54,684 bases of DNA from a virus. The stretch lies in the UHGV virus genome UHGV-0199215; one strand, given 5' to 3'. The translations under genes and the position numbers were made by a program. Of the stretch, positions 1 to 54,684 are shown piece by piece; positions within the stretch are counted from its first letter, which is position 1, and the number at the start of each line of letters is the position of its first letter. The notes under the pieces were generated by a model. It searched no databases. It was not told the origin of the DNA and saw only the letters and a program-made list of their open reading frames with translations.

Positions 1-51
1 ATCTTTATCACGGGAAGCAGCGATGGGTTGCTTATGAACGAGGGTGTGAAA

Positions 52-435
52 ATGGGAATGTATACCGAATTAGTGTTGAAGTGTCAGATTAAAGAAAATG
101 TACCTGTGGATGTGAAAGCTGTTATTGCACATATGTTCTGTGGTGAAAAAGAACCAGAGAAACTACCACAACATAAGTTTTTCAGTCTCCCCAGATGGAA
201 TTTTATTGGTAGTTGTAGCAGTTTTTATCATCACCCGGAAGTAATAAATAGTTGCCCTAAATTTGATTTCACCGATACTCAATATATTTTTAGTCGTAGC
301 GATATTAAAAATTATGATGGTGAGATTGAACAATTTATCGACTGGTTGAAACCGTATGTTGATGCTGAAGATGGTGCGTGTATTGGTTGGACGTGGTACG
401 AAGAAGAATTACAACCAAAATTAATCATTAAATAA
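52..435 (+). CDS. hypothetical protein
   Basis: ORF 28..435; ATG at 52 follows GAGGGTG Shine-Dalgarno; no recognisable motif. Confidence 0.45.
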   Translation: MGMYTELVLKCQIKENVPVDVKAVIAHMFCGEKEPEKLPQHKFFSLPRWNFIGSCSSFYHHPEVINSCPKFDFTDTQYIFSRSDIKNYDGEIEQFIDWLKPYVDAEDGACIGWTWYEEELQPKLIIK

Positions 436-450
436 CTCCGAGACGCTAAA

Positions 451-830
451 ATGAAGAAACTGATTCTATGCGCAATGTTAACAACCCTGACAGCCTGTGA
501 TAACGCTGCTGATGTTGCCAGTCGTAACGTTGCAACCGCTGCAGCTAACTTTGAAGTAAATCGTCGTATCGTTTTCTATAACGTTCGTAATGGTGAGTAT
601 CGTTTTCTATCGAAGGTCGTTGTGCCCGTGAGAACACTAGCAAAGAGATCGAAATCACCTGTAAAACTGGTCCGAACGACGTTAAGAAACACTTTATGGG
701 GTTAACCACGGAGGTAACTTATTTCATTGAACAAACAGACTCCTCGCCAACAGATCAGTATCGTTATCGTGTTACGTTTAACCCGATGCAAATTCTCCCG
801 GATCTAAACATCCGTCACCTTGGAGAATAA
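451..830 (+). CDS. putative lipoprotein with a reading-frame break near 594-600 (continues in -1 frame to TAA at 828-830)
   Basis: N-terminus MKKLILCAMLTTLTAC is a signal peptide plus lipobox; frame-1 ORF ends at 705 but an open -1 frame runs 597..830. Confidence 0.4.
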
Positions 831-833
831 CCT

Positions 834-995
834 ATGGGTAAAAAGAAAAGGAAACCGCCAGTTAAGAAAGAACCATATAAGCCACGACATGTTAATGAAT
901 TATGGGCTAAAGATGTGGACGATTTTACTGAATCTGACTGGAGTAAAGTCACAAGGTTGATCGTTAAATTAAAACGTCTATCGAGGTATGCATAA
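834..995 (+). CDS. small basic protein (53 aa)
   Basis: ATG at 834 with GGAGAA 8 nt upstream; below the ORF-track size cutoff. Confidence 0.3.
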   Translation: MGKKKRKPPVKKEPYKPRHVNELWAKDVDDFTESDWSKVTRLIVKLKRLSRYA

Positions 996-1270
996 TGTGT
1001 GACTGTATGAAAAAAGTTGGTGACGAACTTCAAAAACGTCTGATGGAAAAAGTACCAGTAGGTTCGGAAGTCAGCACTAACCTGTTTGATAAAGTTGGCT
1101 GGGATAATCAGTGTTTCGGTCTGACGTCTGGTAAAATACACGTTATGTTGAAATATCGTCTTGCATACCGCGCTAAAAAGAAAAACGGTGAACTGGCGAA
1201 GAACTTCACACGCCTGGAAACCAACATCAAAATGTCTTATTGTCCGTTCTGCGGGGAGAAACAGGAGTAA
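995..1270 (+). CDS. small Cys-rich protein (possible zinc ribbon)
   Basis: ORF with CxC at N-terminus and CPFC at C-terminus. Confidence 0.45.
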   Translation: MCDCMKKVGDELQKRLMEKVPVGSEVSTNLFDKVGWDNQCFGLTSGKIHVMLKYRLAYRAKKKNGELAKNFTRLETNIKMSYCPFCGEKQE

Positions 1271-1275
1271 CCGCT

Positions 1276-1506
1276 ATGGGAATGAAACAAATATGGGATG
1301 GTAAAAACCTTCCTCCCATTGGTTGTGAAGTGTTGATCCATCTGGCAAGCATTAACAAGTGGGTGGTACGAACTGTTCAGGGTTATGAAATATGGCCTTC
1401 TGTTTATGAAAATGATACTGCACATCACAGGATAAACATAAAATTTGAAGATAATGTTCGTCTGTTATGTGATGTGCGACCTCTTGACTGGCGTGAACCT
1501 GATTAA
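1276..1506 (+). CDS. hypothetical protein with WDGxxLPPxG motif
   Basis: ATG at 1276 after CAGGAG; shares N-terminal motif with ORF 4927..5391. Confidence 0.45.
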   Translation: MGMKQIWDGKNLPPIGCEVLIHLASINKWVVRTVQGYEIWPSVYENDTAHHRINIKFEDNVRLLCDVRPLDWREPD

Positions 1507-1539
1507 CTGGGTTCGATGGTTGTACTGAGTGGTTAAAAT

Positions 1540-1573
1540 GGAATCCAAATATAACCACTCTAATACGTATAAT
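1540..1573. terminator. hairpin between convergent genes
   Basis: 9-bp inverted repeat gagtggtta / taaccactc; no strong U-run. Confidence 0.3.
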
Positions 1574-2532
1574 CACGGGATAACATTTATATCTTGAGGG
1601 AGAGAATAAGCAACCCGGCAACGACAATTAATCACGTTCGCGGCACTACCGTTAGGATCACGAGGAAACATAAGTGGTCCTAACGGCGTTGAAAACGGTC
1701 TGTCCATTGGTATCCAGCCATTCGTTTCACCTGTGGAAATATGCGCGTCACGTGTCCGACCATCCTTCCTGTACAACCAACGTTTTAATAATTCATTACT
1801 GATCGACCCCGTAACCTGACCCTGACGAATAGCCTGGTCCTGACCAACGGATACAGCACGAAGTGATTCAGTACGCGCTATTGTCTCTGTACGCTGTTTT
1901 ACGTAACGCAAGCGTGTCTGTTCGATTATCTGGTCAATCTTCGCCTGTGATAGTTTCCCGGCACTTACAGCGTTCTTCGCACTGTCTGTAACAGTGGTCA
2001 GACTGTTCACATAACCTGCTTCACCTTTTTCCAGTGCTGACCGCAGACGTTGAACCGTCATTTCCTGCCGTGTGGTTAACCCTATTGATGATCGAAAATC
2101 ACGGGCTATCTGACGCGGATTTCGTCCGGTTACCACACCCTGATTAACTGCAATCTGAACAGCTTTGACTGTTTCGTCACTGACTTCACGGATCAGTTGT
2201 CCGACATAGTTGTTGATGTATGTACTGACCTGTGGGGTGACCAGACTGAACACAACCGGACCTGTCACAGCCGCTTTCGGTAAAACCTGAACGACTACAC
2301 GACCTGATTCGGCGATAGCATCTTCAATAACCGGGCGCAACTGTGCACTAAGTTCATCAGGGAGTGTTTCAAGAATGGGAAGTAATCCGGCAACACCCTG
2401 AGTTTCAATGATGTATTCCAGGTTAGCTAACGACTCACTACGACGCACGTTTTCCCACACGACATCAAGTGCTTCGCGAATGCGAGCGTCATACTTGTCT
2501 GAAATATCCGGGTATGGGTCTTTAGTAGCCAT
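1573..2532 (-). CDS. head morphogenesis protein (Mu F / SPP1 gp7 family)
   Basis: 319 aa; RTESLRA and NCRCR motifs typical of this family; sits after portal in minus-strand order. Confidence 0.8.
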   Translation of the reverse strand: MATKDPYPDISDKYDARIREALDVVWENVRRSESLANLEYIIETQGVAGLLPILETLPDELSAQLRPVIEDAIAESGRVVVQVLPKAAVTGPVVFSLVTPQVSTYINNYVGQLIREVSDETVKAVQIAVNQGVVTGRNPRQIARDFRSSIGLTTRQEMTVQRLRSALEKGEAGYVNSLTTVTDSAKNAVSAGKLSQAKIDQIIEQTRLRYVKQRTETIARTESLRAVSVGQDQAIRQGQVTGSISNELLKRWLYRKDGRTRDAHISTGETNGWIPMDRPFSTPLGPLMFPRDPNGSAANVINCRCRVAYSLPQDINVIP

Positions 2533-2560
2533 AAAAAAGCCTCAGTTAACACACTGAGGC
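2533..2560 (-). terminator. hairpin plus U-run immediately upstream of the MuF start
   Basis: gcctcagttaacacactgaggc palindrome followed on minus strand by U6; 3' arm contains GAGG 9 nt before the ATG. Confidence 0.45.
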
Positions 2561-2705
2561 CGATTATATCATGTGTTACGGGCGTGGAAGATTACGTTTT
2601 TCAGTTCCCTGAATGCGGTTCTTAACTTCGCGGATCTGTTCTTCCAGAAACTGTAACGCTTTTTGCGCTCGTTCGTAGTCTATTTCAAGTTCACGTAATA
2701 ATTTT

Positions 2706-2900
2706 TCATCTTTTGTCACGAGTATAACGTCCTTTAAAACCGGGTCTGACCATCAACTTACCATTCACTACCGCGTGAAATTCACCGTTGGTGTCATCCA
2801 TATATTTATAAACTGTCGCTTTATTACACCCAATCCGCCTGGCAAGTTCTGTCACGTTGCCATAAACGGTGGGTAGTAATTCAGAAATAGTTTGAACCAT
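2706..2900 (-). CDS. putative HTH DNA-binding protein
   Basis: 64 aa; helix-turn-helix-like segment VTELARRIGCNKATVYKYM. Confidence 0.5.
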   Translation of the reverse strand: MVQTISELLPTVYGNVTELARRIGCNKATVYKYMDDTNGEFHAVVNGKLMVRPGFKGRYTRDKR

Positions 2901-3115
2901 TATAATAGTTCCCCTCTGTCATGTGCCACACGTTCGATTAACCGAATCGTGGCAGACCGTTTATCACCGTCATAAGGTTCTTCATAACGAAGATCGTCTG
3001 TGAAAACGATTTGTTCACGGTCACAGTGAATAACAATAATATCGTACTTGACCAGAAGGTCGAATGCCTGTTCACCGTTCATCGTTAAGATATTCCTCTG
3101 CGTGTAATGCAGCAT
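2900..3115 (-). CDS. hypothetical protein
   Basis: 71-aa ORF contiguous with neighbours on minus strand. Confidence 0.45.
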   Translation of the reverse strand: MLHYTQRNILTMNGEQAFDLLVKYDIIVIHCDREQIVFTDDLRYEEPYDGDKRSATIRLIERVAHDRGELL

Positions 3116-3830
3116 AGCTGATCAGGTCTTCCAGACTGTCACGATGTGGTGTTTCAGTGTTGGAATAGAAACGAACCGCTTTTAACAGCATCAGGAATAA
3201 CCACCCTTCACCCGGTGTTAAGTCGCGCCCGGTAATTGTGTTAAACGCAGCAACGATTTTAGCTGACGAACGTTCCTGACCAGACGTGTCATACTGCTTA
3301 CCACGTTCTGTCAGTAGCTGTTCAGCCTGTTTCAGTAAGTCAGACGCTGTTGATGGTTGTTGGACAGGTGTGAATGTACAGCGACAATTTGAAAGTGGTG
3401 TAATTGTTTCAGTTCCGACGGTCATTGGTGACCAGGAACGTTTGTCTGTAATACGAATAGCATAACCATGTTCGACTAACTGGTCGTCATTCCACCCGGT
3501 CGCAATGAATTCTTCGTAAGTATTACCACGGGCTTTCGGTGTCATTAACAGTTTTGTTTTGACAGATGTTGCTGGACCACAAGGGCGTTTTTCAAAGATT
3601 TCAAAGTCATCAGCATTGTCGATAATTTGTGGCGGATTTCTTAAAATTGGTGCGTACATTGAACCGTCAGACCATGCAAAAGTGTTTGTTGTCTTATTAA
3701 GAACAACACATGTAGCCCAGTCTGGCGCTTCACTCCAGTCTACTTGTTGTGTTTTCATTCGATAGTTAAGTGATTGTTTTTCACTTTCAGCATCATATGC
3801 AGGTATGTTCCACGGATGTTCAAACATCAT
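3072..3830 (-). CDS. hypothetical protein
   Basis: 252 aa; internal TYEEFIATGWNDDQLVEHGY motif also found at C-terminus of ORF 30824..31615. Confidence 0.55.
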   Translation of the reverse strand: MMFEHPWNIPAYDAESEKQSLNYRMKTQQVDWSEAPDWATCVVLNKTTNTFAWSDGSMYAPILRNPPQIIDNADDFEIFEKRPCGPATSVKTKLLMTPKARGNTYEEFIATGWNDDQLVEHGYAIRITDKRSWSPMTVGTETITPLSNCRCTFTPVQQPSTASDLLKQAEQLLTERGKQYDTSGQERSSAKIVAAFNTITGRDLTPGEGWLFLMLLKAVRFYSNTETPHRDSLEDLISYAALHAEEYLNDER

Positions 3831-3857
3831 TTATTCCTCATTGGTTAACGTTGACAG

Positions 3858-3903
3858 AAGTTTAAAATAATTCTTGACACATTGCAAGCGGTCACACTAA
3901 CAT
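3858..3903 (+). promoter_or_regulatory. conserved phage promoter (UP-like TTTAAAATAATTC, -35 TTGACA)
   Basis: TTGACA at 3874-3879, 17-18 nt spacer, weak -10 CTAACA/TAACAT; member of repeated promoter family. Confidence 0.6.
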
Positions 3904-3937
3904 TTGTCACGAACGAAACACACTGAGGAATCAAACA

Positions 3938-4108
3938 ATGACTAATGAAGATGTTGCTAAACAATTGCGAAAAATCGCGGATCTGATTGATAGTGGTGAA
4001 CTTTTACCAATTCGTGTCCGTAAGAATAACGATATTTTAGGTCAAACTGGTAAACTTGAAATTGTTTTTCATTTACCCGCAAAACAAGAGGAATCAAACA
4101 ATGACTAA
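3938..4108 (+). CDS. small protein (56 aa) upstream of dUTPase
   Basis: ATG at 3938 with GAGGAA; stop overlaps the dUTPase start (ATGACTAA). Confidence 0.4.
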   Translation: MTNEDVAKQLRKIADLIDSGELLPIRVRKNNDILGQTGKLEIVFHLPAKQEESNND

Positions 4109-4604
4109 CCTGTATATCAAAAAACTAACATCCCACGCTGAACTTCCGACACGTGTAACACCAGACAGCGCCGGGTTAGACGTTCGTGCTTGCCTGTGGG
4201 AAGAATCGGTAACCATATTCACAGAATCAGGCGCTAAAGTGGAACGTCCGGTTGTTGCAGGAACAATCGCATTATGGCCCGGCGACCGCGCTATGATCCC
4301 CACTGGTCTGAAAATGTCAGTTGATAGCGGATATTGCATTAAATTATATCCACGTTCCGGCATGAGTCTTAAACACGGGCTGTCACTGATCAACTGTGTG
4401 GGTATCGGTGATCGTGATTACAAAGAAGAATACTACGTTACGCTGACTAACCACGGGCAGAAATTACAGACTATCGCAGACGGTGAACGCGTTTGTCAGC
4501 TCATGGTTGAACGTGTCGAACCTGTTAACCTGGTTGAAGTGGAAGAATTACCAGATATTGATAGTCAGCGTAATGGCGGGTTTGGATCAACAGGACGGGC
4601 GTGA
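4101..4604 (+). CDS. dut: dUTP diphosphatase (dUTPase)
   Basis: Motifs AGLDVRA, IPTG, PRSG, GIGDRDY and RNGGFGSTG match the five dUTPase motifs. Confidence 0.9.
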   Translation: MTNLYIKKLTSHAELPTRVTPDSAGLDVRACLWEESVTIFTESGAKVERPVVAGTIALWPGDRAMIPTGLKMSVDSGYCIKLYPRSGMSLKHGLSLINCVGIGDRDYKEEYYVTLTNHGQKLQTIADGERVCQLMVERVEPVNLVEVEELPDIDSQRNGGFGSTGRA

Positions 4605-4930
4605 TGAACAATCGTGATTTATTAGTCAACGCAGCACGGGCTGCTGAAATCCAGGGTAAATATTACGTCGCGTACGACGAACATTACATAAACGAAGGTA
4701 TTGATATAGGTAATGGTCGCCTGTGGAACCCTCTTACACGTAATGAGGATGCTTTCAGTCTGATGGTTAACATGTACATGGATCTGGATGTTCGTGACAA
4801 CGAAGTGACGGTTAATAACCCTGACACTGGCGTTAGTTATAAGCAACCAGTTAGCCACGGAGAAGACCGTGAAAAAGCAACGCGTTTAGCGATCGTCAAC
4901 TGTGCTGCAATTGTGGGATCGTATTTATGA
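4604..4930 (+). CDS. hypothetical protein
   Basis: ATG at 4604 overlaps the dUTPase stop (TGATG). Confidence 0.5.
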   Translation: MNNRDLLVNAARAAEIQGKYYVAYDEHYINEGIDIGNGRLWNPLTRNEDAFSLMVNMYMDLDVRDNEVTVNNPDTGVSYKQPVSHGEDREKATRLAIVNCAAIVGSYL

Positions 4931-5391
4931 AAAGTTTTTGTGAAAAACACATGCGTGATAACAGTGATCAAAAACATGGTATTTGTCCTGACTGTGTGAA
5001 TGAAAAACAACAATGGGATGGTGAAGGTTTACCACCTGTCGGTACAGTATGCGAGTGGTTAGCAAGCGTTGATCACGATTGGGTAAAGGTGACGGTATTA
5101 GGTCATCATGGTGATGATACATGGTTAAAGCCTGATGACGGTACACAATCATTTATTGTAGGTAACGCGGAAAACTTCAGACCTATTCCGAATGAACGTG
5201 AAAAGGCTATTGATGAAATGAGAAATTCGGTTACTAACTATAACAATACATCTGTTATTCACGCGATAGAGCAACTTTATGATGCTGGTTATCGTAAATT
5301 GTCAGCAATGCCCAGTTTTAAATGGCAATATTTCTGCAGTACATGTGGGCGTATAGTTGAACCAGGTCAGGAACATAATCACAGGTGCTAA
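4927..5391 (+). CDS. hypothetical Cys-rich protein with WDGxxLPPxG motif
   Basis: 154 aa; CPDC and CSTCG clusters; ATGA overlap with upstream gene. Confidence 0.5.
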   Translation: MKSFCEKHMRDNSDQKHGICPDCVNEKQQWDGEGLPPVGTVCEWLASVDHDWVKVTVLGHHGDDTWLKPDDGTQSFIVGNAENFRPIPNEREKAIDEMRNSVTNYNNTSVIHAIEQLYDAGYRKLSAMPSFKWQYFCSTCGRIVEPGQEHNHRC

Positions 5392-5393
5392 CC

Positions 5394-5642
5394 ATGACGA
5401 TATTTAAAAACGCAATGGGCGATACTGTCGCGTATCTGCCGAAAGTCATTATTGCAGATCCGTCCTGTGTTGATTACCCACACAGCAAGCAATCTGAAGC
5501 GACCTACAACGACCTGTGCGTTGATATTATGCGTGGTTGTGACATCGGTATTGAACGACTTCAGAAACTTCGGGAGGAATACGAAAAACGGTCTGTACAG
5601 GCCGCAATGGGTTTACCGACTGTCTACGACAATTTAAAATAA
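5394..5642 (+). CDS. hypothetical protein
   Basis: ATG at 5394 after AGGTG; track ORF begins at a GTG at 5385. Confidence 0.45.
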   Translation: MTIFKNAMGDTVAYLPKVIIADPSCVDYPHSKQSEATYNDLCVDIMRGCDIGIERLQKLREEYEKRSVQAAMGLPTVYDNLK

Positions 5643-5680
5643 TTCTCGACGGATTACACAAGGACGTGTAACCTACAAAC
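5636..5680 (+). promoter_or_regulatory. degenerate copy of the conserved promoter (-35 TCGACG)
   Basis: TTTAAAATAATTCTCGACGGATTACACA matches the family except T to C in the -35. Confidence 0.35.
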
Positions 5681-5704
5681 ATCAAAACAAAGGAGGACAT
5701 AATC

Positions 5705-6049
5705 ATGTCATTCACTATTTTATGGATTCTTTTCTCTCTGGTTGTCGCGGGTGTTGCCAAACAAACAGGTCGTAACCCTGGTGTATGGTTCTTTATCGCA
5801 TTTCTCACAAGTCCTGTGATCGGTGGTCTGATTTTGCTAATAGCATATCTGTTTAACGGTAAGGTCGTAAGGGGACAACCGAAAGTGGTAACCACGGGGA
5901 TGTTCAGCAATTACCTTGCAGCCTATAACTATGTCAATGAACATTACACTATTGATACTGACTACCGGGCAGAAGCAGCAAGTGACCTGTTTAAGTATGC
6001 TACCTGTCGCGAGGACTGTGATAAACTGATCTCGAAGTATGTTAACTGA
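5705..6049 (+). CDS. small membrane protein
   Basis: Strong AAGGAGGA Shine-Dalgarno; two hydrophobic helices at N-terminus. Confidence 0.55.
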   Translation: MSFTILWILFSLVVAGVAKQTGRNPGVWFFIAFLTSPVIGGLILLIAYLFNGKVVRGQPKVVTTGMFSNYLAAYNYVNEHYTIDTDYRAEAASDLFKYATCREDCDKLISKYVN

Positions 6050-6064
6050 CAGGAGAAGACTTAA

Positions 6065-6397
6065 ATGCGTTTTGAAATTCTTGAGCTTGTTAAATATGAC
6101 AAGACTGCTGCTGAAATTCTGGTTGATGCAGTTGCTGACAATGAAGTGAAATTTAAACTACTTAACAAAGTCTGGAAATACATTGTAACCACGACTATTG
6201 TTGAGCAAGCATCACAGTTTAAGGAAGTTGTCGCTGACATGTACGCGTTCACTGGCGATGATGAAGTCAAACTGCAATTGCTTGATAAAACGCTGGAACG
6301 TGCGATCAACAACAGTTATCCGTTACAGACTCGTATTCAGACTGCGATTGATGAAGCGAGTAAATTACTGTCAATCGTGCAGCCTGAAACTAAGTAA
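6065..6397 (+). CDS. hypothetical protein
   Basis: 110-aa ORF with AGGAGAAG upstream. Confidence 0.5.
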   Translation: MRFEILELVKYDKTAAEILVDAVADNEVKFKLLNKVWKYIVTTTIVEQASQFKEVVADMYAFTGDDEVKLQLLDKTLERAINNSYPLQTRIQTAIDEASKLLSIVQPETK

Positions 6398-6403
6398 AAT
6401 TAA

Positions 6404-6428
6404 GGGACCAGGAACGGTCCCTTTTTCA
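6404..6428 (+). terminator. rho-independent terminator
   Basis: gggaccaggaacggtccc hairpin followed by TTTTT. Confidence 0.7.
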
Positions 6429-6429
6429 T

Positions 6430-7785
6430 TCAGTCGTCAATAGACGGTAATCCGTCCCCAGCTTTATCAATCCCCGTAATAGGTAGACCCGCCTCTTTAT
6501 ATACGTATTCCTGAAGGTCTGGATCCGGGAATACAGGTGCGCCAGCTTGTGCTAAACGAGCAAGTGCCGTAGTCAATGTTTCAATACTGTCTTTACTGAT
6601 CGACCCGGCGCGAATCGACGGGCGGTATTCATCAGGAAATGCGTTTAACGACCATAACTGCGGTATCAACTGACGATTAACACATTCTACAATACTATCA
6701 ATACGTGATTGCATTGCGCGGATCCATAATTCAGTACGACTACCCAGGTTAGCGTTATTCCCGGTATTACCACCCGTTCCGAAAAACATGAAATCTGCCA
6801 GTAACGCGCGGGCAATACTGGTATCCAGACGTTTAATCGTCCGGTCAATATCCACAGAACTGGTCTGGTTAGGTGTAACGAATTCCAGTTTCACCTGTTG
6901 TTCACCACCATACGTGGTAACACCTGTTTCGTTATCATAACCCGTGATATACGGTTTAGAATAAATCACCAGCCCTGATTGTTCATTGCGTTTGATATTG
7001 GCGACGATATTTTCATAGTTATCAATCATCGCCTGTGCTGCCTGACGTTGTTGTTCAGGAACGTTGGGGTCATTAGCCGCTTTCTTAATATCTGCGTTAA
7101 CAGTAATTACCGGGAACCCTGTACCACGTTCGGCAAGTATGGATTCGATTTCCATATTCACTTTTTTGTAGTACCACGGACGATAAGCTGTGCGCAGCAG
7201 TGATAAACCTTCCGGGTTACCTTTATTCGGACTTGAAATCAAATGAAGCGAACGGTCACGCGTGATTAACGTCGTTGTACCCTGGTTAGGTGAACGTTGA
7301 TAAATACCACGAACATAACCTGTCGGCTCTTCAATATCCCAGCCAGCAAGCGTTTCAGGTGCTACAGGAACCAGACGGGCAATACCCACAGTGCCGTCAT
7401 CAAGGTCTTTGACCCAGATGTCATACCAACCCCAGCCGAATACATCAACGTCTGTCCATGTCTGAACGAACGCGGACCAGGTATCATCCGGGAGTGCACC
7501 ACGCGGATCACCCATTTTATTTTCAATAGCATCCTGTAACCATTCTGAATAACGAATAGCTTCTGGATCATCTTTGTCAGACGGGTCAAAAATCCACTGT
7601 ACAGAACGATAAACGCTACTCATAGCGAATAACACACCGCCAATAGTTTCGTCGTTCTCAGCCATCTGACGCAGAATACGACGGCCTTGTTTACCGTTCA
7701 GCTTAGGAAGGAAATCGTCGTTTACCTGGTTGCCTGTTCGACTGTACCCGGCAACGGCTAGTTGTTCGAATTGTTGATCAGCCAT
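6430..7785 (-). CDS. portal protein
   Basis: 451 aa, between terminase and head morphogenesis genes in minus-strand order; portal-like size and composition. Confidence 0.8.
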   Translation of the reverse strand: MADQQFEQLAVAGYSRTGNQVNDDFLPKLNGKQGRRILRQMAENDETIGGVLFAMSSVYRSVQWIFDPSDKDDPEAIRYSEWLQDAIENKMGDPRGALPDDTWSAFVQTWTDVDVFGWGWYDIWVKDLDDGTVGIARLVPVAPETLAGWDIEEPTGYVRGIYQRSPNQGTTTLITRDRSLHLISSPNKGNPEGLSLLRTAYRPWYYKKVNMEIESILAERGTGFPVITVNADIKKAANDPNVPEQQRQAAQAMIDNYENIVANIKRNEQSGLVIYSKPYITGYDNETGVTTYGGEQQVKLEFVTPNQTSSVDIDRTIKRLDTSIARALLADFMFFGTGGNTGNNANLGSRTELWIRAMQSRIDSIVECVNRQLIPQLWSLNAFPDEYRPSIRAGSISKDSIETLTTALARLAQAGAPVFPDPDLQEYVYKEAGLPITGIDKAGDGLPSIDD

Positions 7786-7851
7786 GTTCTACAGGCTCCA
7801 TACGGTTTACGGTTCTTAACGTATGTTATATCAGTGATGGTTTTTTTGCAC

Positions 7852-7896
7852 GGTGTTAAAATAATTCTTGACGTATTGCAAACGTACGATTATGCT
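7852..7896 (+). promoter_or_regulatory. conserved phage promoter
   Basis: -35 TTGACG 7868-7873, 17 nt spacer, -10 TATGCT 7891-7896, upstream TTAAAATAATTC. Confidence 0.65.
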
Positions 7897-7927
7897 TTAG
7901 TCATCAAATGAACGAAGGGTGATAACT

Positions 7928-8239
7928 ATGAAACCGAATGAAAATATTACACAACTGGATATTGCTTTTGGACCTAAAAACATTGCTGAATTTCTCCCGG
8001 CGATGGGTAGTATTCCGAAAGAATTTTTCGAAAATTCTAACCCGTGGAATCAGTGGGTCAGCAAATGGTTTTTCAATGGTCTGAAAGAATACGCAGTTGC
8101 TGTTAACGGTGTGAACTTTAAACAGGCCCACGCGCATATCAAAGTGATCCTGGGTAGTTTCGAACCTAAACACGAACATAAAATTGCCGGGTGTGCGTAT
8201 CTCGCGTCAATGTGGTTTGTACCGGAGACACTAAAATGA
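7928..8239 (+). CDS. hypothetical protein
   Basis: ATG at 7928 after AGGGTGA. Confidence 0.5.
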   Translation: MKPNENITQLDIAFGPKNIAEFLPAMGSIPKEFFENSNPWNQWVSKWFFNGLKEYAVAVNGVNFKQAHAHIKVILGSFEPKHEHKIAGCAYLASMWFVPETLK

Positions 8240-8571
8240 AAATAAATATGGGAAACGGTAAAGTAATAATTGACGGTAGGGAATTTACAGGACGTAAATT
8301 TGAAATTAACGGTGATAAAGTAATTGTTGATGGCATACAGGTTGATGGTAATCTGGTTGGTAACATATCTATCAGTGTTTATGGTGATGTTGAATCCATT
8401 GAAACGACTAACGGTGAAGTTAACATTTCAGGAAACAGTGGAGATATCAAAACGGTTAACGGTAATGTTTCTGTTACTGGGGATAGCGGTAATATCAAAA
8501 CAGTTAATGGAAATATTACTACAAAGTCATGTACTAATTCACATTCCGTCAACGGTATCATCCGTAACTGA
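8236..8571 (+). CDS. repeat protein, bactofilin-like / beta-helix-like
   Basis: Periodic Gly/Asn/Val repeats (e.g. SGDIKTVNGNVSV, SGNIKTVNGNITT). Confidence 0.5.
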   Translation: MKINMGNGKVIIDGREFTGRKFEINGDKVIVDGIQVDGNLVGNISISVYGDVESIETTNGEVNISGNSGDIKTVNGNVSVTGDSGNIKTVNGNITTKSCTNSHSVNGIIRN

Positions 8572-8583
8572 GGAAGAATAATC

Positions 8584-8913
8584 ATGAATCATGTAAACGC
8601 TATTCGCTGTAATGATGAATATCAGTGTTCACACTGTGGTAAATCGTGGGATATCCACGAAGAAGCGCCAGATTGTAAAATGACACTGATTGAAATGGGT
8701 CTTTGTAAAACTGTAATGTATTTTGGATTGTCAGTAAGTATACCAGAAAACTATACAATTATTACTACTGATGCTGATGGTGAAGTTTATGCGTGGGAAC
8801 ACGACCCATACATTAGCGGTAGCTCATGGTATGATCCTGATATTCCGTTTATTCATATATGTAAAGTAAACCTACACGGACTGAACTGGCGGGAGACTCT
8901 AAGAAAATGTTAA
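8584..8913 (+). CDS. Cys-rich hypothetical protein
   Basis: 109 aa; CxxC pair near N-terminus; GAGGAAG upstream. Confidence 0.5.
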   Translation: MNHVNAIRCNDEYQCSHCGKSWDIHEEAPDCKMTLIEMGLCKTVMYFGLSVSIPENYTIITTDADGEVYAWEHDPYISGSSWYDPDIPFIHICKVNLHGLNWRETLRKC

Positions 8914-9068
8914 TTGGTTATGTACTGGTACTTGTTCTGCATGGTGTGGCTATTGAACCTGTGACAGAACGCATTATGACGTTCGAACAGTGTCAGGGTG
9001 CATTACAAGCTGAACAGGTTTACAACCCTGGTAAAATTTATGGGTGTGCTGAAGTTTATCGGGACTAA
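8907..9068 (+). CDS. small hydrophobic protein (53 aa)
   Basis: ATG 8907 overlaps upstream stop; hydrophobic N-terminus. Confidence 0.35.
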   Translation: MLIGYVLVLVLHGVAIEPVTERIMTFEQCQGALQAEQVYNPGKIYGCAEVYRD

Positions 9069-9073
9069 TCATT

Positions 9074-9349
9074 ATGGAATACATGTACATTGCTTTTTCA
9101 CTTCTGTTAATGATTGTTGTCGTTATTACAACTGAGAAAAAAGAACAAGGGGTGATAGGGTTAGCAGTTGCTCTGATTCGTGTTCTTTCAATCATGTTGC
9201 TGGTAACTAGTTTTTCAATTGCTTTTGATATTGTGGAATTACAAAGCGATTATTACGGTTTTGTGAAACTCCAACATCAGCTAACATACGCCGTCATATT
9301 CGGTTTAGGTTCTGTTAGTCTCGCTGTTCTTTCATCTTTCAGACGTTGA
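9074..9349 (+). CDS. small membrane protein
   Basis: 91 aa with two or three hydrophobic segments. Confidence 0.5.
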   Translation: MEYMYIAFSLLLMIVVVITTEKKEQGVIGLAVALIRVLSIMLLVTSFSIAFDIVELQSDYYGFVKLQHQLTYAVIFGLGSVSLAVLSSFRR

Positions 9350-9374
9350 AAAAAGCCCCGGAACTGTCCGGGGC
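9349..9374 (-). terminator. terminator downstream of large terminase (probably bidirectional)
   Basis: gccccggaactgtccggggc hairpin; U-run follows on the minus strand. Confidence 0.55.
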
Positions 9375-9475
9375 AAAGTCAATCAGTAAAACGTGAACGC
9401 GGAAAACTGTAATGGTACTATGAACGGACTGGTAAACCCTATAAAAACGGGCGGGAATAATCCCGCCACACTGTT

Positions 9476-11239
9476 TTAAAAAATGTCACCGTATTCAGGA
9501 GTACCAACAGGATTCACACCACCAGTAAATGGTTCTTCAACGAATTCAGTGCGTTTTGGTGATAGTGCAATAACCGCAGCATCGAAAAAGTTTGGTGACT
9601 TACTTCCGTTTGGTTTCTTGTCGATCACAATCTTCCCGGCACCGTTACTGGTATACGTTGGCTGACTTAACTCAGCTTCTAACCGTTGTGCATTTTCCAG
9701 TGATGGATCAATCAGAATGATTTCGTCCGGATCCTGTGGTTGACCTTCCACATACCATTTATAAATTCGCTGGCAACGCAAACGTAATGCCCACGAAGCC
9801 TGTGCTTTATAATTTGAGAAATAATCTTTGTTTGATTTACGGTCTTTGTCACCAGGTTTCGTACCACCGATAATATCACCACCCGGATCCACAACTTTTC
9901 CATTCGGTAACCACGGGCGCACACGGAAGCGTAAAGTATCTTTACGGTCATTTGCCGCTACTTTAACGCCTGTACCAACACCGTTAACTTCGTACCAGTA
10001 TTCATCAACACCCAGCATATTAGCCATCGTCAGCATCCCTGGTGCAGCCAGTTCAGCGCCCCTGTTGTCAAGTTGCAAATGTGTCAGGAATACCCCGTGA
10101 GCAATTACCAGTGCGCTTGCGTCTTCACCACCGTCTGCGGCATCCTGTCCGGCGATACGTTGACCTGTTGGTGTAAGTAGTCCATTAGCTTTGCGCCATT
10201 CTGTGTCACGGAACGCATCAAAAGCAGCGCGTACCCATTCAGCTTTAATCAGTACACCCTGAACAGCAGCGGCATAATCGCGGTCAACTTCCTGTGCGAA
10301 AATATGCTGTAAACCTTTTTCAGCGAATGATTGTTTTTCTCGCTTATACCATTCGTCATCTTTAGCCGGGTGATCGCGCCAGTCCAGAACCATGACACGC
10401 AATTTACCACGAGGTAATTTCTTGCCCGGTTCCCACTCCAGACCAGCTTTACGATTGCGATAAAAAACGTTACCAACGCCATTAACTGAACTGATGTCGA
10501 TACGAACGTTGGTGTTAGCTGACAACGACGCTTCGATCAGCTCAGGACGATCTACGTGTGCCGCTTCATCCAAGAAATAGACAGACTTACGACCACCACG
10601 ACCGATGTTATCGCCAGCTTCGCCAGTAATTGTTGCACCGTTTTCAGGATTGATACATTTCATATAAACCAGATGGTCTTTTTCACGCAGGCCAACAGGA
10701 CGTAATTCCGGTGGTAATGCGCGGATAATCTGGCGAATCTTTTCAAAAATACTATCCGGGTCACCCAGTTTATCGACAAGCTGTTCTTTACGTGATCCCC
10801 AGCCAACTGAAGAACCGGGACGATACAGCCACGCCCACACAGACAAACCACAGGCTACCCAGGTCGCGCCATAGTCTCGCGATTTTTCCCAAAGCCCTTT
10901 TTCTTTGTCTTCAAGCGCTTCGTAAACAAACTGAACCATATCAATCTGACGTTCGAACAGGCAGAAAGGCATGTTGGGTGGGTATTCAGTACCAACGTTA
11001 CGCGGGTCATAAGTAAACGCCCAGTCGAGAATGAACGCTACAGGGTTTGTTTCGTAATACTTTTTCAGTACCGGGACAATTGCCCGATCCGTGCGCATAC
11101 GATTTAACAGGTTAATACGGTCAATATAACACTGTTTGTAATCTGGTCGTGGCTGACCTTTTCGCCAGATACGTTCGTCGTTTGCGTAAGCATCCCGCCA
11201 ACGCGGGTAATTATGAATATTTCCAGTAAACTTATTCAT
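9476..11239 (-). CDS. terL: terminase large subunit
   Basis: 587 aa, ATPase plus nuclease-sized protein upstream of portal in minus-strand order. Confidence 0.85.
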   Translation of the reverse strand: MNKFTGNIHNYPRWRDAYANDERIWRKGQPRPDYKQCYIDRINLLNRMRTDRAIVPVLKKYYETNPVAFILDWAFTYDPRNVGTEYPPNMPFCLFERQIDMVQFVYEALEDKEKGLWEKSRDYGATWVACGLSVWAWLYRPGSSVGWGSRKEQLVDKLGDPDSIFEKIRQIIRALPPELRPVGLREKDHLVYMKCINPENGATITGEAGDNIGRGGRKSVYFLDEAAHVDRPELIEASLSANTNVRIDISSVNGVGNVFYRNRKAGLEWEPGKKLPRGKLRVMVLDWRDHPAKDDEWYKREKQSFAEKGLQHIFAQEVDRDYAAAVQGVLIKAEWVRAAFDAFRDTEWRKANGLLTPTGQRIAGQDAADGGEDASALVIAHGVFLTHLQLDNRGAELAAPGMLTMANMLGVDEYWYEVNGVGTGVKVAANDRKDTLRFRVRPWLPNGKVVDPGGDIIGGTKPGDKDRKSNKDYFSNYKAQASWALRLRCQRIYKWYVEGQPQDPDEIILIDPSLENAQRLEAELSQPTYTSNGAGKIVIDKKPNGSKSPNFFDAAVIALSPKRTEFVEEPFTGGVNPVGTPEYGDIF

Positions 11240-11302
11240 GATTATCGGTCCGTTTGTAACTGTTCTGTACAGTTTACCACGGGTGACAGGTGGTAACAGA
11301 GG

Positions 11303-11344
11303 TTTAAAATAATTCTTGACAGATTACAGGCTTGCGGTTATGCT
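11303..11344 (+). promoter_or_regulatory. conserved phage promoter
   Basis: -35 TTGACA 11316-11321, 17 nt spacer, -10 TATGCT. Confidence 0.65.
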
Positions 11345-11487
11345 TTAGTTATCAAATGAACAGGGGTAGTGAATCGTGGAAGAATATACGTTTGTAATAG
11401 GCTTTATCACGGGTGCTTTAACCGTGTTCGCAGGTATATATGTTGGGTCTAAAATCAGTCGGTAAATGAACAGAGGGTTTAAAGAAG

Positions 11488-11664
11488 ATGAAAGTTAAAA
11501 TTACAAAATCAAACTGTACTTTCGTTAAAATTGGTGAAGTTACAGAAGTTTTAGATAGTATCAGTGGTCATAAACTATTGTGGTCTAATTCACTCCTGAA
11601 ATACGAAAAATTATCATGGGTTGTAAATTTCTGGGGTGTGAAATACGAAGAAGTAAAAGATTAA
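11488..11664 (+). CDS. small protein (58 aa)
   Basis: ATG with AGAGGG/AAGAAG upstream; below track cutoff. Confidence 0.35.
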   Translation: MKVKITKSNCTFVKIGEVTEVLDSISGHKLLWSNSLLKYEKLSWVVNFWGVKYEEVKD

Positions 11665-11728
11665 CATGATTATATAAAACCGAATATTATTGAAACATAC
11701 ATTCAAGAAAACAAGAGGATTATACAGA

Positions 11729-11947
11729 ATGAAAATCACTAAACAAGAACTGAAAAATTTTGGCGCATGTCAGGAAGGTTTTAAACGTTTCATCATTCAG
11801 ACTAACAACACTGATGAACCGGTTGAAGTTATTAGTCTAATCGGTGGTAAAAACTTTCGTGATTGTCTGAAACAGGCTAAAAAAGCTGGTTGGGTTTTCA
11901 AAGAAAACAATACAGTTTGTTTTGCACCAGGTCATGGAGTCAAATAA
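11729..11947 (+). CDS. hypothetical protein
   Basis: ATG 11729 after AAGAGGA. Confidence 0.45.
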   Translation: MKITKQELKNFGACQEGFKRFIIQTNNTDEPVEVISLIGGKNFRDCLKQAKKAGWVFKENNTVCFAPGHGVK

Positions 11948-12264
11948 TGAATGTATCTGATAATCAAAACATGTGGTTTATCCGCAAACCTACTTGTAGT
12001 GATAAATATAAAGCTCTTGATGTCCATCATTATATTGAACAATATGAGATTATAAATAAAACACCAAAAGGTTGGCGTGTTAAATGTCGTTACAGCGATA
12101 AAGGTCGTGTATTACTCAAAAACTCTTATCACTGTTTTTGTTCTGAAAAAGACGCGCTAGAATTCCTCGCAAATGAGGCCAACAACATGGCGGCGTTGTT
12201 AGATGAACGTAAATTAACATATGTTCGTCTATTGTGTGATTGTCGTGATGCGTTAAAAAGGTGA
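11947..12264 (+). CDS. hypothetical protein
   Basis: TAATG stop-start overlap with upstream ORF. Confidence 0.45.
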   Translation: MNVSDNQNMWFIRKPTCSDKYKALDVHHYIEQYEIINKTPKGWRVKCRYSDKGRVLLKNSYHCFCSEKDALEFLANEANNMAALLDERKLTYVRLLCDCRDALKR

Positions 12265-12271
12265 TTGAACT

Positions 12272-12433
12272 ATGAAGATATTTCTCAAACGATTATTCTG
12301 CAAACACGAATGGTATTTATATCGTACTATCCACGGTGATGAACGTAATTACGCCACTCAGGAACACCGTTGTAAGTTGTGTGATAAACATCGCTATTCA
12401 GGTGGTAATTATAATGTGGAACATTTGTCATAA
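12272..12433 (+). CDS. small Cys/His-rich protein (53 aa)
   Basis: CKHEW...CKLCDKH pattern; short. Confidence 0.35.
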   Translation: MKIFLKRLFCKHEWYLYRTIHGDERNYATQEHRCKLCDKHRYSGGNYNVEHLS

Positions 12434-12686
12434 ATCCGGGCGCGTACTGTTCACCACAAATGATGAACGGACCGCTATGAATCGTGCTAAATACGGGTGG
12501 AGGGTTAAAAAAGTGGATGACCGTTACGAAATTGCAAAACAACATGGAATGTCGATAGAGTTCATCGACTGGTTCTGGGAGAACAAGAAAGCCAGTTCAG
12601 GTAGTGTCTGGTTTATCACCATGAGCGCAATGTGGGAAGGATGGAAAGCCAGTCGGGAACAGTTACATGTGGAGACATTGAAATGA
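12414..12686 (+). CDS. hypothetical protein
   Basis: In-frame ATG at 12414; start uncertain. Confidence 0.4.
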   Translation: MWNICHKSGRVLFTTNDERTAMNRAKYGWRVKKVDDRYEIAKQHGMSIEFIDWFWENKKASSGSVWFITMSAMWEGWKASREQLHVETLK

Positions 12687-12904
12687 GTTTGCTTGGTTTA
12701 GTTAGTGCATTTGTAGTCGGTATGATAGTTGGAGTAATGTTAATGGTGTTGATTGTTGTACTGGTAATGCGAACTTAGTTGGGAAAGGTGAAAAGTCAGT
12801 CGTTAACAACGTACCAGCCGAAACCCCTGTTAAATTATCGTAAATCCTATACCATCTTCACCAGTTCCACACTACCCTGAAACTATCAAACAGGAGTGTG
12901 GAAC

Positions 12905-13111
12905 ATGTTCAGATACGTTTTAAAATTACTCGCCATCATTGCAACCTGGCTGATCATACAGTCCGGGTATGACCTTCGTGTTCGTAACCAATGCTCAGAC
13001 TATCAACGAATTACACGAACTGCGACAATCTACAGTCACGGTATTTGTTACGCCGCAGACAGTGACGGACAGTTTAAAATAATTCTTGACGGTTTACACA
13101 TCATCAGATAG
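12905..13111 (+). CDS. small membrane protein
   Basis: CAGGAG 8 nt upstream of ATG 12905; hydrophobic N-terminus. Confidence 0.4.
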   Translation: MFRYVLKLLAIIATWLIIQSGYDLRVRNQCSDYQRITRTATIYSHGICYAADSDGQFKIILDGLHIIR

Positions 13112-13114
13112 ACT
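13070..13114 (+). promoter_or_regulatory. conserved phage promoter
   Basis: -35 TTGACG 13086-13091, 17 nt, -10 TAGACT. Confidence 0.6.
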
Positions 13115-13146
13115 TCAGTTTGTGTAAAACAACTGGAGTTATCACC

Positions 13147-13413
13147 ATGTTTAAAACTGGTCAACACGTAGAAATCACCAGTCCACGACTGTTAGAAATT
13201 CTCGCACGTCGCAAATCTCAACCGTTCGGCACTGTTGTAGCGGTCGATCTGCAAGCTGAATACCCGGTTAAAGTTCGCATCACTGACGATACAGGGTTTC
13301 AAATCCCCTTCACGTTCAACGGTGAACAGTGCAATTACACTTTCTCATTTACTATGAACGGTCATCATGACCATCGTAGCCTGACACCTGATTTAAAAGT
13401 GGTGAACGTATGA
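13147..13413 (+). CDS. hypothetical protein
   Basis: ATG 13147 after GGAG. Confidence 0.45.
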   Translation: MFKTGQHVEITSPRLLEILARRKSQPFGTVVAVDLQAEYPVKVRITDDTGFQIPFTFNGEQCNYTFSFTMNGHHDHRSLTPDLKVVNV

Positions 13414-13565
13414 TCTTAGATTACATGATTAAATTATTAGGTTCCGCTAACACGTTGTGGGGTGTTCCACCACAAGGAATTATTACTGATCGTAAACAAC
13501 CACATCGTAAAACAGGTATTGCAAAAGCCCGGCGCGACGCGAAGAAAAGAAGGAACAGGAAATGA
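13410..13565 (+). CDS. small basic protein (51 aa)
   Basis: ATGA overlaps at both ends; Lys/Arg-rich C-terminus. Confidence 0.3.
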   Translation: MILDYMIKLLGSANTLWGVPPQGIITDRKQPHRKTGIAKARRDAKKRRNRK

Positions 13566-13759
13566 AACTATCAGAAGCACAAGATTATCAGCGTAGAATT
13601 TCAGACCTCATTAAACAGTTAAACTGTACGATACACGAAGCCTCAATCGTCGGAATTAATGTTGAACTTGATTTATACGAAGAACAAAAACTAAGTGGTG
13701 TAAACACTGTTGTTCTTGACGGAAAAGTTACTATCAAACCACAGGACATTGAACTATGA
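13562..13759 (+). CDS. hypothetical protein
   Basis: 65-aa ORF translationally coupled to neighbours. Confidence 0.45.
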
Positions 13760-14679
13760 ACTTCTTTAAAAACGCAATCGTTTATCGTCTGACTAATCCT
13801 ATGGTATTAATGGCCCAGTTACCAACACTGGAAGACAGTCTGTGTGCGTTTCAATTCAATCCGTGCGGTTCACAGGATATGGCACGTACTGGTTGGGTTC
13901 CGGCAACTGAACAACATCATACACTGGTTCACCAGGCTAACGGGCAATATTTGCTGACCATCCAGAAACAGGAAAAGATTATTCCGGGTCCGGTCATTAA
14001 ACAGCATCTGAACGCGCGAATCGCCAAACTGGAAGCTGAACAGGCGCGTAAACTGAAGAAAACAGAGAAAGATAGCCTGAAAGATGAAGTATTGCACAGT
14101 CTGTTACCACGAGCATTCGTTAAAAACAGTCGTACACAGTTGTGGATTGATATCACTAGCGGGTTGATCGTGGTTGATGCGTCCAGTGCTAAACGGGCTG
14201 AAGATGCATTAGCACTGTTGCGTAAATCCCTGGGTAGTCTGCCAGTCGTCCCGCTGACGATGGAAAACCCTGTTGAACTGACAGCAACGGAGTGGGTACG
14301 TTCAGGAAACGCACCAGCAGGTTTTACAATGGGTGACGCTGCTGAACTGAAAGCGATCCTGACTGACGGTGGTGTTGCACGCGTTAAAAAACAGGATTTA
14401 ACCAGTGACGAAATAGCCACGCATATTGAAGCCGGGAAAGTTGTTACAAAACTGGCGTTGGACTGGCAGCAGCGGGTAACGTTTACGCTAACTGACAGTA
14501 TGACATTAAACCGTGTGAAGTTCTGCGATGAACTGGTGTTACAGAATGACGATATTGAACGTGAAGATATGTTAGCCCGGTTCGACGCTGATTTTGTACT
14601 AATGACAGGTGAACTTCAGGCGCTGATCAAACAACTTATCACTGCTTTGGGTGGGGAGGCGAAACGTACAAGTTACTGA
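13756..14679 (+). CDS. rdgC: recombination-associated protein RdgC homologue
   Basis: 307 aa; N-terminus [12 protein letters not shown] resembles E. coli RdgC (MLWFKNLMVYRL) and length matches. Confidence 0.75.
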
Positions 14680-14687
14680 AACAAAGT

Positions 14688-14728
14688 TTAAAATAATTCT
14701 TGACGGATTACACAGGGAAGTGTAAATT
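14688..14728 (+). promoter_or_regulatory. conserved phage promoter
   Basis: -35 TTGACG 14700-14705, 17 nt, -10 TAAATT. Confidence 0.6.
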
Positions 14729-14763
14729 ACTCACATAGACAACAAAATGTGAGGAACTGGAAA

Positions 14764-14937
14764 ATGACTAAATCTAAGATGAAAAAAGTGCTGAAAACCT
14801 GGATGGAAAACTACAACTGTTCTCTGGAAGATGCTGTTATCATCGCTCACAAAAACCACCCGTCACTTTCCGCAGTTATCGCCAGCGCTGAAATGGATCT
14901 AATGGTTGAAGGTTTATTGAATGCTGCTGGAATCTGA
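14764..14937 (+). CDS. hypothetical protein
   Basis: ATG 14764 after GAGGAA. Confidence 0.45.
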   Translation: MTKSKMKKVLKTWMENYNCSLEDAVIIAHKNHPSLSAVIASAEMDLMVEGLLNAAGI

Positions 14938-15184
14938 AAAACAAGCCGTCGCCCTATTTGAAAAAATGGGGCGTTTTTACGTTGAACAACGACTGAATGA
15001 AATTAGTGATTCAGCTACTGAACGTTATAACAATTGCCGTGATATTCCTGGTGGTTGGTGTGTGATTGATTTTATGACACCAGATGAACTATCAGAACGT
15101 CACATATTGTTATTGGCTTTGACACTATGTACCGATCCGGTTAACGAAGCACGACAAAGAATTTTGCAGAGACGTTTAAAATAA
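14921..15184 (+). CDS. hypothetical protein
   Basis: 87-aa ORF; 3' end overlaps the next promoter. Confidence 0.45.
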   Translation: MLLESEKQAVALFEKMGRFYVEQRLNEISDSATERYNNCRDIPGGWCVIDFMTPDELSERHILLLALTLCTDPVNEARQRILQRRLK

Positions 15185-15217
15185 TTCTTGACGGATTACA
15201 CTGTTTTACCCTATAAT
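15172..15217 (+). promoter_or_regulatory. conserved phage promoter
   Basis: -35 TTGACG 15188-15193, consensus -10 TATAAT at 15212-15217. Confidence 0.7.
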
Positions 15218-15252
15218 TATCTCATTGAAACAGACAAGTTAGGAACTGGAAA

Positions 15253-15441
15253 ATGAAAAACTTCGAAACTAAAGCAGAGTGTGAAAAATATATCGTAGCT
15301 GAATATGGTGAATGTGCTTTTCAGGTCGGTGTAATTTTCGCTTATCGTGTAAAACCAATCGAAGCAAAAATGTTTGGTTTGGTTGAAGGTTCTTATATGT
15401 CCAGTAACGAATTTGATGAAGCAACAGGGTACGGTCGTTAA
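15253..15441 (+). CDS. hypothetical protein
   Basis: Initiation region GGAACTGGAAAATGA duplicated from the 14764 gene. Confidence 0.45.
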   Translation: MKNFETKAECEKYIVAEYGECAFQVGVIFAYRVKPIEAKMFGLVEGSYMSSNEFDEATGYGR

Positions 15442-15647
15442 TGAATTATATTCCAAAATGCCTTCGTGAAATACCGAAGGTAAAACAAAAACCCCGTAAA
15501 CAAGCGATAAAAGAAGCGAAAATTGAGGCTTTCAATATCGCCATTTCTATAATCAACGATAAATGTCGTATCGAAAAATCTGATCGCATGAAATCAAACA
15601 TGTTTTCAGCAATGAGCGAAATAGCGATTTTACGTGATAAGCTCTAA
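15441..15647 (+). CDS. hypothetical protein
   Basis: 68-aa ORF, ATG overlaps upstream stop. Confidence 0.45.
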   Translation: MNYIPKCLREIPKVKQKPRKQAIKEAKIEAFNIAISIINDKCRIEKSDRMKSNMFSAMSEIAILRDKL

Positions 15648-15650
15648 AAC

Positions 15651-15667
15651 GCCCCGTAAGGGGCTTT
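15651..15667. terminator. bidirectional terminator hairpin
   Basis: gccccgtaaggggc stem-loop with T-rich flank; lies between convergent plus cassette and terminase small subunit. Confidence 0.5.
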
Positions 15668-15755
15668 AACACCTTCAGCAGTACACTTGCACTACTCAAC
15701 CCTGTTTATCGAAAAAGCAAACGGTTTCCGGCACGATTTAAGCCGGAATAACCGC

Positions 15756-16391
15756 CTATTTAAGCGCATTCTGATACAGTTGCGCGATATCGTCGATGGT
15801 TGCACCTTCAGGAACACTCTGAACCACGTTACCAACCACACCAGACAATTCCACCCGGTCGATACTGTTACCGGTGATCTTATCCAGTTGTTCAGACGCT
15901 TTTGCACGAGTTTTCGGGTCGAACAGTTCACGCGTCACCAGAATGTATCCGCCCAGCATGTAACGTTTGTAGCAAACTACGTACTGTTGCAGATGGCTGG
16001 GGATATCGTCGGTACTGTTCACCCACAGGTGTTTCGCTTCTGTGTCGTCTTCACCAGGGACGATAACGCGTTGACAATACGGTTCCAGTAATTCTTCAGC
16101 CGTGCTTGCCGCTCGTTTCCACCACTCGACACGACTCGTTAACGATTCCCCGACAGACTCAAGCGCATGACTTCCCATCGCGTCCAGATAGTTCAACACC
16201 TTCGTATTCGACAGGAGGCGGTGTGCAGTGACTTTAGCTGCGTCAGGGTCTTTATGCCCCGGATAAGCGTGTAAGACGCACTGAGCGTTGCTGAAGCCGT
16301 TATTGACACGATCTAACCACAGGTTAGCGAAACGGAGTTGATCAGTTGTTAACTCCAGAGCAGCCCTTTTAGCCCGGTCTGAAATTTTCAT
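15756..16391 (-). CDS. terS: terminase small subunit (putative)
   Basis: LTTDQLRFANLWL...AYPG resembles the LTxKQxxFxxEY...AGYS signature of small terminases; first in minus-strand packaging order. Confidence 0.55.
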   Translation of the reverse strand: MKISDRAKRAALELTTDQLRFANLWLDRVNNGFSNAQCVLHAYPGHKDPDAAKVTAHRLLSNTKVLNYLDAMGSHALESVGESLTSRVEWWKRAASTAEELLEPYCQRVIVPGEDDTEAKHLWVNSTDDIPSHLQQYVVCYKRYMLGGYILVTRELFDPKTRAKASEQLDKITGNSIDRVELSGVVGNVVQSVPEGATIDDIAQLYQNALK

Positions 16392-16454
16392 AAATTTGTC
16401 TCCCATAAATTTTAAATTAGTTTCCCACAGATACCCACGGGTTGTCCACACGCC

Positions 16455-16892
16455 CTGTTTTACAGCTAATACAATGTTAGTATTAATTTTACAGTTAGTG
16501 CACAACATGCACTAATTTTCGACTATATACATAAATACGCAATCCATAATCACAATAATTTCAAAGACTTGCATAAAAACATAGATTACAATAGGTATCT
16601 CCCAGACTTTTATTTTAGCTCTATTTACAGCTAATACACTATATGCACTATCTCTATCTTTCTATACTACTTCTTTTTTATATCTATGTTTTCTATGTTA
16701 TCTATGAAAAGATAATAAAAAGAATAAGATAGGGAAGGGTTGGTTAAAAAGTAAACATGACGAAATCTATGTTAAATATAACTTTAATGCACAATATGCA
16801 CTATATAATTCACAACGTGCATTAGCTGTACCAACATAGATACACAACGTGCACTAACAGCTAATACACAACGTGCATCTTGCACTAGCTGC
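16455..16892. promoter_or_regulatory. array of operator-like sites (core GCTAATACA / ACACAACGTGCA)
   Basis: At least 6 related sites at about 16462, 16498, 16627, 16786, 16809 and 16841-16892 in a 550-bp AT-rich divergent intergenic region. Confidence 0.5.
16685..16771. repeat. 87-bp conserved intergenic element, copy A
   Basis: About 93 percent identical to 54457..54543. Confidence 0.7.
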
Positions 16893-16908
16893 TAAAGCAC
16901 GTTATGAT
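16880..16908 (+). promoter_or_regulatory. sigma70-like promoter overlapped by operator repeats
   Basis: TTGCAC, 17 nt spacer, TATGAT. Confidence 0.5.
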
Positions 16909-16939
16909 TTACCCGTGGTTAAATAAGAAGGGTGTGATA

Positions 16940-17653
16940 ATGAAAAAGAACCTTTTAGACGAATTGATAGATTTAAAAGGCGGGGTACAAAATGCTGTTG
17001 AATACCTTAATCGTCGAGGTGTTAAGGTAACCATTGGTCGTTACAACCAATGGTTAAGCGGTAGGTTTCATCCTAAATATGAAACGATCAGTATTATTCT
17101 TGAAGAGATTACTGACTTCACACTGTCACCTTCGCCAGTACAACATTCTGACGAAAACATTGTTCTTAAACACACAATACCGGTTACCGAACTGCGTCAG
17201 AAATTACCATACAGGCGTTTTGCTAATAACTACTGGCAACGTGTCAGATACGTTGATTCACAGATCCTGGAAGCTGTTCACGGTCACGACGTGTGGGCAC
17301 GGTTTGAGGCGATGTGCGGTAATTTTGAATGTGCAAGATACGTGTTACGCAGGAATTTAAACGAACACACCGTTACTGACAGTTGGATTCAGAATGGTTT
17401 GCGCCGGGGCTGGATCCCAGAATGTGTAAACGTGATGGTCGATTTGCTTGAAAAATACGAAGGCACCGGAACACCGTTTAACGTGATGGTTTGTGAAGCA
17501 CCTGTAGCACGAGTGGAAGCACCTGTAGTCGATGTCAGCGATTTGAAGGAGAAAATCAGACTGTATGCGTTATCACACAACCCGCATTGCGATGTAGATA
17601 ATATGCCGGACGATGTTGTTTTGATGATGTATAAAGATATGATGGGTCAATAA
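16940..17653 (+). CDS. putative DNA-binding regulator
   Basis: ATG 16940 after AAGGGTG; N-terminal HTH-like segment; directly downstream of the operator array. Confidence 0.5.
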   Translation: MKKNLLDELIDLKGGVQNAVEYLNRRGVKVTIGRYNQWLSGRFHPKYETISIILEEITDFTLSPSPVQHSDENIVLKHTIPVTELRQKLPYRRFANNYWQRVRYVDSQILEAVHGHDVWARFEAMCGNFECARYVLRRNLNEHTVTDSWIQNGLRRGWIPECVNVMVDLLEKYEGTGTPFNVMVCEAPVARVEAPVVDVSDLKEKIRLYALSHNPHCDVDNMPDDVVLMMYKDMMGQ

Positions 17654-17658
17654 AGATA

Positions 17659-17683
17659 GCGGGGTAGTTAGCCCCGCTTTTTT
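17659..17683 (+). terminator. rho-independent terminator
   Basis: gcggggtagttagccccgc hairpin followed by TTTTTT. Confidence 0.7.
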
Positions 17684-17684
17684 G

Positions 17685-17879
17685 TTAGTATTCGTCGCTA
17701 TCATCCTTGTCATTGTATTCGATAAAATGACCCAATCGTTGTAATTCAGCACCTGCCATGAAATAACCTAGTGCGTCTGCTCTTTCGGAATCATTTTTAA
17801 ATTCAGAAAGCGGATAACGTTCATAGAATTTATTAATCAAAAGTGCTTGATCGAATTTTGTTGCGTCATGATTCTTCAT
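17685..17879 (-). CDS. hypothetical protein
   Basis: 64-aa ORF at end of a minus-strand gene block. Confidence 0.45.
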   Translation of the reverse strand: MKNHDATKFDQALLINKFYERYPLSEFKNDSERADALGYFMAGAELQRLGHFIEYNDKDDSDEY

Positions 17880-17918
17880 CCGTACACCTCCCGGAAAACG
17901 TGCGCCACATAGAGCGCA

Positions 17919-18125
17919 CTAATGATTAGCCAGGCTTTCGAACTGGCGGTTAGTCGTATCAAAATCGTCTACTATTTTGTCCAGTATCCCGTAAGAATGA
18001 GAAACCAGCGAGTTAAATTCATCATCACTGGTTACCGGTACAGGGACAAATCTAATCCCGGCATGTGCAAGACTGTTTGCCATTTCAAGACATTTGCGTA
18101 TTTCTGCAGGCGATACTTTATTCAT
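17919..18125 (-). CDS. hypothetical protein
   Basis: 68-aa ORF. Confidence 0.45.
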   Translation of the reverse strand: MNKVSPAEIRKCLEMANSLAHAGIRFVPVPVTSDDEFNSLVSHSYGILDKIVDDFDTTNRQFESLANH

Positions 18126-18360
18126 GTGTTAGTTCCTCCGGGTAACGTTTCAAAAAATTGGTGTAACCACAATATACGACAGGACCGTCATCACCGTATC
18201 TGAACATAACCTTAAAACCACGACCTGCTCTGTAGACGTTGAGCACTTTTACAAATACCTGTGGTTTATTTACATCACGACAAAACCTTTTATTAATCAG
18301 GTCCGCGCGTAGTTTACACAGTAAGTTATCTACACTCATCGCCACCACCATTCGAAACAA
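18118..18360 (-). CDS. hypothetical protein
   Basis: 80-aa ORF, overlaps neighbour by 8 nt. Confidence 0.45.
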   Translation of the reverse strand: MFRMVVAMSVDNLLCKLRADLINKRFCRDVNKPQVFVKVLNVYRAGRGFKVMFRYGDDGPVVYCGYTNFLKRYPEELTHE

Positions 18361-18475
18361 AGACGACCGATCCAGAATGCGCGGTACGGCCCGTCATACC
18401 ACAGTTTGAAATAACCCCACTTACTGTAACTGTTCCAGCTTACGGCGAACCAGTACCCGGCACATTTTAGTTTCA

Positions 18476-18646
18476 TTACGGGTTTTCCTTAATATACTTA
18501 GCCAGTTTTTCACCTTTATTCAATTTCTGAATTAAAAGCGTATCAGATAAAGAACATGGTGGATTAACCACTATCCAGTTATTTTCAACAGTAATTTGAT
18601 GACCAGCAGCACGTAAACGTTTAACCAGTTGTTCTATTTCTTTCAT
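18476..18646 (-). CDS. small protein (56 aa)
   Basis: ATG adjacent to the stop of the HD hydrolase gene; below track cutoff. Confidence 0.35.
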   Translation of the reverse strand: MKEIEQLVKRLRAAGHQITVENNWIVVNPPCSLSDTLLIQKLNKGEKLAKYIKENP

Positions 18647-18648
18647 AA

Positions 18649-19266
18649 TCACAGATCTCCCATCGCTTTAACCAGTGCGTCGTAGTGTTTGTCAAACGCG
18701 GTTAACTGGACGTTCGTTAGTTTGTATTTGGCTTTAAACAATTCACGCTCAACAAGCGCGTATAACTCCTGATTACTGGCGTCTGACAGGTGAGCAAGCA
18801 TGAGTTGTTTTTCAGCCAGGTATGTTACAGCAAACTTCGGATCGTGTCGGACAATTGAAGAGGTGTTATCCAGCAGATCACACAGTTTTATAGTTTTCAC
18901 CACAGGTTCAGCCCGTGATAAATGGTCGATATCCCGTGCTTTACGCTTAACACGGTTGCCGTGGTGTGGACGACTCACATCAGTAAGCTGATCAACATAA
19001 CGTGCCACAGTCTCACCGAACTGCGAACACACATCACCCACGGTCACGGGCGTATCTTCAACGACGTCATGCAGCCAGGCAGCGGTAACCATATCCGGCG
19101 TACCACCATAGCGTTTAACCAGTTCAGCAACGTTCCGGCAGTGGTTCACATATGGGTCGTTGGTGTACTTACGAAGTTGATCACCGTGTGCTGCTGTTGC
19201 GAATTGTTCAGGTGTCATCATAGTTTTTGATAGTGGTGAAAAACCAAGTTGAAGTTTAGTGCTCAT
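18649..19266 (-). CDS. HD-domain (p)ppGpp hydrolase-like protein (small alarmone hydrolase)
   Basis: AAHGDQLRKYTNDPYVNHCRNVA and AAWLHDVVEDT match the SpoT/Rel hydrolase HD motifs; ATG 19266 after AAGGGT. Confidence 0.7.
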   Translation of the reverse strand: MSTKLQLGFSPLSKTMMTPEQFATAAHGDQLRKYTNDPYVNHCRNVAELVKRYGGTPDMVTAAWLHDVVEDTPVTVGDVCSQFGETVARYVDQLTDVSRPHHGNRVKRKARDIDHLSRAEPVVKTIKLCDLLDNTSSIVRHDPKFAVTYLAEKQLMLAHLSDASNQELYALVERELFKAKYKLTNVQLTAFDKHYDALVKAMGDL

Positions 19267-19268
19267 AT

Positions 19269-19545
19269 TCAATACCCTTTTAATTTTCTACACTCAGGAC
19301 AGCGCCATCTACCTTTTTGATAAACTCGCGCATGACCACGTTTACATTTATTGGTTACCAGTGATATACCGAGACGTGACGCTTTAATGTGCACCGCTTC
19401 AACGTCCCGGCGAAGGTAATACGCTATTTCGTCCGCACTGATCTTTCCTGCATTAATTTTTAATAACGCCAGATCTCGTGCGGACCATTTCAAACCGTTA
19501 CGAGGGAACCTGTTAGTCGAATACTCATACACGAACACACCTTTT
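19269..19545 (-). CDS. putative HTH / zinc-ribbon protein
   Basis: C-terminal CPECRK ribbon; start placed at a GTG after AAAGGTG because the first ATG overlaps the upstream gene. Confidence 0.35.
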
Positions 19546-20013
19546 ACGAAGCTGTATGGCGCGATTATTGGCCTGCTGGAGAACCATCTTCCATCCCACA
19601 ACATCGTGCATATCAGATGAGCACGACTGATTGGAGAATTTGACCAACATTGTTTCAGCCACACCAGCTAAACTATCAAGTTCGCTGGCCCGTACTTCAG
19701 CCAGGAAAGAGTCGGTGGCTGGAGTTTCAGTGAGCTCACTAACCCAGTCGGGTCCAAATTCTTCTGCGCACATCTTATCGAACTCACGCTCAGATTCTTT
19801 CAGCTTTGCATTCTCCGCCGCCAGAGCCGCGCACTTGGCCTCAAGGTTATCAATCGTGATTCCAGCAGAACGACACTCCCGCAACGCCGTTTCTAGTTTT
19901 GATTCAAGTTCAGCAAATTTACGCGCCAGATATTCAGCGTTTGTTTCGTTAACTTTCAGGTCGCCCGGAATACATTTACCACGAAGAAAACCTTCCATTT
20001 CATATACAGTCAT
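19525..20013 (-). CDS. coiled-coil protein
   Basis: 162 aa rich in heptad-like Ala/Glu/Lys/Leu stretches. Confidence 0.45.
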   Translation of the reverse strand: MTVYEMEGFLRGKCIPGDLKVNETNAEYLARKFAELESKLETALRECRSAGITIDNLEAKCAALAAENAKLKESEREFDKMCAEEFGPDWVSELTETPATDSFLAEVRASELDSLAGVAETMLVKFSNQSCSSDMHDVVGWKMVLQQANNRAIQLRKRCVRV

Positions 20014-20238
20014 TTAACGCACCTCGACATCAATTATTAAATCTTCTGGTACTGTCACCACAACGCGGTCGTTTTCGCAAAATGGTGACAGCGGTTCCTC
20101 TTCCGGTTGTAAGCGAATGGTAAGTGTTGCCCCGTGGTAATTGATATAGCGTACCCAATACCAATCGTTAAACACTTCAATCTTGTCACCCGGTTTAATA
20201 TCACGGGCAACGGTTGGATTTATCAGTCGGATAGTCAT
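20014..20238 (-). CDS. hypothetical protein
   Basis: 74-aa ORF. Confidence 0.45.
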   Translation of the reverse strand: MTIRLINPTVARDIKPGDKIEVFNDWYWVRYINYHGATLTIRLQPEEEPLSPFCENDRVVVTVPEDLIIDVEVR

Positions 20239-20531
20239 ACTTTCACCTCACGGTTAGAACAGCCACGTTCAATCATCCAATCCTGAACAGGAAAGCGACT
20301 ACCGAATACTTTTGTTTCTTTATCGTCACAGAAACGCCAGTTTTCCGCTTCAGGCCAGTTTAATTTAACATGGTGTTCTGCCTGTTTTTGATCATCAACA
20401 TCGACCAAAGCAACAAGCGTTGCACCTTTTTCAACATGTCCTGTACACCACCACGCGAGAATCTTTTCAGTAGGCGGGTAATTGATCGGACGATAATCAT
20501 CGGTTGGTTGATACCAAGAGATCCATTTCAT
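20235..20531 (-). CDS. hypothetical protein
   Basis: 98-aa ORF with ATGA overlap. Confidence 0.45.
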   Translation of the reverse strand: MKWISWYQPTDDYRPINYPPTEKILAWWCTGHVEKGATLVALVDVDDQKQAEHHVKLNWPEAENWRFCDDKETKVFGSRFPVQDWMIERGCSNREVKV

Positions 20532-20731
20532 CAGAACACCTTTTTAATTAATTGATAGATCAGTACAAGAATCGACAGTACCAAGTAAAAAGGCCAGAAG
20601 ATCGTGATTAGCACAAAACAAATTATTTGAATTTTCCAACCCGGGTTAATTCGTGTTAATTTTGCATCAATGTAATCTAATAATGCATTCAGAACACCCA
20701 GTATCAGATACAATGACAATAATTTAATCAT
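20531..20731 (-). CDS. small membrane protein
   Basis: 66 aa with two hydrophobic helices. Confidence 0.5.
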   Translation of the reverse strand: MIKLLSLYLILGVLNALLDYIDAKLTRINPGWKIQIICFVLITIFWPFYLVLSILVLIYQLIKKVF

Positions 20732-20892
20732 TTCTTTTTACTCCCGGTTAGTTTAGCAATCCAACGATTTTCATTAACGCTGGGAAAACTGTTATTGAAC
20801 TTACACTGACGTTCTTCTTCTTCTTTTGTCAACGGTTTAAATTTAGAACGACAGGTCAATGTACCGTAAATTGATGTTAAGTTGTCTGACAT
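20728..20892 (-). CDS. small protein (54 aa)
   Basis: Strong AAGGAG 8 nt upstream of ATG; ATGA overlap downstream. Confidence 0.45.
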   Translation of the reverse strand: MSDNLTSIYGTLTCRSKFKPLTKEEEERQCKFNNSFPSVNENRWIAKLTGSKKK

Positions 20893-20895
20893 AAA

Positions 20896-21084
20896 CTAGT
20901 CTCCTTTAGTGCGCAGGTGGTTTTTCCAGCGGTTTTGCGCCGCGCTGGGCTTTTTGCAAAAACCACAATCCATCATCCCGTAATATTTTATTAACCCCAT
21001 TCGTCGGTTGCTGAGTCTCACCCACTGCCAGACGCCGGGACCGTTTCTACGAACTAACAGAATCTTTGCTTTACGGTTTTTCAT
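20896..21084 (-). CDS. hypothetical protein
   Basis: 62-aa ORF with CGFC pair. Confidence 0.45.
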   Translation of the reverse strand: MKNRKAKILLVRRNGPGVWQWVRLSNRRMGLIKYYGMMDCGFCKKPSAAQNRWKNHLRTKGD

Positions 21085-21848
21085 AACCGGTGCTCCTTCA
21101 GTGCTTTTAACGCTTCAAACTGTTCAGCAGTAAGTTCAACCAGGACTTTACCACCTTCCTGGCGGGTTGCAGACCATTCACCACGGATTGCTTCCACTGC
21201 AGACCGTACCAGTTTAGCGGGTGGACGACGCGTGACTACAGGTTCTTTATCACCTGCTTTAAACTGGCGAATGGCTGCTGATGCGCTGATTTCACCATTC
21301 TGGATCCGGCGTTTAAGTTCCAGCGGCATATCAAGAATATTCAGTTGTTCGTAAACGTGCTGAACGGTTTTACCGACCTGTGTAGCGATCTGCTCAACAC
21401 TCATGCCATATGAACGGAAACGACCGTAAATAACAGCACGTTCAACAGGGGACCACGGTTTACCTTCATTACCTTTTAACAGTGTCAGGGTCTGTTGTAG
21501 TTCGTCACCGGACGATTCAACAACATCTACTGTCAGAATCGGCGTCCCGGCTTCAATAGCTGCCAATACGCCACGTAAACGATGCTCACCATCCTGGACA
21601 TACGGAACACCGTCAACAACCTGTACCACGATGGGTGGAACGAAATCGCCGTTGGTATAAGCCTGACGAAAGTTTTCAATGTGTGCCAGTGCTGCTTCAG
21701 TTTCCCAGTAGTTGTCGGTAAACACACCGCGTGGGTTATGTCCTGGACGAATCTTGATAATACGCGGATCAATGCGATATGCGTTACCACGTTTTACGTT
21801 GGTTTTATCGGTATCAGACAGCTTGCGAAGGGAGTTAATGTTAGCCAT
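21081..21848 (-). CDS. ParB-like nuclease domain protein
   Basis: 255 aa; ParB/sulfiredoxin-type N-terminal region plus HTH (SVEQIATQVGKTVQHVYEQL). Confidence 0.7.
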   Translation of the reverse strand: MANINSLRKLSDTDKTNVKRGNAYRIDPRIIKIRPGHNPRGVFTDNYWETEAALAHIENFRQAYTNGDFVPPIVVQVVDGVPYVQDGEHRLRGVLAAIEAGTPILTVDVVESSGDELQQTLTLLKGNEGKPWSPVERAVIYGRFRSYGMSVEQIATQVGKTVQHVYEQLNILDMPLELKRRIQNGEISASAAIRQFKAGDKEPVVTRRPPAKLVRSAVEAIRGEWSATRQEGGKVLVELTAEQFEALKALKEHRL

Positions 21849-21882
21849 TTGTGTTTAGCCTCATGTGTGTTAACTGAGGCTA

Positions 21883-21924
21883 ATTATCGGGGAGGTTTGG
21901 TAATCTGTCAAGAATTATTTTAAG
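21883..21924 (-). promoter_or_regulatory. conserved phage promoter (minus strand)
   Basis: Reverse complement gives AAAATAATTCTTGACA, 17 nt spacer, -10 GATAAT. Confidence 0.6.
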
Positions 21925-22315
21925 GATATGGAACCCACACAGTTAAACCAGCTTTCAACATGCGACGATGCATATCAGCAGTACCACGCCCACCGGGGAA
22001 CACAACACCGTATGTAGGACGTGGCTCACCCTCTAACATCGCCTGATTACGTTGATGACCTGCAACAGCGTTATAAGCCCCGTGCTTACCCTGTTTTACA
22101 ACCGCACCAGGTACAGTCAGATCGTCCCACGCTGCCGGGCAACTACGCACAGGAATACCGTGTAATTGCGCCCATTGCTTACACAGGTTATCAACACCTG
22201 ACGCACCACCTTCAATTAGTTCGGTAACCGGAAATTGTTTGTGAAGTAGTCCTAACGCGGAAAACACTGCTGTTCTGTCGTTAAAGTCACGACCACCTGT
22301 GACGACAATTATCAT
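21920..22315 (-). CDS. DUF2493-like (SLOG / Rossmann-fold) protein
   Basis: VVTGGRDF...GGASGVD...VFPGGRGT pattern. Confidence 0.55.
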   Translation of the reverse strand: MIIVVTGGRDFNDRTAVFSALGLLHKQFPVTELIEGGASGVDNLCKQWAQLHGIPVRSCPAAWDDLTVPGAVVKQGKHGAYNAVAGHQRNQAMLEGEPRPTYGVVFPGGRGTADMHRRMLKAGLTVWVPYP

Positions 22316-22992
22316 TGTTTATTAGCCTCAAATACAGCGCGAGCAAAACCACGCGGGGTTAATGAACGTAACTGTTTAGTTGTTTCAGACTTACCACCCA
22401 GATATTTCCAGCCCCAGAAGAAACCAATATTAATCGGTCCAGGACGTTTTTCAGGCATTCTGAAACCGTTACCGAACCACAGACATGTTTTCTTCGTGTA
22501 TCCGTCAAACATCGGCATTTTAGGGTGAAAAGGTTTATCATCTGTTGTCATATAACCGCCATATTCCCACGGATGAAAATAAGCGTCAGGTGTCCCCATC
22601 ATTTCAGGACGTGATAAAGCACCGACAGGGTTTTCGACCATCCAGGGTACATCATAACGTTCTCCAAGTTCCCGGATTAGTTTTGCGTTTGCCAGTGCAT
22701 ACTGTAGTTCAGCGTCATCCCGGTCATGTTGTGAACCGCTTTGAGCAAACAGGGTGCAATCCGGGAAACCAAAAATAATCGACGGTAAAGGTGTTCCCAG
22801 TATTTCCTGCTTAATTGCAAATTGTGGGTCAATCCACTGATTAACGTAATGAAGATTGGGGTGATCAGCTTTAATAAAATATTCCCCGTGATTAGCGGAA
22901 TCAGCATTAAAACAATAAACCTGATAACCATGTATCGCCCACGGTAAACCCATAATCCCGGAACCGTCGAACAATGACCAGACAATTTTCAT
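22312..22992 (-). CDS. DNA (cytosine-5)-methyltransferase-like protein
   Basis: Motif I LFDGSG, motif IV-like FPDCTLFAQSG, motif VI ENPVG, C-terminal RSLTPRGFARA. Confidence 0.55.
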   Translation of the reverse strand: MKIVWSLFDGSGIMGLPWAIHGYQVYCFNADSANHGEYFIKADHPNLHYVNQWIDPQFAIKQEILGTPLPSIIFGFPDCTLFAQSGSQHDRDDAELQYALANAKLIRELGERYDVPWMVENPVGALSRPEMMGTPDAYFHPWEYGGYMTTDDKPFHPKMPMFDGYTKKTCLWFGNGFRMPEKRPGPINIGFFWGWKYLGGKSETTKQLRSLTPRGFARAVFEANKQ

Positions 22993-23204
22993 CCTTCTGT
23001 CTCCTCGACGATCCTCGTGATTTTAACCGGCGCGATTGTTACTTTTCTGCAATTGAAACCTTGATCACGAAGTGCTTTAAGTGCAACACCAGCCATGTAA
23101 GTTGAACTGAACAGAGTAGCTTCACTGATATCAACCCAGGTAATCCGGGTATCAATATGTGCATAACGGTCTTCTTTTTTGATTACAGCACCGAATTCAG
23201 TCAT
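22989..23204 (-). CDS. hypothetical protein
   Basis: 71-aa ORF. Confidence 0.45.
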   Translation of the reverse strand: MTEFGAVIKKEDRYAHIDTRITWVDISEATLFSSTYMAGVALKALRDQGFNCRKVTIAPVKITRIVEETEG

Positions 23205-23439
23205 GATCGTTTTTCACTCCCCACATGCAAGCACCAATTGATGCAGCAGCCGCTAATAATCCAAGACCCGCCAGAAACCACCACGGTGTTTCCGCATGAT
23301 TACCACGGGTCATTAGTCCGACAATACAAGACGCGAGTGTTACGGATACAAGAAATACAATAACAGTAATTAAACGGTCAAATATGTTTTTCATAACAAT
23401 CACTCCTTGTTCACTTGATGTACAGACTATAGCGCACAC
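23197..23439 (-). CDS. small membrane protein
   Basis: 80 aa with two hydrophobic helices. Confidence 0.5.
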   Translation of the reverse strand: MCAIVCTSSEQGVIVMKNIFDRLITVIVFLVSVTLASCIVGLMTRGNHAETPWWFLAGLGLLAAAASIGACMWGVKNDHD

Positions 23440-23468
23440 ATCTGTAATTCGTCAAGAATTATTTTACA
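23426..23468 (-). promoter_or_regulatory. conserved phage promoter (minus strand)
   Basis: Reverse complement gives TAAAATAATTCTTGACG, then -10 TATAGT. Confidence 0.6.
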
Positions 23469-23484
23469 CATCCTTGTGCAATGA

Positions 23485-25839
23485 CTAACTATTACTCGCA
23501 GGTGGAAAAGGCACTACATTAGCTGTTGACTGAAAAGGGAGAAGACGAATACCCCTGAAACCGTTTAGTCGAACGTTATTTATATTAACAACGTCTTTTT
23601 TCACTTTACCACGAAGGGTGGATTTAAACGCCCGACTAAATGCAGTTTTAGTCATTGCTGGACCACCTTCCTGTGTTTTCCAGAGACGATAACGACCATA
23701 GAGTTCTTCAGTGTGCACCTCACCATCAGATACCAATTCGCAACAATCTCTGATAAAACTTCTAAGTGGTGATTGTTGATCCATAATTTCCTGACGTTCT
23801 TCCAGACTTGCTTTTGGTTCAGTAAACCGTCCGTTTGCACGTAACCGTTGTAAACCTTCAATCGCCCAGTTACAGATCCCCGGTAGTTCTTTCATCAGTC
23901 GTGCTTCCAGAGTGGTATCTTCACGACCCAGGAACGAAATGTTGAACGGCAGGATCAGCAAACGGTTAGCCATTGCACCGGAATCATCAGCAAATGCAGG
24001 TATGTTGTTAGCAGCCAGTGTCATACGTCCAGGTAAACGACCGTTCCATGCACCTTTATACTTACGATTAACCGGAATCGCATCACAACCTGTAATAGAT
24101 TTGAAACGGTCCAGAATTCGGTTGCGGTCAGGCCCGGACACACTGTGAGCATCACCAATAAACAGCACAGATTTATCCAGCACAGTTTCAAGTACCGCAT
24201 CACTGGCTAAACCCTCCAGTGTGATCCCTGCATACGCTTCATCACCTACCAGTGCCTGAATGATGCGACCAATCGTACCTTTACCGGAACGTGGCGCACC
24301 AATCAACAACATCGCTTTCTGATAGTCGTACGAGTTGACAAGCATGTAACCCAACCATTCCTGCAACAGTGCAATACGTTCCTGATCACCTTCCAGAGTT
24401 GTATTAAGAAACTGTTCAAATGCTGGCGCACGGGCAAACGGATCGTAGCTATACGGTAAAATACTGGTCGTAAAGAAATCAGGGTTATGTGCATCACATT
24501 TACCCGTGTGTACATCCAGTATCCCGTTCTGACAAACAATATAGTGTGATACATCAACGCCGGGCCATGTTCCAAGCTCACGATCAGCGCGTGTGAATAA
24601 ATACGACAAAACCTTGTACGTACCGTTAATTACGTCAGCTTTTGGTTCGCTGGCGAGCATTGCCATAGATATCTGATGTTTCAGTTCATCTTCACTCACA
24701 CGTTCCCACACGCGACCGTTGAACCGGTACGGCTGTTGCTGGACAAAAATCAATGTGTTGTTTGGATAATAGTTATTAACGAACGTGGATGCGTTAACCG
24801 TATGGTTTGAACCATATGCACCTTCACCGGGTTTCACACTCATGTACGCAGGTGTTCCACCATTAGGAACGACGGTAGGCGCTGGTGTGACTGCTTTCAT
24901 CAGTTCTGGTGTCATTGTCGGTTGACTACGATACACAGTATCACAACGTTCCACAGCGCCCAAAATCGTGTTTTCACGGTAATCCTGACGATCTGTCCAT
25001 TTACCACGAACCAGCCCAGAACGGTTAAACAAACGTTCAATACGTTCGCAATCTTTCCCTGTCCAGAACGCAAGGTGTGAGCACAGGGCAGCATCAGCGG
25101 CAGATGCATTGTAGTCTTTTCCCTGGTCGCTGGGGTATGACACAGACAGGCGTTCAACGTTTGCATTCCACAGATCTGCAAATGACGCTTTATTACCAAA
25201 TACTGAAGCAGCACTGGACGAATTTAACGCCATTTTAATCAGTTCATCATCGTCTGCCGGACCTGACCAGTCATCACAGGGTGCTGTTGTCCAGCGTGCG
25301 GAACGGTCTGAACGGATACGACCATACCGGGCAATAGAATCATGAATGCCCTGGGTATAATCAATATCAACATCGCCATTACCCGTGAGCGTCATCGCGA
25401 CGAAACGATCACGCCAGTACATTTCCAGCCCGGTTTTCTGGTCGTTCAGACTGTTAAAACCTTCCGGTATGCTGGTATAAGCACAGATGATATGCAAACC
25501 TGTTCCTGACTGGCTGACTTCAGTGTAAGCATTTGGAAAACGGTTTACGAATTCATGCGCCAGTGGTGACCATGTGGCTGTTGCCTGATCTACCAGACAG
25601 TTATCGACATCAATAAAGAAATAAGGGTCATTTTCTGTGAATACAAAACCAACACCAGACATGCCGTACATTTGCGCCATACCTAACGCGGTGTGATAGT
25701 CAGACCAGTCGTTAGGGTTAGTGGTACTGGCTTTATAACCGTGTACCGGGCTGTATGGTACTTTCGTTGGTTTTGGACGATCGGCAACTGTCTCAAGTCG
25801 CCACATGACCCACTGTTTACGGTTCAGTAACCCTTTCAT
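23485..25839 (-). CDS. DNA primase / helicase (prim-pol plus P-loop NTPase)
   Basis: 784 aa; Walker A GAPRSGKGT in C-terminal half; primase-sized N-terminal domain. Confidence 0.8.
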   Translation of the reverse strand: MKGLLNRKQWVMWRLETVADRPKPTKVPYSPVHGYKASTTNPNDWSDYHTALGMAQMYGMSGVGFVFTENDPYFFIDVDNCLVDQATATWSPLAHEFVNRFPNAYTEVSQSGTGLHIICAYTSIPEGFNSLNDQKTGLEMYWRDRFVAMTLTGNGDVDIDYTQGIHDSIARYGRIRSDRSARWTTAPCDDWSGPADDDELIKMALNSSSAASVFGNKASFADLWNANVERLSVSYPSDQGKDYNASAADAALCSHLAFWTGKDCERIERLFNRSGLVRGKWTDRQDYRENTILGAVERCDTVYRSQPTMTPELMKAVTPAPTVVPNGGTPAYMSVKPGEGAYGSNHTVNASTFVNNYYPNNTLIFVQQQPYRFNGRVWERVSEDELKHQISMAMLASEPKADVINGTYKVLSYLFTRADRELGTWPGVDVSHYIVCQNGILDVHTGKCDAHNPDFFTTSILPYSYDPFARAPAFEQFLNTTLEGDQERIALLQEWLGYMLVNSYDYQKAMLLIGAPRSGKGTIGRIIQALVGDEAYAGITLEGLASDAVLETVLDKSVLFIGDAHSVSGPDRNRILDRFKSITGCDAIPVNRKYKGAWNGRLPGRMTLAANNIPAFADDSGAMANRLLILPFNISFLGREDTTLEARLMKELPGICNWAIEGLQRLRANGRFTEPKASLEERQEIMDQQSPLRSFIRDCCELVSDGEVHTEELYGRYRLWKTQEGGPAMTKTAFSRAFKSTLRGKVKKDVVNINNVRLNGFRGIRLLPFQSTANVVPFPPASNS

Positions 25840-25842
25840 AAT

Positions 25843-26016
25843 TTACGCTCCGAACTGACGTTCAGCAGCCATCAGTTTGACCAGGTTGATAGCAGATCGC
25901 CCGGTAAGCAGATTACGTTTAACATGAATTTCAGTAACGTTCAGACGTTTAGCAACAGCCTCAATACCGTGGTTATCAATCAGTTTTTGCAGACGTTTAA
26001 TGCGTTCAGTATTCAT
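25843..26016 (-). CDS. small HTH protein (57 aa)
   Basis: Translated by hand: MNTERIKRLQKLIDNHGIEAVAKRLNVTEIHVKRNL... Confidence 0.4.
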   Translation of the reverse strand: MNTERIKRLQKLIDNHGIEAVAKRLNVTEIHVKRNLLTGRSAINLVKLMAAERQFGA

Positions 26017-26504
26017 TGTTTAATCCATTTTTCAAATTGTGAAGGATGAGTGATGAAACGAAATTCACCACCTGCGTTTTCAACAATCGCACCGAAAGTG
26101 GCCTGTGCTTGTGCACGTCTGTCACTCGGGGTCATGTGCCAGTCAGGGCGTTTCATTTCGGCAGCAATAAAGACACCCACTTTCGAACCGATCATATCCG
26201 GTGTAACGATTTTGGTTTTAATGCCGATGTAGTCGCTTGACTTCATAACAGCGTTGATTTTCGCACTGGTGTTACCAAGACCATAACGAACCATCATTCC
26301 TTTTTCGTTTTTCAGAGCACCTGAGTTATTACGCCAGATACGTTGCCCTGCGCGTGCCGCAATCAGTTCACACTCTTTACTGGTGGCGCTTTCACTTACA
26401 CCGTCTTCGTGTGGTGTTCCATCAGGCTGATAAAGCGCGTATAACTCGTACAACGCCATCTGACTAATACCGTGACGAATCGCCCATTGTTCAAGCGTTG
26501 TCAT
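26013..26504 (-). CDS. VRR-NUC-type PD-(D/E)xK nuclease
   Basis: PDMIG...AEMKR arrangement matches the PD...ExK catalytic core. Confidence 0.55.
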   Translation of the reverse strand: MTTLEQWAIRHGISQMALYELYALYQPDGTPHEDGVSESATSKECELIAARAGQRIWRNNSGALKNEKGMMVRYGLGNTSAKINAVMKSSDYIGIKTKIVTPDMIGSKVGVFIAAEMKRPDWHMTPSDRRAQAQATFGAIVENAGGEFRFITHPSQFEKWIKQ

Positions 26505-27007
26505 AATGTTTTAGTCCCACTAGTAAGATATTTAATCTGGTGTAAACAGTCGTCTAACGCATTGTGGTAAGTACCGTCACGGGTAAATTCTTTCGGGTTA
26601 ATACCCAGCAAATCAACAGCGGTACGAACATCACGGACGTTCCAGAACTTCCACGGGCAACGAACACCAATCGCATTAAACCATGCTTCCAGAATAGTGA
26701 TATCGAATGTGGAACCATTGCCCCACGGTTTAGCATCGTGCCAGATGAATTTGGCAAAATCTTTAGCAACCTGAACAGGATCGGCAGTACCACCAAAAGC
26801 ATCTTTTTGTGCTTGTTCTGACTGCTGCGACCACCACTTCATAGTGTCAGGGTCTGTGTGACCGTAAGCGAGCGCATTAAAACCCATTGATGCGTAAAAC
26901 GTTTCACCAATGTTACCCTGACGATCAAAGTAAACAGCGCCAATTGACAGCACTGCACAACCTGGTTTAGTACCACACGTCTCAATGTCAACCATCAAAT
27001 CACGCAT
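26501..27007 (-). CDS. 3'-5' exonuclease (DEDD family)
   Basis: VDIETCG motif I and YHNALDD motif III. Confidence 0.7.
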   Translation of the reverse strand: MRDLMVDIETCGTKPGCAVLSIGAVYFDRQGNIGETFYASMGFNALAYGHTDPDTMKWWSQQSEQAQKDAFGGTADPVQVAKDFAKFIWHDAKPWGNGSTFDITILEAWFNAIGVRCPWKFWNVRDVRTAVDLLGINPKEFTRDGTYHNALDDCLHQIKYLTSGTKTL

Positions 27008-27048
27008 TACAGTTCCTTACGTTTAAAATATTTCTATGCAGATTACCA

Positions 27049-28716
27049 TCAGATTAATGAACTTGCAACCCTTGCGGCGAGTTCATTAGCTTCACGAGTA
27101 CGTAACCCCTGAGCGCTAAGTACATCAACACCAAACACCCTGTAAAACATCTTGTAAGCGTCATCAACGGGTATACCTTTATCACGCTGAATACCCGCCC
27201 ATGTGGTGATCATACTGCGTAATTTACGCTGTGCATCGTTCATTGCCTGAATGTTTTTCATTGCACTGTAAGCTGCAATAGGGGGTGCACCAGCGTTTAA
27301 CATTTGTTCTTTTACTGCAACAGGGTCACGGTCGATTATCACCACTGCCCGGCGTAATTCTTCCAATTCTTCAGGTGTCAGTTCACGTAAATTACCTTCT
27401 ACACGATCCGGGCCTGAGCGTTCGGCTTTTTCAGGAATATGACCACAATACGGGCAGCACGGAAGACCAGACGGATAAGGCTTCAGACACGGTGGAATAC
27501 CATTATCAGGATCACCCTTGTTTGTACATGTTGTATTACTGTTCCCACTGCTGTTAGATGAACGACGATCACGGTCATCTAAAGACCAGTTGTAGTGCTG
27601 ATCGGGAAGTGGAAAACCACGGGCCAGAAATCGACGAACATTACCGACTTTATCAATAATCAGTGCTTTTTTACCGGGTTTGAAACGCAATGGTCGACCC
27701 ATCTGTTGTACAAACAAAGAGTAAGATTCTGTTGGACGGTCCATTACAGCGCATTCCATCGCCGGGCAATCGTACCCTTCACCGAATAAATCGTTGTTAC
27801 ATAGCACGAGTGTTTTACGTCGTTCAAAACGTTCCAGAATATCCGCTCGTTCCTGATTGCTGTTTCGTGAGCTGATCGCCTCTGCAGGAATGCCAGCATC
27901 GCGAAATTCTTTTGCGAGTGCTTCAGCAGAATCTACGTCACACGTAAACACAACAGTGAGTAAACCGTCTGCGTACGTTTTCCACGTACTGACGGTATCA
28001 CCAACGATGTTTGAATCTTCCATCGCTTTTTTTAACGCAGAGGGTTTGTAATCACCCGTAGTATGGGAAATCATTTCTGCAGTTAATTCCAGGTCTGTTT
28101 CAGCCATGATCAGGCGATAATCAGCCAGGTGTTGTTGGCTGATTAACTCACGCATTGATGGACCGATGATCATCTGATCTGCGTAACCTGACGCATGACG
28201 ACCCAAGCCTTTACCGTCAGCACGGATCGGTGTAGCTGTAACACCCAGACCTTTAGCGTTAGGGAATTTTTCCCGGCAGTCTCCCCACTGTGTGCCACGT
28301 ACCAGGTGATGCGCTTCATCGCTGAATACAAGAGACACGTCGTTGTACCATCGTTCGTACTGTTTTGTTCTTAACGTTTGTGAACTGGTAATAACGATGT
28401 CAGCGCCGGGGGAATAGGTACTGTAACCAAGCGTTTTCATCTGCTGATTAGTTGCAAACTTAACAGTATCTTTTTGCGCTATAAATCTGTGTGGTAATCC
28501 CTGGCGAGCAACAGCCATTGCGATTTGACTAACCAGTTCTTTACGGTGTGCCTGGATGACTTTTACACCGTCGGATTTTACCAGTTCTGCAAGCGCTCGG
28601 GTCTTTCCTGCACCCGTGGGAAGTACAAGAATCACGTCATCAGCACCGTTCGACCATGCCTGGCGCACGTTGTTAACGGCATCTTGTTGATAGTGACGAA
28701 GTGGTTGTTGACTCAC
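27049..28716 (-). CDS. SF2 DNA helicase (DEAH box) with C-terminal Cys cluster
   Basis: Walker A VLPTGAGKT, FSDEAHH box, CPYCG ribbon. Confidence 0.85.
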   Translation of the reverse strand: MSQQPLRHYQQDAVNNVRQAWSNGADDVILVLPTGAGKTRALAELVKSDGVKVIQAHRKELVSQIAMAVARQGLPHRFIAQKDTVKFATNQQMKTLGYSTYSPGADIVITSSQTLRTKQYERWYNDVSLVFSDEAHHLVRGTQWGDCREKFPNAKGLGVTATPIRADGKGLGRHASGYADQMIIGPSMRELISQQHLADYRLIMAETDLELTAEMISHTTGDYKPSALKKAMEDSNIVGDTVSTWKTYADGLLTVVFTCDVDSAEALAKEFRDAGIPAEAISSRNSNQERADILERFERRKTLVLCNNDLFGEGYDCPAMECAVMDRPTESYSLFVQQMGRPLRFKPGKKALIIDKVGNVRRFLARGFPLPDQHYNWSLDDRDRRSSNSSGNSNTTCTNKGDPDNGIPPCLKPYPSGLPCCPYCGHIPEKAERSGPDRVEGNLRELTPEELEELRRAVVIIDRDPVAVKEQMLNAGAPPIAAYSAMKNIQAMNDAQRKLRSMITTWAGIQRDKGIPVDDAYKMFYRVFGVDVLSAQGLRTREANELAARVASSLI

Positions 28717-28753
28717 GTATCTTTCCTTCAGTTAATATCGAATCGTGAAAAAA

Positions 28754-28797
28754 GTTTAAAATAGTTCTTGACGTATTGCAACTTATTCCTCTAACAT
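28754..28797 (+). promoter_or_regulatory. conserved phage promoter (first of a tandem pair)
   Basis: TTTAAAATAGTTCTTGACG, 17 nt spacer, CTAACA/TAACAT. Confidence 0.6.
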
Positions 28798-28818
28798 CTG
28801 CATCAACGAAAGGCGAGT

Positions 28819-28860
28819 GTAAAAATAATTCTTGACAGATTACACAACACCTTTTAAAGT
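28819..28860 (+). promoter_or_regulatory. conserved phage promoter (second of a tandem pair)
   Basis: AAAAATAATTCTTGACA, 17 nt spacer, TAAAGT. Confidence 0.6.
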
Positions 28861-28892
28861 TAGCGATAACCAAACAACAAGAGGAAAACGTA

Positions 28893-29663
28893 ATGTTCGA
28901 AGTTAAATTACTTGTAACTGCTCCGGGTCTGGAAACTGCGATCAACAATCTGGCAAATGCTATTGCGACTGGTGCTGCACCACTCATGACTGCTCAGGAT
29001 GATGGTATCACTAAAGAAACCGTGACAGTCGTTGCTGAATCACTGCCTGTTGTATCAGCAACAACTGAAGATATTGACGATAACGAAACCAGCACTGAAG
29101 AGTTCGACAAATGGGGTTTGCGCCACGATCCACGTATCCACACTGACAGTAAATCCCTGAACAAAGGTGATGGTCTGTGGCGTCAAAAGAAAAAACTGGA
29201 TGAAGCGTTTGTTGACGGTGTTAAACGTGAACTTATTGCTGAAGCAGTTGAAGCAGGGCGTTATACCGGACCTGCAGAACTTGCACCGGGTTATGTAGCA
29301 CCTGTTGATCCTGCTCCAGCGGTTCCTGCCGCTCCGGTAGCTCCAGTTGTACCAGCAGCACCGGCTGCACCAGTCGCGCCTGTCGAGCAACCTGTAACCA
29401 CGGATCCAGCTAAAGTTTATAATACCCAGGTTCTTCAGTCAGCACTAATGCAGATGTTTGGACAAATTACGGGTGACCGTGCCGCGCCATTAAGTCAGCG
29501 AATCATGGGACTGTATGAAACTCAGAACGTGATGCAGATTGACGACCCAGTAAAACTGAAATCTATCATCGAACTGATTGAACGCATTAACGCGGCCCCG
29601 GCTGATGCTGAAAACATTGTTGGTCAGGCTGAATCTGTTAAACAAATGGGTGGGGCATTCTGA
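28893..29663 (+). CDS. hypothetical protein with Pro/Ala/Val-rich linker
   Basis: 256 aa; AAGAGGA upstream; central PAPAVPAAPVAPVVPAAPAAPVAP. Confidence 0.55.
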   Translation: MFEVKLLVTAPGLETAINNLANAIATGAAPLMTAQDDGITKETVTVVAESLPVVSATTEDIDDNETSTEEFDKWGLRHDPRIHTDSKSLNKGDGLWRQKKKLDEAFVDGVKRELIAEAVEAGRYTGPAELAPGYVAPVDPAPAVPAAPVAPVVPAAPAAPVAPVEQPVTTDPAKVYNTQVLQSALMQMFGQITGDRAAPLSQRIMGLYETQNVMQIDDPVKLKSIIELIERINAAPADAENIVGQAESVKQMGGAF

Positions 29664-30808
29664 TGACAAGTCACGCTACCTTTAGTGCCAGTGGATCAAA
29701 ACGTTGGTTAGCTTGTCCGGGTAGCGTTCAACTGTCACAGCGGATTGATTATGTAGAACCATCATCACCCAGTGCTGAAGAAGGTACAGCCGGGCACTGG
29801 GTGTTAGAACAGAAGATTAAAGGTAAACAGCCATTAATGCCGTGTATTGCTCCTAACGGTGTTCAGGTTACTGAAGACATGCACATTTACGCGGATGACT
29901 TTATAGCAGATGTTCTTTCAGTTGGTGCGAAACTTGATCCGCTGTTTTCAGAAGTTCGCATTCACATTGACTGGTTGTTACCCGGTCAGTACGGAACCTG
30001 TGATTATCGCTGGTATGACTTTAATACTGATACGCTTTATGTATGGGATTATAAATACGGTCATGTTGCAGTTGACGCAGTTGATAACTCACAGGGGGTC
30101 TATTATGCACTGGACCAACGTTGCATCGACACTGTTAAGCGCGTTGTGTTCACAATTGTTCAGCCACGGGCTTATCACCCACTCGGACCTGTAAGACGAT
30201 GGGAGTTTAACCTGGCAACATTGATGGAATGGGCTGAACGATTTAAACACGGGTTTAACGAAGCACATAAACCAGACGCACCTTTAAATGTTGGTAGTCA
30301 TTGTCATTACTGTCCGGCGCGTGGTATGTGTCCGGCGATGTATGAGAGGGTTTTAGAATTGGCTACTGTTCTTGATGCACCACCATCACTTACGCCAGAA
30401 GAAGTAGCGCGTCGTCTGGCACTTCTTGAAGAACTGTATACGCGTTCTTCTGAAGCAAAAACAGCGTTACATACTCAGGGGTTACATTTTGTTCGTATGG
30501 GTAAAGTTTTACCGGGTTTTAAACTTGCAACAAAACAAACCCGACGTCAGCTTACGGACGAAGGAAAACTGATCGGTGCTGCACCCATGTTTGGTGTAAA
30601 CCCTGAAACATTGTACGAACGTAAATTAAAACCATTGTCAACACTGGAAAAATCACTGCCTCCGGCACTTGTTGACATGTGTACGACAAAACCAGAAGGT
30701 CAGCCAGTTTTAGTACCTGACAGTGACCCGCGTAAAGGTCACAGCACACTGGCAGAATCTGTTTTTAATAAACCCGTGACGATGCCGACTGGCGCACGTC
30801 CACTTTAA
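29663..30808 (+). CDS. Cas4-like PD-(D/E)xK nuclease (DUF2800-like)
   Basis: N-terminus ...SASGSKRWLACPGS; Cys cluster CHYCPARGMCP. Confidence 0.7.
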   Translation: MTSHATFSASGSKRWLACPGSVQLSQRIDYVEPSSPSAEEGTAGHWVLEQKIKGKQPLMPCIAPNGVQVTEDMHIYADDFIADVLSVGAKLDPLFSEVRIHIDWLLPGQYGTCDYRWYDFNTDTLYVWDYKYGHVAVDAVDNSQGVYYALDQRCIDTVKRVVFTIVQPRAYHPLGPVRRWEFNLATLMEWAERFKHGFNEAHKPDAPLNVGSHCHYCPARGMCPAMYERVLELATVLDAPPSLTPEEVARRLALLEELYTRSSEAKTALHTQGLHFVRMGKVLPGFKLATKQTRRQLTDEGKLIGAAPMFGVNPETLYERKLKPLSTLEKSLPPALVDMCTTKPEGQPVLVPDSDPRKGHSTLAESVFNKPVTMPTGARPL

Positions 30809-30823
30809 AAGAAGGTTAATAAC

Positions 30824-31615
30824 ATGGCACAGAAAGAATCTTTTGTAACTCCGGTTGGTCGTCTGGTTGGCGGTTCTTTTTTCGATATCAACACCCATGA
30901 CCACGAAAACAAACCGTTAGCACCTGAAAAACACAACTGGTGGGTTGGTCTGGCGTTTCCTAAAACAGCGGCGAACTGGTGGGAAGAACAAGGTGAACTG
31001 GGTGCGGTATTCCAGGCGATTATGCGAGCGGCTAATTCACACTATGTGAATGGCGAACCACAACAACCTACTTTCGCATGGAAAATTATTAACGGTGACG
31101 ACCCGAAACATGCGAGTAAAACTGGTTATGCTGGTCACTGGGTAATTGGTTTCTCACGCAACGTGGCTATTGACGCGTGTCCGGTTTATAACGCAGCGTA
31201 CCAGCCAGTTATTGATAAAAATCTGGCGAAAAAAGGTTATTACTACCGTATCAGCGGATCATCTGTTGCAAACGGTCGTACAGGTAATCAGGCTGGTGTG
31301 TATATCAACATGGAAATGGCGCAATTGCTTTATGCAGGTGAAGAAATCATTTCCGGTCCGGCTCCTGCCTCTGTGTTCGGTGCGGCTCCTGCAATGCCTG
31401 AAGGTGCACGTCCGATCGGCGTAACACCAGCGGCAGCACCTGTAGCAGCGCCTACACCAGCGGCAGCACCTGTGAAAGTAATGACTGAAAAAGCAGGTGG
31501 TGCAACTTACGAACAGTTTATTGCACAAGGTTGGAACGATGAACAACTGATCGCTAACGGTTATATGGTAATGACCACTCCGGCCCCGAATTTTCTCAAC
31601 GGTAACGGTTACTGA
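30824..31615 (+). CDS. putative ssDNA-binding protein (DUF2815-like)
   Basis: Position between nuclease and polymerase; N-terminus VTPVGRLV...F; Ala/Pro linker then conserved C-terminal motif. Confidence 0.5.
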   Translation: MAQKESFVTPVGRLVGGSFFDINTHDHENKPLAPEKHNWWVGLAFPKTAANWWEEQGELGAVFQAIMRAANSHYVNGEPQQPTFAWKIINGDDPKHASKTGYAGHWVIGFSRNVAIDACPVYNAAYQPVIDKNLAKKGYYYRISGSSVANGRTGNQAGVYINMEMAQLLYAGEEIISGPAPASVFGAAPAMPEGARPIGVTPAAAPVAAPTPAAAPVKVMTEKAGGATYEQFIAQGWNDEQLIANGYMVMTTPAPNFLNGNGY

Positions 31616-31655
31616 TAGTTACTGGAACTGGGACGACATACCGCTTTAAACAGAC

Positions 31656-31675
31656 ATGGGGCCATAGTGCCCCAT
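31656..31675 (+). terminator. possible attenuator hairpin upstream of the polymerase gene
   Basis: atggggccatagtgccccat stem-loop without a clear U-run. Confidence 0.3.
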
Positions 31676-31695
31676 TTACTTATCAGGGTTTTATT

Positions 31696-33552
31696 ATGTC
31701 AGATGCTTACGTTCACGATATTGAAAACTATCCTAATGTTTTTCTGTTCGGTGCTATTCACGCGTTAACTGAAACACCTTATATTTTTGAGATTTCACAT
31801 CGTCGCGATGATCGTCAGGCTTTTTACCTGTTCACAGAATATTTGCGTGAATATCGTGCTGAAGAAGTTGGTTATAACAATCTGGGTTACGACTATCCTG
31901 TTCAGCATTCTATTTTGAACAACATCATGTATATCACCAACGCAGACATTTATAAAAAAGGTGATTCGATAATTAACGCTGGTGATGAAAATCGTTTTGC
32001 TCATATGGTGTGGGAAAAAGACTGGATAGTTCCCCAGCTTGATTTATATAAAATTCATCATTTCGACAATCAGGCAAAACGAACAAGTCTGAAAACACTT
32101 GAATTCAATATGAGAATGGAAAACATTGAAGACCTCCCGTTTACACCAGGGACTTATTTAACCGATTCTCAAATTGATACGCTTCGTCAATATCTGATAC
32201 ACGATTTAAAAGCGACTTTGATGTTTTATAAACACAGTAAAAAGCTAATCGATTTTCGTCGTGAACTTTCTGCTAAATACGGTCGTAATTTCATGAACCA
32301 TAATGACACGAAAATCGGTAAAGACTATTTCATTATGGAACTTGAAAAATCAGGTATTCAATGTTTCGAACCGGGTAGCAGAAAACCACGGCAGACGCAC
32401 AGACCATCAATCGCATTGAACAGTGTGATTTTCCCTTATGTTCGTTTTGAACAGCCTGAATTTAATCGTGTTCTTAACTGGTTACGTCAACAGGTCATCA
32501 CTGAAACAAAAGGTGTATTCACAGATTTAAGCGCAGACATTAACGGGTTCTCGTTTGATTTTGGTACGGGTGGTATCCACGGGTCTATTGAATCTCAAAC
32601 TGTCAGGTCCACTGAAAATTATGTGATCATCGATCTGGACGTTGCCAGTTTTTACCCGAACCTTGCGATCAGTAATGAACTCTATCCGGCACATCTTGGA
32701 AAGCAATTTTGCACCATTTATAAAAATGTTTATGACATGCGTTCCAGTTACCCGAAAGGTACACCAGAAAACGCAATGTTAAAACTGGCGTTAAACGGTG
32801 TGTATGGTGACAGTAATAACGTATACAGTCCGTTCTACGATCCTGCTTACACAATGGCTATTACGATTAACGGACAGTTACTTTTGTGCATGTTGGCTGA
32901 AGAACTTCTGAAAATCCCTGGTTTGTCCATGATTCAGGCTAACACAGATGGTCTTACGGTTTACGTACCACGAGTGTTTACCGGACAAGTAGAACAGGTT
33001 CGTCACGCGTGGGAAAAATTAACCAGACTCCAGCTTGAAGAAGCGATTTATGACGTGATGTTTATCCGCGATGTAAATAACTACATCGCTGTTTACGAAG
33101 GTGGTAAGAAAGTTAAACGTAAAGGTGCTTATTGTCACAGTGTTGATCTGGGTTGGCATCAAAACCACAGTATGCAGGTTGTCGCAAAAGCGGCTGAGGC
33201 AGCACTGGTACACAATAAAGATATTCGTGATTTTATAACATCACACGAAGATATTCACGATTTTATGTTAGTGACGAAAGTACCGCGTAACAGCAAATTA
33301 CTATGGGGTGATAAACAGGTTCAGAACATTACCCGTTATTACGTCAGTACAGATGGTGCACCGTTGACAAAAGTCATGCCACCGCTGACAAAATCACTGA
33401 AACTGAACCCTGACGCGCCTGAACGCCGCATGTCAGTGTGTAAAGGTTGGTTGACCACTGAGTGCAACGACATGAAACGTTTTAACCGGGCAACGCTCAA
33501 TTATGATTTTTACATCAAAGAAGCTGAAAAACTCGTTGCACCACTTCGGTAA
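31696..33552 (+). CDS. DNA polymerase (polymerase domain only, family B-like motifs)
   Basis: DVASFYPNL, KLALNGVYGDS and ANTDGL resemble family B motifs A, B and C; no exonuclease motifs seen. Confidence 0.75.
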   Translation: MSDAYVHDIENYPNVFLFGAIHALTETPYIFEISHRRDDRQAFYLFTEYLREYRAEEVGYNNLGYDYPVQHSILNNIMYITNADIYKKGDSIINAGDENRFAHMVWEKDWIVPQLDLYKIHHFDNQAKRTSLKTLEFNMRMENIEDLPFTPGTYLTDSQIDTLRQYLIHDLKATLMFYKHSKKLIDFRRELSAKYGRNFMNHNDTKIGKDYFIMELEKSGIQCFEPGSRKPRQTHRPSIALNSVIFPYVRFEQPEFNRVLNWLRQQVITETKGVFTDLSADINGFSFDFGTGGIHGSIESQTVRSTENYVIIDLDVASFYPNLAISNELYPAHLGKQFCTIYKNVYDMRSSYPKGTPENAMLKLALNGVYGDSNNVYSPFYDPAYTMAITINGQLLLCMLAEELLKIPGLSMIQANTDGLTVYVPRVFTGQVEQVRHAWEKLTRLQLEEAIYDVMFIRDVNNYIAVYEGGKKVKRKGAYCHSVDLGWHQNHSMQVVAKAAEAALVHNKDIRDFITSHEDIHDFMLVTKVPRNSKLLWGDKQVQNITRYYVSTDGAPLTKVMPPLTKSLKLNPDAPERRMSVCKGWLTTECNDMKRFNRATLNYDFYIKEAEKLVAPLR

Positions 33553-33591
33553 ACCGTATAGAATTATTTAAAACTTATTGAGGCGATAACA

Positions 33592-34128
33592 ATGCATACT
33601 TCACACAAATTCGTAGCTGGTTCACCGATTGGTGTCTTTACTCCCGGTAAAATTTACAACCGTGTTGACGGGTTCACCCGTGATGGTCGTTCCCGTGGTT
33701 TTTATATTGATGACCGTGGTGAATTCCGTTTAACAGACGACGACATGTTCGAACCTGCAGAACAGGTCCAACTGCGTTTACCACAGATGCCAATGTTTCC
33801 GGCCCGTCAGGAACGTCTGAAACTGGCTGCGCGCTGGGGAACGTCTGAAATCAGTATCAGTAACTGGTACAAAGTTGATGACCTGATGAAACCGTGGCGC
33901 ATCAGTGACGCTATCTGTGGCACTCGTGTTCTTACAGAACCTAATACAACGACGTTTAAACCCGGTGAACTGGCTGAACTGGCTAACTCCCGTGGTTATC
34001 TGCTGTCAGAATTATCCGTTCGTTGGGGTTGGCATTACGGATGTGAAACTCTACACACTATCAGCACGGATCCGCGTCGTGTTGCACTTATCTGGGATAT
34101 GTTAGAAGGAATGAATCGTCATGACTGA
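33592..34128 (+). CDS. hypothetical protein
   Basis: 178-aa ORF. Confidence 0.5.
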   Translation: MHTSHKFVAGSPIGVFTPGKIYNRVDGFTRDGRSRGFYIDDRGEFRLTDDDMFEPAEQVQLRLPQMPMFPARQERLKLAARWGTSEISISNWYKVDDLMKPWRISDAICGTRVLTEPNTTTFKPGELAELANSRGYLLSELSVRWGWHYGCETLHTISTDPRRVALIWDMLEGMNRHD

Positions 34129-34441
34129 TTACAGTAAGTTGAGCGATAGAGAGATCGATCGTCTTGTCTTGAATATTATCTACGGTGTTCATGCTGACGA
34201 TAAAGATATTCAAGGTTGTTGGTCACGGGGCGGTTTCAAATATACCAGTGACGCTTCTGATGCATGGCAAATTATTGTTGATAATGGTATTTCGCTGGAA
34301 TGTATTATAGTGAATAGGCACGAGAAAACATGGCGAGCGCAATTCAAACCTGCATATGTTAAACATCATACGAACCATAAAAACCCACTCCGTGCCGCAA
34401 TGATTGTGTTCTTACAGATGCAGGAAAACAACCATGATTAA
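34121..34441 (+). CDS. hypothetical protein
   Basis: 106-aa ORF with ATGA overlap. Confidence 0.5.
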   Translation: MTDYSKLSDREIDRLVLNIIYGVHADDKDIQGCWSRGGFKYTSDASDAWQIIVDNGISLECIIVNRHEKTWRAQFKPAYVKHHTNHKNPLRAAMIVFLQMQENNHD

Positions 34442-34787
34442 ACTCTGTTACATTGCCGGGCCTTATCGTGCTGACTGTGCGCTTAAAACATCCCGTAACG
34501 TGTCACGTGCTGAACAGGCGGGTAAACGACTGGCTTTACAACGTCCGGGATGGTTCCCGGTTATTCCTCACAAGAACACCGAATTGTGGGACTTTGACGG
34601 CGGTTTACGCAATATACAACCTGAATACTACCTGTCAGGCACATTAGAAGTTATGCGCCGCTGTGACGCTGTTCTGGTGCTTCCTGATTATCGTCGTTCG
34701 TCCGGGACTATTGCAGAAATTGCAGAAGCTGAACGTCTGGGTATTCCTGTGTATTACAGCGTGGAGAGTGTACCTGAACATGGCTAA
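34434..34787 (+). CDS. nucleoside 2-deoxyribosyltransferase-like protein (DUF4406-like)
   Basis: N-terminal YIAGPYR and CDAVLVLP...GIPVYY pattern; ATG 34434 overlaps upstream stop. Confidence 0.55.
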   Translation: MIKLCYIAGPYRADCALKTSRNVSRAEQAGKRLALQRPGWFPVIPHKNTELWDFDGGLRNIQPEYYLSGTLEVMRRCDAVLVLPDYRRSSGTIAEIAEAERLGIPVYYSVESVPEHG

Positions 34788-35301
34788 AGACAACTGGGAA
34801 ACACCGTGGGATTTTATTGATAACGTTTCTCGTGAATTCCCACTTGTTCTTGATGTGTGTACCGATGGTTCTAACACTAAATGTTCGTTATTTATCACTG
34901 ATAGTCTGAATAAAGACTGGCATTCGATTGTTCAAAATAATGGTGGTGGGTTCATCTGGTGTAACCCACCGTACAGCGATCCGTCTCCCTGGGTTAATAA
35001 AATAATAACCACTGTTCATCAGGGAACTGGTTCGTTATTACTCGTGAACGCTATGACGTCTGCAGACTGGTTTCACAAAGCACTGACACATTGTTCGGAA
35101 CTATGGGTGTTTAAAGGCCGTATAGCGTTTGTAGACCCTGACACCGGGTTACCAGCAGGAGGAAATGACCGTTCACAGGTGATGTTTGTTTTCGACCCAC
35201 ATCGTATAGGTGAATGTAAAACGAGATCTGTAAAAGTTTCCGACTATCAGAAAATAAAACGACAAGCGTACAGGAGTTATTGTTATGTCCACAATCGTTG
35301 A
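34780..35301 (+). CDS. DNA N6-adenine methyltransferase (phage Dam-like)
   Basis: Catalytic NPPY motif (WCNPPYSD); ATG 34780 inside ATGGCTAA overlap with upstream gene. Confidence 0.75.
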   Translation: MAKDNWETPWDFIDNVSREFPLVLDVCTDGSNTKCSLFITDSLNKDWHSIVQNNGGGFIWCNPPYSDPSPWVNKIITTVHQGTGSLLLVNAMTSADWFHKALTHCSELWVFKGRIAFVDPDTGLPAGGNDRSQVMFVFDPHRIGECKTRSVKVSDYQKIKRQAYRSYCYVHNR

Positions 35302-35518
35302 GTTTAACCCTATGGACCCGGCGAAACGTCCCACAGGGCGCTTTGCACGGTTGCCACAAACACGCGAACAGTTTTTTCCATTGTTGAACATGCGAGGGAT
35401 TAAAACAGATCCACATGGGTTGATAGGAACATCCTTGTTCATGTACCGGACTGAATATCCGGTTCCCGCATCGTGGATTGAAGTATCGGTTGAAGATTTA
35501 CTGAAGACTGTCTACTAA
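35285..35518 (+). CDS. hypothetical protein
   Basis: 77-aa ORF. Confidence 0.45.
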   Translation: MSTIVEFNPMDPAKRPTGRFARLPQTREQFFPLLNMRGIKTDPHGLIGTSLFMYRTEYPVPASWIEVSVEDLLKTVY

Positions 35519-35746
35519 TGCGTTGTGAATAGTTGCACATTTGAAATAAATATCTAACCACTTGTCATTAACATCTGTTGAATCACTTCCTGTCAGACCG
35601 TTCAGCCGTGGAAGGTTTTCGGTCTGACACTTCTGAACTAATGCGGCCTGATAAACGGGCTTCTGCTTCGGTAACTCGTTCGTTGTACAGGCGTTGATAT
35701 TCAGAAGTAAGACACTCATTACGAAAAACAGTATTAGTCTTTTCAT
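35498..35746 (-). CDS. o-spanin (Rz1-like lipoprotein)
   Basis: Signal peptide ending LNINAC; overlaps the 3' end of the Rz-like gene in another frame. Confidence 0.5.
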   Translation of the reverse strand: MKRLILFFVMSVLLLNINACTTNELPKQKPVYQAALVQKCQTENLPRLNGLTGSDSTDVNDKWLDIYFKCATIHNALVDSLQ

Positions 35747-35981
35747 GTCGTATTTCCACGATTTTAGTATTCTGCGACCAGTCAGCTAAACCACGAAGTA
35801 CATCATCCGCCAGTTCCTGTTGTGCCTTTAACCGTTGTTGTTCCCGTTGTGCATCGTCTAAACGTTCCTGACGTTCTTCATTTACCCGTGCTTTATATCC
35901 CGCGTGGTAACACGTATACGCACCAGCGCCTAATACCAGAATAGTTGCAACAACGGTGATTAACACGCTACGGGTTGTCAT
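35583..35981 (-). CDS. i-spanin (Rz-like)
   Basis: N-terminal transmembrane helix followed by charged coiled-coil region. Confidence 0.55.
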   Translation of the reverse strand: MTTRSVLITVVATILVLGAGAYTCYHAGYKARVNEERQERLDDAQREQQRLKAQQELADDVLRGLADWSQNTKIVEIRHEKTNTVFRNECLTSEYQRLYNERVTEAEARLSGRISSEVSDRKPSTAERSDRK

Positions 35982-36198
35982 TTGGCGTACCTCGTTGTTT
36001 ATCTACAGCGATTTTTTTAGCACCAACATACTGACCTATACAGAAACCGAAATAGGTTAACAGCACTGTATCATCAAGTGTGCGATCCACGGCCTGGTAA
36101 ATCAGAATGCCTGTTACCACAAGGAAGCCTAAAGCCGCTTGTGCGCGGCTTAAAGAGATCCCCCCGGTTGTGTTACGTAATATGCTGAACTTGTCCAT
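35968..36198 (-). CDS. holin-like membrane protein
   Basis: Two hydrophobic helices; adjacent to endolysin; start chosen at MDKFSILR. Confidence 0.45.
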   Translation of the reverse strand: MDKFSILRNTTGGISLSRAQAALGFLVVTGILIYQAVDRTLDDTVLLTYFGFCIGQYVGAKKIAVDKQRGTPNDNP

Positions 36199-36208
36199 GA
36201 CAGTTATC

Positions 36209-36598
36209 TCACGCCGGATATTTCGCATGTGGTAACTGGAAGTGTGGACCATCTTTCAGTGTTTTCCAGTCACCACCCCATTCAACAGAGATATTCAGTT
36301 CTTTTGCAGCCTGTTTAAATGCAGTGGCAATTTGTTCGTAATACTTCCACTCCCACGACCCGGCAGATGTAGGATAAGCAAATACATCCACGGCGTGACC
36401 CGAAATATGGCGACTGTTCATCGTCTGACTTTTACCTGCAGCAACCAGTTGTCGTTGTCGTTCAACAGTTCGTAAACCTTCTGTGATACCGAAATCAACG
36501 GGTGATAACTGAAGTGCTCGACGCACGATTTTCACAAGATCCGGGTTAACCCCTTTCAGATTATTTTCACTTCTCTGACTGAATTTAAAGTTACTCAT
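36209..36598 (-). CDS. endolysin, L-alanyl-D-glutamate peptidase (T5 Lys-like)
   Basis: N-terminus MSNFKFSQRSENNLKGVNPDLVKIVRRAL closely resembles T5 endolysin; His/Asp metal-ligand pattern. Confidence 0.8.
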   Translation of the reverse strand: MSNFKFSQRSENNLKGVNPDLVKIVRRALQLSPVDFGITEGLRTVERQRQLVAAGKSQTMNSRHISGHAVDVFAYPTSAGSWEWKYYEQIATAFKQAAKELNISVEWGGDWKTLKDGPHFQLPHAKYPA

Positions 36599-36918
36599 TG
36601 CTTACTCCCGGTTTTACGTTGTTCCGCTTTTAAACCTTCAATAACAACTTTCAGGTCATTTGTTGACTGTGTTAGCTCTTTAACACTAGTGAGGATTTCA
36701 GCGTTCTGTGTTGCCTGATATTCAATTTTGATGTCGTGAACATCCACTCGGGATTCCACTCGCTTTGCCAGATTAAGCGCCTCGTGTGCATAGGTTTTTG
36801 CATCTGCAATATCTTTTTCATTAGAATTGATTTGGTTTTGAGTTACCCCGTAACCTACCAACCCTGTAGCAACAAATGCTATTATAGGCCAATACCTCAA
36901 CACTGGGTTATCAGACAT
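36595..36918 (-). CDS. lysis-associated membrane protein (holin or antiholin candidate)
   Basis: One N-terminal transmembrane helix then coiled coil; heads the lysis cassette. Confidence 0.45.
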   Translation of the reverse strand: MSDNPVLRYWPIIAFVATGLVGYGVTQNQINSNEKDIADAKTYAHEALNLAKRVESRVDVHDIKIEYQATQNAEILTSVKELTQSTNDLKVVIEGLKAEQRKTGSKQ

Positions 36919-36944
36919 TGTTCTACACTCCTGGAGACTTAAAG

Positions 36945-38933
36945 ATGGCTAACTGTAATGATTATATCAGTGCTGATGATTTGAAAACAGGCAAACAAGC
37001 GATTTTACATATCGAACACGTTGCGAAAAGTCGTGATGATAACGGTAACCCCGCACTGGAAGTAACAGATATCATCCGTGGTGAATCAGTTACTAACCCT
37101 ACGCTAGATGGTTTTTTTAGTTCGGTAGGTTTTAAACCTGCAGACGGTTCATTTGAAGACGGTGGTACGATTAATCATCGCTGGGAAACTTTATTATATA
37201 AAGCAGAAGGTAATTACTATCAATGGATGGGTGTACTACCTAAAGTTGTTCCTGCCGGTTCAACACCTGCGACTACGGGTGGTGTTGATGTTACACACTG
37301 GGTAAATCAAAGTGATTTAACATTACGAAACGATCTTAAATCTAATAAAGGCAGTTCAATAGTAACGTCGGCGTCTGGGGTTTCTGCGCAAAGATTGGCA
37401 TCCGGGTATAATTTCATAGGGCTGTCAACATCAGAAAATGTGATTAATAGTAATATTGACGCAATAAAAGACCCGGCAACTGGACTGTTTTGGGTATATG
37501 AAGGTGCTGTTTCGTCACCATTAATTGTCCCTGCAGGTACTGTTCCTCCCGAGCAACCATTGGCAAGGTACACGTCTACTAATTGGCGGTGTGTAGGACT
37601 ACTTGACGGCTATAAGGAGACAAACGCTAAAAATTACGGTGCTAAATGTGATGGGGTAACTGATGATTATTACGCCTATCAGTTGGCGCTGTACCACACT
37701 AAAAGTCACGTAACCCATATTGGCGACGCACGAATTGCCACAGCTACGCTCATTAAACCAGTTGGAGTGAGCATTGTTGGTGCATCTGGGTACGTAGGTG
37801 CGCAGCTTGGTAATAATCTTCCATTTACTACTTTTACGTTCGACGGTCCTTACGGTAAAGACACGTACGCTATCGATAACGGTGAAAGTGCTGGAACTGA
37901 AGATTCGGGACGCATTCAGTATGTATATCTCCGTGCGATCAATGACTCTAAGGATAATCTTAACGCAGTTAAATTGACCAAGGCCGGGCAGTTGATGGAT
38001 TGCGGGATTTTAAATTTCTGGAACGGTGTTAAATACGATGGGGGAAGCGCCTACGTACAAATCCACAGAAATAATATTAACTCCTGCAACTGCTGCATTG
38101 ATGCAGCTGGAAGTGAGTCACATATCACCAATAACCACGGGTATAATGACAGCATACGTACTTCTGCACAGTTCAGACCTGCTATTCTTATCAGAAGTGC
38201 TGGTAACATCGTTACTGAGAATAAATTCTTTGGCGACGGGGCAAATACCCCAAAAGGAGTAGAGATATGGGGTCCGGGTAATGTGGTGGCAAATAACGTT
38301 TTTGACGCTTTTACCGACATTGGGATCCTGATAACCTGCAATGACGCCTCTGTCCTGCCTGATAATAATTTAATATCAGGAAACCTGATTACGGGGATTG
38401 GTGATTCGTCTGATACGGCTAATACATTCCGAGCAGGAGTAGTGGTAAGCAATTCTGGTGCGGGGGCCGGGACTATAACAGGAACTGTTGTATATGGAAA
38501 TAGTATGTATAACAAAAGAACAGACCGACAGATGCAGTATGGAGTAGTGATAAATGCGATATCTGGTTCTTTTCCTGATTCACGGACCATATACAACACT
38601 TTGATTACGGGCAACACTTTCGGATTCGGGATTACCGGGCGGAAGGTGATTGCTCTTGGGGCTAACCATTCAGGAAGCAGAAGTAACAATAACTCCGGCG
38701 TTATTACTGAAGCAATTGGGAGTGGTACGTATTCAAACGGAGCAGTGATACAACATGGAATGTCAAGACCACCAGAATTTATAGAGTTCACACTTATAGA
38801 TTCTGGAAATCCAGTTGCTATTTCATTCTCTGCGGTAACTGATACAACATTTACTATTATGATCAGAGATTCTTCTGGAGGGATAAGCGGAACCCGTGCT
38901 GTTGCATGGAAAGCATCAAGATTAACGCCTTAA
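36945..38933 (+). CDS. tail fibre / tailspike with beta-helix-like domain
   Basis: ATG 36945 after GGAGA; Gly/Asn/Thr-rich repetitive C-terminal half; convergent with tail genes. Confidence 0.65.
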   Translation: MANCNDYISADDLKTGKQAILHIEHVAKSRDDNGNPALEVTDIIRGESVTNPTLDGFFSSVGFKPADGSFEDGGTINHRWETLLYKAEGNYYQWMGVLPKVVPAGSTPATTGGVDVTHWVNQSDLTLRNDLKSNKGSSIVTSASGVSAQRLASGYNFIGLSTSENVINSNIDAIKDPATGLFWVYEGAVSSPLIVPAGTVPPEQPLARYTSTNWRCVGLLDGYKETNAKNYGAKCDGVTDDYYAYQLALYHTKSHVTHIGDARIATATLIKPVGVSIVGASGYVGAQLGNNLPFTTFTFDGPYGKDTYAIDNGESAGTEDSGRIQYVYLRAINDSKDNLNAVKLTKAGQLMDCGILNFWNGVKYDGGSAYVQIHRNNINSCNCCIDAAGSESHITNNHGYNDSIRTSAQFRPAILIRSAGNIVTENKFFGDGANTPKGVEIWGPGNVVANNVFDAFTDIGILITCNDASVLPDNNLISGNLITGIGDSSDTANTFRAGVVVSNSGAGAGTITGTVVYGNSMYNKRTDRQMQYGVVINAISGSFPDSRTIYNTLITGNTFGFGITGRKVIALGANHSGSRSNNNSGVITEAIGSGTYSNGAVIQHGMSRPPEFIEFTLIDSGNPVAISFSAVTDTTFTIMIRDSSGGISGTRAVAWKASRLTP

Positions 38934-38939
38934 AACAAT

Positions 38940-38955
38940 CCCCGCCGAAGCGGGG
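38940..38955. terminator. bidirectional terminator hairpin between convergent tail genes
   Basis: ccccgccgaagcgggg stem-loop. Confidence 0.5.
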
Positions 38956-38961
38956 TTATAC

Positions 38962-41490
38962 TCAATCATCCTGATAATAACGTGCATCGTAATTGATGCA
39001 CGTTAAACCTACCTGATAATTGTTATCCCTTCCTGACGGTTCCATACTCTGAACAAGCATCGCTAATTTGCTACGTTCGTTATCAGCACGGATCACATAT
39101 GCGGTACGGTCACGTAACCACCCCGTGTAAATTTCTTCAGACGGTTGATAAGCCATTACCACTGAAAATTCATCATCCCCGGCAGTTACAGGAATATTTT
39201 CAAGTGTTCCCAGTCGGTGGGTTAACGTTATACTGTATGTATTACCCGTGGTGAACGTAACAGGATCACTAAGAATAAGCGTTAAACCGTCAACATCGAC
39301 TACGACACCTTCGTGTTGTTTCATACGGGTATTATCAATCATGTCCACACGCATACCCGGGGTAGCCTGTAACCCGATACTAAGCGCTGTGCACTCATGA
39401 GTGATACGCTGATAACGTAATTTATTCATCTCACGATTAGCACGGATGTTTGCAAGATATCGCGACTGACACGCAACAAGGTCTATCTTATTAAGGTTTG
39501 TTTCTTCACCTTTAGTTACATACAAATATGATTTTTCATTGTGATCGAAGTATTTAACCTGAACGCCCGTATATTCTTTAGGTGGTGCGAAAGAACGTGT
39601 GCGTTTATCACTGTCAGGGATCTTAAACGCGTGACCAAACTGCATTGCTGACTGGTCCTGCGGTAATTCAGGCCAGAAATACAATACACTACCGATCTGA
39701 TACGGTTTAACATTCACCGTGTTACAGATAGTGTCCAATCCTTCTTCGTACGTCGTACTGTTGTTATCAAACGTATAACCAACTTCAATTGCTCGTTGGT
39801 CACCAAAATATTCAAGAAGTTGTGCCTGAACAGCATATAAAGCATCGCGATCAATAGTGTCCAATGTGCGACGACCAAATAAAGGATCTGTGTGCATTGA
39901 CATTACAACGTCTGCAAAATTACTACTTGCAACACCGTTATACACACGTGTTGCAATCATGTTTAATTTACGTTCTTTTTGTTTCAGTGCCGCGTTTGTT
40001 GCTTTCGTCACGGTGTGAATTAACGTCACATCACCATAGGAGCGCGGAGAAACGTTCGTGATAGCGTATAAATCGCGCCACTTGATGTTGTCAACAACAG
40101 ACCCTTCGAATTCTTTATCTGTGTCTGACAGTCGTCTTACAGACACATTGACAGGACCGTCAAAAGGGTTGTCCACAATTAACGAACTGCCTACAGCTTC
40201 TGTATAGCGACCACTGACAGACATAGAATGTGTCACATTCGCCTTCACACCGTTCGGGTCCGACAAAACTACCTGGAAGTCACAGGTAAACGGATAAATG
40301 TCGCCATCAGTTTTATACACACCATTCTGTGCATAAAGATTAATCATCAACTTATCCGCACTATCAATCAGATAAGGTCCGACAACATATGGCATGGTAC
40401 TGTCAAGAGACGGTGAAAATTTGTATAAAAAATTTCCGCTTCCTTCAGTGGGTTCAAATTCCCAGTAACCGTCGTTTCGCAAGTAAGCCTGTGTATATGC
40501 AGCCTGACCACTTTCAGACAGAGCATCCCAACCATCACGACCATTAGTATCAATGATTAACGTATTCTCACCTGCATAAATAATGTCATATTCACCAGAC
40601 AGATCATTACGTACATACGTGTTTAATGGTAAAGTATTAGGTGTAAAACTGTAAAATTGCGATAAACGTATTTTACTACCGATTGGTGCACGTTCCGACC
40701 AGTCAATCGTAATGTTATCATCACTGGTAATCGTAGTGTCAATTTCACCAGTGCTGTAAATTTTAAAACTCGCTTTGCTGATATCAGCATAGTTTGGTGG
40801 CTTGACTTCAGATCCGTCTGCTTCGTTCGATGACTTAGCAACCATGATCGGAAAAGTGTTAATATCAATTGCACCACCGATATTCATATATGGAGAACCA
40901 TACCCTGGTGCATTACCTTTTTTATAAAAGTCTAATTTTTCACCGCTGATATTTACAGCAGGTGTAATACCATCACGAACGTCTTCGACTTCGTATTCAC
41001 CAGCACCCAGACACAGAAACTGAACTTCGTATTCTGTTCGGTCAATGAAGATTCGGTAATCCATTAACAAATCAGGGTATGCCAGTACACGACCACGAAT
41101 ATCAGAGATACGCTCACCCGGTCGCGAAGCATTAGTACGCCCCTGAAGCGCGTTGTTAGACGACGCTGAACGTGAGTTCTTAAGATTAGCCGATGCACTG
41201 GTATTCGGCATGAACAACTTTAAAATGGGGTTTAAAATTGTGCTGATAACTTTTGTTATTGCACTAATCACCCCACCTTTTGGTAATTCATAAATATGAT
41301 AAACAGCGTCAGGATCAGTCAGTACGCTGGGATCAGTAACCCATTTCTGGGTAATGTTTTCGTCGTTTTTATAAATCAGTAACCCACGCGGACGAACTGT
41401 ACCCACAGGCCAGCGTTTCAGCACCCATTCACCAAAGTCAACGTTATCCGCGTGTTCAACAGGATTAGTGTGATAAATGACTTTAGACAC
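38962..41490 (-). CDS. tail tip / central tail fibre protein (J-like)
   Basis: 842 aa, last large gene of the minus-strand tail module. Confidence 0.6.
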   Translation of the reverse strand: MSKVIYHTNPVEHADNVDFGEWVLKRWPVGTVRPRGLLIYKNDENITQKWVTDPSVLTDPDAVYHIYELPKGGVISAITKVISTILNPILKLFMPNTSASANLKNSRSASSNNALQGRTNASRPGERISDIRGRVLAYPDLLMDYRIFIDRTEYEVQFLCLGAGEYEVEDVRDGITPAVNISGEKLDFYKKGNAPGYGSPYMNIGGAIDINTFPIMVAKSSNEADGSEVKPPNYADISKASFKIYSTGEIDTTITSDDNITIDWSERAPIGSKIRLSQFYSFTPNTLPLNTYVRNDLSGEYDIIYAGENTLIIDTNGRDGWDALSESGQAAYTQAYLRNDGYWEFEPTEGSGNFLYKFSPSLDSTMPYVVGPYLIDSADKLMINLYAQNGVYKTDGDIYPFTCDFQVVLSDPNGVKANVTHSMSVSGRYTEAVGSSLIVDNPFDGPVNVSVRRLSDTDKEFEGSVVDNIKWRDLYAITNVSPRSYGDVTLIHTVTKATNAALKQKERKLNMIATRVYNGVASSNFADVVMSMHTDPLFGRRTLDTIDRDALYAVQAQLLEYFGDQRAIEVGYTFDNNSTTYEEGLDTICNTVNVKPYQIGSVLYFWPELPQDQSAMQFGHAFKIPDSDKRTRSFAPPKEYTGVQVKYFDHNEKSYLYVTKGEETNLNKIDLVACQSRYLANIRANREMNKLRYQRITHECTALSIGLQATPGMRVDMIDNTRMKQHEGVVVDVDGLTLILSDPVTFTTGNTYSITLTHRLGTLENIPVTAGDDEFSVVMAYQPSEEIYTGWLRDRTAYVIRADNERSKLAMLVQSMEPSGRDNNYQVGLTCINYDARYYQDD

Positions 41491-41842
41491 TTTTCATTCT
41501 CCAGAACGTGATTTCTTTATGTGCTGTCTTGATTATACTTAAAGGTGATCTGATTGTCTGTCCTGGTGAATCACCAGGTGGCTGATAACAATGATGAACC
41601 ATTCCACAATCCCACACGCCGACATGAAAACCGCCTGAATATCGGTTCTTCATCAGTACAAGCGCGCCTTGTTCCGGTGTGGTAATTGGTGAAAAACGTT
41701 TTCGCATCCATCTGACAAACGCAATATCCCATTCATCACCTGAAACAGTTTTCAATACGTGTGGGTAATTGTGCACCTGATACCACTGACTGACCTCGTG
41801 TGTACAATTCCATTTATCAATATCGTAGCGATCACCGATCAT
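41483..41842 (-). CDS. tail assembly protein, NlpC/P60-like
   Basis: Conserved Cys (WNCTH) and His (GFHVGVW, MVHHC) residues; position matches lambda K. Confidence 0.45.
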   Translation of the reverse strand: MIGDRYDIDKWNCTHEVSQWYQVHNYPHVLKTVSGDEWDIAFVRWMRKRFSPITTPEQGALVLMKNRYSGGFHVGVWDCGMVHHCYQPPGDSPGQTIRSPLSIIKTAHKEITFWRMKSV

Positions 41843-42357
41843 GTTGCATACGCCAGCAATGTAGGAAAACGTTCGAACGTATATGATTCACCTGTCCCGG
41901 CGAAGTTTGTAATAGGTGGTGATGCTGTGAACGTACAACCCTGTGGTTCGGTAGTAATGTCACCAGATTCCAGAAGATATGGCCCATCCTGAATATCAGA
42001 CATGGAACCATCTTCACGGTAAACAAATGTTCGTAACTCAACAGATGGTTTTTCATTACTGTCAAGCGGAATTAAGTCCAGATATACACCGACTACTTCA
42101 TTCAGATCCTGAATGGTGAATGAATAATCCTGTGATAAATCGTTTTGTTTATTCGCCTTCTTGACGGACATCGGAACGTATTCGTACTCATATTCCTTAC
42201 CGTCTTCATGTACAGCGATAAATCCCGGATAAACACTGGTGATGTATAGCGGATTAGGCCATGAACTATGATTCAGTTTCACACCGTCAACAACACCTTT
42301 ACCAGTTGTTGCGACCGTTAATAATTCACGCAGTTCGTCTTTCATTCTGGTGTCCAC
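41839..42357 (-). CDS. minor tail protein
   Basis: Position between tape measure and tail tip genes. Confidence 0.45.
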   Translation of the reverse strand: MDTRMKDELRELLTVATTGKGVVDGVKLNHSSWPNPLYITSVYPGFIAVHEDGKEYEYEYVPMSVKKANKQNDLSQDYSFTIQDLNEVVGVYLDLIPLDSNEKPSVELRTFVYREDGSMSDIQDGPYLLESGDITTEPQGCTFTASPPITNFAGTGESYTFERFPTLLAYAT

Positions 42358-42845
42358 GCGTTATTTAAGAGTAGGCCAGTATCAATAATTTCTTTAAGGT
42401 AACAAGCAGCGTAATCACCCTGGCATTTAGTGATTAACAATCGTGATGCCATTGCGCAACGGTCGATTACAGGAACAGCTTGTAACTGTAGATCGACAGA
42501 TCCTTTCCATCCTACAACAGAGGATGACGGGTTGCTGACAATCTGAACAACGTGTTCCTGAATCAAACCGTTCACAAACAGTTGCATCACAAACCGCTTA
42601 CTACCTTCAGCGATTTCCAGATTATAAAAATCGTCCCACCACTGAAGCATCGCAGGACTATATAACTGAATTGTACACGATACCTGAGCAGGGCCACCAA
42701 AGGCGCTACGACCTAACCGTGATAGCGTCCCGGAAATATCAGATTTAGTTACACCCCACGGTGGACTATAACTGTAATTATCACGCTCAGGTAACACCAT
42801 TTTCGCGCCGTACTCAAGCCGTGGTAAATCATCTGTATTGCTCAT
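42342..42845 (-). CDS. minor tail protein
   Basis: Immediately downstream of tape measure gene. Confidence 0.45.
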   Translation of the reverse strand: MSNTDDLPRLEYGAKMVLPERDNYSYSPPWGVTKSDISGTLSRLGRSAFGGPAQVSCTIQLYSPAMLQWWDDFYNLEIAEGSKRFVMQLFVNGLIQEHVVQIVSNPSSSVVGWKGSVDLQLQAVPVIDRCAMASRLLITKCQGDYAACYLKEIIDTGLLLNNAWTPE

Positions 42846-45760
42846 TATATTTTCCTGTTCGCATCATAGTTAGACCTGAACGCTTTATTCGTCTGACTGT
42901 ACGGGTCATTCCATTGTGCCGCTGATTGTCGTGGGAATTCTTCACCTATGATAAGCACTACGTCATCCCGTGTTAATCCTTGTTTCACCTGAACACGTTC
43001 ACCACCGTAGTTATGAACCTGAATATTAGGTGATGAGCCACCTTCAGATCCGGGGGTGTATGTCCCACGATTCATTGCTTCCAGAGTGCTACGATAACGA
43101 CTGGTAGCCTGTTTGGTACTGACAAACTCACCATTACTCAAACGTGCGTTTATACTGTCACTCTGACCTGTACCCGGACCTTTAACATAACCACCCGTTG
43201 CAAAACCTGTTGCAGCCACAGACTGAATGTTACCTAACACGCTTGTTCCATATGACAAAGCCTGTGCAATGAACGGAATATTCGCCGGGAACGGCAACGC
43301 CATAGCCTGGCTAACTGCTGTCCACAGGTTAATGCTTGCCTGTGCAATACTAAAGGCTTTAGACAGTGCAAACATCGCTTTATACGCGTTTGATTGCTCA
43401 CCTTTAGATTGTGCCAGACCAGCAGCCATTTGACCCAAAAAATCAGCACTGGATTGTAGCAACAAGCTGTAATTAGCATTTGCAAGATTCGTACGGGCTT
43501 GTTCCCCAGCCTGTTGAATCTGCGTTTTCATATCCTGGTATTGTTGCTCGTTGATTAAATCTTGTTCACGGGCTTGTTGTATGACAGTAAGGCGTTGTGC
43601 TTCCTGCTGATTAACCTGATCAACCTGTGATTGATACGGGTTTAACTCACCCTGTACATCGGTTTGTACCTGTGAAACCTGACCAGCTAACTGTTGCGCC
43701 TGTTGTTGACGTTGCAATGCAGCCACATGTGCATCAACAGCGGCACGTTCAGCATCAGTTGCGTCTTTATTCAGTCGTGACTGTGCTTCAGCCTGTTGTG
43801 AAGCCAGCGTTAACTGTTGACGTACCTGATATTCTTTCTGATACGTTGCTGTAAGTTGTTCAACAGACGACCCCTGTGTTAAAGCAATCTGAACCTGTTC
43901 GCGGGCTAACTGAACATCATAATTACCAGCATTGATTTTATCCTGAAGCGTTTTCAGGTATTTCTGGTTAGCAGCCTGATTACGTTCCAGTTCTTTCTGT
44001 GCACGTTTAGCCGCAGATGCTTCAGCACTGGCTAATTTCTTCTGGTTTTTTTGATTTTCTTTATATTCTGCCTGTTGTTTCAACAACGCAGCATAGTCTG
44101 CAATCTGTTCCTTCGTTGCTTTATTACCCAGTTTCTGACTTGCTGCCAGTTCATAGTTACCGTCAGCAAGCGCCTGGGTGTAAGTGATCTGTTCTTTCAG
44201 GTTTTTAATCTGTTTTGCAGATTCGGCATCAGGACGTCCGGCAGCCTGAGCAGCCGTAATACTCGCCTGTAAAGTGCTTGCCTGATTTGCAAGATTTTCA
44301 GCAACACCCTTACCCAACGGAGTAGCCTGAACAACCCCTCGTTGTGCTTCTGCTTGTTGTTTTGTTAACTGAACATCAAGTTTTTTAAGTTCGTTTAATT
44401 TCTTCTGTGCAGCGCTTGTATCACCAACAAATTTTGTATACCCACCAATTGACTGTGTTGTATACCCACGCTGAATTTGTGCTTCCAGATCTGCAATTTC
44501 TTTCAGATTGGCTTCACGTTTTGCGGTAACACTGTTCAGATTGTTAGTGGCTTGTGCCAGTTTGTCAGCACCTGCAGCGGCTTTTATTAACTCTGTTGTA
44601 CCCGATACACCACCTGCTAACAGGTCCAGGAATTTAGCCAGGAATTTAGATGCACCAATCTGCTGATCGAGTTCAGCGATAGCCACGGACAGGTTGTTAC
44701 GTAACGCAGTGGCAGACTGATCTACAGAACGAGGAAGTTTATCGAACTGTGCGCTGATTTCATCAGTCGCGTTGTTTAACAACAACAGTTTATCACGGGT
44801 AATTTCACCATCAGAACCTAACTGTTTAAGTTCCCCCGTGGTAACACCCATTTGTTTAGCCAGCACCTGAAGAACAGTCGGTAATTGTTCAGATACAGAC
44901 CTGAATTCATCACCCTGTAACCGACCAGATGCAAACGCCTGTGATAACTGGTAGATTGCGGCTGATGCTTCAGCACTGGATGCACCAGAAACACGGGCCA
45001 TTTTCTGTAGGTTATCGGTGAACTGCAGAATAACCTGGTTACTGATCCCGGCATCTTTACCAGCAGCGGCAAAACGCTGAAAACTGTTTGCCGCTGCGTC
45101 AATATCGGTTCCGGCCCGGTTAGCCTGTTGTATGAGTTGCGCGAAGATTTGCTGTGATTCAACTGATGTTGCTGTATATAAACTGATACGGCTTTGCAAC
45201 AGTTCAACTTTCGTTGCTGTGTCTACAAATGCTTTACCCCAGTCGTAAAGTGACCCTGCAATCTGTAAACCAACAAACGCTTTTGCACCAGTGACAAGTG
45301 TTTCAAGAGCGCCTTTAGTTTTTTGTGTTGATTGATTAGTGTTATTCTGCTGATTATCAAGTTTTTTAAGACTGTTAGTCAGATCGTCAATTGCTTTCTT
45401 TTCATCAGCAGTTGCTTGTTTGATAATTTTGGCTAATTCAGCAAATTTCTGTTGATTATTAACAGTCTGACCAGCCGCACGAGCAGCAGCACCCTGTGTT
45501 GCTAACAGGCGTGATTGTTCCTGTGCTGCTTCACGAGTAGCCCTAGCTACAGCAACAGCTTTAGCAGCCTGATTAGCTTGTTGTTGTGCCAGTTGCTGTG
45601 CTGCTTTTGCAACCTGCTGTTCAGCCACAGATAACTGATTGGCAGCCTGTGCAGCAGCTATGGTTGATTTTTCAGTCTGATCTAACTGACTGTTAAGATT
45701 ATTAAGATTGCGGTCAGCCGAACCGGTGTCAATCTTAATATCAATAGGATATTGTGCCAT
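42845..45760 (-). CDS. tail tape measure protein
   Basis: 971 aa, Ala/Gln-rich coiled-coil N-terminal two-thirds; follows the G/GT chaperone pair. Confidence 0.85.
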   Translation of the reverse strand: MAQYPIDIKIDTGSADRNLNNLNSQLDQTEKSTIAAAQAANQLSVAEQQVAKAAQQLAQQQANQAAKAVAVARATREAAQEQSRLLATQGAAARAAGQTVNNQQKFAELAKIIKQATADEKKAIDDLTNSLKKLDNQQNNTNQSTQKTKGALETLVTGAKAFVGLQIAGSLYDWGKAFVDTATKVELLQSRISLYTATSVESQQIFAQLIQQANRAGTDIDAAANSFQRFAAAGKDAGISNQVILQFTDNLQKMARVSGASSAEASAAIYQLSQAFASGRLQGDEFRSVSEQLPTVLQVLAKQMGVTTGELKQLGSDGEITRDKLLLLNNATDEISAQFDKLPRSVDQSATALRNNLSVAIAELDQQIGASKFLAKFLDLLAGGVSGTTELIKAAAGADKLAQATNNLNSVTAKREANLKEIADLEAQIQRGYTTQSIGGYTKFVGDTSAAQKKLNELKKLDVQLTKQQAEAQRGVVQATPLGKGVAENLANQASTLQASITAAQAAGRPDAESAKQIKNLKEQITYTQALADGNYELAASQKLGNKATKEQIADYAALLKQQAEYKENQKNQKKLASAEASAAKRAQKELERNQAANQKYLKTLQDKINAGNYDVQLAREQVQIALTQGSSVEQLTATYQKEYQVRQQLTLASQQAEAQSRLNKDATDAERAAVDAHVAALQRQQQAQQLAGQVSQVQTDVQGELNPYQSQVDQVNQQEAQRLTVIQQAREQDLINEQQYQDMKTQIQQAGEQARTNLANANYSLLLQSSADFLGQMAAGLAQSKGEQSNAYKAMFALSKAFSIAQASINLWTAVSQAMALPFPANIPFIAQALSYGTSVLGNIQSVAATGFATGGYVKGPGTGQSDSINARLSNGEFVSTKQATSRYRSTLEAMNRGTYTPGSEGGSSPNIQVHNYGGERVQVKQGLTRDDVVLIIGEEFPRQSAAQWNDPYSQTNKAFRSNYDANRKI

Positions 45761-45831
45761 GTTGGTTAACCTTTTCGTGAAGCATGTACACAGTTTAACA
45801 CGTTAACCATAATATATGAAAAAGCCCGGAA

Positions 45832-46137
45832 CTAACCGGGCTTATGTTTATTTTTCTTCATCTCGGCAACTCGTGCAGACCGTAATGCTATCAATAATTT
45901 CCACAAGAATTGTACATCAACGTTATACACCCGTGCATAACGCTCACAAGCAACCCAATCAGCTTCCATAAGATCCAAATAAGCATTCCAGTAAAATATA
46001 GCATCAGGTCGCAATTCAGGACGTTTCTGTACAACAACCGGAACAGATATACCACGAGCAGCCGCCCCTTGTGTAACCCAGTCCAGGTCGTCCCCGTCTG
46101 TCTTATCGTTCCACAAGAGGAAGTCGATCAGTTTTTT
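45832..46137 (-). CDS. T segment of the tail assembly chaperone G-T frameshift product
   Basis: Open -1 frame continues from slippery A_AAA_AAC at 46131-46137 to 45832. Confidence 0.55.
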   Translation of the reverse strand, partial: KKLIDFLLWNDKTDGDDLDWVTQGAAARGISVPVVVQKRPELRPDAIFYWNAYLDLMEADWVACERYARVYNVDVQFLWKLLIALRSARVAEMKKNKHKPG

Positions 46138-46550
46138 TCAATCTGTTTTTCCCATTCGTCCTGGAAGAATGCGGAATTAATTGCGAACTGAATAACACGA
46201 CTGTAGATCACCTGACCGAAACGTTCATCACTTAACAGTTCAATAGCTTCTTCAACACTGAATGGTTCCGGTTTGTCATCTTCACCAATCAGTTTCCAGT
46301 CCAGCATAAGAACGTTAGCCACGAACTTAACACCTTCTGGTGTATATTCCTGATTCCACAGTTTTTCAAAGAAGTTTTCAGACAACACACCGTTCTGTTT
46401 TACATAGTCCGCGACTGTTACGTTATATACCTGGTTAGCGGTGTTCAGGTTCAACACAGTGATACTGAAATTTTCATTTAAAATCAGTTCAGCAGAAGAC
46501 TTCAGCACTAATGGAGAAAGTGCTTTTTTCAGATGGTCAAATTTTGACAT
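46128..46550 (-). CDS. tail assembly chaperone (G-like)
   Basis: 140 aa directly upstream of tape measure; ends ...EKN* on a slippery heptamer. Confidence 0.65.
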   Translation of the reverse strand: MSKFDHLKKALSPLVLKSSAELILNENFSITVLNLNTANQVYNVTVADYVKQNGVLSENFFEKLWNQEYTPEGVKFVANVLMLDWKLIGEDDKPEPFSVEEAIELLSDERFGQVIYSRVIQFAINSAFFQDEWEKQIEKN

Positions 46551-46611
46551 GGTTTTTACCTTTTATGTAGTAGACGATTAGATAGTAATAGTTCTGTACA
46601 AATTACGCAAC

Positions 46612-46635
46612 AAAAAAGCCCGGCGTTAACCGGGC
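46612..46635 (-). terminator. rho-independent terminator after the major tail gene
   Basis: gcccggttaacgccgggc hairpin followed by U6 on the minus strand. Confidence 0.6.
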
Positions 46636-46655
46636 AACCACTACCATCTACCATG

Positions 46656-48113
46656 TCATGCTGTAGGCAAGTACGGGAACAAGCTGAATCCAATCATAAA
46701 ACCGATCGACTCTTCTTCGTGGGCGTTACCGCTAACAGTGACTTTCACTTTTTCGCCCGTCGCAAGGTTCTTGGAACCGTCACCCAGTGTCATAGCGGGG
46801 ATGTTAACCACAATTGCACCGTCACCGTTTACCCCGGCAAGTTCGAAGTTAACGGTCGCGTTGTTACGGATCGCAGCCAGTACAGCACCGTCCGTCATCA
46901 CCGTTTCAGTTTCCATCGTGATTTCCAGGTTACCGATGTTGGTAAACGCAGCACCCATCACGCCCAGCACGTTTTCACCTGACACGTTGTTATTCACGGT
47001 GACAGTAACGTCTTTCAGGAACGTACTGAGGCCACTATCATCAATCCCGGTCAGTCGTACACGGTTCAGGTTCGTTACGGTGTTGTACGCTTCGTTAGCC
47101 ACGAATTCAACATACCCGGAACCCGGTAGCGCGGTTTCTGACGGTGCTGATAAATCCTGTGCTACAAACGTCAGATCCATTGTCATTTTTTCAGTCAACG
47201 GTGCGTTGATCGTCATCTGGTTTGCAGCTACAGCACGCGCATATTCATAAATAACAGGTGTCGTGTTGTAACGTGCTTCCATTGTGTATTCAGTTTTAAC
47301 GAACTCTGCAGAGTCAACAGGAACGTTTCGAACAAAACTGGAAACAAATAAACGTACAGTTTTACCTGTACCTTCTTCAGTGGTGAATTCACTGTTAGCG
47401 AGAGTCAGAACATGATCACCAACCATAGTCACGCGGGCCATTTTACTGGTAACCGACTGTGTTAGACCGTCAATATAAATATACTGGCCAGGTACTAAAC
47501 CCAGTGTGGAAAAATCTAGGGTGGTAGACGTCAACTGACCATTACTATTAACAGCGATATCACCAGACGTTGCAGCATAACCCACAAGATACAAACGAGC
47601 TTCAGCAGGCGGTGACGCTTCGGCACTAAGCCCTGACACGTTGATAGCCGTAGTGGTACTACCAGCGCCTACAGTTTTCAAACCGTTGTTTGCAGCCAGT
47701 GTAAAACCTGTTGCATAAACCAGTGCACCTTCAGGCAATGTTGCGTCAAGAGTAGCAACGTTATAAGCGTCAGTATCAACACTGGTAACGTCAATATCAA
47801 TTGCACCAGCACCGACCCATTTACTATAAAGTAACCCGTCACCCCAGTAGCGGAACGTATCAAGTGTCAGGTCTGTCTGAAAACCCGGTGCAACTTCAAC
47901 GTTAGTTACCGTGCCTTTACGTGCAGATCGGTCCGTACTGATCGGTGTACGCTGAGTCTTTGTAATATCAGCACTATAAGAACTGATTTCGTTCGGTTGT
48001 TGAACCGTCCAGGGTGTACCAGAAACAGGTTCACAGACTTTTGCCACACTGAGTCGTGTTGCGTTTACATCAGCCGCAGGTGTTTGCGAACATTTAAAAA
48101 TTGATTCAGCCAT
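46656..48113 (-). CDS. major tail protein
   Basis: 485 aa, Thr/Val/Gly-rich beta composition, upstream of chaperones; terminator after it. Confidence 0.6.
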   Translation of the reverse strand: MAESIFKCSQTPAADVNATRLSVAKVCEPVSGTPWTVQQPNEISSYSADITKTQRTPISTDRSARKGTVTNVEVAPGFQTDLTLDTFRYWGDGLLYSKWVGAGAIDIDVTSVDTDAYNVATLDATLPEGALVYATGFTLAANNGLKTVGAGSTTTAINVSGLSAEASPPAEARLYLVGYAATSGDIAVNSNGQLTSTTLDFSTLGLVPGQYIYIDGLTQSVTSKMARVTMVGDHVLTLANSEFTTEEGTGKTVRLFVSSFVRNVPVDSAEFVKTEYTMEARYNTTPVIYEYARAVAANQMTINAPLTEKMTMDLTFVAQDLSAPSETALPGSGYVEFVANEAYNTVTNLNRVRLTGIDDSGLSTFLKDVTVTVNNNVSGENVLGVMGAAFTNIGNLEITMETETVMTDGAVLAAIRNNATVNFELAGVNGDGAIVVNIPAMTLGDGSKNLATGEKVKVTVSGNAHEEESIGFMIGFSLFPYLPTA

Positions 48114-48149
48114 TGTTCTAAGCCTCGTTTGATTGCAATCATTCGTAGT

Positions 48150-48575
48150 TTAATATATTTCTTCGTATTCGTAACTAAGTACAACGTTTGTTAAAAACCA
48201 CGCGTTATCACGACCCTGATGACGAATATCAACACTCGTGTAAATTAACGGGCGATCCTGCCAGATACCTTCAAATAATTTTGCAAGCCGATCCGCAATA
48301 TCAATACTCAAAGTGTCCATACCATACTGAGCAGGTGTGCGTACCTGTAAAAAAACATTTCCTGTTCTTAAACGACGACGACAAACACCTTCCCCACCCA
48401 GCGTGGTTATTGTCCACGGACCGGGATTGTGTGTCAGAATCAGACCGGGTTTTTCTGTAGTGTCATCAGGGAGTTGACCAGAAGCGATTGTAAATCTGTC
48501 AGGCGTAATTTCCACGGGGAGATTCGCCAGAACGCGATTATAAACAATTCCTGAAACATCTGAGAGTGTCATCAC
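48150..48575 (-). CDS. tail completion / head-tail joining protein
   Basis: Position between head and tail modules. Confidence 0.4.
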   Translation of the reverse strand: MMTLSDVSGIVYNRVLANLPVEITPDRFTIASGQLPDDTTEKPGLILTHNPGPWTITTLGGEGVCRRRLRTGNVFLQVRTPAQYGMDTLSIDIADRLAKLFEGIWQDRPLIYTSVDIRHQGRDNAWFLTNVVLSYEYEEIY

Positions 48576-49042
48576 TGATTAAACCTCACCATTATTCCGG
48601 CTTTTAATATAGCACGTTCGACAAACCCGGAAGGTGTCTGTGTACTGCTACCACCATTGAGAACCCCAATGTAAGGAACGTTGTTAGTAATATGCAGTTC
48701 CTGACCATTAACTTTAATACTGCTGATAGTGACCGTATCCTGTTCGATACGTGCTTTACTGGCTTCAACATTACCTGTTGGTGTATCAGGACTATTAGCG
48801 GGTTGTCCCTGATCGAACCACCAGTTGTTACTTGCCCAGCCTATATCCACAGGTGTACCGTCAGGTGGTTCACTGACAAGAATGTTACGTAACGTCAGGA
48901 CATACCGGATGACTTCACGATCGGTAAAATCTCGCAGGTCGGCTTTAATGTCTTTAAAGACACCTGTTATCCGGTTTATATCGTTAACGTTAGCCTTAGC
49001 CATATCAGGCCGCTCCAACAGGGTGAATAAATGCCATATCAT
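48572..49042 (-). CDS. head-tail joining protein
   Basis: Position; overlapping starts and stops with neighbours. Confidence 0.4.
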   Translation of the reverse strand: MIWHLFTLLERPDMAKANVNDINRITGVFKDIKADLRDFTDREVIRYVLTLRNILVSEPPDGTPVDIGWASNNWWFDQGQPANSPDTPTGNVEASKARIEQDTVTISSIKVNGQELHITNNVPYIGVLNGGSSTQTPSGFVERAILKAGIMVRFNQ

Positions 49043-49382
49043 CCCCTAACAATCGTGGGTTTTGACGATCAAGAAGGCGATATTCTTTACCACGTTCATC
49101 AACCACAACATCCCCCCGATCGGGAACGAATCGTGGTTCAAAACTCTGACTATCCATAATTACCATCGTCGTAGTTATCCTGGTCATAGTAGTCGGATCC
49201 CATTTTTCTAATGGGTAAATATAACCACGACAGGTGTGTGATTCAGTAACGGTTGTACCCGGTAATGTAGGATTAGACGGGTTGGGAACTGTTGTCACAC
49301 GTTTTACCGTCAAATCCTCACCTACTTCAGCAAGTGCACGAGTAACACCATTCAGGACACTTTGACGTTTGTCTGCCATCAC
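49005..49382 (-). CDS. head-tail joining protein
   Basis: Position in module. Confidence 0.4.
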   Translation of the reverse strand: MMADKRQSVLNGVTRALAEVGEDLTVKRVTTVPNPSNPTLPGTTVTESHTCRGYIYPLEKWDPTTMTRITTTMVIMDSQSFEPRFVPDRGDVVVDERGKEYRLLDRQNPRLLGDDMAFIHPVGAA

Positions 49383-49789
49383 CGTTCACCCTCGTTAAGT
49401 GCACGACCACCGCTTTCAAGTGTTACAGGTGGGTTGTCGAACTGACCACGTTGAATAGCAGGTTGCATACCAGCGCCAGTTAATGTAGCTCCACCAACAC
49501 CCATAAAACCACCTAACAAACCACCACCTGAATCAGCGCCAGTATTAATGCGTAAAATAAAATCTTTTTTAAGTTTATTCCAGGCGTCTGCTGACTGACT
49601 ACTGCTGAGTGAGATCGGACCTACTTTAATGTCAGTATCGTTGCTGGCAATAGACGCCATATAATCACAGAGAGCGACGCAAATACTGAGAGGATTTGTA
49701 TAACCGTTGTCAATGTACCACTGAATTTGTTCATCAGTAACATCAGGGACACTGATCAAATAACGAATACCTTCAACTGTAATAGCCAT
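49379..49789 (-). CDS. head-tail connector / adaptor protein
   Basis: Start moved to ATG 49789 (after AGGTGA) because the longer ORF reads through an intrinsic terminator. Confidence 0.4.
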   Translation of the reverse strand: MAITVEGIRYLISVPDVTDEQIQWYIDNGYTNPLSICVALCDYMASIASNDTDIKVGPISLSSSQSADAWNKLKKDFILRINTGADSGGGLLGGFMGVGGATLTGAGMQPAIQRGQFDNPPVTLESGGRALNEGER

Positions 49790-49828
49790 GTGATCACCTG
49801 TGAGAAATGTTTTCGTTATATTAGCACG

Positions 49829-49854
49829 AAAAAAAGCCGTCTTAAACAGACGGC
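49829..49854 (-). terminator. rho-independent terminator
   Basis: gccgtctgtttaagacggc hairpin followed by U7 on the minus strand. Confidence 0.65.
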
Positions 49855-50415
49855 AAATGGCTCTGGGTGATAATGAGGGTTTTACATAACTGGTCATCCA
49901 CACCTGATGTCCCAACATACCCCTATGCGTGACCCGTGAATAACCAGTTATGTAAAACGACACGCAGTTCAGGATGTTTCACAACATGCTTTACCCACGA
50001 TTTGCGGCTTTCCCGCCAGCAAGATAAGGATCACCTCCTTATCAGCGAGTGTTTGGGTTGTGGCGGTCGGTGCTGAACCCCGACTTAATGACGATAGGCG
50101 TGTACCGACGCCTCGTTTTACTTCCTCCGCTTTCACGGCTTCACCCTAGACCAGCTTTACGAAATCCTCGTAAACCTAACCGCGGCAGATATGACCGGCA
50201 CGGTGTGCCATATCACGGACCGGCGGGTGTCTCGTTCACCTGATTAACGCATCAGCCTGCGTATTCACCACAACGATAAGAGCACTGAGATGTATGATAA
50301 TCGTCGCAGCACCACTTTAAACAACTCAATGCTCTTACCTGTTGTGTGCCGGTTACGTTTATCCGGCGTCTTTCGACCGATTAAGTGATAGTGTCTGCTA
50401 TGCAGTTCTGTCACT
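49855..50415 (-). ncRNA. candidate structured non-coding RNA (GC-rich, promoter-to-terminator unit)
   Basis: No credible ORF; at least five hairpins in 50023-50214 plus a 12-bp long-range stem; minus-strand promoter-like site upstream and terminator downstream. Confidence 0.4.
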
Positions 50416-50421
50416 GACTTA

Positions 50422-50450
50422 ACAATAGGTCAAGAATAGTTATATGTCAA
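50422..50450 (-). promoter_or_regulatory. promoter-like site (partial match to conserved family)
   Basis: Reverse complement gives TTGACA, 17 nt spacer, TATTGT. Confidence 0.4.
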
Positions 50451-50783
50451 GCCTTGTGATTCACACCATTCAGCAGCGGCACTTTTACTACTAAACGATT
50501 CTGAATTCATCGGCATACCCATAACATAAACGTTATAGGTTTTTGGCGCGTCACGTCGGATTTCAGCAGCTGTGGTTGATGCCGATTCTTCGGTTGCTAC
50601 AGTCACTGGTTCTTCAATGGTCACAGTAGCTGGTTCAATGTGGCGCATACGCACAAGGGCATTTAAAACAGCCGGGATAGCTTTTGATGTTGATACTTTA
50701 TCGCCAGCGGACATCTGTTTACCATTCCACAGCATCGGACGGGTGAAAACATATTTCAGTGACGGATCATATGAATTACGCAT
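50430..50783 (-). CDS. hypothetical head-associated protein
   Basis: ATG 50783 after GAGGT; follows major capsid gene and its terminator. Confidence 0.45.
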   Translation of the reverse strand: MRNSYDPSLKYVFTRPMLWNGKQMSAGDKVSTSKAIPAVLNALVRMRHIEPATVTIEEPVTVATEESASTTAAEIRRDAPKTYNVYVMGMPMNSESFSSKSAAAEWCESQGLTYNYS

Positions 50784-50796
50784 GATTTTAACCTCA

Positions 50797-50824
50797 TAAA
50801 AAAGGGGCAGCATAAGCCACCCCT
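50797..50824 (-). terminator. terminator after major capsid gene
   Basis: ggggtggcttatgctgcccc hairpin followed by U6 on the minus strand. Confidence 0.55.
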
Positions 50825-50844
50825 TAATGATATCACAGTTGTTA

Positions 50845-51864
50845 TTAAACCGCGTCGTAGAACAGAACGCCCAGGTCAGGTGCAACCATCTGAACATCAA
50901 TGGCAAATTCCGCTTCAACGAAATTACCACGGCGACCTTCAACACCCGGATAGGTGCGGATAGACGGACCGTTGTTAACACCCAGACCGATGAATTCGTT
51001 CCACACGAAGCCAGCAGCAGCAACAGGTTTCATGTTACCAACAGTCGGTTCAACATAGTTGAGCATCAGCACACCAGTTTTAGCAAACTGGAAGTCTGAC
51101 ATCGGATTGCCGTCACCGTCTTCAACGCCATCAGCAGCCATGTTGACCACGGATTGCATGATTTCCAGTTCGTCAACTTCCAGCAGTGCAGCCAGTGCCT
51201 GTTTAGTCACGATCCCCGGATTCTGAGTGGTAGAACCACCGTTAATGCGGTCAATAACAGCCGGGCTACGGGTCAGTGCGTCATACACGTCCAGCGTCAT
51301 CAGTGCTTTGTTCCAGCGACGACCACCGGATGCCAGAGAGAACGCAACACGACGTGACAGGATATCACCAATCGGATCGGCATTCGCATTAGACCATTTC
51401 AGGAATTGACCCGTGGACGGAGACGCGTCTTTACCCTGGAAATCAAGACCCCATTTACCAGCGGTCAGGAATTTTTCAGCAAAATCCACTTCTTTGTTGA
51501 TCAGTAACGCATCTGTGGTTACTGCAGACGCTTCCATATCCAGTTGCTGACCGTTCTGAACGTTTGCACGTTTTTTGTCAGAAATGAAGATACGGATCGC
51601 ATCGTCATCAACGGTGTAACCCTGGTTTTTGGTTTTGTAACCAATAGTGTTAGCAACACCATCTTCGGCACGTTTGGAGTTAACCGGACGACCGAAATAC
51701 CCTTTCGGGTAAGTCAGAAACTTACCAGCAGCCTGATTAACAGGAACTACCGGGAAATAACGAGTGCCGACAAACAGTGATGTATCCTGCCAGTAACTTA
51801 CAGAAAAATTAGACAGGAATGTATCTGGTGCGCCAACGTCGCGAAAATTCTGTTTGTAACTCAT
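50845..51864 (-). CDS. major capsid protein
   Basis: 339 aa; position after decoration and scaffold genes; strong terminator follows. Confidence 0.75.
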   Translation of the reverse strand: MSYKQNFRDVGAPDTFLSNFSVSYWQDTSLFVGTRYFPVVPVNQAAGKFLTYPKGYFGRPVNSKRAEDGVANTIGYKTKNQGYTVDDDAIRIFISDKKRANVQNGQQLDMEASAVTTDALLINKEVDFAEKFLTAGKWGLDFQGKDASPSTGQFLKWSNANADPIGDILSRRVAFSLASGGRRWNKALMTLDVYDALTRSPAVIDRINGGSTTQNPGIVTKQALAALLEVDELEIMQSVVNMAADGVEDGDGNPMSDFQFAKTGVLMLNYVEPTVGNMKPVAAAGFVWNEFIGLGVNNGPSIRTYPGVEGRRGNFVEAEFAIDVQMVAPDLGVLFYDAV

Positions 51865-51867
51865 CGG

Positions 51868-52278
51868 TTATGCTCCTTTAGAATACGGTGCAATAAGTAA
51901 TGCGGTAACTACCTGGTTTTCAGCAGTGGCACCAGTTTGAGAAATAGCCACAACCAGTTGTTCAGCAATAGCGGTCTGGAATCGTCCGTCAGCACCAACA
52001 GCAAGTTCGACACCTGTGGCGAACGTTGCAGCGGCTTTTACTGGTACGAATTTTTCTTTTTCATTCACCAGATCAAAGAATACACCAGCAGTAGCATCAT
52101 CAACAGCTACACCGTCGATACGACCGCCAGCCGTTGGGAGTTTGTATTTAGGTACACACTGGTTAGTGTCACCTAAACTGGTATCCAGAACAAGACCAAC
52201 ACCTGCCGAAATAGCCACGGATGCAACGGCACGGGTCGGGCGCTCATAGTTCCAGTAGATTTTGCTGTTCTTAGCCAT
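51868..52278 (-). CDS. head decoration protein (putative)
   Basis: 136 aa, Ala/Gly/Val-rich, immediately upstream of capsid gene. Confidence 0.45.
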   Translation of the reverse strand: MAKNSKIYWNYERPTRAVASVAISAGVGLVLDTSLGDTNQCVPKYKLPTAGGRIDGVAVDDATAGVFFDLVNEKEKFVPVKAAATFATGVELAVGADGRFQTAIAEQLVVAISQTGATAENQVVTALLIAPYSKGA

Positions 52279-53537
52279 TATTCGTCACCTCGCATCGCTT
52301 CGATTGCTTCCTGACCTTTTTTAGTTGCAGAAATGGCCTGCATAGCCTGGGTGCGTGTTTTACCCGGATTTGCTTTCAGCCATTCGTTGATCATGTCTTC
52401 CAGTGCACTGGAACCTTTACCACTGCCATTCGGCGCGGCTGGCTCTTTACGTGCTTTCCAGAGTTCATCGGCCTGTTTGAGTTTTTCAACCAGGAAGTTA
52501 CGATCCGCTTCCGGCAAACGCTCAAGAGTCATGACCATCTGGGTTTTCTGTACCATTTCACCCGGGATGTGTGCGAAATCAGTGTTCACGGTTTCTTTAG
52601 CTTTCGCCAGTGCCGCTTCGGTCTGTGCTTTGCGAAGTTGTTCGTCCTGAGATTTCAGAACGTCATACATCGGACCAGCTACAGATTTCTGAACAACCTG
52701 ACCAGCAATCGTGGTAAATGATTCATCAGCCTGTTTAGCCATCGTCACGAGGGCATCGCGAGCAGTCGCATCCATTTTACGGAATGCTTCCTGATCAGAT
52801 TCAGGCAGAGAATTATGATACGCCTTATGGACGTCGTTCATCTCAGCCAGGGCTTTGTATTTTTCCAGTTCGGACATTTCGATTTCCTCTGCCGTTTTTA
52901 AAACTTGAGGTACTTCCTGGTCCGGGTGTAATTTTTCCCACGCGGATCGGACTTTGTTTTTCACACCTGCTAAATCGGCTTCAGGGATTTCAACTTTGTT
53001 ACCGCGATAACCCGGACCTAATGCAGCAAGTGCAGCGCCTACAATACGCGCATCAGGTTCACCGCCAGGGGTAGCTGTTAAACGAAGTTTCCAGGTTGAA
53101 GGTTTTTCTGGATCTGGTACATATGCATAATCAGATGCCGGAAAAACTTTACCGTCTTCAGTTTTGCCACCTTTCGCTTTATTCATCGAAATACCAGCGG
53201 CCTGTTGCAACGTTATAATATATTCATTTACCGCGTCACGCAATGCTGCTTGTTTATCGGTAATAGAATCATCTTTTGCAATATCCTCTGCTGCTTCATA
53301 AAGCGCATCGTTCAACATCCACGAATTAGAGAGGAAATCACGAACTTTCTGTTCAAGTTCTTTTTCAGCCAGTGCCGCACTGAATGTTGACTTTAAAAGA
53401 GCAACGGTAGGTGGTTCTGAATGTGATTTAAGAACAAGAGCGTTTGCTCCCTCGTGAGCAGGTTTTGTCACGCCGGACAGAAAACCGATCTTCATCGATT
53501 TAGCGCGGCGTAAATGATTAGTACCATCTGTACGCAT
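52278..53537 (-). CDS. capsid scaffolding protein (possibly protease-scaffold fusion)
   Basis: 419 aa with long Glu/Lys/Ala-rich helical C-terminal half. Confidence 0.5.
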   Translation of the reverse strand: MRTDGTNHLRRAKSMKIGFLSGVTKPAHEGANALVLKSHSEPPTVALLKSTFSAALAEKELEQKVRDFLSNSWMLNDALYEAAEDIAKDDSITDKQAALRDAVNEYIITLQQAAGISMNKAKGGKTEDGKVFPASDYAYVPDPEKPSTWKLRLTATPGGEPDARIVGAALAALGPGYRGNKVEIPEADLAGVKNKVRSAWEKLHPDQEVPQVLKTAEEIEMSELEKYKALAEMNDVHKAYHNSLPESDQEAFRKMDATARDALVTMAKQADESFTTIAGQVVQKSVAGPMYDVLKSQDEQLRKAQTEAALAKAKETVNTDFAHIPGEMVQKTQMVMTLERLPEADRNFLVEKLKQADELWKARKEPAAPNGSGKGSSALEDMINEWLKANPGKTRTQAMQAISATKKGQEAIEAMRGDE

Positions 53538-53947
53538 TATTCCACATCCTCATAATATGCAGTTCCGCCAATGGAATATCCAGTATATTCACCAGTCTGA
53601 AACTTTTTCAAAACTTCGTCATCAGTTATCAACGTGCCAACAATGACGCCTGTCTGATCCAGTTTATCAACCAGACCAAAACTTGCCGCAATGTCTTCAG
53701 TCATCGGGAACGCAAACACAACTTTCCCAACAGGTTGTTCATTGTGCATATTGTCCATGATGCGCTGATCAGAATTCATGAAGTCCATCCATGCTTTCAG
53801 GGTGACATCCTCGGGAAATTGCTCGTTGTCCGTGTCTGTGTAAATTTCTAACTGACCTGTCTCCTGATTACGTTTTTTACAGATGCTACCCCAACCGAAT
53901 ACCATACGTAGTGAGTTGTCAACCTTATTAACTTTTACGTTAATCAC
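53537..53947 (-). CDS. hypothetical head-module protein
   Basis: 136 aa; position between MuF-like gene (across window join) and scaffold. Confidence 0.4.
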   Translation of the reverse strand: MINVKVNKVDNSLRMVFGWGSICKKRNQETGQLEIYTDTDNEQFPEDVTLKAWMDFMNSDQRIMDNMHNEQPVGKVVFAFPMTEDIAASFGLVDKLDQTGVIVGTLITDDEVLKKFQTGEYTGYSIGGTAYYEDVE

Positions 53948-54291
53948 GGGGATTGTCCTCGTATTGTTTCAACATGACTAAATTCTAACATTTCGGATGA
54001 ATAATTGCACTGGTGATACACGCTGTTTACAACGTTACCGAATATCTCAGAAAGATTCTTGATCGGTTCAACAGCAGTCGTTACTGGTTCAACAGCAGTC
54101 GTTACTGGTTCAACACCGTCCAGATGTTCAGCGACAACCTGGAAAAACACTGTGTTAGTTTCACGGTCAATAATAACCACTGTGCTGGAACTATCTTCAA
54201 CAATGCTGAATGAGTAGTCGTAACGATCACCGTGAACTTTACGGGCGCGACGAATGAATTCGTCTGTAGCAACTCTGATGTTCGGATCCAT
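53944..54291 (-). CDS. small protein with homing-endonuclease-like N-terminal motif and internal tandem repeat
   Basis: KVHGDRYDYS...VVAEHLDG motif; VEPVTTAVEPVTTAVEP repeat; ATG 54291 after AGAAGGG. Confidence 0.4.
   Translation of the reverse strand: MDPNIRVATDEFIRRARKVHGDRYDYSFSIVEDSSSTVVIIDRETNTVFFQVVAEHLDGVEPVTTAVEPVTTAVEPIKNLSEIFGNVVNSVYHQCNYSSEMLEFSHVETIRGQSP
54065..54120. repeat. 21-bp tandem repeat, about 2.6 copies
   Basis: ggttcaacagcagtcgttact repeated at 54065, 54086 and partially at 54107. Confidence 0.85.
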
Positions 54292-54321
54292 ACCTTCAAC
54301 CCTTCTTGTTTTCTTGACCAC

Positions 54322-54362
54322 AGGGTAGTTGTGTCGATGTAATCCGTCAAGAATTATTTTAC
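54322..54362 (-). promoter_or_regulatory. conserved phage promoter (minus strand), weak -10
   Basis: Reverse complement gives TAAAATAATTCTTGACGG; -10 region poor. Confidence 0.5.
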
Positions 54363-54456
54363 GTATAGATTCATGAGAAGTATGCGACTCCCTATACCTT
54401 TTAAACCTCTTCTACTTACAACGACTTTTACTACTTATACCACTCTTCTATTTATT

Positions 54457-54543
54457 TATGTTTTCTATGTCATCTATAAAAAGATAATAAAAAGAATAAG
54501 ATAGAGAGGGGTTGGTCAAAAAATAAACATGACGAAATCTATG
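54457..54543. repeat. 87-bp conserved intergenic element, copy B
   Basis: About 93 percent identical to 16685..16771. Confidence 0.7.
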
Positions 54544-54557
54544 AATCTATGATCTAC

Positions 54558-54643
54558 TAATACAGAACGTGTATTAGCTGCAACTCAAAATCATGAAACC
54601 TATGTAAAACCATGTGTAGCTAATACAGAACGTGTATTAGCTA
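54558..54643. promoter_or_regulatory. two palindromic operator-like sites
   Basis: TAATACAGAACGTGTATTA at 54558-54576 and TAGCTAATACAGAACGTGTATTAGCTA at 54617-54643. Confidence 0.5.
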
Positions 54644-54647
54644 TATC

Positions 54648-54684
54648 TTTAAAATAATTCTTGACGAATTACAGACGGTAGGGT
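54648..54684 (+). promoter_or_regulatory. conserved phage promoter, truncated by window end
   Basis: CTTTAAAATAATTCTTGACGAATTACAG; -10 lies beyond the window. Confidence 0.55.

Follow-up and report, generated by a model that had tools for sequence, protein, structure and literature searches.

Opposite-strand cassettes of small accessory genes between the packaging and head genes of a 9NA-like phage genome

Packaging genes, head genes and the cassettes between them

The window analysed here, the whole 54,684-nt stretch of virus genome UHGV-0199215, encodes small terminase (TerS), large terminase (TerL), portal and MuF-like proteins on the minus strand and in canonical order (Table 1), an initial assignment that was borne out by PHROGs and Pfam matches, the latter comprising Phage_Mu_F, Portal_Mu and XkdF. 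For TerS, translation from position 16391 appears more likely than from 16508, since this start has a good Shine-Dalgarno sequence and gives the 636-nt gene annotated in 9NA, Sasha and PJ16. The TerL protein shares 99.8% of its amino acids with the TerL annotated in PJ16 and PDP46, and is 96–100% identical to that of recognised 9NA-like members.

The four plus-strand blocks noticed at first reading, designated cassettes A to D, contain 5, 7, 5 and about 15 small genes. Upstream of MuF and on its own strand lie four small genes that the first reading did not mention; their products are a 47-aa protein, NinH (64 aa), a 60-aa protein and a 252-aa protein with a C-terminal DUF6378. All of the contents originally named for the cassettes (dUTPase, RdgC, membrane, Cys-rich and repeat proteins) could be located by profile matches or sequence features. 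Membrane or lipoprotein-like products are encoded by A2, B6 (membrane), C4, C5 (three transmembrane segments), D6 and D7, and Cys-rich products by A4, B4, C3 (Zn-ribbon-like, with 7 Cys), D3 and D4. The repeat protein is C2, a beta-repeat protein that has no orthologue in 10 relatives.

Table 1. Positions of genes, promoters, terminators and candidate upstream elements in the window
Feature	Position	Strand	Remarks
MuF-like head morphogenesis gene	1573-2532	-	phrog_2468 at 1e-69; PF04233
Four small genes upstream of MuF	2576-3830	-	same strand as MuF
Portal	6430-7785	-	phrog_113; PF06074
TerL	9476-11239	-	phrog_2; annotated TerL of PJ16 and PDP46
TerS (211 aa)	15756-16391	-	phrog_51 at 7e-12; annotated TerS in PJ16, Sasha, AVIO78A
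Cassette A, 5 genes	52-1506	+	PHROG matches; dN/dS 0.03-0.18
A1; A3; A4; A5	52-435; 834-995; 995-1270; 1276-1506	+	
A2	451-705 plus 696-830	+	single lipoprotein-like gene broken by 1-nt deletion
Cassette B, 7 genes (B1-B7)	3938-6397	+	
B2, dUTPase	4101-4604	+	PHROGs
Cassette C, 5 genes (C1-C5)	7928-9349	+	
Cassette D, about 15 small ORFs (D1-D15)	11488-15647	+	most variable block
D11, RdgC	13756-14679	+	384 bits
Class I promoter, cassette A	54649-54684 (24-nt copy 54649-54672)	+	UP-like A/T tract, -35 TTGACG
Class I promoter, cassette B head	3862-3906	+	
Class I promoter, inside cassette B	5634-5678	+	
Class I promoter, cassette C head	7856-7900	+	
Class I promoter, cassette D head	11304-11348	+	
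Class I promoters, further copies in cassette D	13074-13118; 14688-14732; 15176-15221	+	
Class I copies before exonuclease, SSAP and DNA polymerase genes	28756, 28820	+	
Class I copies before other early-type genes	23444, 21900	-	
Class I copy	54339	-	leads via 115-aa ORF into protease-scaffold-capsid operon
9-bp hairpin with U6	2538-2561	-	directly before MuF ATG; in all enterobacterial relatives, loops differ
Bidirectional hairpin terminator, cassette B/portal gap	6402-6423	both	U-run good on plus, weak on minus
Two hairpins after cassette C	9355-9374; 9450-9467	-	U-runs on minus strand
Internal cassette D terminator	14950-14973	+	
Convergent cassette D/TerS junction	15651-15752	.	
Weak hairpin after cassette D	15651-15664	+	GCCCCGTAAGGGGC and UUU; 5-bp stem
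Hairpin and U-run past TerS stop	about 15722-15752	-	
Extended -10-like element upstream of MuF	2563-2571	-	TGATATAAT
Extended -10-like element upstream of portal	7825-7833	-	TGATATAAC; upstream conservation
Extended -10-like element 35 nt upstream of TerL ATG	11274-11283	-	CCCGTGGTAA, then palindrome AACTGTACAGAACAGTT
Second copy of the TerL element	11404-11413	-	CCCGTGGTAA
Variant element upstream of TerS	16432-16442	-	ACCCGTGGGTA

The coding potential of the plus-strand ORFs was upheld. The dN/dS values of the shared ORFs are 0.03–0.6, with the exception of B1 (about 1.2), and 28 of the 33 cassette ORFs match PHROG families; the shared ORFs are real genes. The opposite view, that the ORFs are chance open frames or that the strand alternation is an assembly or inversion artefact, could draw on a few weak members: B1 with its high ratio, D13, which holds an intrinsic terminator inside its ORF, the homologue-less D6, D12 and D13, and the frameshifted A2. 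While the gene status of B1 and D13 is doubtful, such an explanation is ruled out for the bulk of the ORFs by the dN/dS values, the PHROG matches and the recurrence of identical order and strands in over 10 genomes that were sequenced independently and belong to phages of four host genera, and it is highly improbable overall.

Conservation of the layout and turnover of cassette content

The window appears to be the whole, circularly permuted genome of an Escherichia coli 9NA-like siphophage (Nonanavirus/Sashavirus). Its nucleotide identity is about 95% to the E. coli phages PJ16, Bas82 and AVIO78A and 84–88% to 9NA, Sasha and Sergei. The 9NA-like core genes are shared, and the virion-assembly genes are syntenic and in canonical order, with small genes between them. 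A further trait of 9NA-like phages is pac-type headful packaging with circular permutation; as regards the permutation, the end of the window joins its start in Bas82 and Sasha, which carry ...GGTAGGGTATCTTTA..., as fits a circular assembly.

Synteny comparison revealed the alternating strand layout also in the Salmonella phages 9NA, Sasha and Sergei and in Klebsiella phages, as well as in Proteus phage PM-CJR (TerL 60% identical) and in Flyfo Tbat2_2 (59%). In Vibrio and Enterobacter phages (TerL 49–50%) the small genes are interspersed mostly in the same direction, and in Rhizobium phage RHph_I72 (46%) TerS, TerL and portal are contiguous in the canonical layout. The islands are thus unusual, as first proposed, in comparison with canonical phages such as the latter, but not within the 9NA/Sashavirus/Gorganvirus lineage, of which the interleaved layout is the conserved hallmark. 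Novel small genes interspersed among the assembly genes were described for 9NA, a virulent phage, by Casjens et al. 2014 (PMC4153490); the interleaved architecture is already known for the 9NA group and is not new.

The content of the cassettes proved variable: in a presence/absence matrix, all relatives have the core genes while the cassette genes occur patchily, and the size of cassette D varies between 3 genes (Sasha) and 17 (KP13-27). D12-D13 (14764-15184) have no match among 50,697 phage records, and an unrelated temperate phage has a member of the A1 family among its early genes. The GC content of the cassettes is 40.3% versus 47.5% for the four core genes, with the most variable genes at 35–39%. 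Purifying selection acts on a semi-core subset (A4, dUTPase, B3, B5, B6, C3 and C4), which is conserved among the phages of Escherichia, Salmonella and Klebsiella. Homology breakpoint clusters coincide with promoters in 10 cases versus 2.7 expected (p about 3e-4), a partly circular test, because a conserved motif between diverged flanks itself makes alignment ends, and with hairpins in 7 cases versus 1.9 expected (p about 0.003). Homology resumes exactly at 14687/8 and 15175/6. Judged from the breakpoint positions only, the promoters and hairpins would have a role in recombination. The matrix, the promoter copies and the dN/dS values agree with the reading of the blocks as promoter-driven, probably autonomous units of real small genes, which form the variable part of the region.

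The only named functions among the cassette genes, dUTPase and RdgC, belong to DNA metabolism. If the cassettes were dedicated islands of anti-defence or host takeover, most of the encoded proteins would block immunity or other processes of the host soon after infection begins. The genes are indeed small, mostly orphan, promoter-proximal and probably early, their content is highly variable and low in GC, and a homologue of A1 adjoins a Lar-like restriction-alleviation gene in another phage. By analogy with the RdgC of E. coli, the phage RdgC could modulate host RecA. However, searches of Pfam, PHROGs, NCBIfam, PADLOC and PDB sequences found no homologue of a known anti-defence protein among the cassette proteins, one structure search found no characterised anti-defence fold, and the conserved semi-core subset under purifying selection suits housekeeping phage functions better than arms-race genes. 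According to the BASEL study (PMC11990801), moreover, the close relative Bas82 shows a marked sensitivity to Old and to restriction-modification systems, and its extra genome content gives no greater robustness. Dedicated anti-defence islands are thus a somewhat unlikely explanation, and host-takeover or anti-defence roles of some cassette genes are possible but unsupported.

The window provides a clean natural map of accessory-gene tolerance in a phage lineage: between essential packaging and head genes there are four slots of fixed position, all with the standard promoter, whose genes differ from one close relative to the next. In the engineering of Bas82-like phages, payloads can conveniently be inserted into these slots, and their small ORFs, about 33 in number, form a short list for toxicity or defence-inhibition screens.

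Transcription signals and proposed organisation

A 24-nt promoter, TTAAAATAATTCTTGACGGATTAC (class I), stands at the head of every cassette. It was counted in 13 copies with at most 3 mismatches versus 0 expected, and is the leading word family in an unbiased 8-mer scan. The consensus is of the sigma-70 type and consists of an A/T-rich UP-like tract, TTGAC(G/A) and, 17–18 nt past TTGAC in each copy, a TAnnnT -10 element; that of cassette A (TATCTT) straddles the window end and start. The initial annotation gave each block its own promoter copy. This holds for all four, except that the copy of cassette A, at 54649, lies past the circular junction and outside the range assigned to that block, and that B carries two copies and D four, not one. 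In eight enterobacterial relatives each cassette likewise starts with a copy, and Proteus has a diverged one. Judging only from the promoter type, the cassettes are likely expressed early or in the middle of infection by unmodified host RNA polymerase, because the same promoter heads the replication and recombination operons. No terminator was found between the minus-strand copy at 54339 and the protease-scaffold-capsid operon into which it reads; therefore class I promoters are not strictly confined to non-structural genes.

A terminator of its own, also attributed to each block at first, is clear for cassette B and weak for D, but A and C have no plus-strand U-run terminator. The hairpin after cassette A has a U-run on neither strand, and the two hairpins after cassette C would terminate TerL, since their U-runs are on the minus strand. 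Relatives carry a 2.1-kb four-gene minus-strand cassette between these two hairpins, which is absent from the window, the junction being at 9444-9450. The hairpin preceding MuF appears to have two roles, terminating transcription of the upstream m252-m47 genes and forming a 5' stem-loop that contains the MuF Shine-Dalgarno sequence.

Upstream of each morphogenesis gene there is a conserved -10-like element of the TGn-extended kind, but no -35. With an over-representation of about 30-fold, the 10-mer CCYGTGRTWA lies in this region almost wholly on the morphogenesis strand. Copies are found a short way upstream of TerS, of TerL and of the head operon, and also antisense within cassettes. This 10-mer could be a new functional signal, the core of a phage-specific late promoter class, or alternatively a polar signal that points away from a region upstream of TerS resembling an origin. 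That the candidate late element is a promoter is doubtful: copies are also present within genes and on the strand antisense to genes, a conserved final T of the -10 hexamer is lacking, and upstream of the protease gene the element either overlaps the start codon or leaves too little distance to it. The MuF operon has almost no intergenic space for a promoter.

It is likely, in our judgement, that the window represents a 9NA-like layout in which lone head genes alternate with opposite-strand accessory cassettes that share a promoter and turn over at fixed positions. TerS, TerL, portal and MuF would not form one operon, each standing alone on one strand, and the gaps between them would be filled by opposite-strand cassettes of small accessory genes. 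Each cassette or sub-cassette would be transcribed, early or middle, from the one strongly conserved sigma-70-type promoter. The morphogenesis genes, with their own -10-like element and then a minus-strand hairpin terminator, are probably separate late units. The positions and promoters of the cassettes would stay fixed while recombination at promoter copies, at hairpins and at the boundaries of genes exchanges their content, and the cassettes would thus behave like the hyperplastic regions of T4-type phages.

The interleaving could instead be regulatory, with late minus-strand antisense RNA or interference shutting off the early genes and early plus-strand transcription delaying morphogenesis. 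The strict convergent/divergent alternation, conserved down to 60% TerL identity, would fit such a mechanism, as would the minus-strand copies of CCYGTGRTWA in cassette B (4457, 5385 and 5898), which are antisense to the B genes and upstream of the MuF operon. Transcription collisions are possible because cassettes A and C have no plus-strand U-run terminators. However, the minus-strand terminators after TerS, TerL and, more weakly, portal point to insulated units and not read-through, the 10-mer is a putative promoter only, and co-directional interspersed genes are tolerated in the Vibrio and Enterobacter relatives, which makes a regulatory purpose of the interleaving unlikely.

Comparison with known systems

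T4-type hyperplastic regions and their promoter-early stem-loop (PeSL) cassettes (Arbiol et al. 2010, PMC2839356; Comeau et al. 2014, PMC4122927) resemble the window in that variable small ORFs of little-known function are grouped between conserved core blocks, flanked by a repeated early-promoter motif and stem-loops at which the junctions of indels and replacements lie. However, the window is a 55-kb siphovirus and not a T4-like myovirus, and its core genes and cassettes occupy opposite strands. PeSLs are composite terminator-promoters between nearly every ORF, whereas in the window one promoter stands at the head of several cassette genes, and the hairpin lies apart from it at the convergent end. 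If the cassettes were siphoviral equivalents of hyperplastic regions, the 24-nt promoter and the junction hairpins would be portable recombination sites for swapping accessory genes between phages. That this equivalence and a new functional signal in CCYGTGRTWA both apply is rather improbable.

The segregation of strands also resembles that of T4, in which early genes under sigma-70 promoters are interleaved with virion genes of the opposite strand, which are late and have no -35. The scale is different, as single genes alternate with cassettes in the window; the T4 late promoter TATAAATA is absent from the window, and no late sigma factor of the gp55/gp33 type was identified in the window phage.

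The morons reportedly described in lambdoid phages share several features with the cassettes. They are extra genes between morphogenesis genes that are adjacent in other phages (here RHph_I72), and they have a GC content below that of their neighbours. Morons also have a promoter and, in some instances, a terminator of their own; in the window all cassettes have a promoter, and a plus-strand terminator is clear for B, weak for D and absent from A and C. [quoted passage not shown]

The closest counterparts are the 9NA-like phages themselves (Nonanavirus, Sashavirus, Carvajevirus and Gorganvirus), whose genome architecture was described by Casjens et al. 2014. At 84–96% nucleotide identity, their gene order, strands, cassette positions and promoter are the same as those in the window. 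The window differs from these relatives in the lack of the four-gene minus-strand cassette downstream of TerL and in what its cassettes contain: C2, D1 and D12-D13 are found in the window alone, while D14-D15 are of the Sasha type.

Interleaved morphogenesis genes and small-gene cassettes

As the initial annotation had claimed, the four packaging and head genes, whose calls were confirmed with PHROGs and Pfam, lie on the minus strand and alternate with four plus-strand cassettes of small genes, A-D (ORFs A1-A5, B1-B7, C1-C5 and D1-D15); this interleaved layout is real and far beyond chance. All of the claimed contents, namely dUTPase, RdgC, membrane, Cys-rich and repeat proteins, were found in the cassettes, while four small genes upstream of the MuF-like gene, on the same strand, had not been mentioned. 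The TerS start at 16391 is likelier than that at 16508, since it has a good Shine-Dalgarno sequence and agrees with the 636-nt gene annotated in 9NA, Sasha and PJ16.

In a megablast search of positions 1-16508 against 50,697 phage records, identity was ~95% with the E. coli phages vB_EcoS_PJ16, KarinMuster_Bas82 and AVIO78A and two 'Sashavirus' records, 84-88% with the Salmonella phages 9NA, Sasha, Sergei and Solent, and ~80% with Klebsiella phages. The end and the start of the window (GACGGTAGGGT|ATCTTTATCACGG) form one unbroken sequence in Bas82 and Sasha. The window is therefore a complete genome, circularly permuted, whose ends fall within a promoter. No tRNA gene or Rfam family was detected anywhere along it, and it contains no E. 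coli Chi site.

Annotations of 9NA, PJ16, Bas82, Sasha, Sergei, AVIO78A, Carvaje and KP13-27 show the same strand alternation, which persists in Proteus PM-CJR and Flyfo Tbat2_2, where TerL identity is ~60%. At 49-50% (Vibrio 1.251.O and Enterobacter Mulvp2) interspersed small genes remain and are mostly co-directional, and at 46% (Rhizobium RHph_I72) TerS, TerL and portal genes are contiguous. The arrangement, initially described as unusual, is thus a conserved trait of the 9NA-like lineage that has already been reported (Casjens et al., PMC4153490), rather than a new architecture.

The possibility that the plus-strand ORFs lack coding signal does not hold for most of them. PHROG families, of unknown function in nearly all cases, matched 28 of the 33 small ORFs, and the Nei-Gojobori dN/dS ratios were 0.03-0.6 for cassette ORFs with an orthologue in relatives and 0.01-0.27 for the four core genes. 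The exception is B1 (about 1.2), which is doubtful as a gene. D6 and D12, which have no homologue, are doubtful as well, as is D13, which also lacks a homologue and has a strong terminator inside it. Comparison with Bas82_0030 and AVIO78A_043 revealed that A2 (451-830), annotated as 'RDF' in Bas82, is one lipoprotein-like gene split into two ORFs by the loss of 1 nt from a T-run (near position 606); it would be a pseudogene unless this deletion is a sequencing error.

Features of the packaging and head region and its regulatory signals
Feature	Position or ORF	Strand	Remarks
Cassette A	52-1506	+	5 genes
MuF-like	1573-2532	-	phrog_2468 at 1e-69; PF04233
Four small genes	2576-3830	-	include NinH
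Cassette B	3938-6397	+	7 genes
Portal	6430-7785	-	phrog_113; PF06074
Cassette C	7928-9349	+	5 genes
TerL	9476-11239	-	phrog_2; 99.8% identical to annotated PJ16 TerL
Cassette D	11488-15647	+	about 15 genes
TerS	15756-16391	-	phrog_51 at 7e-12
115-aa ORF	53944-54362	-	directly upstream of XkdF-like protease; own class I promoter at 54339
dUTPase	B2	+	cassette B
RdgC	D11	+	PF04381, 384 bits
Membrane/lipoprotein-like proteins	A2, B6, C4, C5, D6, D7	+	
Cys-rich proteins	A4, B4, C3, D3, D4	+	
Beta-repeat protein	C2	+	
Class I, cassette A	54649	+	spans circular junction
Class I, cassette B	3862, 5634	+	
Class I, cassette C	7856	+	
Class I, cassette D	11304, 13074, 14688, 15176	+	
Class I	28756, 28820	+	ahead of exonuclease, SSAP, DNA polymerase operon
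Class I	23444, 21900	-	ahead of further small genes and ParB-like gene
Class I	54339	-	ahead of 115-aa ORF running into head operon
Hairpin after A			9-bp stem; U-run on neither strand
Terminator after B	6402-6423	bidirectional	good on +
Hairpins after C	9355-9374, 9450-9467		U-runs on -
Terminator within D	14950-14973	+	strong
Hairpin after D	15651-15664	+	short stem, then UUU
Terminator after TerS		-	hairpin and U-run
ACCCGTGGTAAACT			TGn-extended -10-like, upstream of TerL
ACCCGTGGGTATCT			TGn-extended -10-like, upstream of TerS
TGATATAAT	2527-2576 region	-	TGn-extended -10-like, upstream of MuF
TGATATAAC			TGn-extended -10-like, upstream of portal
ACCCGTGGTTAACT			upstream of XkdF-protease head operon in 9NA, Sasha, Klebsiella phages
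CCYGTGRTWA, examples	5-14, 4448-4457, 5376-5385, 5889-5898, 9908-9917, 11274-11283, 11404-11413, 53941-53950	-	
CCYGTGRTWA, example	16912-16921	+	

Promoters, terminators and other repeated signals

Repeat finding yielded a family with the consensus TTTAAAATAATTCTTGACGGATTAC, the class I promoter, with 13 copies at ≤3 mismatches versus 0.00 expected (100 shuffles). An unbiased scan of 8-mers also ranked it first among the over-represented word families. Every copy comprises TTGAC(G/A), a spacer of 17-18 nt and a TAnnnT hexamer at -10. Each cassette has such a copy, as initially claimed, that of cassette A lying across the circular junction and hence beyond the interval first considered; all eight enterobacterial relatives carry the motif at the head of every cassette, and a diverged copy is present in the Proteus phage. 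A generic scan for sigma-70 and terminator consensus sequences returned sites no more frequently than in shuffled sequence, so that the evidence for the promoter is the repeat and not the scan. The cassettes are likely expressed early. A transcriptome of a 9NA-like phage was not found in the literature.

Folding of both strands at every convergent junction showed that the proposal of a separate terminator for each block is half right: cassette B has a good one and cassette D a short hairpin, but the hairpin after A is not followed by a U-run, and those after C, with U-runs on the minus strand, terminate TerL. Positions 1508-1612, where cassette A meets the 3' end of the MuF-like gene, include the hairpin and have no nucleotide homology to seven of the eight relatives, although their flanks are conserved; this represents a small local replacement.

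The two largest intergenic regions, 16392-16939 and 54322-54648, are candidate origin or regulatory regions. Both contain an AT-rich, iteron-bearing 100-nt repeat (16672-16771 and 54444-54543, 90% identical), and an operator-like palindrome, TAATGCACAAYRTGCAYTA, occurs five times in them. Another, TAGCTAATACA-N5-TGTATTAGCTA, is present twice and abuts the cassette A promoter. The 115-aa ORF, adjoining the XkdF-like protease gene upstream and thus leading the head operon, has no PHROG or Pfam match, and a 21-nt unit is repeated in tandem within it (about 54062-54114). PJ16 and Bas82 have this ORF as well, unlike 9NA, Sasha and the Klebsiella phages.

Little room is left in the divergent gaps, where ~28-65 nt separate the minus-strand gene start from the adjacent promoter on the plus strand. 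Upstream alignments across relatives revealed conserved TGn-extended -10-like elements without a -35 element, and from these sequences the morphogenesis genes would constitute separate late units. Upstream of MuF, the element is followed by a 9-bp hairpin and U6 directly before the ATG, with the Shine-Dalgarno sequence in the 3' arm; relatives retain the stem but differ in the loop. Possible roles of this hairpin are termination, stabilisation of the 5' end and control of translation.

The second among the over-represented word families is the 10-mer CCYGTGRTWA, with 24 copies versus 0.75 expected, a candidate for the core of a late promoter or for a polar signal. The minus strand carries 10 of the 11 copies within 1-16.4 kb, including three that lie antisense within cassette B and upstream of the MuF operon, and most of those beyond 16.9 kb are on the plus strand. 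The 10-mer is enriched in all enterobacterial relatives and similarly oriented there, with positions partly turned over; no conservation was found in its flanks. A role as a plain extended -10 was not established, because the final T is not conserved and many copies lie inside genes. In this phage, moreover, the overlap of one copy with the GTG start codon of the protease is at odds with a simple function as a promoter. When tested by permutation as a replichore-like motif centred upstream of TerS, polarity was concordant for 19 of 24 copies in the window (p 0.07), 16 of 19 in Bas82 (p 0.04), 11 of 14 in 9NA (p 0.31) and 7 of 10 in Carvaje (p 0.94), making such polarity only suggestive.

Turnover of cassette genes

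The synteny comparison proposed initially showed variable cassettes among constant core genes. In a presence/absence matrix obtained by tblastn over ten loci, the four core genes were found in all relatives, a semi-core (A4, dUTPase, B3, B5, B6, C3 and C4) was common to Escherichia, Salmonella and Klebsiella phages, and the remaining cassette genes were patchy, C2, D1, D3, D6, D12 and D13 being missing from all ten loci. Cassette D varies from three genes (Sasha) to 17 (KP13-27); its genes D14-D15 are 100% identical to those of Sasha and Sergei and missing in the closest E. coli phages, while the D12-D13 segment (14764-15184) has no DNA match in the 50,697 phage records. The GC content is 40.3% in the cassettes versus 47.5% in the core genes. 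A four-gene minus-strand cassette of ~2.1 kb downstream of TerL, which has its own class I promoter and is present in PJ16, Bas82, AVIO78A, Sasha, Sergei and 9NA, is missing from the window, the junction lying at 9444-9450 between two hairpins.

Ends of homology with eight relatives formed 10 clusters at promoter copies versus 2.7 expected and seven at hairpins versus 1.9 expected, a test with some circularity, since any conserved motif with diverged sequence on both sides produces alignment ends by itself. Homology resumes exactly at 14687/8 and 15175/6.

A5 (1276-1506) and B4 (4927-5391) share a domain, WDG..LPP(I/V)G, and both match phrog_3483 and phrog_7798; they are therefore paralogous modules in two different cassettes. 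Further opposite-strand insertions occur in the tail module of relatives (Bas82 genome, L011, 8024-8287 and 9141-10236; 9NA genome, L015, 4692-5588), comprising a hypothetical gene, and an endonuclease and a superinfection-immunity gene ahead of the tape measure gene. The corresponding sites of the window contain hairpins only (45819-45841 and 46613-46635).

Cassette proteins and analogous systems

The cassettes had been proposed as places to look for host-takeover or anti-defence proteins. Searches of nearly all cassette proteins against Pfam, PHROGs, NCBIfam and PADLOC detected no defence or anti-defence family, the assignments being limited to dUTPase, RdgC, NinH, DUF2560, DUF6378 and a VG64/'RDF'-like N-terminus. 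A PDB sequence search with A1, B3, C2 and m252 (a 252-aa minus-strand protein encoded upstream of MuF) gave nothing significant. There is some evidence against the possible anti-defence role: Bas82 is reported to be highly susceptible to restriction-modification systems and to Old, and its extra genome content was concluded to give it no greater robustness (BASEL paper, PMC11990801).

A1 (52-435) belongs to a widespread unnamed family with 171 homologues at 48-94% identity. Its confident AlphaFold model (pLDDT 93) gave only generic ferredoxin/ACT-like matches in a structure search, none of them informative. One homologue is located among early genes of an unrelated lambdoid-type temperate phage contig, close to NinB, a Lar-like gene and an integrase, which fits A1 being an exchangeable early accessory gene.

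By analogy of function, the closest counterparts of the cassettes are the hyperplastic regions of T4-type phages, with their promoter and stem-loop (PeSL) motifs, and the lambdoid morons. Unlike the former, however, the cassettes are not those of a T4-like myovirus and have no composite PeSL unit between their ORFs, and unlike the latter, they have no prophage expression. The cassettes therefore belong to neither class, departing from each in at least one defining feature.

What the first reader, a model, noticed from the sequence alone, without database searches (positions are those of the whole stretch)
451..830. Lipoprotein gene with an apparent frame break
The ORF starts with a textbook signal peptide and lipobox (LTLTAC) but the frame-1 ORF ends at 705, while an open -1 frame begins near 597 and runs to 830 (…EITCKTGPNDVKKHFMGLTTEVTYFIEQTD…). 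Joined, they would give a roughly 125-aa lipoprotein. This is either a sequencing indel, a pseudogene or a programmed frameshift. Phage lipoproteins of this size often mediate receptor blocking or superinfection exclusion.
Basis: seen in the sequence. Interest (0 to 1): 0.4.

Follow-up and report, generated by a model that had tools for sequence, protein, structure and literature searches.

The report
Frameshift-broken accessory phage lipoprotein gene
A small lipoprotein gene of this 9NA-like coliphage really is split by a one-base deletion that close relatives lack, so it is a naturally knocked-out accessory gene, not a programmed frameshift and very unlikely a sequencing error.

Summary
Frame 1 is open 451-705 (84 aa, signal peptide, lipobox LTAC). 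The -1 frame is open 597-830. Joined, they give a 126-aa protein matching Pfam PF25682 (Phage_VG64) end to end (E 7.8e-45).

Four close relatives (PDP46, AVIO78A, Bas82, 536P12; 96-98% identical) carry one intact 381-nt gene. The window differs by a T>G change at 602 and a missing G after 605. All 120 listed homologues, of 593 found, are single ORFs of similar length.

The exact 84-aa product occurs on 14 contigs under at least five sample accessions. The loci fetched are 100% identical to the window, so random read error is excluded. It is the only conserved ORF of at least 60 aa broken privately in the window.

The break has only a U_UUU tetramer, no slippery heptamer and no downstream RNA structure. 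Sister lineages carry two other lesions in this gene. The one studied member, mycobacteriophage D29 gp64 (45% identical), is a dispensable, envelope-acting lipoprotein.

Verdict: a real inactivating mutation in a dispensable accessory gene. This is ordinary. Asp at +2 predicts inner-membrane anchoring, and conservation spans phages of unrelated hosts. Both argue against receptor blocking.

The parts
451..705 (+). 5' fragment of the broken lipoprotein gene. This is the frame-1 ORF of 84 aa. Residues 1-50 are native (signal peptide 451-495, lipobox CTG ACA GCC TGT 487-498, Cys16 at 496-498, Asp17 at +2). Residues 51-84 are an out-of-frame tail ending at TAA 703-705.
   Evidence: PF25682 positions 9-57, E 6.9e-16; exact product P0121 = DAI71440.1
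601..609 (+). The lesion. The window has CGT TTT CTA where relatives have CTT TTG TCT A: T>G at 602 and one G lost between 605 and 606, net -1 nt. It leaves a U_UUU tetramer (603-606) followed by the CUA codon.
594..596 (+). TGA in the -1 frame. It marks the upstream limit of the window in which a -1 shift could join the two fragments (597-705).
606..830 (+). 3' fragment. The -1 frame encodes residues 53-126 of the ancestral protein (SIEGRCARE...IRHLGE) and ends at TAA 828-830. It holds the two further invariant Cys residues (C58, C71) and the KKHF, EQ and F-x-P motifs of the family.
696..830 (+). A 44-aa ATG ORF inside the 3' fragment. It is called as a separate hypothetical protein (DAI71441.1) in a public record and is most likely not a gene of its own.
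52..435 (+). Upstream gene of the same rightward cluster of small genes (127 aa in relatives), given for context.
834..995 (+). Downstream gene (53 aa). It starts 4 nt after the ancestral stop, preceded by GGAG at 821-824, so it has its own ribosome-binding site despite the premature stop at 705.
35498..36918 (-). Lysis cassette, given for comparison: holin 36595-36918, endolysin 36209-36598, second holin-like gene 35968-36252, i-spanin 35583-35981, and an overlapping o-spanin lipoprotein 35498-35746. It shows that the gene at 451-830 is neither the spanin lipoprotein nor part of the cassette.

Best explanation
The stretch 451-830 is one ancestral 381-nt gene for a 126-aa prolipoprotein of the PF25682 (Phage_VG64, 'beta-sandwich lipoprotein') family. 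In this phage lineage a small compound mutation (T>G at 602 plus loss of one G after 605) shifted the frame. Translation from ATG 451 now yields a signal peptide, the lipid-modified Cys16, 34 further native residues and a 34-residue nonsense tail. The beta-rich body with its two conserved cysteines is not made. The mutation is in the phage DNA, not in the reads, and the phage still spreads, so the gene is dispensable. The intact protein is inferred to be made during infection, exported, lipidated and held on the periplasmic face of the inner membrane (Asp at +2). There it would act on the envelope as an accessory factor, as its mycobacteriophage homologue D29 gp64 does. Shown here: the lesion, its privacy to this lineage, its reproducibility across assemblies, the family membership and the conserved lipobox. 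Inferred: loss of function, the membrane location and the envelope/lysis-accessory role.
For: Family and single-gene layout:
- The joined sequence matches PF25682 at positions 9-126 of 127 (E 7.8e-45), and each fragment matches its own half. It also matches PHROG 478 full length.
- PDP46, AVIO78A, Bas82 and 536P12 each have one 381-nt CDS. The only length difference is at 602-606.
- 593 homologue clusters were found. The 120 listed are 111-145 aa, and all 29 aligned read G-E-Y-x-L-S-I-E-G straight through the break site.

The lesion is real and isolated:
- The exact 84-aa product is on 14 contigs under JGI 3300014770 and 3300029310, ENA ERZ27296280 and ERZ1745275, and Logan SRR1929485. One SPAdes contig reports about 30x coverage. 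All fetched loci are 100% identical to the window over 1.1-8.7 kb.
- Across 48.7 kb alignable to three relatives, this is the only conserved ORF of at least 60 aa that is split by a simple frameshift private to the window. The assembly is therefore not indel-prone.

Selection pattern:
- Among the four intact relatives, 13 of 15 variable codons are synonymous. The window-private substitutions are L51R and P98S, with none synonymous. P124L is absent from those four but shared with the P0125 frameshift alleles.

Dispensability:
- A second frameshift (C4 to C5 run, P0125, 23 contigs from many samples) and a 14-aa in-frame deletion (P0133) exist in sister lineages.
- D29 gp64 is 45% identical (E 2e-34) and matches PF25682 full length. 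Its deletion changes neither plaque size nor lysis timing, and only 40 of 123 cluster A2 phages carry it (bioRxiv 10.64898/2026.08.27.747656).

Location:
- The lipobox Cys is invariant, including in Bacillus, Mycobacterium and Streptococcus phage members.
- Position +2 is Asp in the close homologues.
Against: - I could not see reads, so within-population heterogeneity or a systematic artefact shared by all assemblies is not formally excluded.
- All contigs carrying the allele are 100% identical where compared. They may come from one host, one cohort or overlapping read sets. Independence of the samples is not proven, and no metadata were found.
- The lesion leaves a U_UUU tetramer on which a -1 slip would restore every downstream residue, so a trace of full-length protein cannot be excluded.
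- The 3' fragment is still free of stops, so the mutation is young, and loss of function is inferred rather than measured.
- The function of the intact protein in Gram-negative hosts is untested.
Confidence: 0.82

Rival explanations
1. Sequencing or assembly artefact: the phage really has an intact gene, and the missing base is an error in the deposited sequence.
For: A single-base length difference sits next to a T run. All carriers are 100% identical, so they could derive from overlapping data. No reads could be inspected.
Against: - The change is compound (a substitution plus a deletion). The T run has the same length (4) in both alleles, so this is not a homopolymer miscount.
- The same sequence comes from JGI, MEGAHIT-style (k119), SPAdes (about 30x coverage) and Logan assemblies under at least five sample accessions.
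- No other conserved ORF of at least 60 aa in the window is frame-broken by a simple indel.
- The window carries extra private non-synonymous changes downstream of the break.
Confidence: 0.04
2. Recoding: ribosomes slip -1 on cgU_UUU_cua (603-606) and produce a full-length lipoprotein (GEYRF|SIEG...). The gene would then still be expressed, either as a programmed event or as a low-dose leaky allele.
For: A -1 re-pairing of tRNA-Phe from UUU 604-606 to UUU 603-605 is cognate and puts the ribosome exactly on TCT 606-608 (Ser53), restoring all downstream residues. The next frame-0 codon, CUA, is a rare E. coli Leu codon (general knowledge). U_UU.U is among the six tetramers that shift when a pseudoknot follows (PMC4066793). 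The 3' fragment is still intact.
Against: - There is no X_XXY_YYZ heptamer.
- Tetramers without a stimulator shift at about 0.15%, against a 0.11% background.
- The 95 nt from the site onward fold no better than shuffles (z +1.2, 181 of 200 shuffles fold at least as well).
- The layout is absent from all relatives and all aligned homologues.
- The restored protein would carry R51 and F52, where Leu52 is nearly invariant.
Confidence: 0.06
3. Two genes or neofunctionalisation: the 84-aa truncated lipoprotein, the 44-aa ORF 696-830, or both, are functional products in their own right.
For: Both are annotated as separate proteins in a public record (DAI71440.1, DAI71441.1). The truncated product keeps an intact signal peptide and lipobox. 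The allele persists in a phage abundant enough to assemble completely.
Against: - The tail of the 84-aa product is out-of-frame sequence with no homologue.
- No family member was found as two genes.
- The 44-aa ORF has no evident Shine-Dalgarno sequence and matches only the C-terminal third of the domain.
- The split is confined to one clonal lineage.
Confidence: 0.03

Closest known systems
Mycobacteriophage D29 / L5 gp64 (namesake of Pfam PF25682 Phage_VG64)
   Same: Homologous over the whole mature protein (45% identity, E 2e-34), with the lipobox Cys16 aligned to Cys31. Both match PF25682 full length. The gene is non-essential: the D29 deletion has no plaque or lysis phenotype, and the gene is patchily distributed. 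That fits the natural knock-outs seen here.
   Different: The host is an actinobacterium. D29 gene 64 lies among replication genes, whereas here the gene sits in a small reverse-oriented cluster between head genes. The window copy is frameshifted. The D29 phenotypes (toxicity on overexpression; C31Y suppressing a holin-like double deletion) have not been tested for any Gram-negative member.
Intact orthologues in 9NA-like coliphages (PDP46_0038, AVIO78A_043, Bas82_0030, Sashavirus 536P12)
   Same: 96-98% nucleotide identity, the same neighbours and the same start and stop positions.
   Different: They have one 381-nt ORF. The window has a T>G at 602, a 1-nt deletion, and the private change P98S. 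P124L is absent from these four but shared with the P0125 alleles.
Outer-membrane receptor-blocking phage lipoproteins (T5 Llp, T1/phi80 Cor)
   Same: Small phage-encoded lipoproteins made during infection.
   Different: - No sequence relationship was detected; PF25682 is the only Pfam hit at E up to 1.
- The +2 Asp predicts inner-membrane retention, whereas Llp and Cor act at outer-membrane receptors (general knowledge).
- The gene is not next to the tailspike/receptor-binding gene (36918-38933).
- The family is conserved across hosts that have no shared receptor.
Programmed -1 frameshift sites (IS3/IS911 transposases, dnaX, phage tail chaperone G/GT)
   Same: Two overlapping frames with the second in -1, and a U_UUU tetramer in the overlap.
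   Different: No heptamer, no stimulatory structure and no conservation of the arrangement.
Recombination directionality factors (the label attached to PHROG 478 and to many database entries of this family)
   Same: Only the database label.
   Different: Every member examined has an N-terminal signal peptide and an invariant lipobox Cys, so the protein is exported. The experimental work on D29 gp64 treats it as a lipoprotein. I found no evidence for RDF activity.

Membership tests
Pfam PF25682 Phage_VG64 / NCBI 'beta-sandwich lipoprotein' / PHROG 478 | Significant, near full-length match to the family profile | tested here: met
   The joined sequence scores 152 bits, E 7.8e-45, at profile positions 9-126 of 127 (cut-off 27 bits). 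The fragments match 9-57 and 88-126. PHROG 478 matches 1-129 of 129, E 2.2e-45.
Pfam PF25682 Phage_VG64 / NCBI 'beta-sandwich lipoprotein' / PHROG 478 | N-terminal signal peptide ending in a lipobox with an invariant Cys | tested here: met
   MKKLILCAMLTTLTA|C. Cys16 is invariant in 30 aligned members and in the Bacillus, Mycobacterium and Streptococcus phage members. 134 of 137 retrieved sequences match a lipobox pattern.
Pfam PF25682 Phage_VG64 / NCBI 'beta-sandwich lipoprotein' / PHROG 478 | Conserved body (two further invariant Cys, the KKHF, EQ and F-x-P motifs; beta-rich fold) | tested here: met
   All are encoded in the -1 frame at 606-827. An AlphaFold2 model of the intact relative P0001 has six strands and pLDDT 81-90 over residues 31-100. 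These residues are not in the frame-1 product.
Pfam PF25682 Phage_VG64 / NCBI 'beta-sandwich lipoprotein' / PHROG 478 | One uninterrupted ORF of about 120-140 aa | tested here: not met
   The window ORF stops after 84 codons, while relatives have 126. The window therefore holds a disrupted allele of a family member, not an intact member.
Programmed -1 ribosomal frameshift | Slippery heptamer X_XXY_YYZ in the overlap | tested here: not met
   The overlap 597-705 was read directly. Only the tetramer U_UUU (603-606) lies at the homologous junction.
Programmed -1 ribosomal frameshift | Downstream stimulatory RNA structure | tested here: not met
   Window 596-690 folds at -14.2 kcal/mol against a shuffle mean of -17.8 (z +1.2). 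Pseudoknots are not modelled by this tool.
Programmed -1 ribosomal frameshift | Two-frame arrangement conserved in homologues | tested here: not met
   Four close relatives and all aligned homologues are single-frame.
Programmed -1 ribosomal frameshift | Frameshifted full-length product detected | not testable with these tools
   This needs mass spectrometry or a reporter assay.
Receptor-blocking outer-membrane lipoproteins (Llp, Cor) | Outer-membrane targeting | tested here: not met
   Position +2 is Asp followed by Asn (C-D-N), and the close homologues have CDN, CDV or CDI. By the +2 rule for Enterobacteriaceae (general knowledge) this predicts inner-membrane retention. It is a prediction, not a measurement.
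Receptor-blocking outer-membrane lipoproteins (Llp, Cor) | Sequence or fold relationship to Llp or Cor | tested here: not met
   PF25682 is the only Pfam hit at E up to 1. There is no PDB sequence hit. No PDB fold match was better than E 0.17 or TM 0.29.
o-spanin | Lipoprotein gene embedded in, overlapping or adjacent to the i-spanin gene in the lysis cassette | tested here: not met
   A separate o-spanin candidate (35498-35746, lipobox INAC) overlaps the i-spanin gene (35583-35981). The gene at 451-830 is 35 kb away.
Recombination directionality factor | Cytoplasmic protein acting on an integrase | tested here: not met
   A signal peptide and lipobox are conserved throughout the family. The presence of an integrase in the window was not tested.

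The most novel reading that the evidence does not exclude
The break is not a dead end but a dose-reducing allele. A rare -1 slip of tRNA-Phe on cgU_UUU, helped by the rare CUA codon that follows, would make a trace of full-length lipoprotein. The homologue of this protein is toxic when overexpressed. The recurrent frameshift alleles in this gene (this one, and the C4-to-C5 run allele found in 23 contigs) would then be a natural way of turning a costly envelope-acting protein down or off and back on.
Probability: 0.05. Interest if true: 0.5.

Novelty: new member of a known kind. Interest (0 to 1): 0.2.

Why it matters
For the finding itself, not much: it is a natural null allele of an accessory gene and should be annotated as one disrupted gene rather than two hypothetical proteins.

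The useful by-products concern the family.
- The gene belongs to a very widespread phage lipoprotein family: 936 phage records, with 45-50% identity between phages of E. coli, Bacillus and Mycobacterium.
- The family is almost unstudied and is widely mislabelled as a recombination directionality factor.
- Natural knock-outs in coliphages agree with the one experimental report that the gene is dispensable in the laboratory. Strong purifying selection on the intact alleles shows it still matters in nature.
- An isolated coliphage with an intact copy (Bas82 of the BASEL collection) would make the function testable in E. coli.

Tried and rejected
- Programmed frameshift: rejected. There is no heptamer, no downstream structure and no conservation.
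- Homopolymer-length sequencing error: rejected. The T run is 4 in both alleles, the change is compound, and it recurs in many assemblies.
- Error-prone assembly: rejected. The only other two-frame hit in a whole-window comparison with three relatives was 11665-11854 against PDP46_0013. It turned out to be a mosaic junction, not a frameshift. The remaining private 1-nt indels (6399, 9477, 50797, 28589-29001) lie in no conserved ORF of at least 60 aa or are compensated.
- o-spanin: rejected.
- RDF function: rejected as a database label without support.
- Structure-based function: the AlphaFold2 model (pLDDT 71) found no significant PDB neighbour (best E 0.17). In BFVD the three significant matches (E 8e-12 to 8e-9) are phage proteins labelled lipoprotein, adhesin or uncharacterised, which gives no functional clue.
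- Promoter and terminator scans around the cluster gave nothing above shuffles.
- Two scans of the JGI metagenome contig collection for the allele found nothing.
- A literature search for the sample accessions found nothing, so sample independence could not be documented.
- The 9NA genomics paper (PMC6819911) is not held.

Full report
**1. The observation**

The sequence is as described. Frame 1 is open from ATG 451 to TAA 703-705 (84 codons) and begins MKKLILCAMLTTLTAC. It has two lysines, a hydrophobic core and the lipobox L-T-A-C, with the Cys codon at 496-498. The -1 frame is closed by TGA 594-596 and then open from 597 to TAA 828-830. It reads ...SIEGRCARENTSKEIEITCKTGPNDVKKHFMGLTTEVTYFIEQTD....

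This is not a chance pair of ORFs. Against Pfam, the 5' product matches positions 9-57 of the 127-position profile PF25682 (Phage_VG64; E 6.9e-16). The 44-aa 3' ORF matches positions 88-126 (E 5e-10). The joined 126-aa sequence matches 9-126 (E 7.8e-45, 152 bits against a 27-bit cut-off).

**2. What the relatives show**

The window is a 9NA-like siphovirus genome (Nonanavirus/Sashavirus group). Public contigs run across its end into its start, so the genome is complete and circularly permuted.

Four relatives are 96-98% identical here: PDP46, vB_EcoS_AVIO78A, KarinMuster_Bas82 and Sashavirus 536P12. The three annotated ones list a single 381-nt CDS in this position, and the unannotated 536P12 has the same uninterrupted reading frame. 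In the alignment the only length difference is at the break. Relatives read GAG TAT CTT TTG TCT ATC (E Y L L S I), while the window reads GAG TAT CGT TTT CTA TCG. That is a T>G substitution at 602 and loss of one G between 605 and 606.

A search of 5.8 billion proteins returned 593 homologue clusters. The 120 listed are 111-145 aa and all carry PF25682. All 29 aligned homologues read G-E-Y-x-L-S-I-E-G straight through the site. So homologues are one gene, and the break is private to this lineage.

**3. Real mutation or error?**

The exact 84-aa frameshift product is already in the public collection (P0121 = DAI71440.1), and the 44-aa ORF is DAI71441.1. It is encoded on 14 contigs. The places shown come from five sample accessions: JGI 3300014770 and 3300029310, ENA ERZ27296280 and ERZ1745275, and Logan SRR1929485. 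The contig names indicate several assemblers, and one SPAdes contig reports about 30x coverage. All fetched loci are 100% identical to the window over 1.1-8.7 kb.

The T run has the same length in both alleles and the change is compound. That is not how homopolymer or random errors look.

As a control for assembly quality I aligned the whole window to PDP46, 536P12 and BDX09P1 (48.7 kb covered at 90% identity or more). I then searched every ORF of at least 60 aa from those genomes against the window. The lipoprotein gene is the only conserved ORF that a simple frameshift splits privately in the window. One other two-frame hit, at 11665-11854, is a mosaic junction. The remaining private 1-nt indels lie in no conserved ORF of at least 60 aa or are compensated.

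I could not see reads, and I found no metadata for the samples. The carriers may not be independent in origin, but random read error is excluded.

**4. Programmed frameshift?**

The overlap contains no X_XXY_YYZ heptamer. At the junction there is only U_UUU (603-606). A -1 re-pairing of tRNA-Phe there would land exactly on TCT 606-608 and restore every downstream residue, giving GEYRF|SIEG.... This is why I keep a small probability for leakiness.

Three results argue against it. In E. coli, tetramers without a stimulator shift at about 0.15% against a 0.11% background (PMC4066793). The RNA from 596 to 690 folds no better than shuffles (z +1.2). The arrangement is absent from every relative.

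**5. Signs of relaxed constraint and dispensability**

Among the four intact relatives, 13 of 15 variable codons are synonymous, so the intact gene is under purifying selection. The window's private substitutions are L51R at the lesion and P98S, and none is synonymous. P124L is absent from those four relatives but shared with the P0125 alleles. The numbers are small.

The same 90%-identity protein cluster holds two other lesions.
- P0125 (111 aa) has one extra C in a C4 run (GACCCCTC to GACCCCCTC). It is seen on 23 contigs from many samples and in different gene contexts.
- P0133 has a 14-aa in-frame deletion.

The intact allele P0124 is far commoner, being listed in 84 blocks of the collection. 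The closest intact-allele genomes are 96-98% identical to the window flanks.

**6. What the gene is**

PHROG 478 and many GenBank records call the family a 'site-specific recombination directionality factor'. NCBI calls it 'beta-sandwich lipoprotein'.

tblastn finds the family in 936 phage records: Mycobacterium 349, Bacillus 192, Gordonia 79, Streptococcus 51, Staphylococcus 47, and also Proteus, Vibrio and Erwinia. Identity to the coliphage protein is 45-50% even in Bacillus and Mycobacterium phages. The lipobox Cys is invariant in all of them, which does not fit a cytoplasmic RDF.

An AlphaFold2 model of an intact relative has a helix followed by six strands (pLDDT 81-90 over residues 31-100; mean 71). 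It has no significant neighbour in the PDB (best E 0.17). In BFVD its three significant matches (E 8e-12 to 8e-9) are phage proteins labelled lipoprotein, adhesin or uncharacterised, which gives no functional clue.

The one experimental study concerns mycobacteriophage D29 gene 64. I confirmed that its product is a homologue: 45% identity, E 2e-34, Cys16 aligned to Cys31, and PF25682 full length. In that preprint (bioRxiv 10.64898/2026.08.27.747656):
- deleting gene 64 changes neither plaque size nor lysis timing;
- overexpression is toxic;
- a C31Y change in the lipobox Cys suppresses the lysis defect of a double deletion of two holin-like regulators;
- only 40 of 123 cluster A2 phages carry the gene.

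**7. Where it would act here**

In the window and its close homologues the residue after the lipidated Cys is Asp, followed by Asn, Val or Ile. By the +2 rule of Enterobacteriaceae (general knowledge) this keeps a lipoprotein in the inner membrane.

The gene is not part of the lysis cassette (35498-36918). That cassette has its own o-spanin lipoprotein overlapping the i-spanin gene. The gene is also not next to the tailspike gene (36918-38933).

Together with the cross-phylum conservation, this argues against a receptor-specific outer-membrane blocker of the Llp or Cor type. It is compatible with an action at the periplasmic face of the cytoplasmic membrane. That part is inference.

**8. Verdict**

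This is a real, lineage-specific inactivating frameshift in a dispensable accessory lipoprotein gene of a known but poorly understood family. It should be annotated as one disrupted gene. As a finding it is ordinary. The family deserves experimental attention, and the intact copy in the isolated coliphage Bas82 offers a way in.

Noticed in passing
window 54684 -> 1 (junction); L011-L015: Public contigs of 39.6-54.9 kb run across the window's end into its start at 100% identity. The window is therefore a complete, circularly permuted (or terminally redundant) genome of 54,684 bp from a 9NA-like phage.
   Followed up: partly
family-wide (PHROG 478, PF25682); e.g. L003 951-1331, L025 1501-1905, L028 3465-3881: The family is labelled 'site-specific recombination directionality factor RDF' in many phage records, including D29 gene 64 and Bas82_0030. 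Yet every member checked has a signal peptide and an invariant lipobox Cys. It occurs in 936 phage records across Gram-negative, Gram-positive and actinobacterial hosts at 45-50% identity. That distribution is far wider than the actinobacteriophage range stated in the D29 preprint.
   Followed up: partly
L017-L024 (gene at 1501-1836 in L017); protein P0125: A second, independent frameshift in the same gene in sister lineages: one extra C in a C4 run after ...IEQTDP, giving a 111-aa product. It is found on 23 contigs from many samples and in different gene contexts. A third allele (P0133) has a 14-aa in-frame deletion.
   Followed up: partly
window 496-504 (Cys16-Asp17-Asn18): Asp at +2 and Asn at +3 after the lipobox Cys. 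The same CDN, CDV or CDI pattern occurs in the enterobacterial-type homologues (56 of 134 retrieved sequences have Asp at +2). This is the inner-membrane retention signal of Enterobacteriaceae.
   Followed up: partly
L002 552-936 (AVIO78A_045/044), equivalent to window 52-435: In phage AVIO78A the gene just upstream of the lipoprotein gene is annotated as two overlapping CDS (126 and 297 nt). The window, PDP46 and Bas82 have one 384-nt gene there. This is probably a frameshift or sequencing error in that record.
   Followed up: no
window 1507-1613; L001 2030-3427; L018, L019, L033, L037: The stretch between the small-gene cluster and the Mu F-like head morphogenesis gene is unmatched in relatives. 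At the same spot several relatives carry a gene for a 307-aa protein with T5orf172, CapR, DUF723 and MUG113 hits (homing-endonuclease-like). It looks like an insertion hotspot.
   Followed up: no
window 36209-36598 (-): The window's endolysin has no tblastn match to the PDP46 'glycosyl hydrolase' endolysin, although the flanking holin, second holin-like gene and i-spanin are 72-90% identical. This points to a module swap inside the lysis cassette.
   Followed up: no
window 11488-11947: Mosaic junction relative to PDP46_0013 (217 aa with an Ala/Tyr/Asp-rich repetitive C-terminus). The window keeps only the central part as an 85-aa ORF. A remnant of residues 27-45 lies in another frame just after the stop of a different 58-aa upstream ORF.
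   Followed up: partly
window 28589-29001: A cluster of small indels (-1, -1, +2; +1, +4, +1; +1, +1, +5) relative to all three relatives compared. It lies in the divergent region between the 555-aa ORF (27049-28716, -) and the 256-aa ORF (28893-29663, +), probably a fast-evolving regulatory region.
   Followed up: no
L007 region equivalent to window 7938-8236: Sashavirus 536P12 has one extra T in a T run (window position 8024). Its 100-aa ORF therefore aligns to the window in two different reading frames. Which of the two genomes carries the derived, frame-changing state was not resolved.
   Followed up: no

Follow-up and report, generated by a model that had tools for sequence, protein, structure and literature searches.

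Thirteen copies of a promoter-like module in the genome of a 9NA-like siphophage of Escherichia coli

Why does one short sequence recur, nearly unchanged, at 13 places in a phage genome, and what reads it? The question is raised by the viral genome UHGV-0199215, a stretch of 54,684 nt (the window) which comprises, in circular permutation, the whole genome of a virulent siphophage of E. coli from the 9NA-like group (Nonanavirus/Sashavirus).

The module and its distribution

A pattern search for TTTAAAATAATTCTTGAC-RN-ATTRCA (up to three mismatches allowed) yielded 13 copies, compared with 0.00 expected from 100 dinucleotide-preserving shuffles. Module starts on the plus strand are 3861, 5633, 7855, 11303, 13073, 14687, 15175, 28755, 28819 and 54648; the copies on the minus strand occupy 21899-21924, 23443-23468 and 54338-54363. 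A family of near-identical promoters had been proposed in a preliminary description of the window, and its plus-strand coordinates agree with these within 3 nt. The minus-strand copies which it placed at 21883, 23426 and 54322 are real, but these positions mark the low-coordinate -10 end and not the module. A supposedly degenerate copy at 5636 (TCGACG) turned out to be a true member at 5633 with a single T>C change in the -35 (orthologues have TTGAC); another at 50422 scored 0.9 bits and is not a member of the family, being a separate TTGACA-17-TATTGT site. In a weight-matrix scan the 13 copies scored 38-45 bits, followed by two sites of 21.7 and 18.0 bits and all others at 9.4 bits or less, which is a bimodal distribution with a clean gap; the top score among 20 shuffled genomes was 13.5.

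The module is 26 bp in length, contains the most repeated 11-mer of the genome and has sharp edges, with an information content of about zero directly 5' of position 1 and 3' of position 26. Across 81 unique contexts drawn from seven genomes, positions 4-18 showed essentially no variation and ATTRCA very little; many positions of the A/T block showed zero substitutions, and positions 19, 20 and 24 varied freely within the otherwise invariant block. In promoter coordinates, the A/T block TTTAAAATAATT lies at about -48 to -37 and is followed by a C, TTGACR at -35 to -30 and a spacer box (G)ATTRCA at -29 to -23. The spacer box is separated by 10-11 free bases from the -10, which is weak and varies between copies; the leader that follows is short and uniform in length. 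The -10-like hexamer stands 17 nt (nine copies) or 18 nt (four copies) after TTGACR, as previously described; it averages 4.0 matches out of 6, and TGn occurred in none of the 81 contexts. Module copies fall between genes or at the 3' edge of the preceding ORF, and all 13 are co-oriented with the next gene, the start codon of which lies about 75 nt downstream. The ribosome-binding site and start codon are found 31-36 nt past the -10 in 11 of 12 units.

The module is a signature of the 9NA-like clade. In the relatives that infect Salmonella, E. coli and Klebsiella, each genome has 10-14 copies, at orthologous positions. All copies in Proteus phage Isfahan share a coherent variant (ATT>TAG/TGG at positions 10-12). 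Vibrio phage 13VV501A gave no match above 12 bits, and only four single matches to the strict pattern were obtained from 596 Gb of bacterial genomes, where the module is thus effectively absent. The motif search in the genome and its relatives upheld the family as described, with two changes in its membership: the site at 50422 was dropped, and two copies without a -35 were added.

The two added copies keep the flanks, with TATGC or TATAC in place of TTGAC. The first, TTTAAAATATTTCTATGCAGATTACC (27022..27047, plus strand), lies antisense within the 41 bp that separate the helicase gene from the exonuclease gene and is positionally conserved in all relatives; its sense reading on the minus strand, TGGTAATCT (27048..27040), is an extended -10 box located 33 nt upstream of the ATG at 27007. 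The second, TTTTAAATAATTCTATACGGTTTACC (33548..33573, minus strand), lies antisense in a 39-bp gap past the DNA polymerase gene, and its 26 nt are identical in 9NA, Carvaje, PDP46, PJ16, Bas82 and Sasha despite differing adjacent coding DNA. As these two copies retain the flanks, the flanks may act independently of a -35.

Putative early and late units

The 13 copies are numbered below as putative early (E) promoters. E promoter 1 (3861..3903, plus strand; module TTTAAAATAATTCTTGACACATTGCA, 18-nt spacer, -10 TAACAT) stands back-to-back with a gp29-like gene starting at 3830 on the minus strand and precedes 3938..5391, which includes a 56-aa ORF and a dUTPase gene, among others. E promoter 2 (5633..5674, plus strand; TCGACG, 17 nt, TAACCT) is placed inside a co-directional cluster, ahead of 5705..6397. 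The cassette is closed by a bidirectional terminator hairpin (6402..6423) at its convergent junction with the portal gene. E promoter 3 (7855..7896, plus strand; TTGACG, 17 nt, TATGCT) is back-to-back with the late promoter of the portal gene and precedes 7928..9349; two terminator hairpins (9355-9374 and 9450-9467) mark the convergent junction of an early cassette with TerL. E promoter 4 (11303..11344, plus strand; TTGACA, 17 nt, TATGCT), back-to-back with the TerL late promoter, precedes a 29-aa ORF (11376..11465) and the genes after it. E promoter 5 (13073..13114, plus strand; TTGACG, 17 nt, TAGACT), a tandem copy within a co-directional cluster, precedes 13147..14679 including an RdgC-like gene, and is followed by E promoters 6 (14687..14728, plus strand; TTGACG, 17 nt, TAAATT) and 7 (15175..15217, plus strand; TTGACG, 18 nt, TATAAT) ahead of 14764..15184 and 15253..15647, respectively.

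On the minus strand, E promoter 8 (21883..21924; TTGACA, 17 nt, GATAAT), with a hairpin within its leader, precedes a ParB-like gene (21848..21081) and small genes downstream, and E promoter 9 (23426..23468; TTGACG, 18 nt, TATAGT) precedes 23394..21920, which encodes a lipoprotein-like protein, a C5 methylase and a SLOG protein. E promoters 10 (28755..28797; AAAATAGTTCTTGACG, 18 nt, TAACAT) and 11 (28819..28860; TTGACA, 17 nt, TAAAGT), both on the plus strand, are the upstream and downstream halves of a tandem pair before the replication operon (28893..35518), with the start codon at 28893. E promoter 12 (54322..54363, minus strand; TTGACG, 17 nt, TACCCT) precedes an extra DUF723-like gene (start about 54291) inserted before the head operon. 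Promoter and gene are both present in PDP46, PJ16 and Bas82; in 9NA, Sasha and Carvaje the copy is absent at that position, and tblastn with the gene gave matches of at most 26-30%. The -10 (TATCTT, 17 nt after TTGACG) of E promoter 13 (54648..54684, plus strand), which precedes 52..1506, spans the end of the window (54684 plus bases 1-5), so that the window must be a circular permutation; the same joined sequence is found in Bas82 (13419, minus strand).

Conserved boxes without a -35, often of the extended -10 type (TGnTAtAAT-like), precede the head-morphogenesis, TerL, portal, tape-measure, lysis and tailspike genes, and gp37 of the head operon in relatives is preceded by such a box as well. 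The extended -10 box TGATATAAT occurs on the minus strand at 2563..2571, 31 nt before the head-morphogenesis ATG (2532) and conserved in relatives, and again at 36961..36969 before the lysis cassette (holin ATG at 36918), within the 5' end of the divergent tailspike gene. The tailspike box TGCTATTAT (36877..36885, plus strand; ATG at 36945) is replaced by TGTTATAAT in PDP46 and Sasha. The tape-measure box TGTTAAACT (45792..45800, minus strand) lies 32 nt before its gene (45760). The TerL box TGGTAAACT (11271..11279, minus strand) is an extended -10, the hexamer of which extends from 26 nt outside the 5' edge of E promoter 4 to 32 nt before the ATG (11239). An offset of 26 nt, from the 5' edge of E promoter 3, is likewise found for the TAACAT hexamer of the portal box TGATATAACAT (7823..7833, minus strand; TG-A-TATAAC overlapping TAACAT), which is conserved in seven genomes.

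More generally, the A/T block of the divergent module is separated by 25-27 nt from the start of the late -10 at the TerL, portal, tail chaperone and tape-measure units, and in Isfahan the offset is 26 nt at all five back-to-back module/late-gene units, with a different intervening sequence. The background chance of a hexamer at this offset is 0.06-0.10 per locus, and none of the co-directional module copies in the seven enterobacterial-phage genomes has one; the gp29-like and helicase divergent partners do not follow the rule. Generic TGnTAnWMT sites are not over-represented genome-wide (41 versus 42 expected), so that the case for a late class is made by the position and conservation of the boxes and not by their number. 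Relative to the late -10 on the opposite strand, the A/T block occupies -39 to -50 and is thus at UP-element distance from both promoters.

How the module may be read

The 13 elements are fairly likely to be sigma70 early or middle promoters that depend on the -35 and an UP-like block, next to a late class without a -35, the module doubling as a socket for gene swaps. Their reader is probably the host RNA polymerase. The promoter interpretation in the preliminary description is supported by the sequence analysis, given the uniform co-orientation, the TTGACR-17/18-TAnnnT layout, the spacing of ribosome-binding site and start codon and the orthologous positions. Its suggestion of an extra recognition determinant, possibly an UP element, also holds at the sequence level, as the A/T block takes the place of the proximal UP subsite and lies at an equal distance from the late -10. 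That fixed distance on the other strand is independent positional support for an UP-like role. The consensus of the proximal subsite is reportedly AAAAAARNR at -46 to -38 (Estrem et al. 1999), from which the A-tract of the module is offset by 1 nt.

Unmodified host sigma70 holoenzyme would be recruited by contacts of sigma region 4 with the consensus -35 and of the alpha C-terminal domain with the A/T block, the latter acting as UP-like proximal subsite, and the individual -10 would tune the strength of each promoter; all early units would thus fire at infection with one common -35/UP dependence. They would drive small accessory-gene cassettes, located on the opposite strand between virion genes, as well as nucleotide-metabolism and replication genes, and the late blocks would use the second class of boxes. 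As early and late polymerase footprints would overlap, occupancy of back-to-back units should be mutually exclusive. Any factor that reduces -35/UP-dependent initiation or blocks access to the module may bring about the shift from early to late transcription, for example an anti-sigma-region-4 factor or a module-binding protein. Promoters which depend on the -35 are sensitive to factors directed at sigma region 4, such as T4 AsiA and gp39 of Thermus phage P23-45, whereas extended -10 promoters are not; no switch factor was found in the present analysis.

An UP element needs only A/T richness, which leaves the invariant A/T positions and the ATTRCA box at -28 to -23 unexplained; to our knowledge, neither sigma70 nor alpha reads that part of the spacer. 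Invariance so far beyond the needs of sigma70 and alpha would be accounted for if the flanks (TKTAA...N16...TTACA, i.e. the A/T block and ATTRCA around the -35) were the operator of a phage protein or of a phage-modified polymerase, which we regard as possible but unlikely, and which would not prevent the elements from being sigma70 promoters as well. Such a protein would bind all early promoters at once and shut them off, and may free or activate the late promoter in back-to-back units. The coherent variant of the Proteus lineage is expected if site and reader co-evolve, but concerted evolution driven by recombination could also produce it; the two positionally conserved copies with flanks and no -35 point the same way, but an alternative reading of them is as promoter or leader elements of the sense strand. 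The motif does not belong to a host regulon. Every genome that bears it, Isfahan among them, encodes several small proteins of unknown function which are part of the clade core; in the Vibrio relative, which lacks the motif, these were not detected. However, about 50 early ORFs scanned against Pfam and PHROGs yielded only an Xis/RDF-like protein and a ParB-HTH protein, neither linked to the motif, a 77-aa core protein had no known fold match, and dyad symmetry of the consensus, as judged by eye, is confined to the outer 4-5 bp.

It is less probable still that the module is conserved mainly as a PeSL-like recombination substrate, its 26 bp homogenised by frequent exchange and gene conversion among the copies where promoter activity by itself would tolerate more variation. 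In 8 of 12 promoter-leader classes, one promoter and leader, in some cases together with the first three codons (MTN.., MAN..), stand before different first genes in different genomes or at different loci, which supports the cassette shuffling envisaged earlier. Identical promoter-leader units occur at non-syntenic loci; the 'caaggacgtgtaacctacaa' leader adjoins portal-side cassettes and is also found between tail genes, in a superinfection-immunity cassette. Genes for a Gp2.5-like annealing protein and an exonuclease are present in the phage. Homology-block boundaries lie at most 40 bp from a module 29 times (5.5 expected), and each of the 10 module junctions coincides with a breakpoint in one comparison or more; however, so do 49 of 75 module-free gene junctions, and since gene junctions in general are breakpoints, the enrichment at modules is modest (Fisher p = 0.03). 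Conversion tracts would not produce equally sharp edges in more than 100 copies, the free positions 19, 20 and 24 resemble position-specific selection and not homogenisation, and the stem-loop by which PeSL are defined (PMC2839356) is absent from the module promoters. With sigma70 promoters as the preferred reading, module and leader would still form a constant socket at which homologous exchange swaps the genes behind.

A sigma factor or RNA polymerase encoded by the phage, to which the unusual invariance of the extended motif is the sole pointer, is a very improbable reader of the sites, as the core is a textbook TTGACR-17/18-TAnnnT and neither the annotations of the relatives nor the ORFs scanned include a gene for such a protein, so that the host polymerase would have to make the first transcripts of the infecting genome.

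Likeness to known systems

UP-element sigma70 promoters of the rrnB P1 type share with the module promoters an A/T block with an A-tract directly upstream of a consensus -35, at about -48 to -37, and the weak -10 implies that upstream contacts are important here as well; the equal distance of the block from a second -10 in back-to-back units fits the same type. The module differs in being invariant and not just A/T-rich, in the 1-nt shift of its A-tract, in that the role of alpha is a predicted one, and in its invariant ATTRCA in the upstream half of the spacer, which has no counterpart in UP-element promoters.

Two-class programmes run by the host polymerase are those of Thermus phages phiYS40 and P23-45 (early -35/-10 versus middle/late extended -10 promoters, with gp39 and gp76) and of T4 with AsiA. 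The predicted early class resembles theirs in its dependence on the -35, and the late class in lacking a -35 and often having a TGn extended -10, again with no phage polymerase; in contrast to these systems, the scans performed here found no anti-sigma or polymerase-binding protein. An A/T block shared by back-to-back early and late units is, as far as we know, not part of any of them.

PeSL (promoter-early stem-loop) are regulatory cassettes of T4-type phages (Arbiol et al. 2010, PMC2839356; Comeau et al. 2014, PMC4122927). As in PeSL, the elements precede small genes of unknown function in variable regions, and exchanges there shuffle the genes behind. Unlike PeSL, the module has no stem-loop or terminator component, its 26-bp core is far more uniform, and the genome is that of a siphovirus with 13 copies, versus about 50, in cassettes interleaved on the opposite strand between virion genes.

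The morons of lambdoid phages are autonomous promoter-gene-terminator units inserted between late genes. The units described here are similarly self-contained, with their own promoter and terminator, between virion genes, and vary in gene content among relatives; they differ in that one promoter module serves all of them, in their position on the opposite strand, in belonging to a virulent phage and in being presumably expressed early and not from a prophage. The related Vibrio phage 13VV501A has the same interleaved architecture, each late block having a conserved promoter (..TGTCAAC-N10-CCGTGRTATACT) back-to-back with a divergent TTGACA promoter; unlike the units of the window, it has no A/T block or 26-bp module, and its two promoters share the -35 region instead.

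Anatomy and distribution of a probable early-promoter module

The probable early promoters of the window share a fixed 26-bp module that consists of an A/T block (TTTAAAATAATT, then C; about -48 to -36), a -35 hexamer TTGACR (-35 to -30), one variable base, mostly G (-29), and a spacer box ATTRCA (-28 to -23); 10-11 free nucleotides then lead to a -10 hexamer of the form (T/G)AnnnT. The edges of the module are sharp, with an information content of about zero directly outside positions 1 and 26. A search with the 26-mer TTTAAAATAATTCTTGACRGATTACA (≤3 mismatches) yielded 13 copies in the window and none in 100 dinucleotide-preserving shuffles, which bears out the family of about 13 near-identical promoters proposed in the preliminary description. 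With a weight matrix built from the copies, the 13 members scored 38-45 bits, the next two sites 21.7 and 18.0 bits and all others at most 9.4 bits (shuffled-genome maximum: 13.5). The positions originally reported were right, the minus-strand values marking the -10 end of each promoter. Regarding the two copies described as degenerate, the one at 5636 belongs to the family, its -35 carrying a T>C change, and the one at 50422 (0.9 bits) is not a member but a separate TTGACA-17-TATTGT site; the original list also omitted two copies, 27022(+) and 33548(-), which keep the module flanks and have TTGAC replaced (below, -35-less copies).

The -35 is TTGACR in 12 of the 13 copies and TCGACG in the remaining one; among 81 unique contexts from seven genomes of the clade, its T, G, A and C are retained in 79-81. 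Positions 5-9 and 11-14 of the module are invariant in these contexts, and positions 19, 20 and 24 vary freely. The -10 follows the -35 after 17 nt (nine copies) or 18 nt (four copies), as had been claimed; across the clade, 59 contexts have a 17-nt spacer, 19 one of 18 nt and three one of 16 nt. The -10 hexamers, a weak and diverse set (TAACAT, TATGCT, TAGACT, TAAATT, TATAAT, GATAAT, TATAGT, TAAAGT, TACCCT, TAACCT and TATCTT), match the consensus at a mean of 4.2 of 6 positions, and a TGn extension precedes the -10 neither in the window copies nor in the 81 contexts. All 13 copies lie upstream of, and co-oriented with, a gene, and 11 of 12 units have their ribosome-binding site and start codon 31-36 nt past the -10. 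This orientation and the TTGACR plus -10 layout support the promoter reading as far as sequence analysis allows. Four copies (11303, 13073, 14687 and 15175) are arranged serially within one co-directional cluster, and those at 28755 and 28819 form a tandem pair. The hexamer TCGACG at 5646-5651(+), present in the window and in the IMG/VR contig L143, corresponds to TTGACG in PDP46 and PJ16 and to TTGATG in Bas82, and may be a private down-mutation.

Within the A/T block, AAAATAATT at -45 to -37 agrees with six of the nine consensus positions of the proximal UP subsite, shifted by 1 nt. By eye, only the outer 4-5 bp of the consensus pair as a dyad (T(T/G)TAA...TTACA, 21 bp centre to centre), with the inner positions unpaired, and no common hairpin was found in the 13 promoter regions (folding z-scores -2.95 to +2.85, most near 0). 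A mobile element, tRNA or known RNA was also rejected, with no tRNAs and no Rfam family found.

The window has mosaic matches to the E. coli phages PDP46, PJ16 and Bas82, to the Salmonella phages Sasha and 9NA, and to related Klebsiella phages, which together make up the 9NA-like siphophages (Nonanavirus/Sashavirus), whose molecular lifestyle is little studied (PMC4153490, PMC11990801). Bas82 carries a joined sequence spanning window positions 54684 to 1; the ends are thus contiguous in relatives, and the window represents a whole, circularly permuted genome. The search of the genome and its relatives with the consensus, which the preliminary description had recommended, yielded 10 copies each in 9NA and Sasha, 12 in PJ16, 13 in PDP46, 14 in Bas82, 9-11 in the Klebsiella phage Carvaje and 5-9 in each of the partial loci of IMG/VR relatives; contig L143 has a copy set identical to that of the window, including the private TCGAC variant. 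In a phage collection searched with a 32-mer, multi-copy matches (9-13 per complete genome) were confined to the 9NA-like clade, of which the module is a hallmark. The Proteus phage Isfahan (capsid protein 61% identical) carries a coherent variant, TTTAAAATAT(A/G)GCTTGACAGATTRCA, and a Vibrio relative (13VV501A; capsid protein 52% identical) has no module copy. The relatives found in IMG/VR have portal identities of either ≥84% or ≤42%, with nothing between, which leaves the Proteus group as the sole intermediate lineage. The strict pattern AAAATAATTCTTGACNNATTRCA gave four single matches, about the number expected by chance, in 596 Gb of bacterial and archaeal genomes (185,579 species); it was absent from the E. 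coli, Salmonella, Klebsiella and Proteus genomes, and one match was in Yersinia pekkanenii. A site of a host transcription-factor regulon was rejected on this ground.

Virulent phages are well known to carry families of near-identical early promoters whose upstream regions are A/T-rich. The 9NA-clade family is real and of this known type, now in a little-studied clade; its distinctive traits are the invariant spacer box, an A/T block shared by early and late promoters in divergent units, and a socket-like exchange of cargo. No promoter is annotated in the public records of 9NA, Sasha, PDP46, PJ16, Bas82, Carvaje, Isfahan and 13VV501A; the Sasha record annotates ribosome-binding sites and terminators, yet no promoters. 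Literature searches for 9NA, Sashavirus, 9NA-like phages and the motif string returned neither a description of the promoters nor transcript data (the main comparative paper, Zeng et al. 2019, lies outside that scope and may already mention the motif).

Late boxes and back-to-back units

Alignment of the regions upstream of late genes in seven genomes revealed a second set of sites, conserved boxes within divergent flanks (late boxes). In the window these are located before the head-morphogenesis gene (2563-2571(-), TGATATAAT), the lysis cassette (36961-36969(-), also TGATATAAT), the portal gene (7823-7833(-), TGATATAACAT, also given as TGATATAAC/TAACAT), TerL (11271-11279(-), (CCC)GTGGTAAACT, also given as TGGTAAACT), the tape-measure gene (45792-45800(-), GTGTTAAACT, also given as TGTTAAACT) and the tailspike gene (36877-36885(+), TGCTATTAT / TGTTATAAT); the head-operon box of 9NA, Sasha and Carvaje is TGATAT(C/T)AT. 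Most late boxes carry the TGn of extended -10 promoters, and no good -35 was seen by eye at the lysis and head-morphogenesis boxes. Because of the position and conservation of these boxes, there seem to be two promoter classes, early promoters that would need -35 and upstream contacts and late promoters that would be -35-independent. Generic TGnTAnWMT sites are not over-represented genome-wide (41 vs 42 expected).

Two other candidates for the late signal were discarded. The motifs ACCCGTGGKWA and CNGTGRTAWA were ruled out as a late-promoter box, as they occur on both strands and inside genes, and the reverse strand of the module does not provide a late -10, as AAGAAT has neither a -35 nor a TG and the second base of TGTAAT is not the A required; the conserved late boxes lie further downstream instead. 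The two motifs are frequent in the window: CNGTG(A/G/T)TA(A/T)A(A/C/T)N occurs 19 times (2.4 expected) and ACCCGTGGKWA (≤1 mismatch) 24 times (3.4 expected), both on both strands and mainly intragenic (e.g., 11271-11282(-), 44787-44798(-), 42819-42830(+) and 18913-18924(+)). The TerL late box belongs to both motifs and the tape-measure box is similar to them. A hairpin, AGCCTCAGTTAACACACATGAGGCT, is located in the leader of the 21899 promoter (21850-21880(-)), and a second hairpin, nearly its reverse complement and followed by a T-run, is found at 2538-2561(-), after TGATATAAT and before the start codon of the head-morphogenesis gene.

At modules that diverge from a late virion gene (back-to-back units), a -10-like hexamer on the opposite strand starts 25-27 nt past the 5' edge of the module. 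The offset is 25-26 nt at TerL in every genome with a module there (six of seven; PJ16 lacks it), 26 nt at the portal gene in all seven genomes, 27 nt at the tail chaperone in five genomes (the cassette is absent from the window), 25 nt at the tape-measure gene in PJ16 and Bas82, and 26 nt in five units of Isfahan, four with TATAAT and one with TATACT. This spacing is constant despite completely different intervening sequence between lineages. The background chance of such a hexamer in a 3-position window is 0.06-0.10, and in the seven enterobacterial-phage genomes no co-directional copy is accompanied by one. Two divergent partners, the gp29-like block and the helicase operon, break the 25-27 nt rule.

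The A/T block occupies -37 to -48 of the early promoter and -39 to -50 of the late -10 in back-to-back units; through the fixed offset it therefore lies at an UP-like distance from both promoters, which lends support from an independent direction to the UP element suggested in the preliminary description. Judged from this geometry, the block would be the central, shared, UP-like element of the back-to-back units. Polymerase could presumably not sit on both promoters together, and the two would be expected to compete. Recognition of the module would probably be by the host sigma70 holoenzyme, with sigma region 4 and the alpha C-terminal domain making the contacts; the module promoters would be active early. 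A switch away from them would presumably be aimed at -35/UP-dependent initiation, with T4 AsiA and gp39 of Thermus phage P23-45 as known analogues.

The Vibrio phage 13VV501A, a distant relative, has the same interleaved architecture as the window and an analogous back-to-back design built from other parts: its conserved late promoters (..TGTCAAC-N10-CCGTGRTATACT) share their -35 region with divergent TTGACA promoters. The late family in this phage reads GTTACAcccTGTCAAC-N10-CCGTG(A/G)TATACT, back-to-back with opposite-strand TTGACA-N18-TAGTAT promoters (examples in locus L128/L129, plus strand: 7796, 19204, 21365, 22335, 25369 and 28921).

Cassettes, leaders and cargo exchange

The minus strand of the window encodes TerS, TerL, the portal, a gp29-33-like block and the head-tail operon, and plus-strand cassettes of small genes, nearly all without assigned function, are interleaved among the virion genes. 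Each cassette has a module at its start and a hairpin terminator at the convergent junction at its end; the module would account for the expression of small opposite-strand cassettes in this unusual arrangement. The modules at 21899(-) and 23443(-) precede an early region with ParB-like, methylase and HD-domain genes, those at 28755(+) and 28819(+) the replication operon, and that at 54338(-) an extra DUF723-like gene ahead of the head operon. The 54338(-) promoter and its DUF723-like gene are also present in PDP46, PJ16 and Bas82; in 9NA, Sasha and Carvaje there is no promoter copy at this position, and tblastn matches to the gene did not exceed 26-30%. The analysis offers a full transcription map that can be tested, in which 13 early units stand beside a distinct late class without a -35 and some units are back-to-back and share the A/T block.

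In all, 84 module copies were grouped by their 44-nt leaders into about 12 classes. In eight of the 12, a shared promoter and leader stand before unrelated first genes across genomes or loci, consistent with the cassette shuffling envisaged in the preliminary description, and the first three codons (MTN.., MAN..) are sometimes common to different cargo. Five different genes, for example, follow the leader 'tatgctttag..atcaaatgaac', and the leader 'caaggacgtgtaacctacaa' precedes a membrane-protein gene beside the portal gene and, in PJ16 and Bas82, also a superinfection-immunity cassette that lies between tail genes. Module and leader can accordingly be read as a constant socket with swappable cargo, and such a socket would account for the exchange of cassettes; as a part, the module is a compact and probably strong promoter whose -10 is modular. 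Boundaries of homology blocks also lie within 40 bp of a module more often than expected under a uniform null (29 vs 5.5). Gene junctions are the proper null here, and against these the enrichment is modest (breakpoints at 10 of 10 junctions with a module vs 49 of 75 others; p = 0.03); the breakpoint test is superseded by the promoter-leader/cargo analysis.

A socket of this kind would resemble the PeSLs, the promoter-early stem-loop cassettes of T4-type phages (PMC2839356), one defining trait of which is also found in the 9NA-clade module. PeSLs, however, contain their own stem-loop terminator/attenuator, whereas the module has none and the terminators stand at the far ends of the cassettes; for want of a stem-loop the module is therefore not a PeSL.

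Five relatives have, after the tail-tube gene or the chaperone gene on its other side, a cassette made of a module and a small opposite-strand gene lodged between the two (copies at PDP46 25536(-), 9NA 24417(-) and Carvaje 24000(-), among others), with four or five different cargo genes. This cassette is absent from PJ16 and from the window, where 46551-46655 has just a terminator hairpin plus, at 46582, a weak remnant resembling the motif (2.0 bits, under the shuffle maximum).

Spacer box, candidate switch and further non-coding elements

An UP element needs A/T richness and no exact sequence, and no part of sigma70 or alpha is known to read positions -28 to -23. An additional reader of the module is suggested by the invariance of its flanks, by the coherent variant in Proteus and by the two copies that lack a -35; strong concerted evolution is the alternative. 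The -35-less copies, at 27022-27047(+) and 33548-33573(-), have TATGC and TATAC, respectively, in place of TTGAC, and each lies antisense in a gap of about 40 bp within a replication operon. Both are found at the same positions in all six enterobacterial relatives, where the adjoining coding DNA is divergent, and all six have an identical sequence for the copy that follows the polymerase gene. Read on the sense strand, 27022-27047 forms TGGTAATCT, an extended -10 box that lies 33 nt ahead of the exonuclease gene, and this copy may be a sense-strand promoter made from an inverted module.

From the invariant spacer box, together with the dichotomy between -35-dependent and -35-independent promoters, a switch factor directed at the polymerase would be predicted among the clade-core proteins without assigned function. 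When about 50 early and core ORFs were scanned against Pfam and PHROGs, no assignable regulator emerged, and the only DNA-binding candidates among these ORFs were an Xis/RDF-like protein and a ParB-HTH protein; five clade-core proteins without assigned function co-occur with the motif. Candidates for the switch factor are the products of 25843..26016(-), 35285..35518(+), 8584..8913(+), 33592..34128(+) and 28893..29663(+). Small proteins encoded at 35285-35518(+), 25843-26016(-) and 8584-8913(+) are conserved in all genomes that bear the motif, the Proteus phage among them, and went undetected in the Vibrio relative. One of these, a 77-aa protein, is 65% identical in Proteus, above the value for the polymerase; its AlphaFold2 model (pLDDT 80, confident) has no match in the PDB (best E = 2.4).

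A more far-reaching reading, which we regard as rather unlikely, makes the module a two-way switch: a 9NA-clade factor that reads the A/T block and ATTRCA would silence all early promoters and, because the A/T block is shared, pass polymerase to the back-to-back -35-less late promoters. Such a factor might bind DNA itself, or it might modify sigma region 4 or the alpha C-terminal domain. If true, a coliphage group amenable to laboratory culture (Bas82, 9NA) would possess an early-to-late switch of a new kind.

Two other non-coding regions were observed. Within the head-tail operon, about 500 nt at 49925-50449(-), with the TTGACA-17-TATTGT site ahead, are non-coding and fold far better than their shuffled counterparts (z = -4.2); neither an Rfam match nor a tRNA was found in this region, where Carvaje has a tRNA-Ser, and it may be a structured RNA. 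Arrays of a palindrome of about 19 bp, TAAT(A/G)CAC-AAC-GTG(C/T)ATTA, are located at 16440-16910 and 54557-54643, with at least six copies in the 400-bp non-coding region between TerS and ORF 16904..17653 and two adjoining the 54648 promoter. 9NA and Carvaje have different repeats in the TerS-side region, and their ORF 16904..17653 is only 37-45% identical; the arrays resemble a set of iterons or operators in covariation with its protein, as in a replication origin or a regulator.

Follow-up and report, generated by a model that had tools for sequence, protein, structure and literature searches.

An RdgC homologue in an accessory, promoter-headed cassette of a 9NA/Sasha-type siphophage

Gene content of the window

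The window analysed here, a 54,684-nt stretch of the virus genome UHGV-0199215, belongs to a 9NA/Sasha-type siphophage (Nonanavirus/Sashavirus), with about 93–96% identity to that group in a mosaic arrangement. PHROG annotation assigns the portal (6430–7785), terL (9476–11239), terS (15756–16508), primase (23485–25839) and helicase (27049–28716) to the minus strand, and DNA polymerase (31696–33552) and the tailspike (36918–38933) to the plus strand. With primase, helicase and DNA polymerase, the replication set of the phage is self-contained. Two further plus-strand genes, encoding a DUF2800/PD-(D/E)XK exonuclease (29663–30808) and a Gp2.5/Enc34-like single-stranded DNA (ssDNA)-binding/annealing protein (30824–31615), appear from their sequences to form the phage's own RecA-independent recombination pair, and are preceded by a gene for a conserved 256-aa protein with no assigned function (28893–29663, PHROG 27827). 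A gene for a ParB-like protein and two DNA methyltransferase-like genes also lie in the replication region (21081–21848 and 22312–22992 on the minus strand, 34663–35301 on the plus strand). Phage 9NA itself is virulent, and 9NA-type phages have no lysogeny genes and use pac/headful packaging (PMC4153490).

Separately, the divergent gap between terS and the ORF at 16904 contains a dense cluster of short direct repeats that reaches into the first codons of terS (16462–16880). The repeats are of the ACAGCTAATACAC type (4 copies), the ATACACAACGTGCA type (3 copies), TCTATGTT(A/T)TCTAT (3 copies) and TAATGCACAATATGCACTAT (2 copies); the cluster may function as an operator array or as an origin, or may be related to the pac site.

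A plus-strand block between the terminase genes

Minus-strand terL and terS are separated by a plus-strand block (11488–15647) that holds rdgC, which encodes the 307-aa recombination-associated DNA-binding protein RdgC (13756–14679, the last position including the stop codon). The interval of the original prediction coincides exactly with this ORF, which starts with ATG. A Shine–Dalgarno-like AGGA lies 9 nt 5′ of the start. The ORF listing also gives antisense ORFs within the gene (for example minus-strand 13929–14420), which are artefacts of the listing.

The gene is the fourth and last ORF of a tightly packed plus-strand unit that starts at 13073 and in which each ORF overlaps the next, stop to start. 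ORF 1 (13147–13413, 88 aa) has no assigned function and gave no Pfam, PHROG or PADLOC match; its counterpart in Klebsiella phage e270.1, with 73% amino acid identity, is also located upstream of rdgC. ORF 2 (13410–13565, 51 aa) has a basic C terminus, and ORF 3 (13562–13759, 65 aa) has a weak match to PHROG 26258 and shares bases of its TGA with the rdgC start codon (ATGA, 13756–13759); neither has an assigned function. The operon neighbours of rdgC gave nothing informative when scanned against Pfam and PHROGs. We also sought an obligate partner gene and propose none: ORFs 2 and 3, directly upstream, are present in AVIO78A and were not detected in e270.1.

The unit is headed by a repeated promoter-like element. 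A 26-nt sequence, TTTAAAATAATTCTTGACRGATTACA, occurs 13 times in the window, compared with 0 copies expected by chance: on the plus strand at 3861, 5633, 7855, 11303, 13073, 14687, 15175, 28755, 28819 and 54648, and on the minus strand at 21924, 23468 and 54363. Each copy lies in an intergenic gap and is oriented towards the genes downstream of it. The element comprises an AT-rich stretch followed by a −35 motif, TTGAC; a −10-like hexamer is suitably spaced downstream of it, and a ribosome-binding site and start codon are found 35–50 nt further downstream. A generic promoter and terminator scan was not enriched over shuffled sequence (18 found versus 14.1 expected), and the argument for promoters therefore rests on the 13-copy repeat.

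Four copies, all on the plus strand, lie in the rdgC block. Copy 1 (11303–11344) marks the left edge of the variable block, in the divergent gap beside terL. Copy 2 (13073–13114, TTTAAAATAATTCTTGACGGTTTACA), located by consensus scan, heads the rdgC unit with a −35 of TTGACG, a 17-nt spacer and a −10 of TAGACT, and is conserved in position in AVIO78A, Sergei, 9NA and e270.1. Copy 3 (14687–14728) begins 8 nt past the rdgC stop, where it closes the cassette at its 3′ side and opens the following unit. Copy 4 (15175–15217) has TTGACG, an 18-nt spacer and TATAAT, with 11 of 12 matches, and lies at the right junction of the deletions in Sasha and 9NA described below. The claim of a promoter-driven plus-strand cassette thus stands: four ORFs follow a sigma-70-like repeat that is 1 of 13 copies. 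The accompanying description of the cassette as early is reasonable but tentative; it follows from the promoter element that the cassette has in common with replication-gene blocks, which are headed by two copies of the element on each strand (28755 and 28819, plus; 23468 and 21924, minus). The minus-strand copy at 54363 sits within the virion-gene series.

Several observations extend beyond the cassette. The copies at 3861, 5633 and 7855 head other islands of small plus-strand ORFs between virion genes, so that, together with the rdgC block, four islands are promoter-repeat-headed (3861–5391, 5633–6397, 7855–8913 and 11303–15647). They are wedged among minus-strand virion genes (head morphogenesis, portal, terL and terS), and their transcription would be antisense to structural genes. 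This arrangement agrees with the description of 9NA as having numerous small, novel genes scattered between those for the virion (PMC4153490). A nearly identical leader and ribosome-binding site (AGGAACTGGAAAATGA) recur in two successive units of the block (14731–14767 and 15220–15256), beside the shared promoter repeat; the repeated module therefore seems to reach the start codon. The only terminator-like hairpin on the plus strand of the block (14950–14973; 10-bp stem, then TTTTT) is found 13 nt past the stop of a 57-aa ORF and inside the 5′ part of a predicted 87-aa ORF (14921–15184), and for this reason the latter ORF or its start may be mis-called.

The gene encodes a full-length RdgC

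Four collections of profiles and structures identify the product. Pfam PF04381 (RdgC; gathering score 25) matches residues 3–301 with E = 4.8 × 10^−115 and 384.4 bits, covering positions 2–298 of the 298-position profile, and a profile search of this kind had been named as the test of RdgC homology. Among NCBIfam models, NF001462 (RdgC) scores 417.7 bits, above its cut-off of 330, and the subfamily model NF001464 scores 329.7 bits, above its cut-off of 227. The best-scoring RdgC equivalog, NF001460, reaches 476.4 bits and falls below its cut-off of 501, consistent with a clade that is sister to chromosomal enterobacterial RdgC. PHROG 724 matches with E = 1.2 × 10^−126. In a search of the PDB, the RdgC structures from Escherichia coli (2OWL, E = 9.4 × 10^−129) and Pseudomonas aeruginosa (2OWY, E = 1.4 × 10^−66) align end to end, and global alignment to 2OWL gives 67.5% identity over 302 aligned residues. 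From this full-length identity we infer the RdgC fold. An AlphaFold2 model was poor (mean pLDDT 50.7), because every row of its shallow alignment of 22 homologues was at least 80% identical.

The residues defined by mutagenesis in E. coli RdgC are the finger tip (R97, K98, K100 and K101), the gate (R118 and F120) and the horseshoe (Q212, E218, H222 and K227) (PMC2965237). The basic finger tip is required for loading onto circular DNA (PMC2965237), and R118 and F120 act at the gate interface (PMC2965237, PMC1885664). All ten are identical in the phage protein: R98, K99, K101 and K102 at the finger tip, within a finger segment (92–121) that is 97% identical to that of E. coli; R119 and F121 at the gate; and Q213, E219, H223 and K228 at the horseshoe, or base, interface. 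In P. aeruginosa RdgC, mutation of the pore residues R4, K70, R81, R122, K146, R198, R208 and R252 reduces binding to double-stranded DNA (dsDNA) (PMC1885664); in the phage protein, K or R occupies each of these eight positions. The gene has a dN/dS of 0.118, at a dS of 0.28, relative to its AVIO78A orthologue. By these comparisons, the protein has an intact finger, basic pore and pair of dimer interfaces, and rdgC is under purifying selection within a phage-specific clade. With Pfam, NCBIfam, PHROGs and the PDB in agreement and every functionally mapped residue kept, the predicted full-length homology is borne out, and the gene almost certainly encodes a true RdgC.

A phage lineage of RdgC

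The best 120 database relatives of the protein are all at least 80% identical to it, and many are encoded on contigs of 55–61 kb, the size of phage genomes. We surveyed chromosomal RdgC with one genome per bacterial species, including Escherichia, Salmonella, Enterobacter, Klebsiella, Kosakonia and Citrobacter. Identity levels off at 64–67% over 80 species of Enterobacteriaceae, and the phage protein is nested in no host genus. In a joint alignment, phage proteins are 60–68.5% identical to cellular ones, whereas identity is 74% or more inside the phage clade and 78% or more among cellular Enterobacteriaceae RdgC proteins. The phage clade includes phages of Escherichia, Salmonella and Klebsiella. 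It differs from cellular RdgC by fixed residues at 24 positions, of which 20 are in the centre domain, 1 is in the finger and 3 are in the base. The plateau and the separate clade point to an established phage lineage and lead us to reject recent capture from a specific host genus.

More broadly, tblastn found homologues in about 510 of 50,697 phage records (~1%), including Vibrio, Pseudomonas, Klebsiella and Proteus phages and ICP1; RdgC homologues are also present in a few lambdoid phages (PMC12315714). Orthologues are already annotated in AVIO78A, PDP46, Bas82, PJ16, Sergei, Solent and SP069/SP-062, under labels that include 'exonuclease' (AVIO78A, similar to SP069 RdgC), 'recombination-associated protein' (PJ16) and 'RdgC exonuclease' (SP069/SP-062). 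The gene is thus real, correctly interpreted and already annotated; both its family and its phage group were known. Because copies are annotated in closely related phages and in hundreds more, the finding is an ordinary one.

Probable exchange of the cassette at promoter repeats

Close relatives of the phage, Sasha, 9NA and 536P12, do not carry rdgC, and the gene is therefore dispensable; the non-essentiality by CRISPRi of hrdC, the RdgC-family gene of P1 (PMC10695390), fits this accessory status. The boundaries of the absence coincide with promoter repeats. In Sasha, similarity on the terL side stops with the final base of the 26-nt copy 1 (window position 11328) and resumes at 15176, the start of copy 4; the Sasha junction is copy 1 joined to copy 4, with a single repeat copy there. 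The terL-side similarity of Sergei and of 9NA likewise ends at 11328. Further into the block, 9NA has a single copy at L084:4502, whose left flank matches window positions 12829–13099, through copy 2, and whose right flank matches 15175–15256, from copy 4. Exactly the stretch from copy 2 to copy 4, including the rdgC unit, is therefore missing in 9NA. Similarity to Sasha and AVIO78A also resumes at copy 3 (14687–14728). These end-points indicate that phages acquire and lose rdgC through recombination between copies of the promoter element on either side of it.

The 3′ end of the gene shows a further break. Similarity to all rdgC-bearing relatives ends 13–15 nt before the rdgC stop (window 14664–14679); AVIO78A, for which the break is 13 nt before the stop, has an extra gene and a terminator before its next promoter copy. 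The RdgC C terminus accordingly reads ...GGEAKRTSY in the window (307 aa) in place of ...GGEAKR (304 aa). A few database relatives (P0026 and P0035) are likewise 307 aa long. In both AVIO78A and Sergei, an annotated terminator is located just upstream of one promoter-repeat copy.

A possible role in damping RecA

RdgC binds DNA non-specifically as a ring, inhibits RecA strand exchange, counters RecFOR-mediated RecA loading and reduces RecA-dependent LexA cleavage (PMC2965237, PMC11077077). Our literature search for a functional study of any phage RdgC found none, and the role at the time of infection is therefore extrapolated from the host protein. By this analogy, phage RdgC would be made during infection from a promoter used by host RNA polymerase and would coat phage DNA, host DNA or both. 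As with E. coli RdgC, it would then limit RecA filament function in strand exchange, RecFOR-dependent loading and LexA cleavage. Host RecA would be kept off gapped and branched phage replication intermediates, SOS and other RecA-dependent responses would be damped, and the phage would rely on its RecA-independent pair of exonuclease and SSB–annealase to recombine its DNA. We put forward this damping of RecA tentatively, at somewhat less than an even chance. Several points count against this reading: the hosts already own a chromosomal rdgC, which leaves the benefit of a second copy unexplained; the protein misses the cut-off of NF001460, its best-scoring equivalog; the 24 clade-specific substitutions, with 20 in the centre domain, make a changed partner or specificity possible; and Bas82, a close relative that carries rdgC, was not unusually robust when challenged with defence systems in the BASEL study (PMC11990801). 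To the reading as a whole, a bona fide RdgC that damps RecA and is encoded by an accessory gene exchanged at promoter repeats, we assign a probability of roughly 0.55.

Since the finger and both dimer interfaces are kept alongside the 20 clade-specific changes in the centre domain, the phage clade might have been retooled for counter-defence or host takeover, forming mixed rings with host RdgC or coating phage DNA so that RecA-dependent or DNA-structure-sensing immunity is not triggered. We consider such retooling unlikely. If true, retooling would be the first infection-time function assigned in a family found in ~1% of phage records (510/50,697).

Other explanations change what the ring does or deny that it does anything. 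A Gam-like role, exerted through DNA coating and not through enzyme inhibition, would have RdgC bind the ends of the linear headful-packaged genome or its concatemers and shield them from RecBCD or other host nucleases. RdgC reportedly has raised affinity for DNA ends and bends DNA (PMC1885664), the injected DNA of these pac/headful-packaging phages has free ends (PMC4153490), and the annotated ORFs, most of the small ones without an assigned function, include no Gam-like gene. A protein synthesized after injection cannot, however, shield the incoming ends, the RdgC structure–function literature consulted describes no nuclease-protection activity, and Sasha and 9NA are viable on similar hosts despite having no rdgC; protection of ends or structures is accordingly improbable. 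Retention of the gene as a neutral passenger, recently taken from a host chromosome and with no role in infection, would fit its accessory status and its position in a hypervariable block. This possibility is hard to reconcile with the identity plateau of 64–67% over 80 Enterobacteriaceae species, which nests RdgC in no host genus, with a clade of its own across Escherichia, Salmonella and Klebsiella phages, and with a dN/dS of 0.12, and we regard it as very unlikely.

The structural homology between RexA and RdgC (PMC11077077), together with the role suggested for RdgC homologues located beside cI in some lambdoid phages (PMC12315714), raises the idea of superinfection exclusion or a developmental switch in place of a role in recombination. 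RexA resembles RdgC in fold alone, whereas the protein here is 67.5% identical to chromosomal RdgC and has the complete ring apparatus; 9NA-type phages have a virulent lifestyle and no lysogeny genes (PMC4153490); no RexB-like partner is recognizable in the rdgC unit; and a PADLOC scan of RdgC and six neighbours, with a library that may not include a RexA model, gave no match. A RexA-like function is thus as hard to credit as a neutral passenger. A real exonuclease is suggested by names, those of Pfam ('Putative exonuclease, RdgC'), PHROGs ('exonuclease recombination-associated') and several GenBank products, and by nothing else that we found. Nuclease activity of E. coli RdgC was undetectable (PMC1885664), and the structures, as described in PMC1885664 and PMC2965237, are of a DNA-encircling ring with no ATP-binding pocket and no nuclease active site reported. 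For the RdgC family the exonuclease reading is effectively refuted, and for the window copy it is the least probable of those considered; the widespread 'exonuclease' label on phage rdgC genes is unsupported and should be replaced by 'DNA-binding RecA modulator'.

Comparison with known systems

The phage protein is like E. coli and other chromosomal gammaproteobacterial RdgC in length and domain order; relative to the E. coli protein, its finger-tip, gate and horseshoe residues are identical, the basic charge of the pore is kept and the protein as a whole is less acidic (pI 6.3 versus 5.3). Unlike chromosomal RdgC, the window copy comes from an accessory cassette of a virulent phage and belongs to a separate clade.

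The closest counterparts, AVIO78A_005, Sergei gp07, PJ16_006 and the copies in SP069, Bas82, PDP46 and Klebsiella siphophages, are orthologous, occupy the same position between terS and terL and have 78–95% amino acid identity. The flanks are mosaic, and the break in similarity to AVIO78A gives the window RdgC a C terminus that is three residues longer. The window lacks the gene found after rdgC in AVIO78A, Sergei and e270.1, and also one small gene located upstream of rdgC in AVIO78A. With the orthologue labelled in GenBank and the family having its own PHROG, rdgC in the window adds nothing new as a sequence finding. The 9NA/Sasha group does offer natural isogenic-like pairs with and without rdgC; one phage with the gene, Bas82, can be grown on a derivative of E. 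coli K-12 in which the O16 antigen has been restored.

The wider phage membership of PHROG 724, including P1 hrdC, ICP1 rdgC and many Vibrio and Pseudomonas phage genes, belongs to the same family. These other phage copies are far more distant (24–59% identity), and their genes lie mostly beside replication or recombination genes, whereas rdgC in the window lies between the terminase genes.

The cassette architecture recalls the PeSL cassettes of T4-type phages (PMC2839356, PMC4122927), in which a repeated promoter element likewise precedes small accessory units and indels end in the repeats. Both features are found in the window, with promoter repeats before accessory units and indel end-points inside repeats. 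Unlike T4-type PeSL, the elements here belong to a siphophage, have another sequence and combine a sigma-70-type −35/−10 arrangement with an AT-rich upstream part. The rdgC gene illustrates, in 9NA-type phages, the exchange of accessory cassettes at repeated promoter elements.
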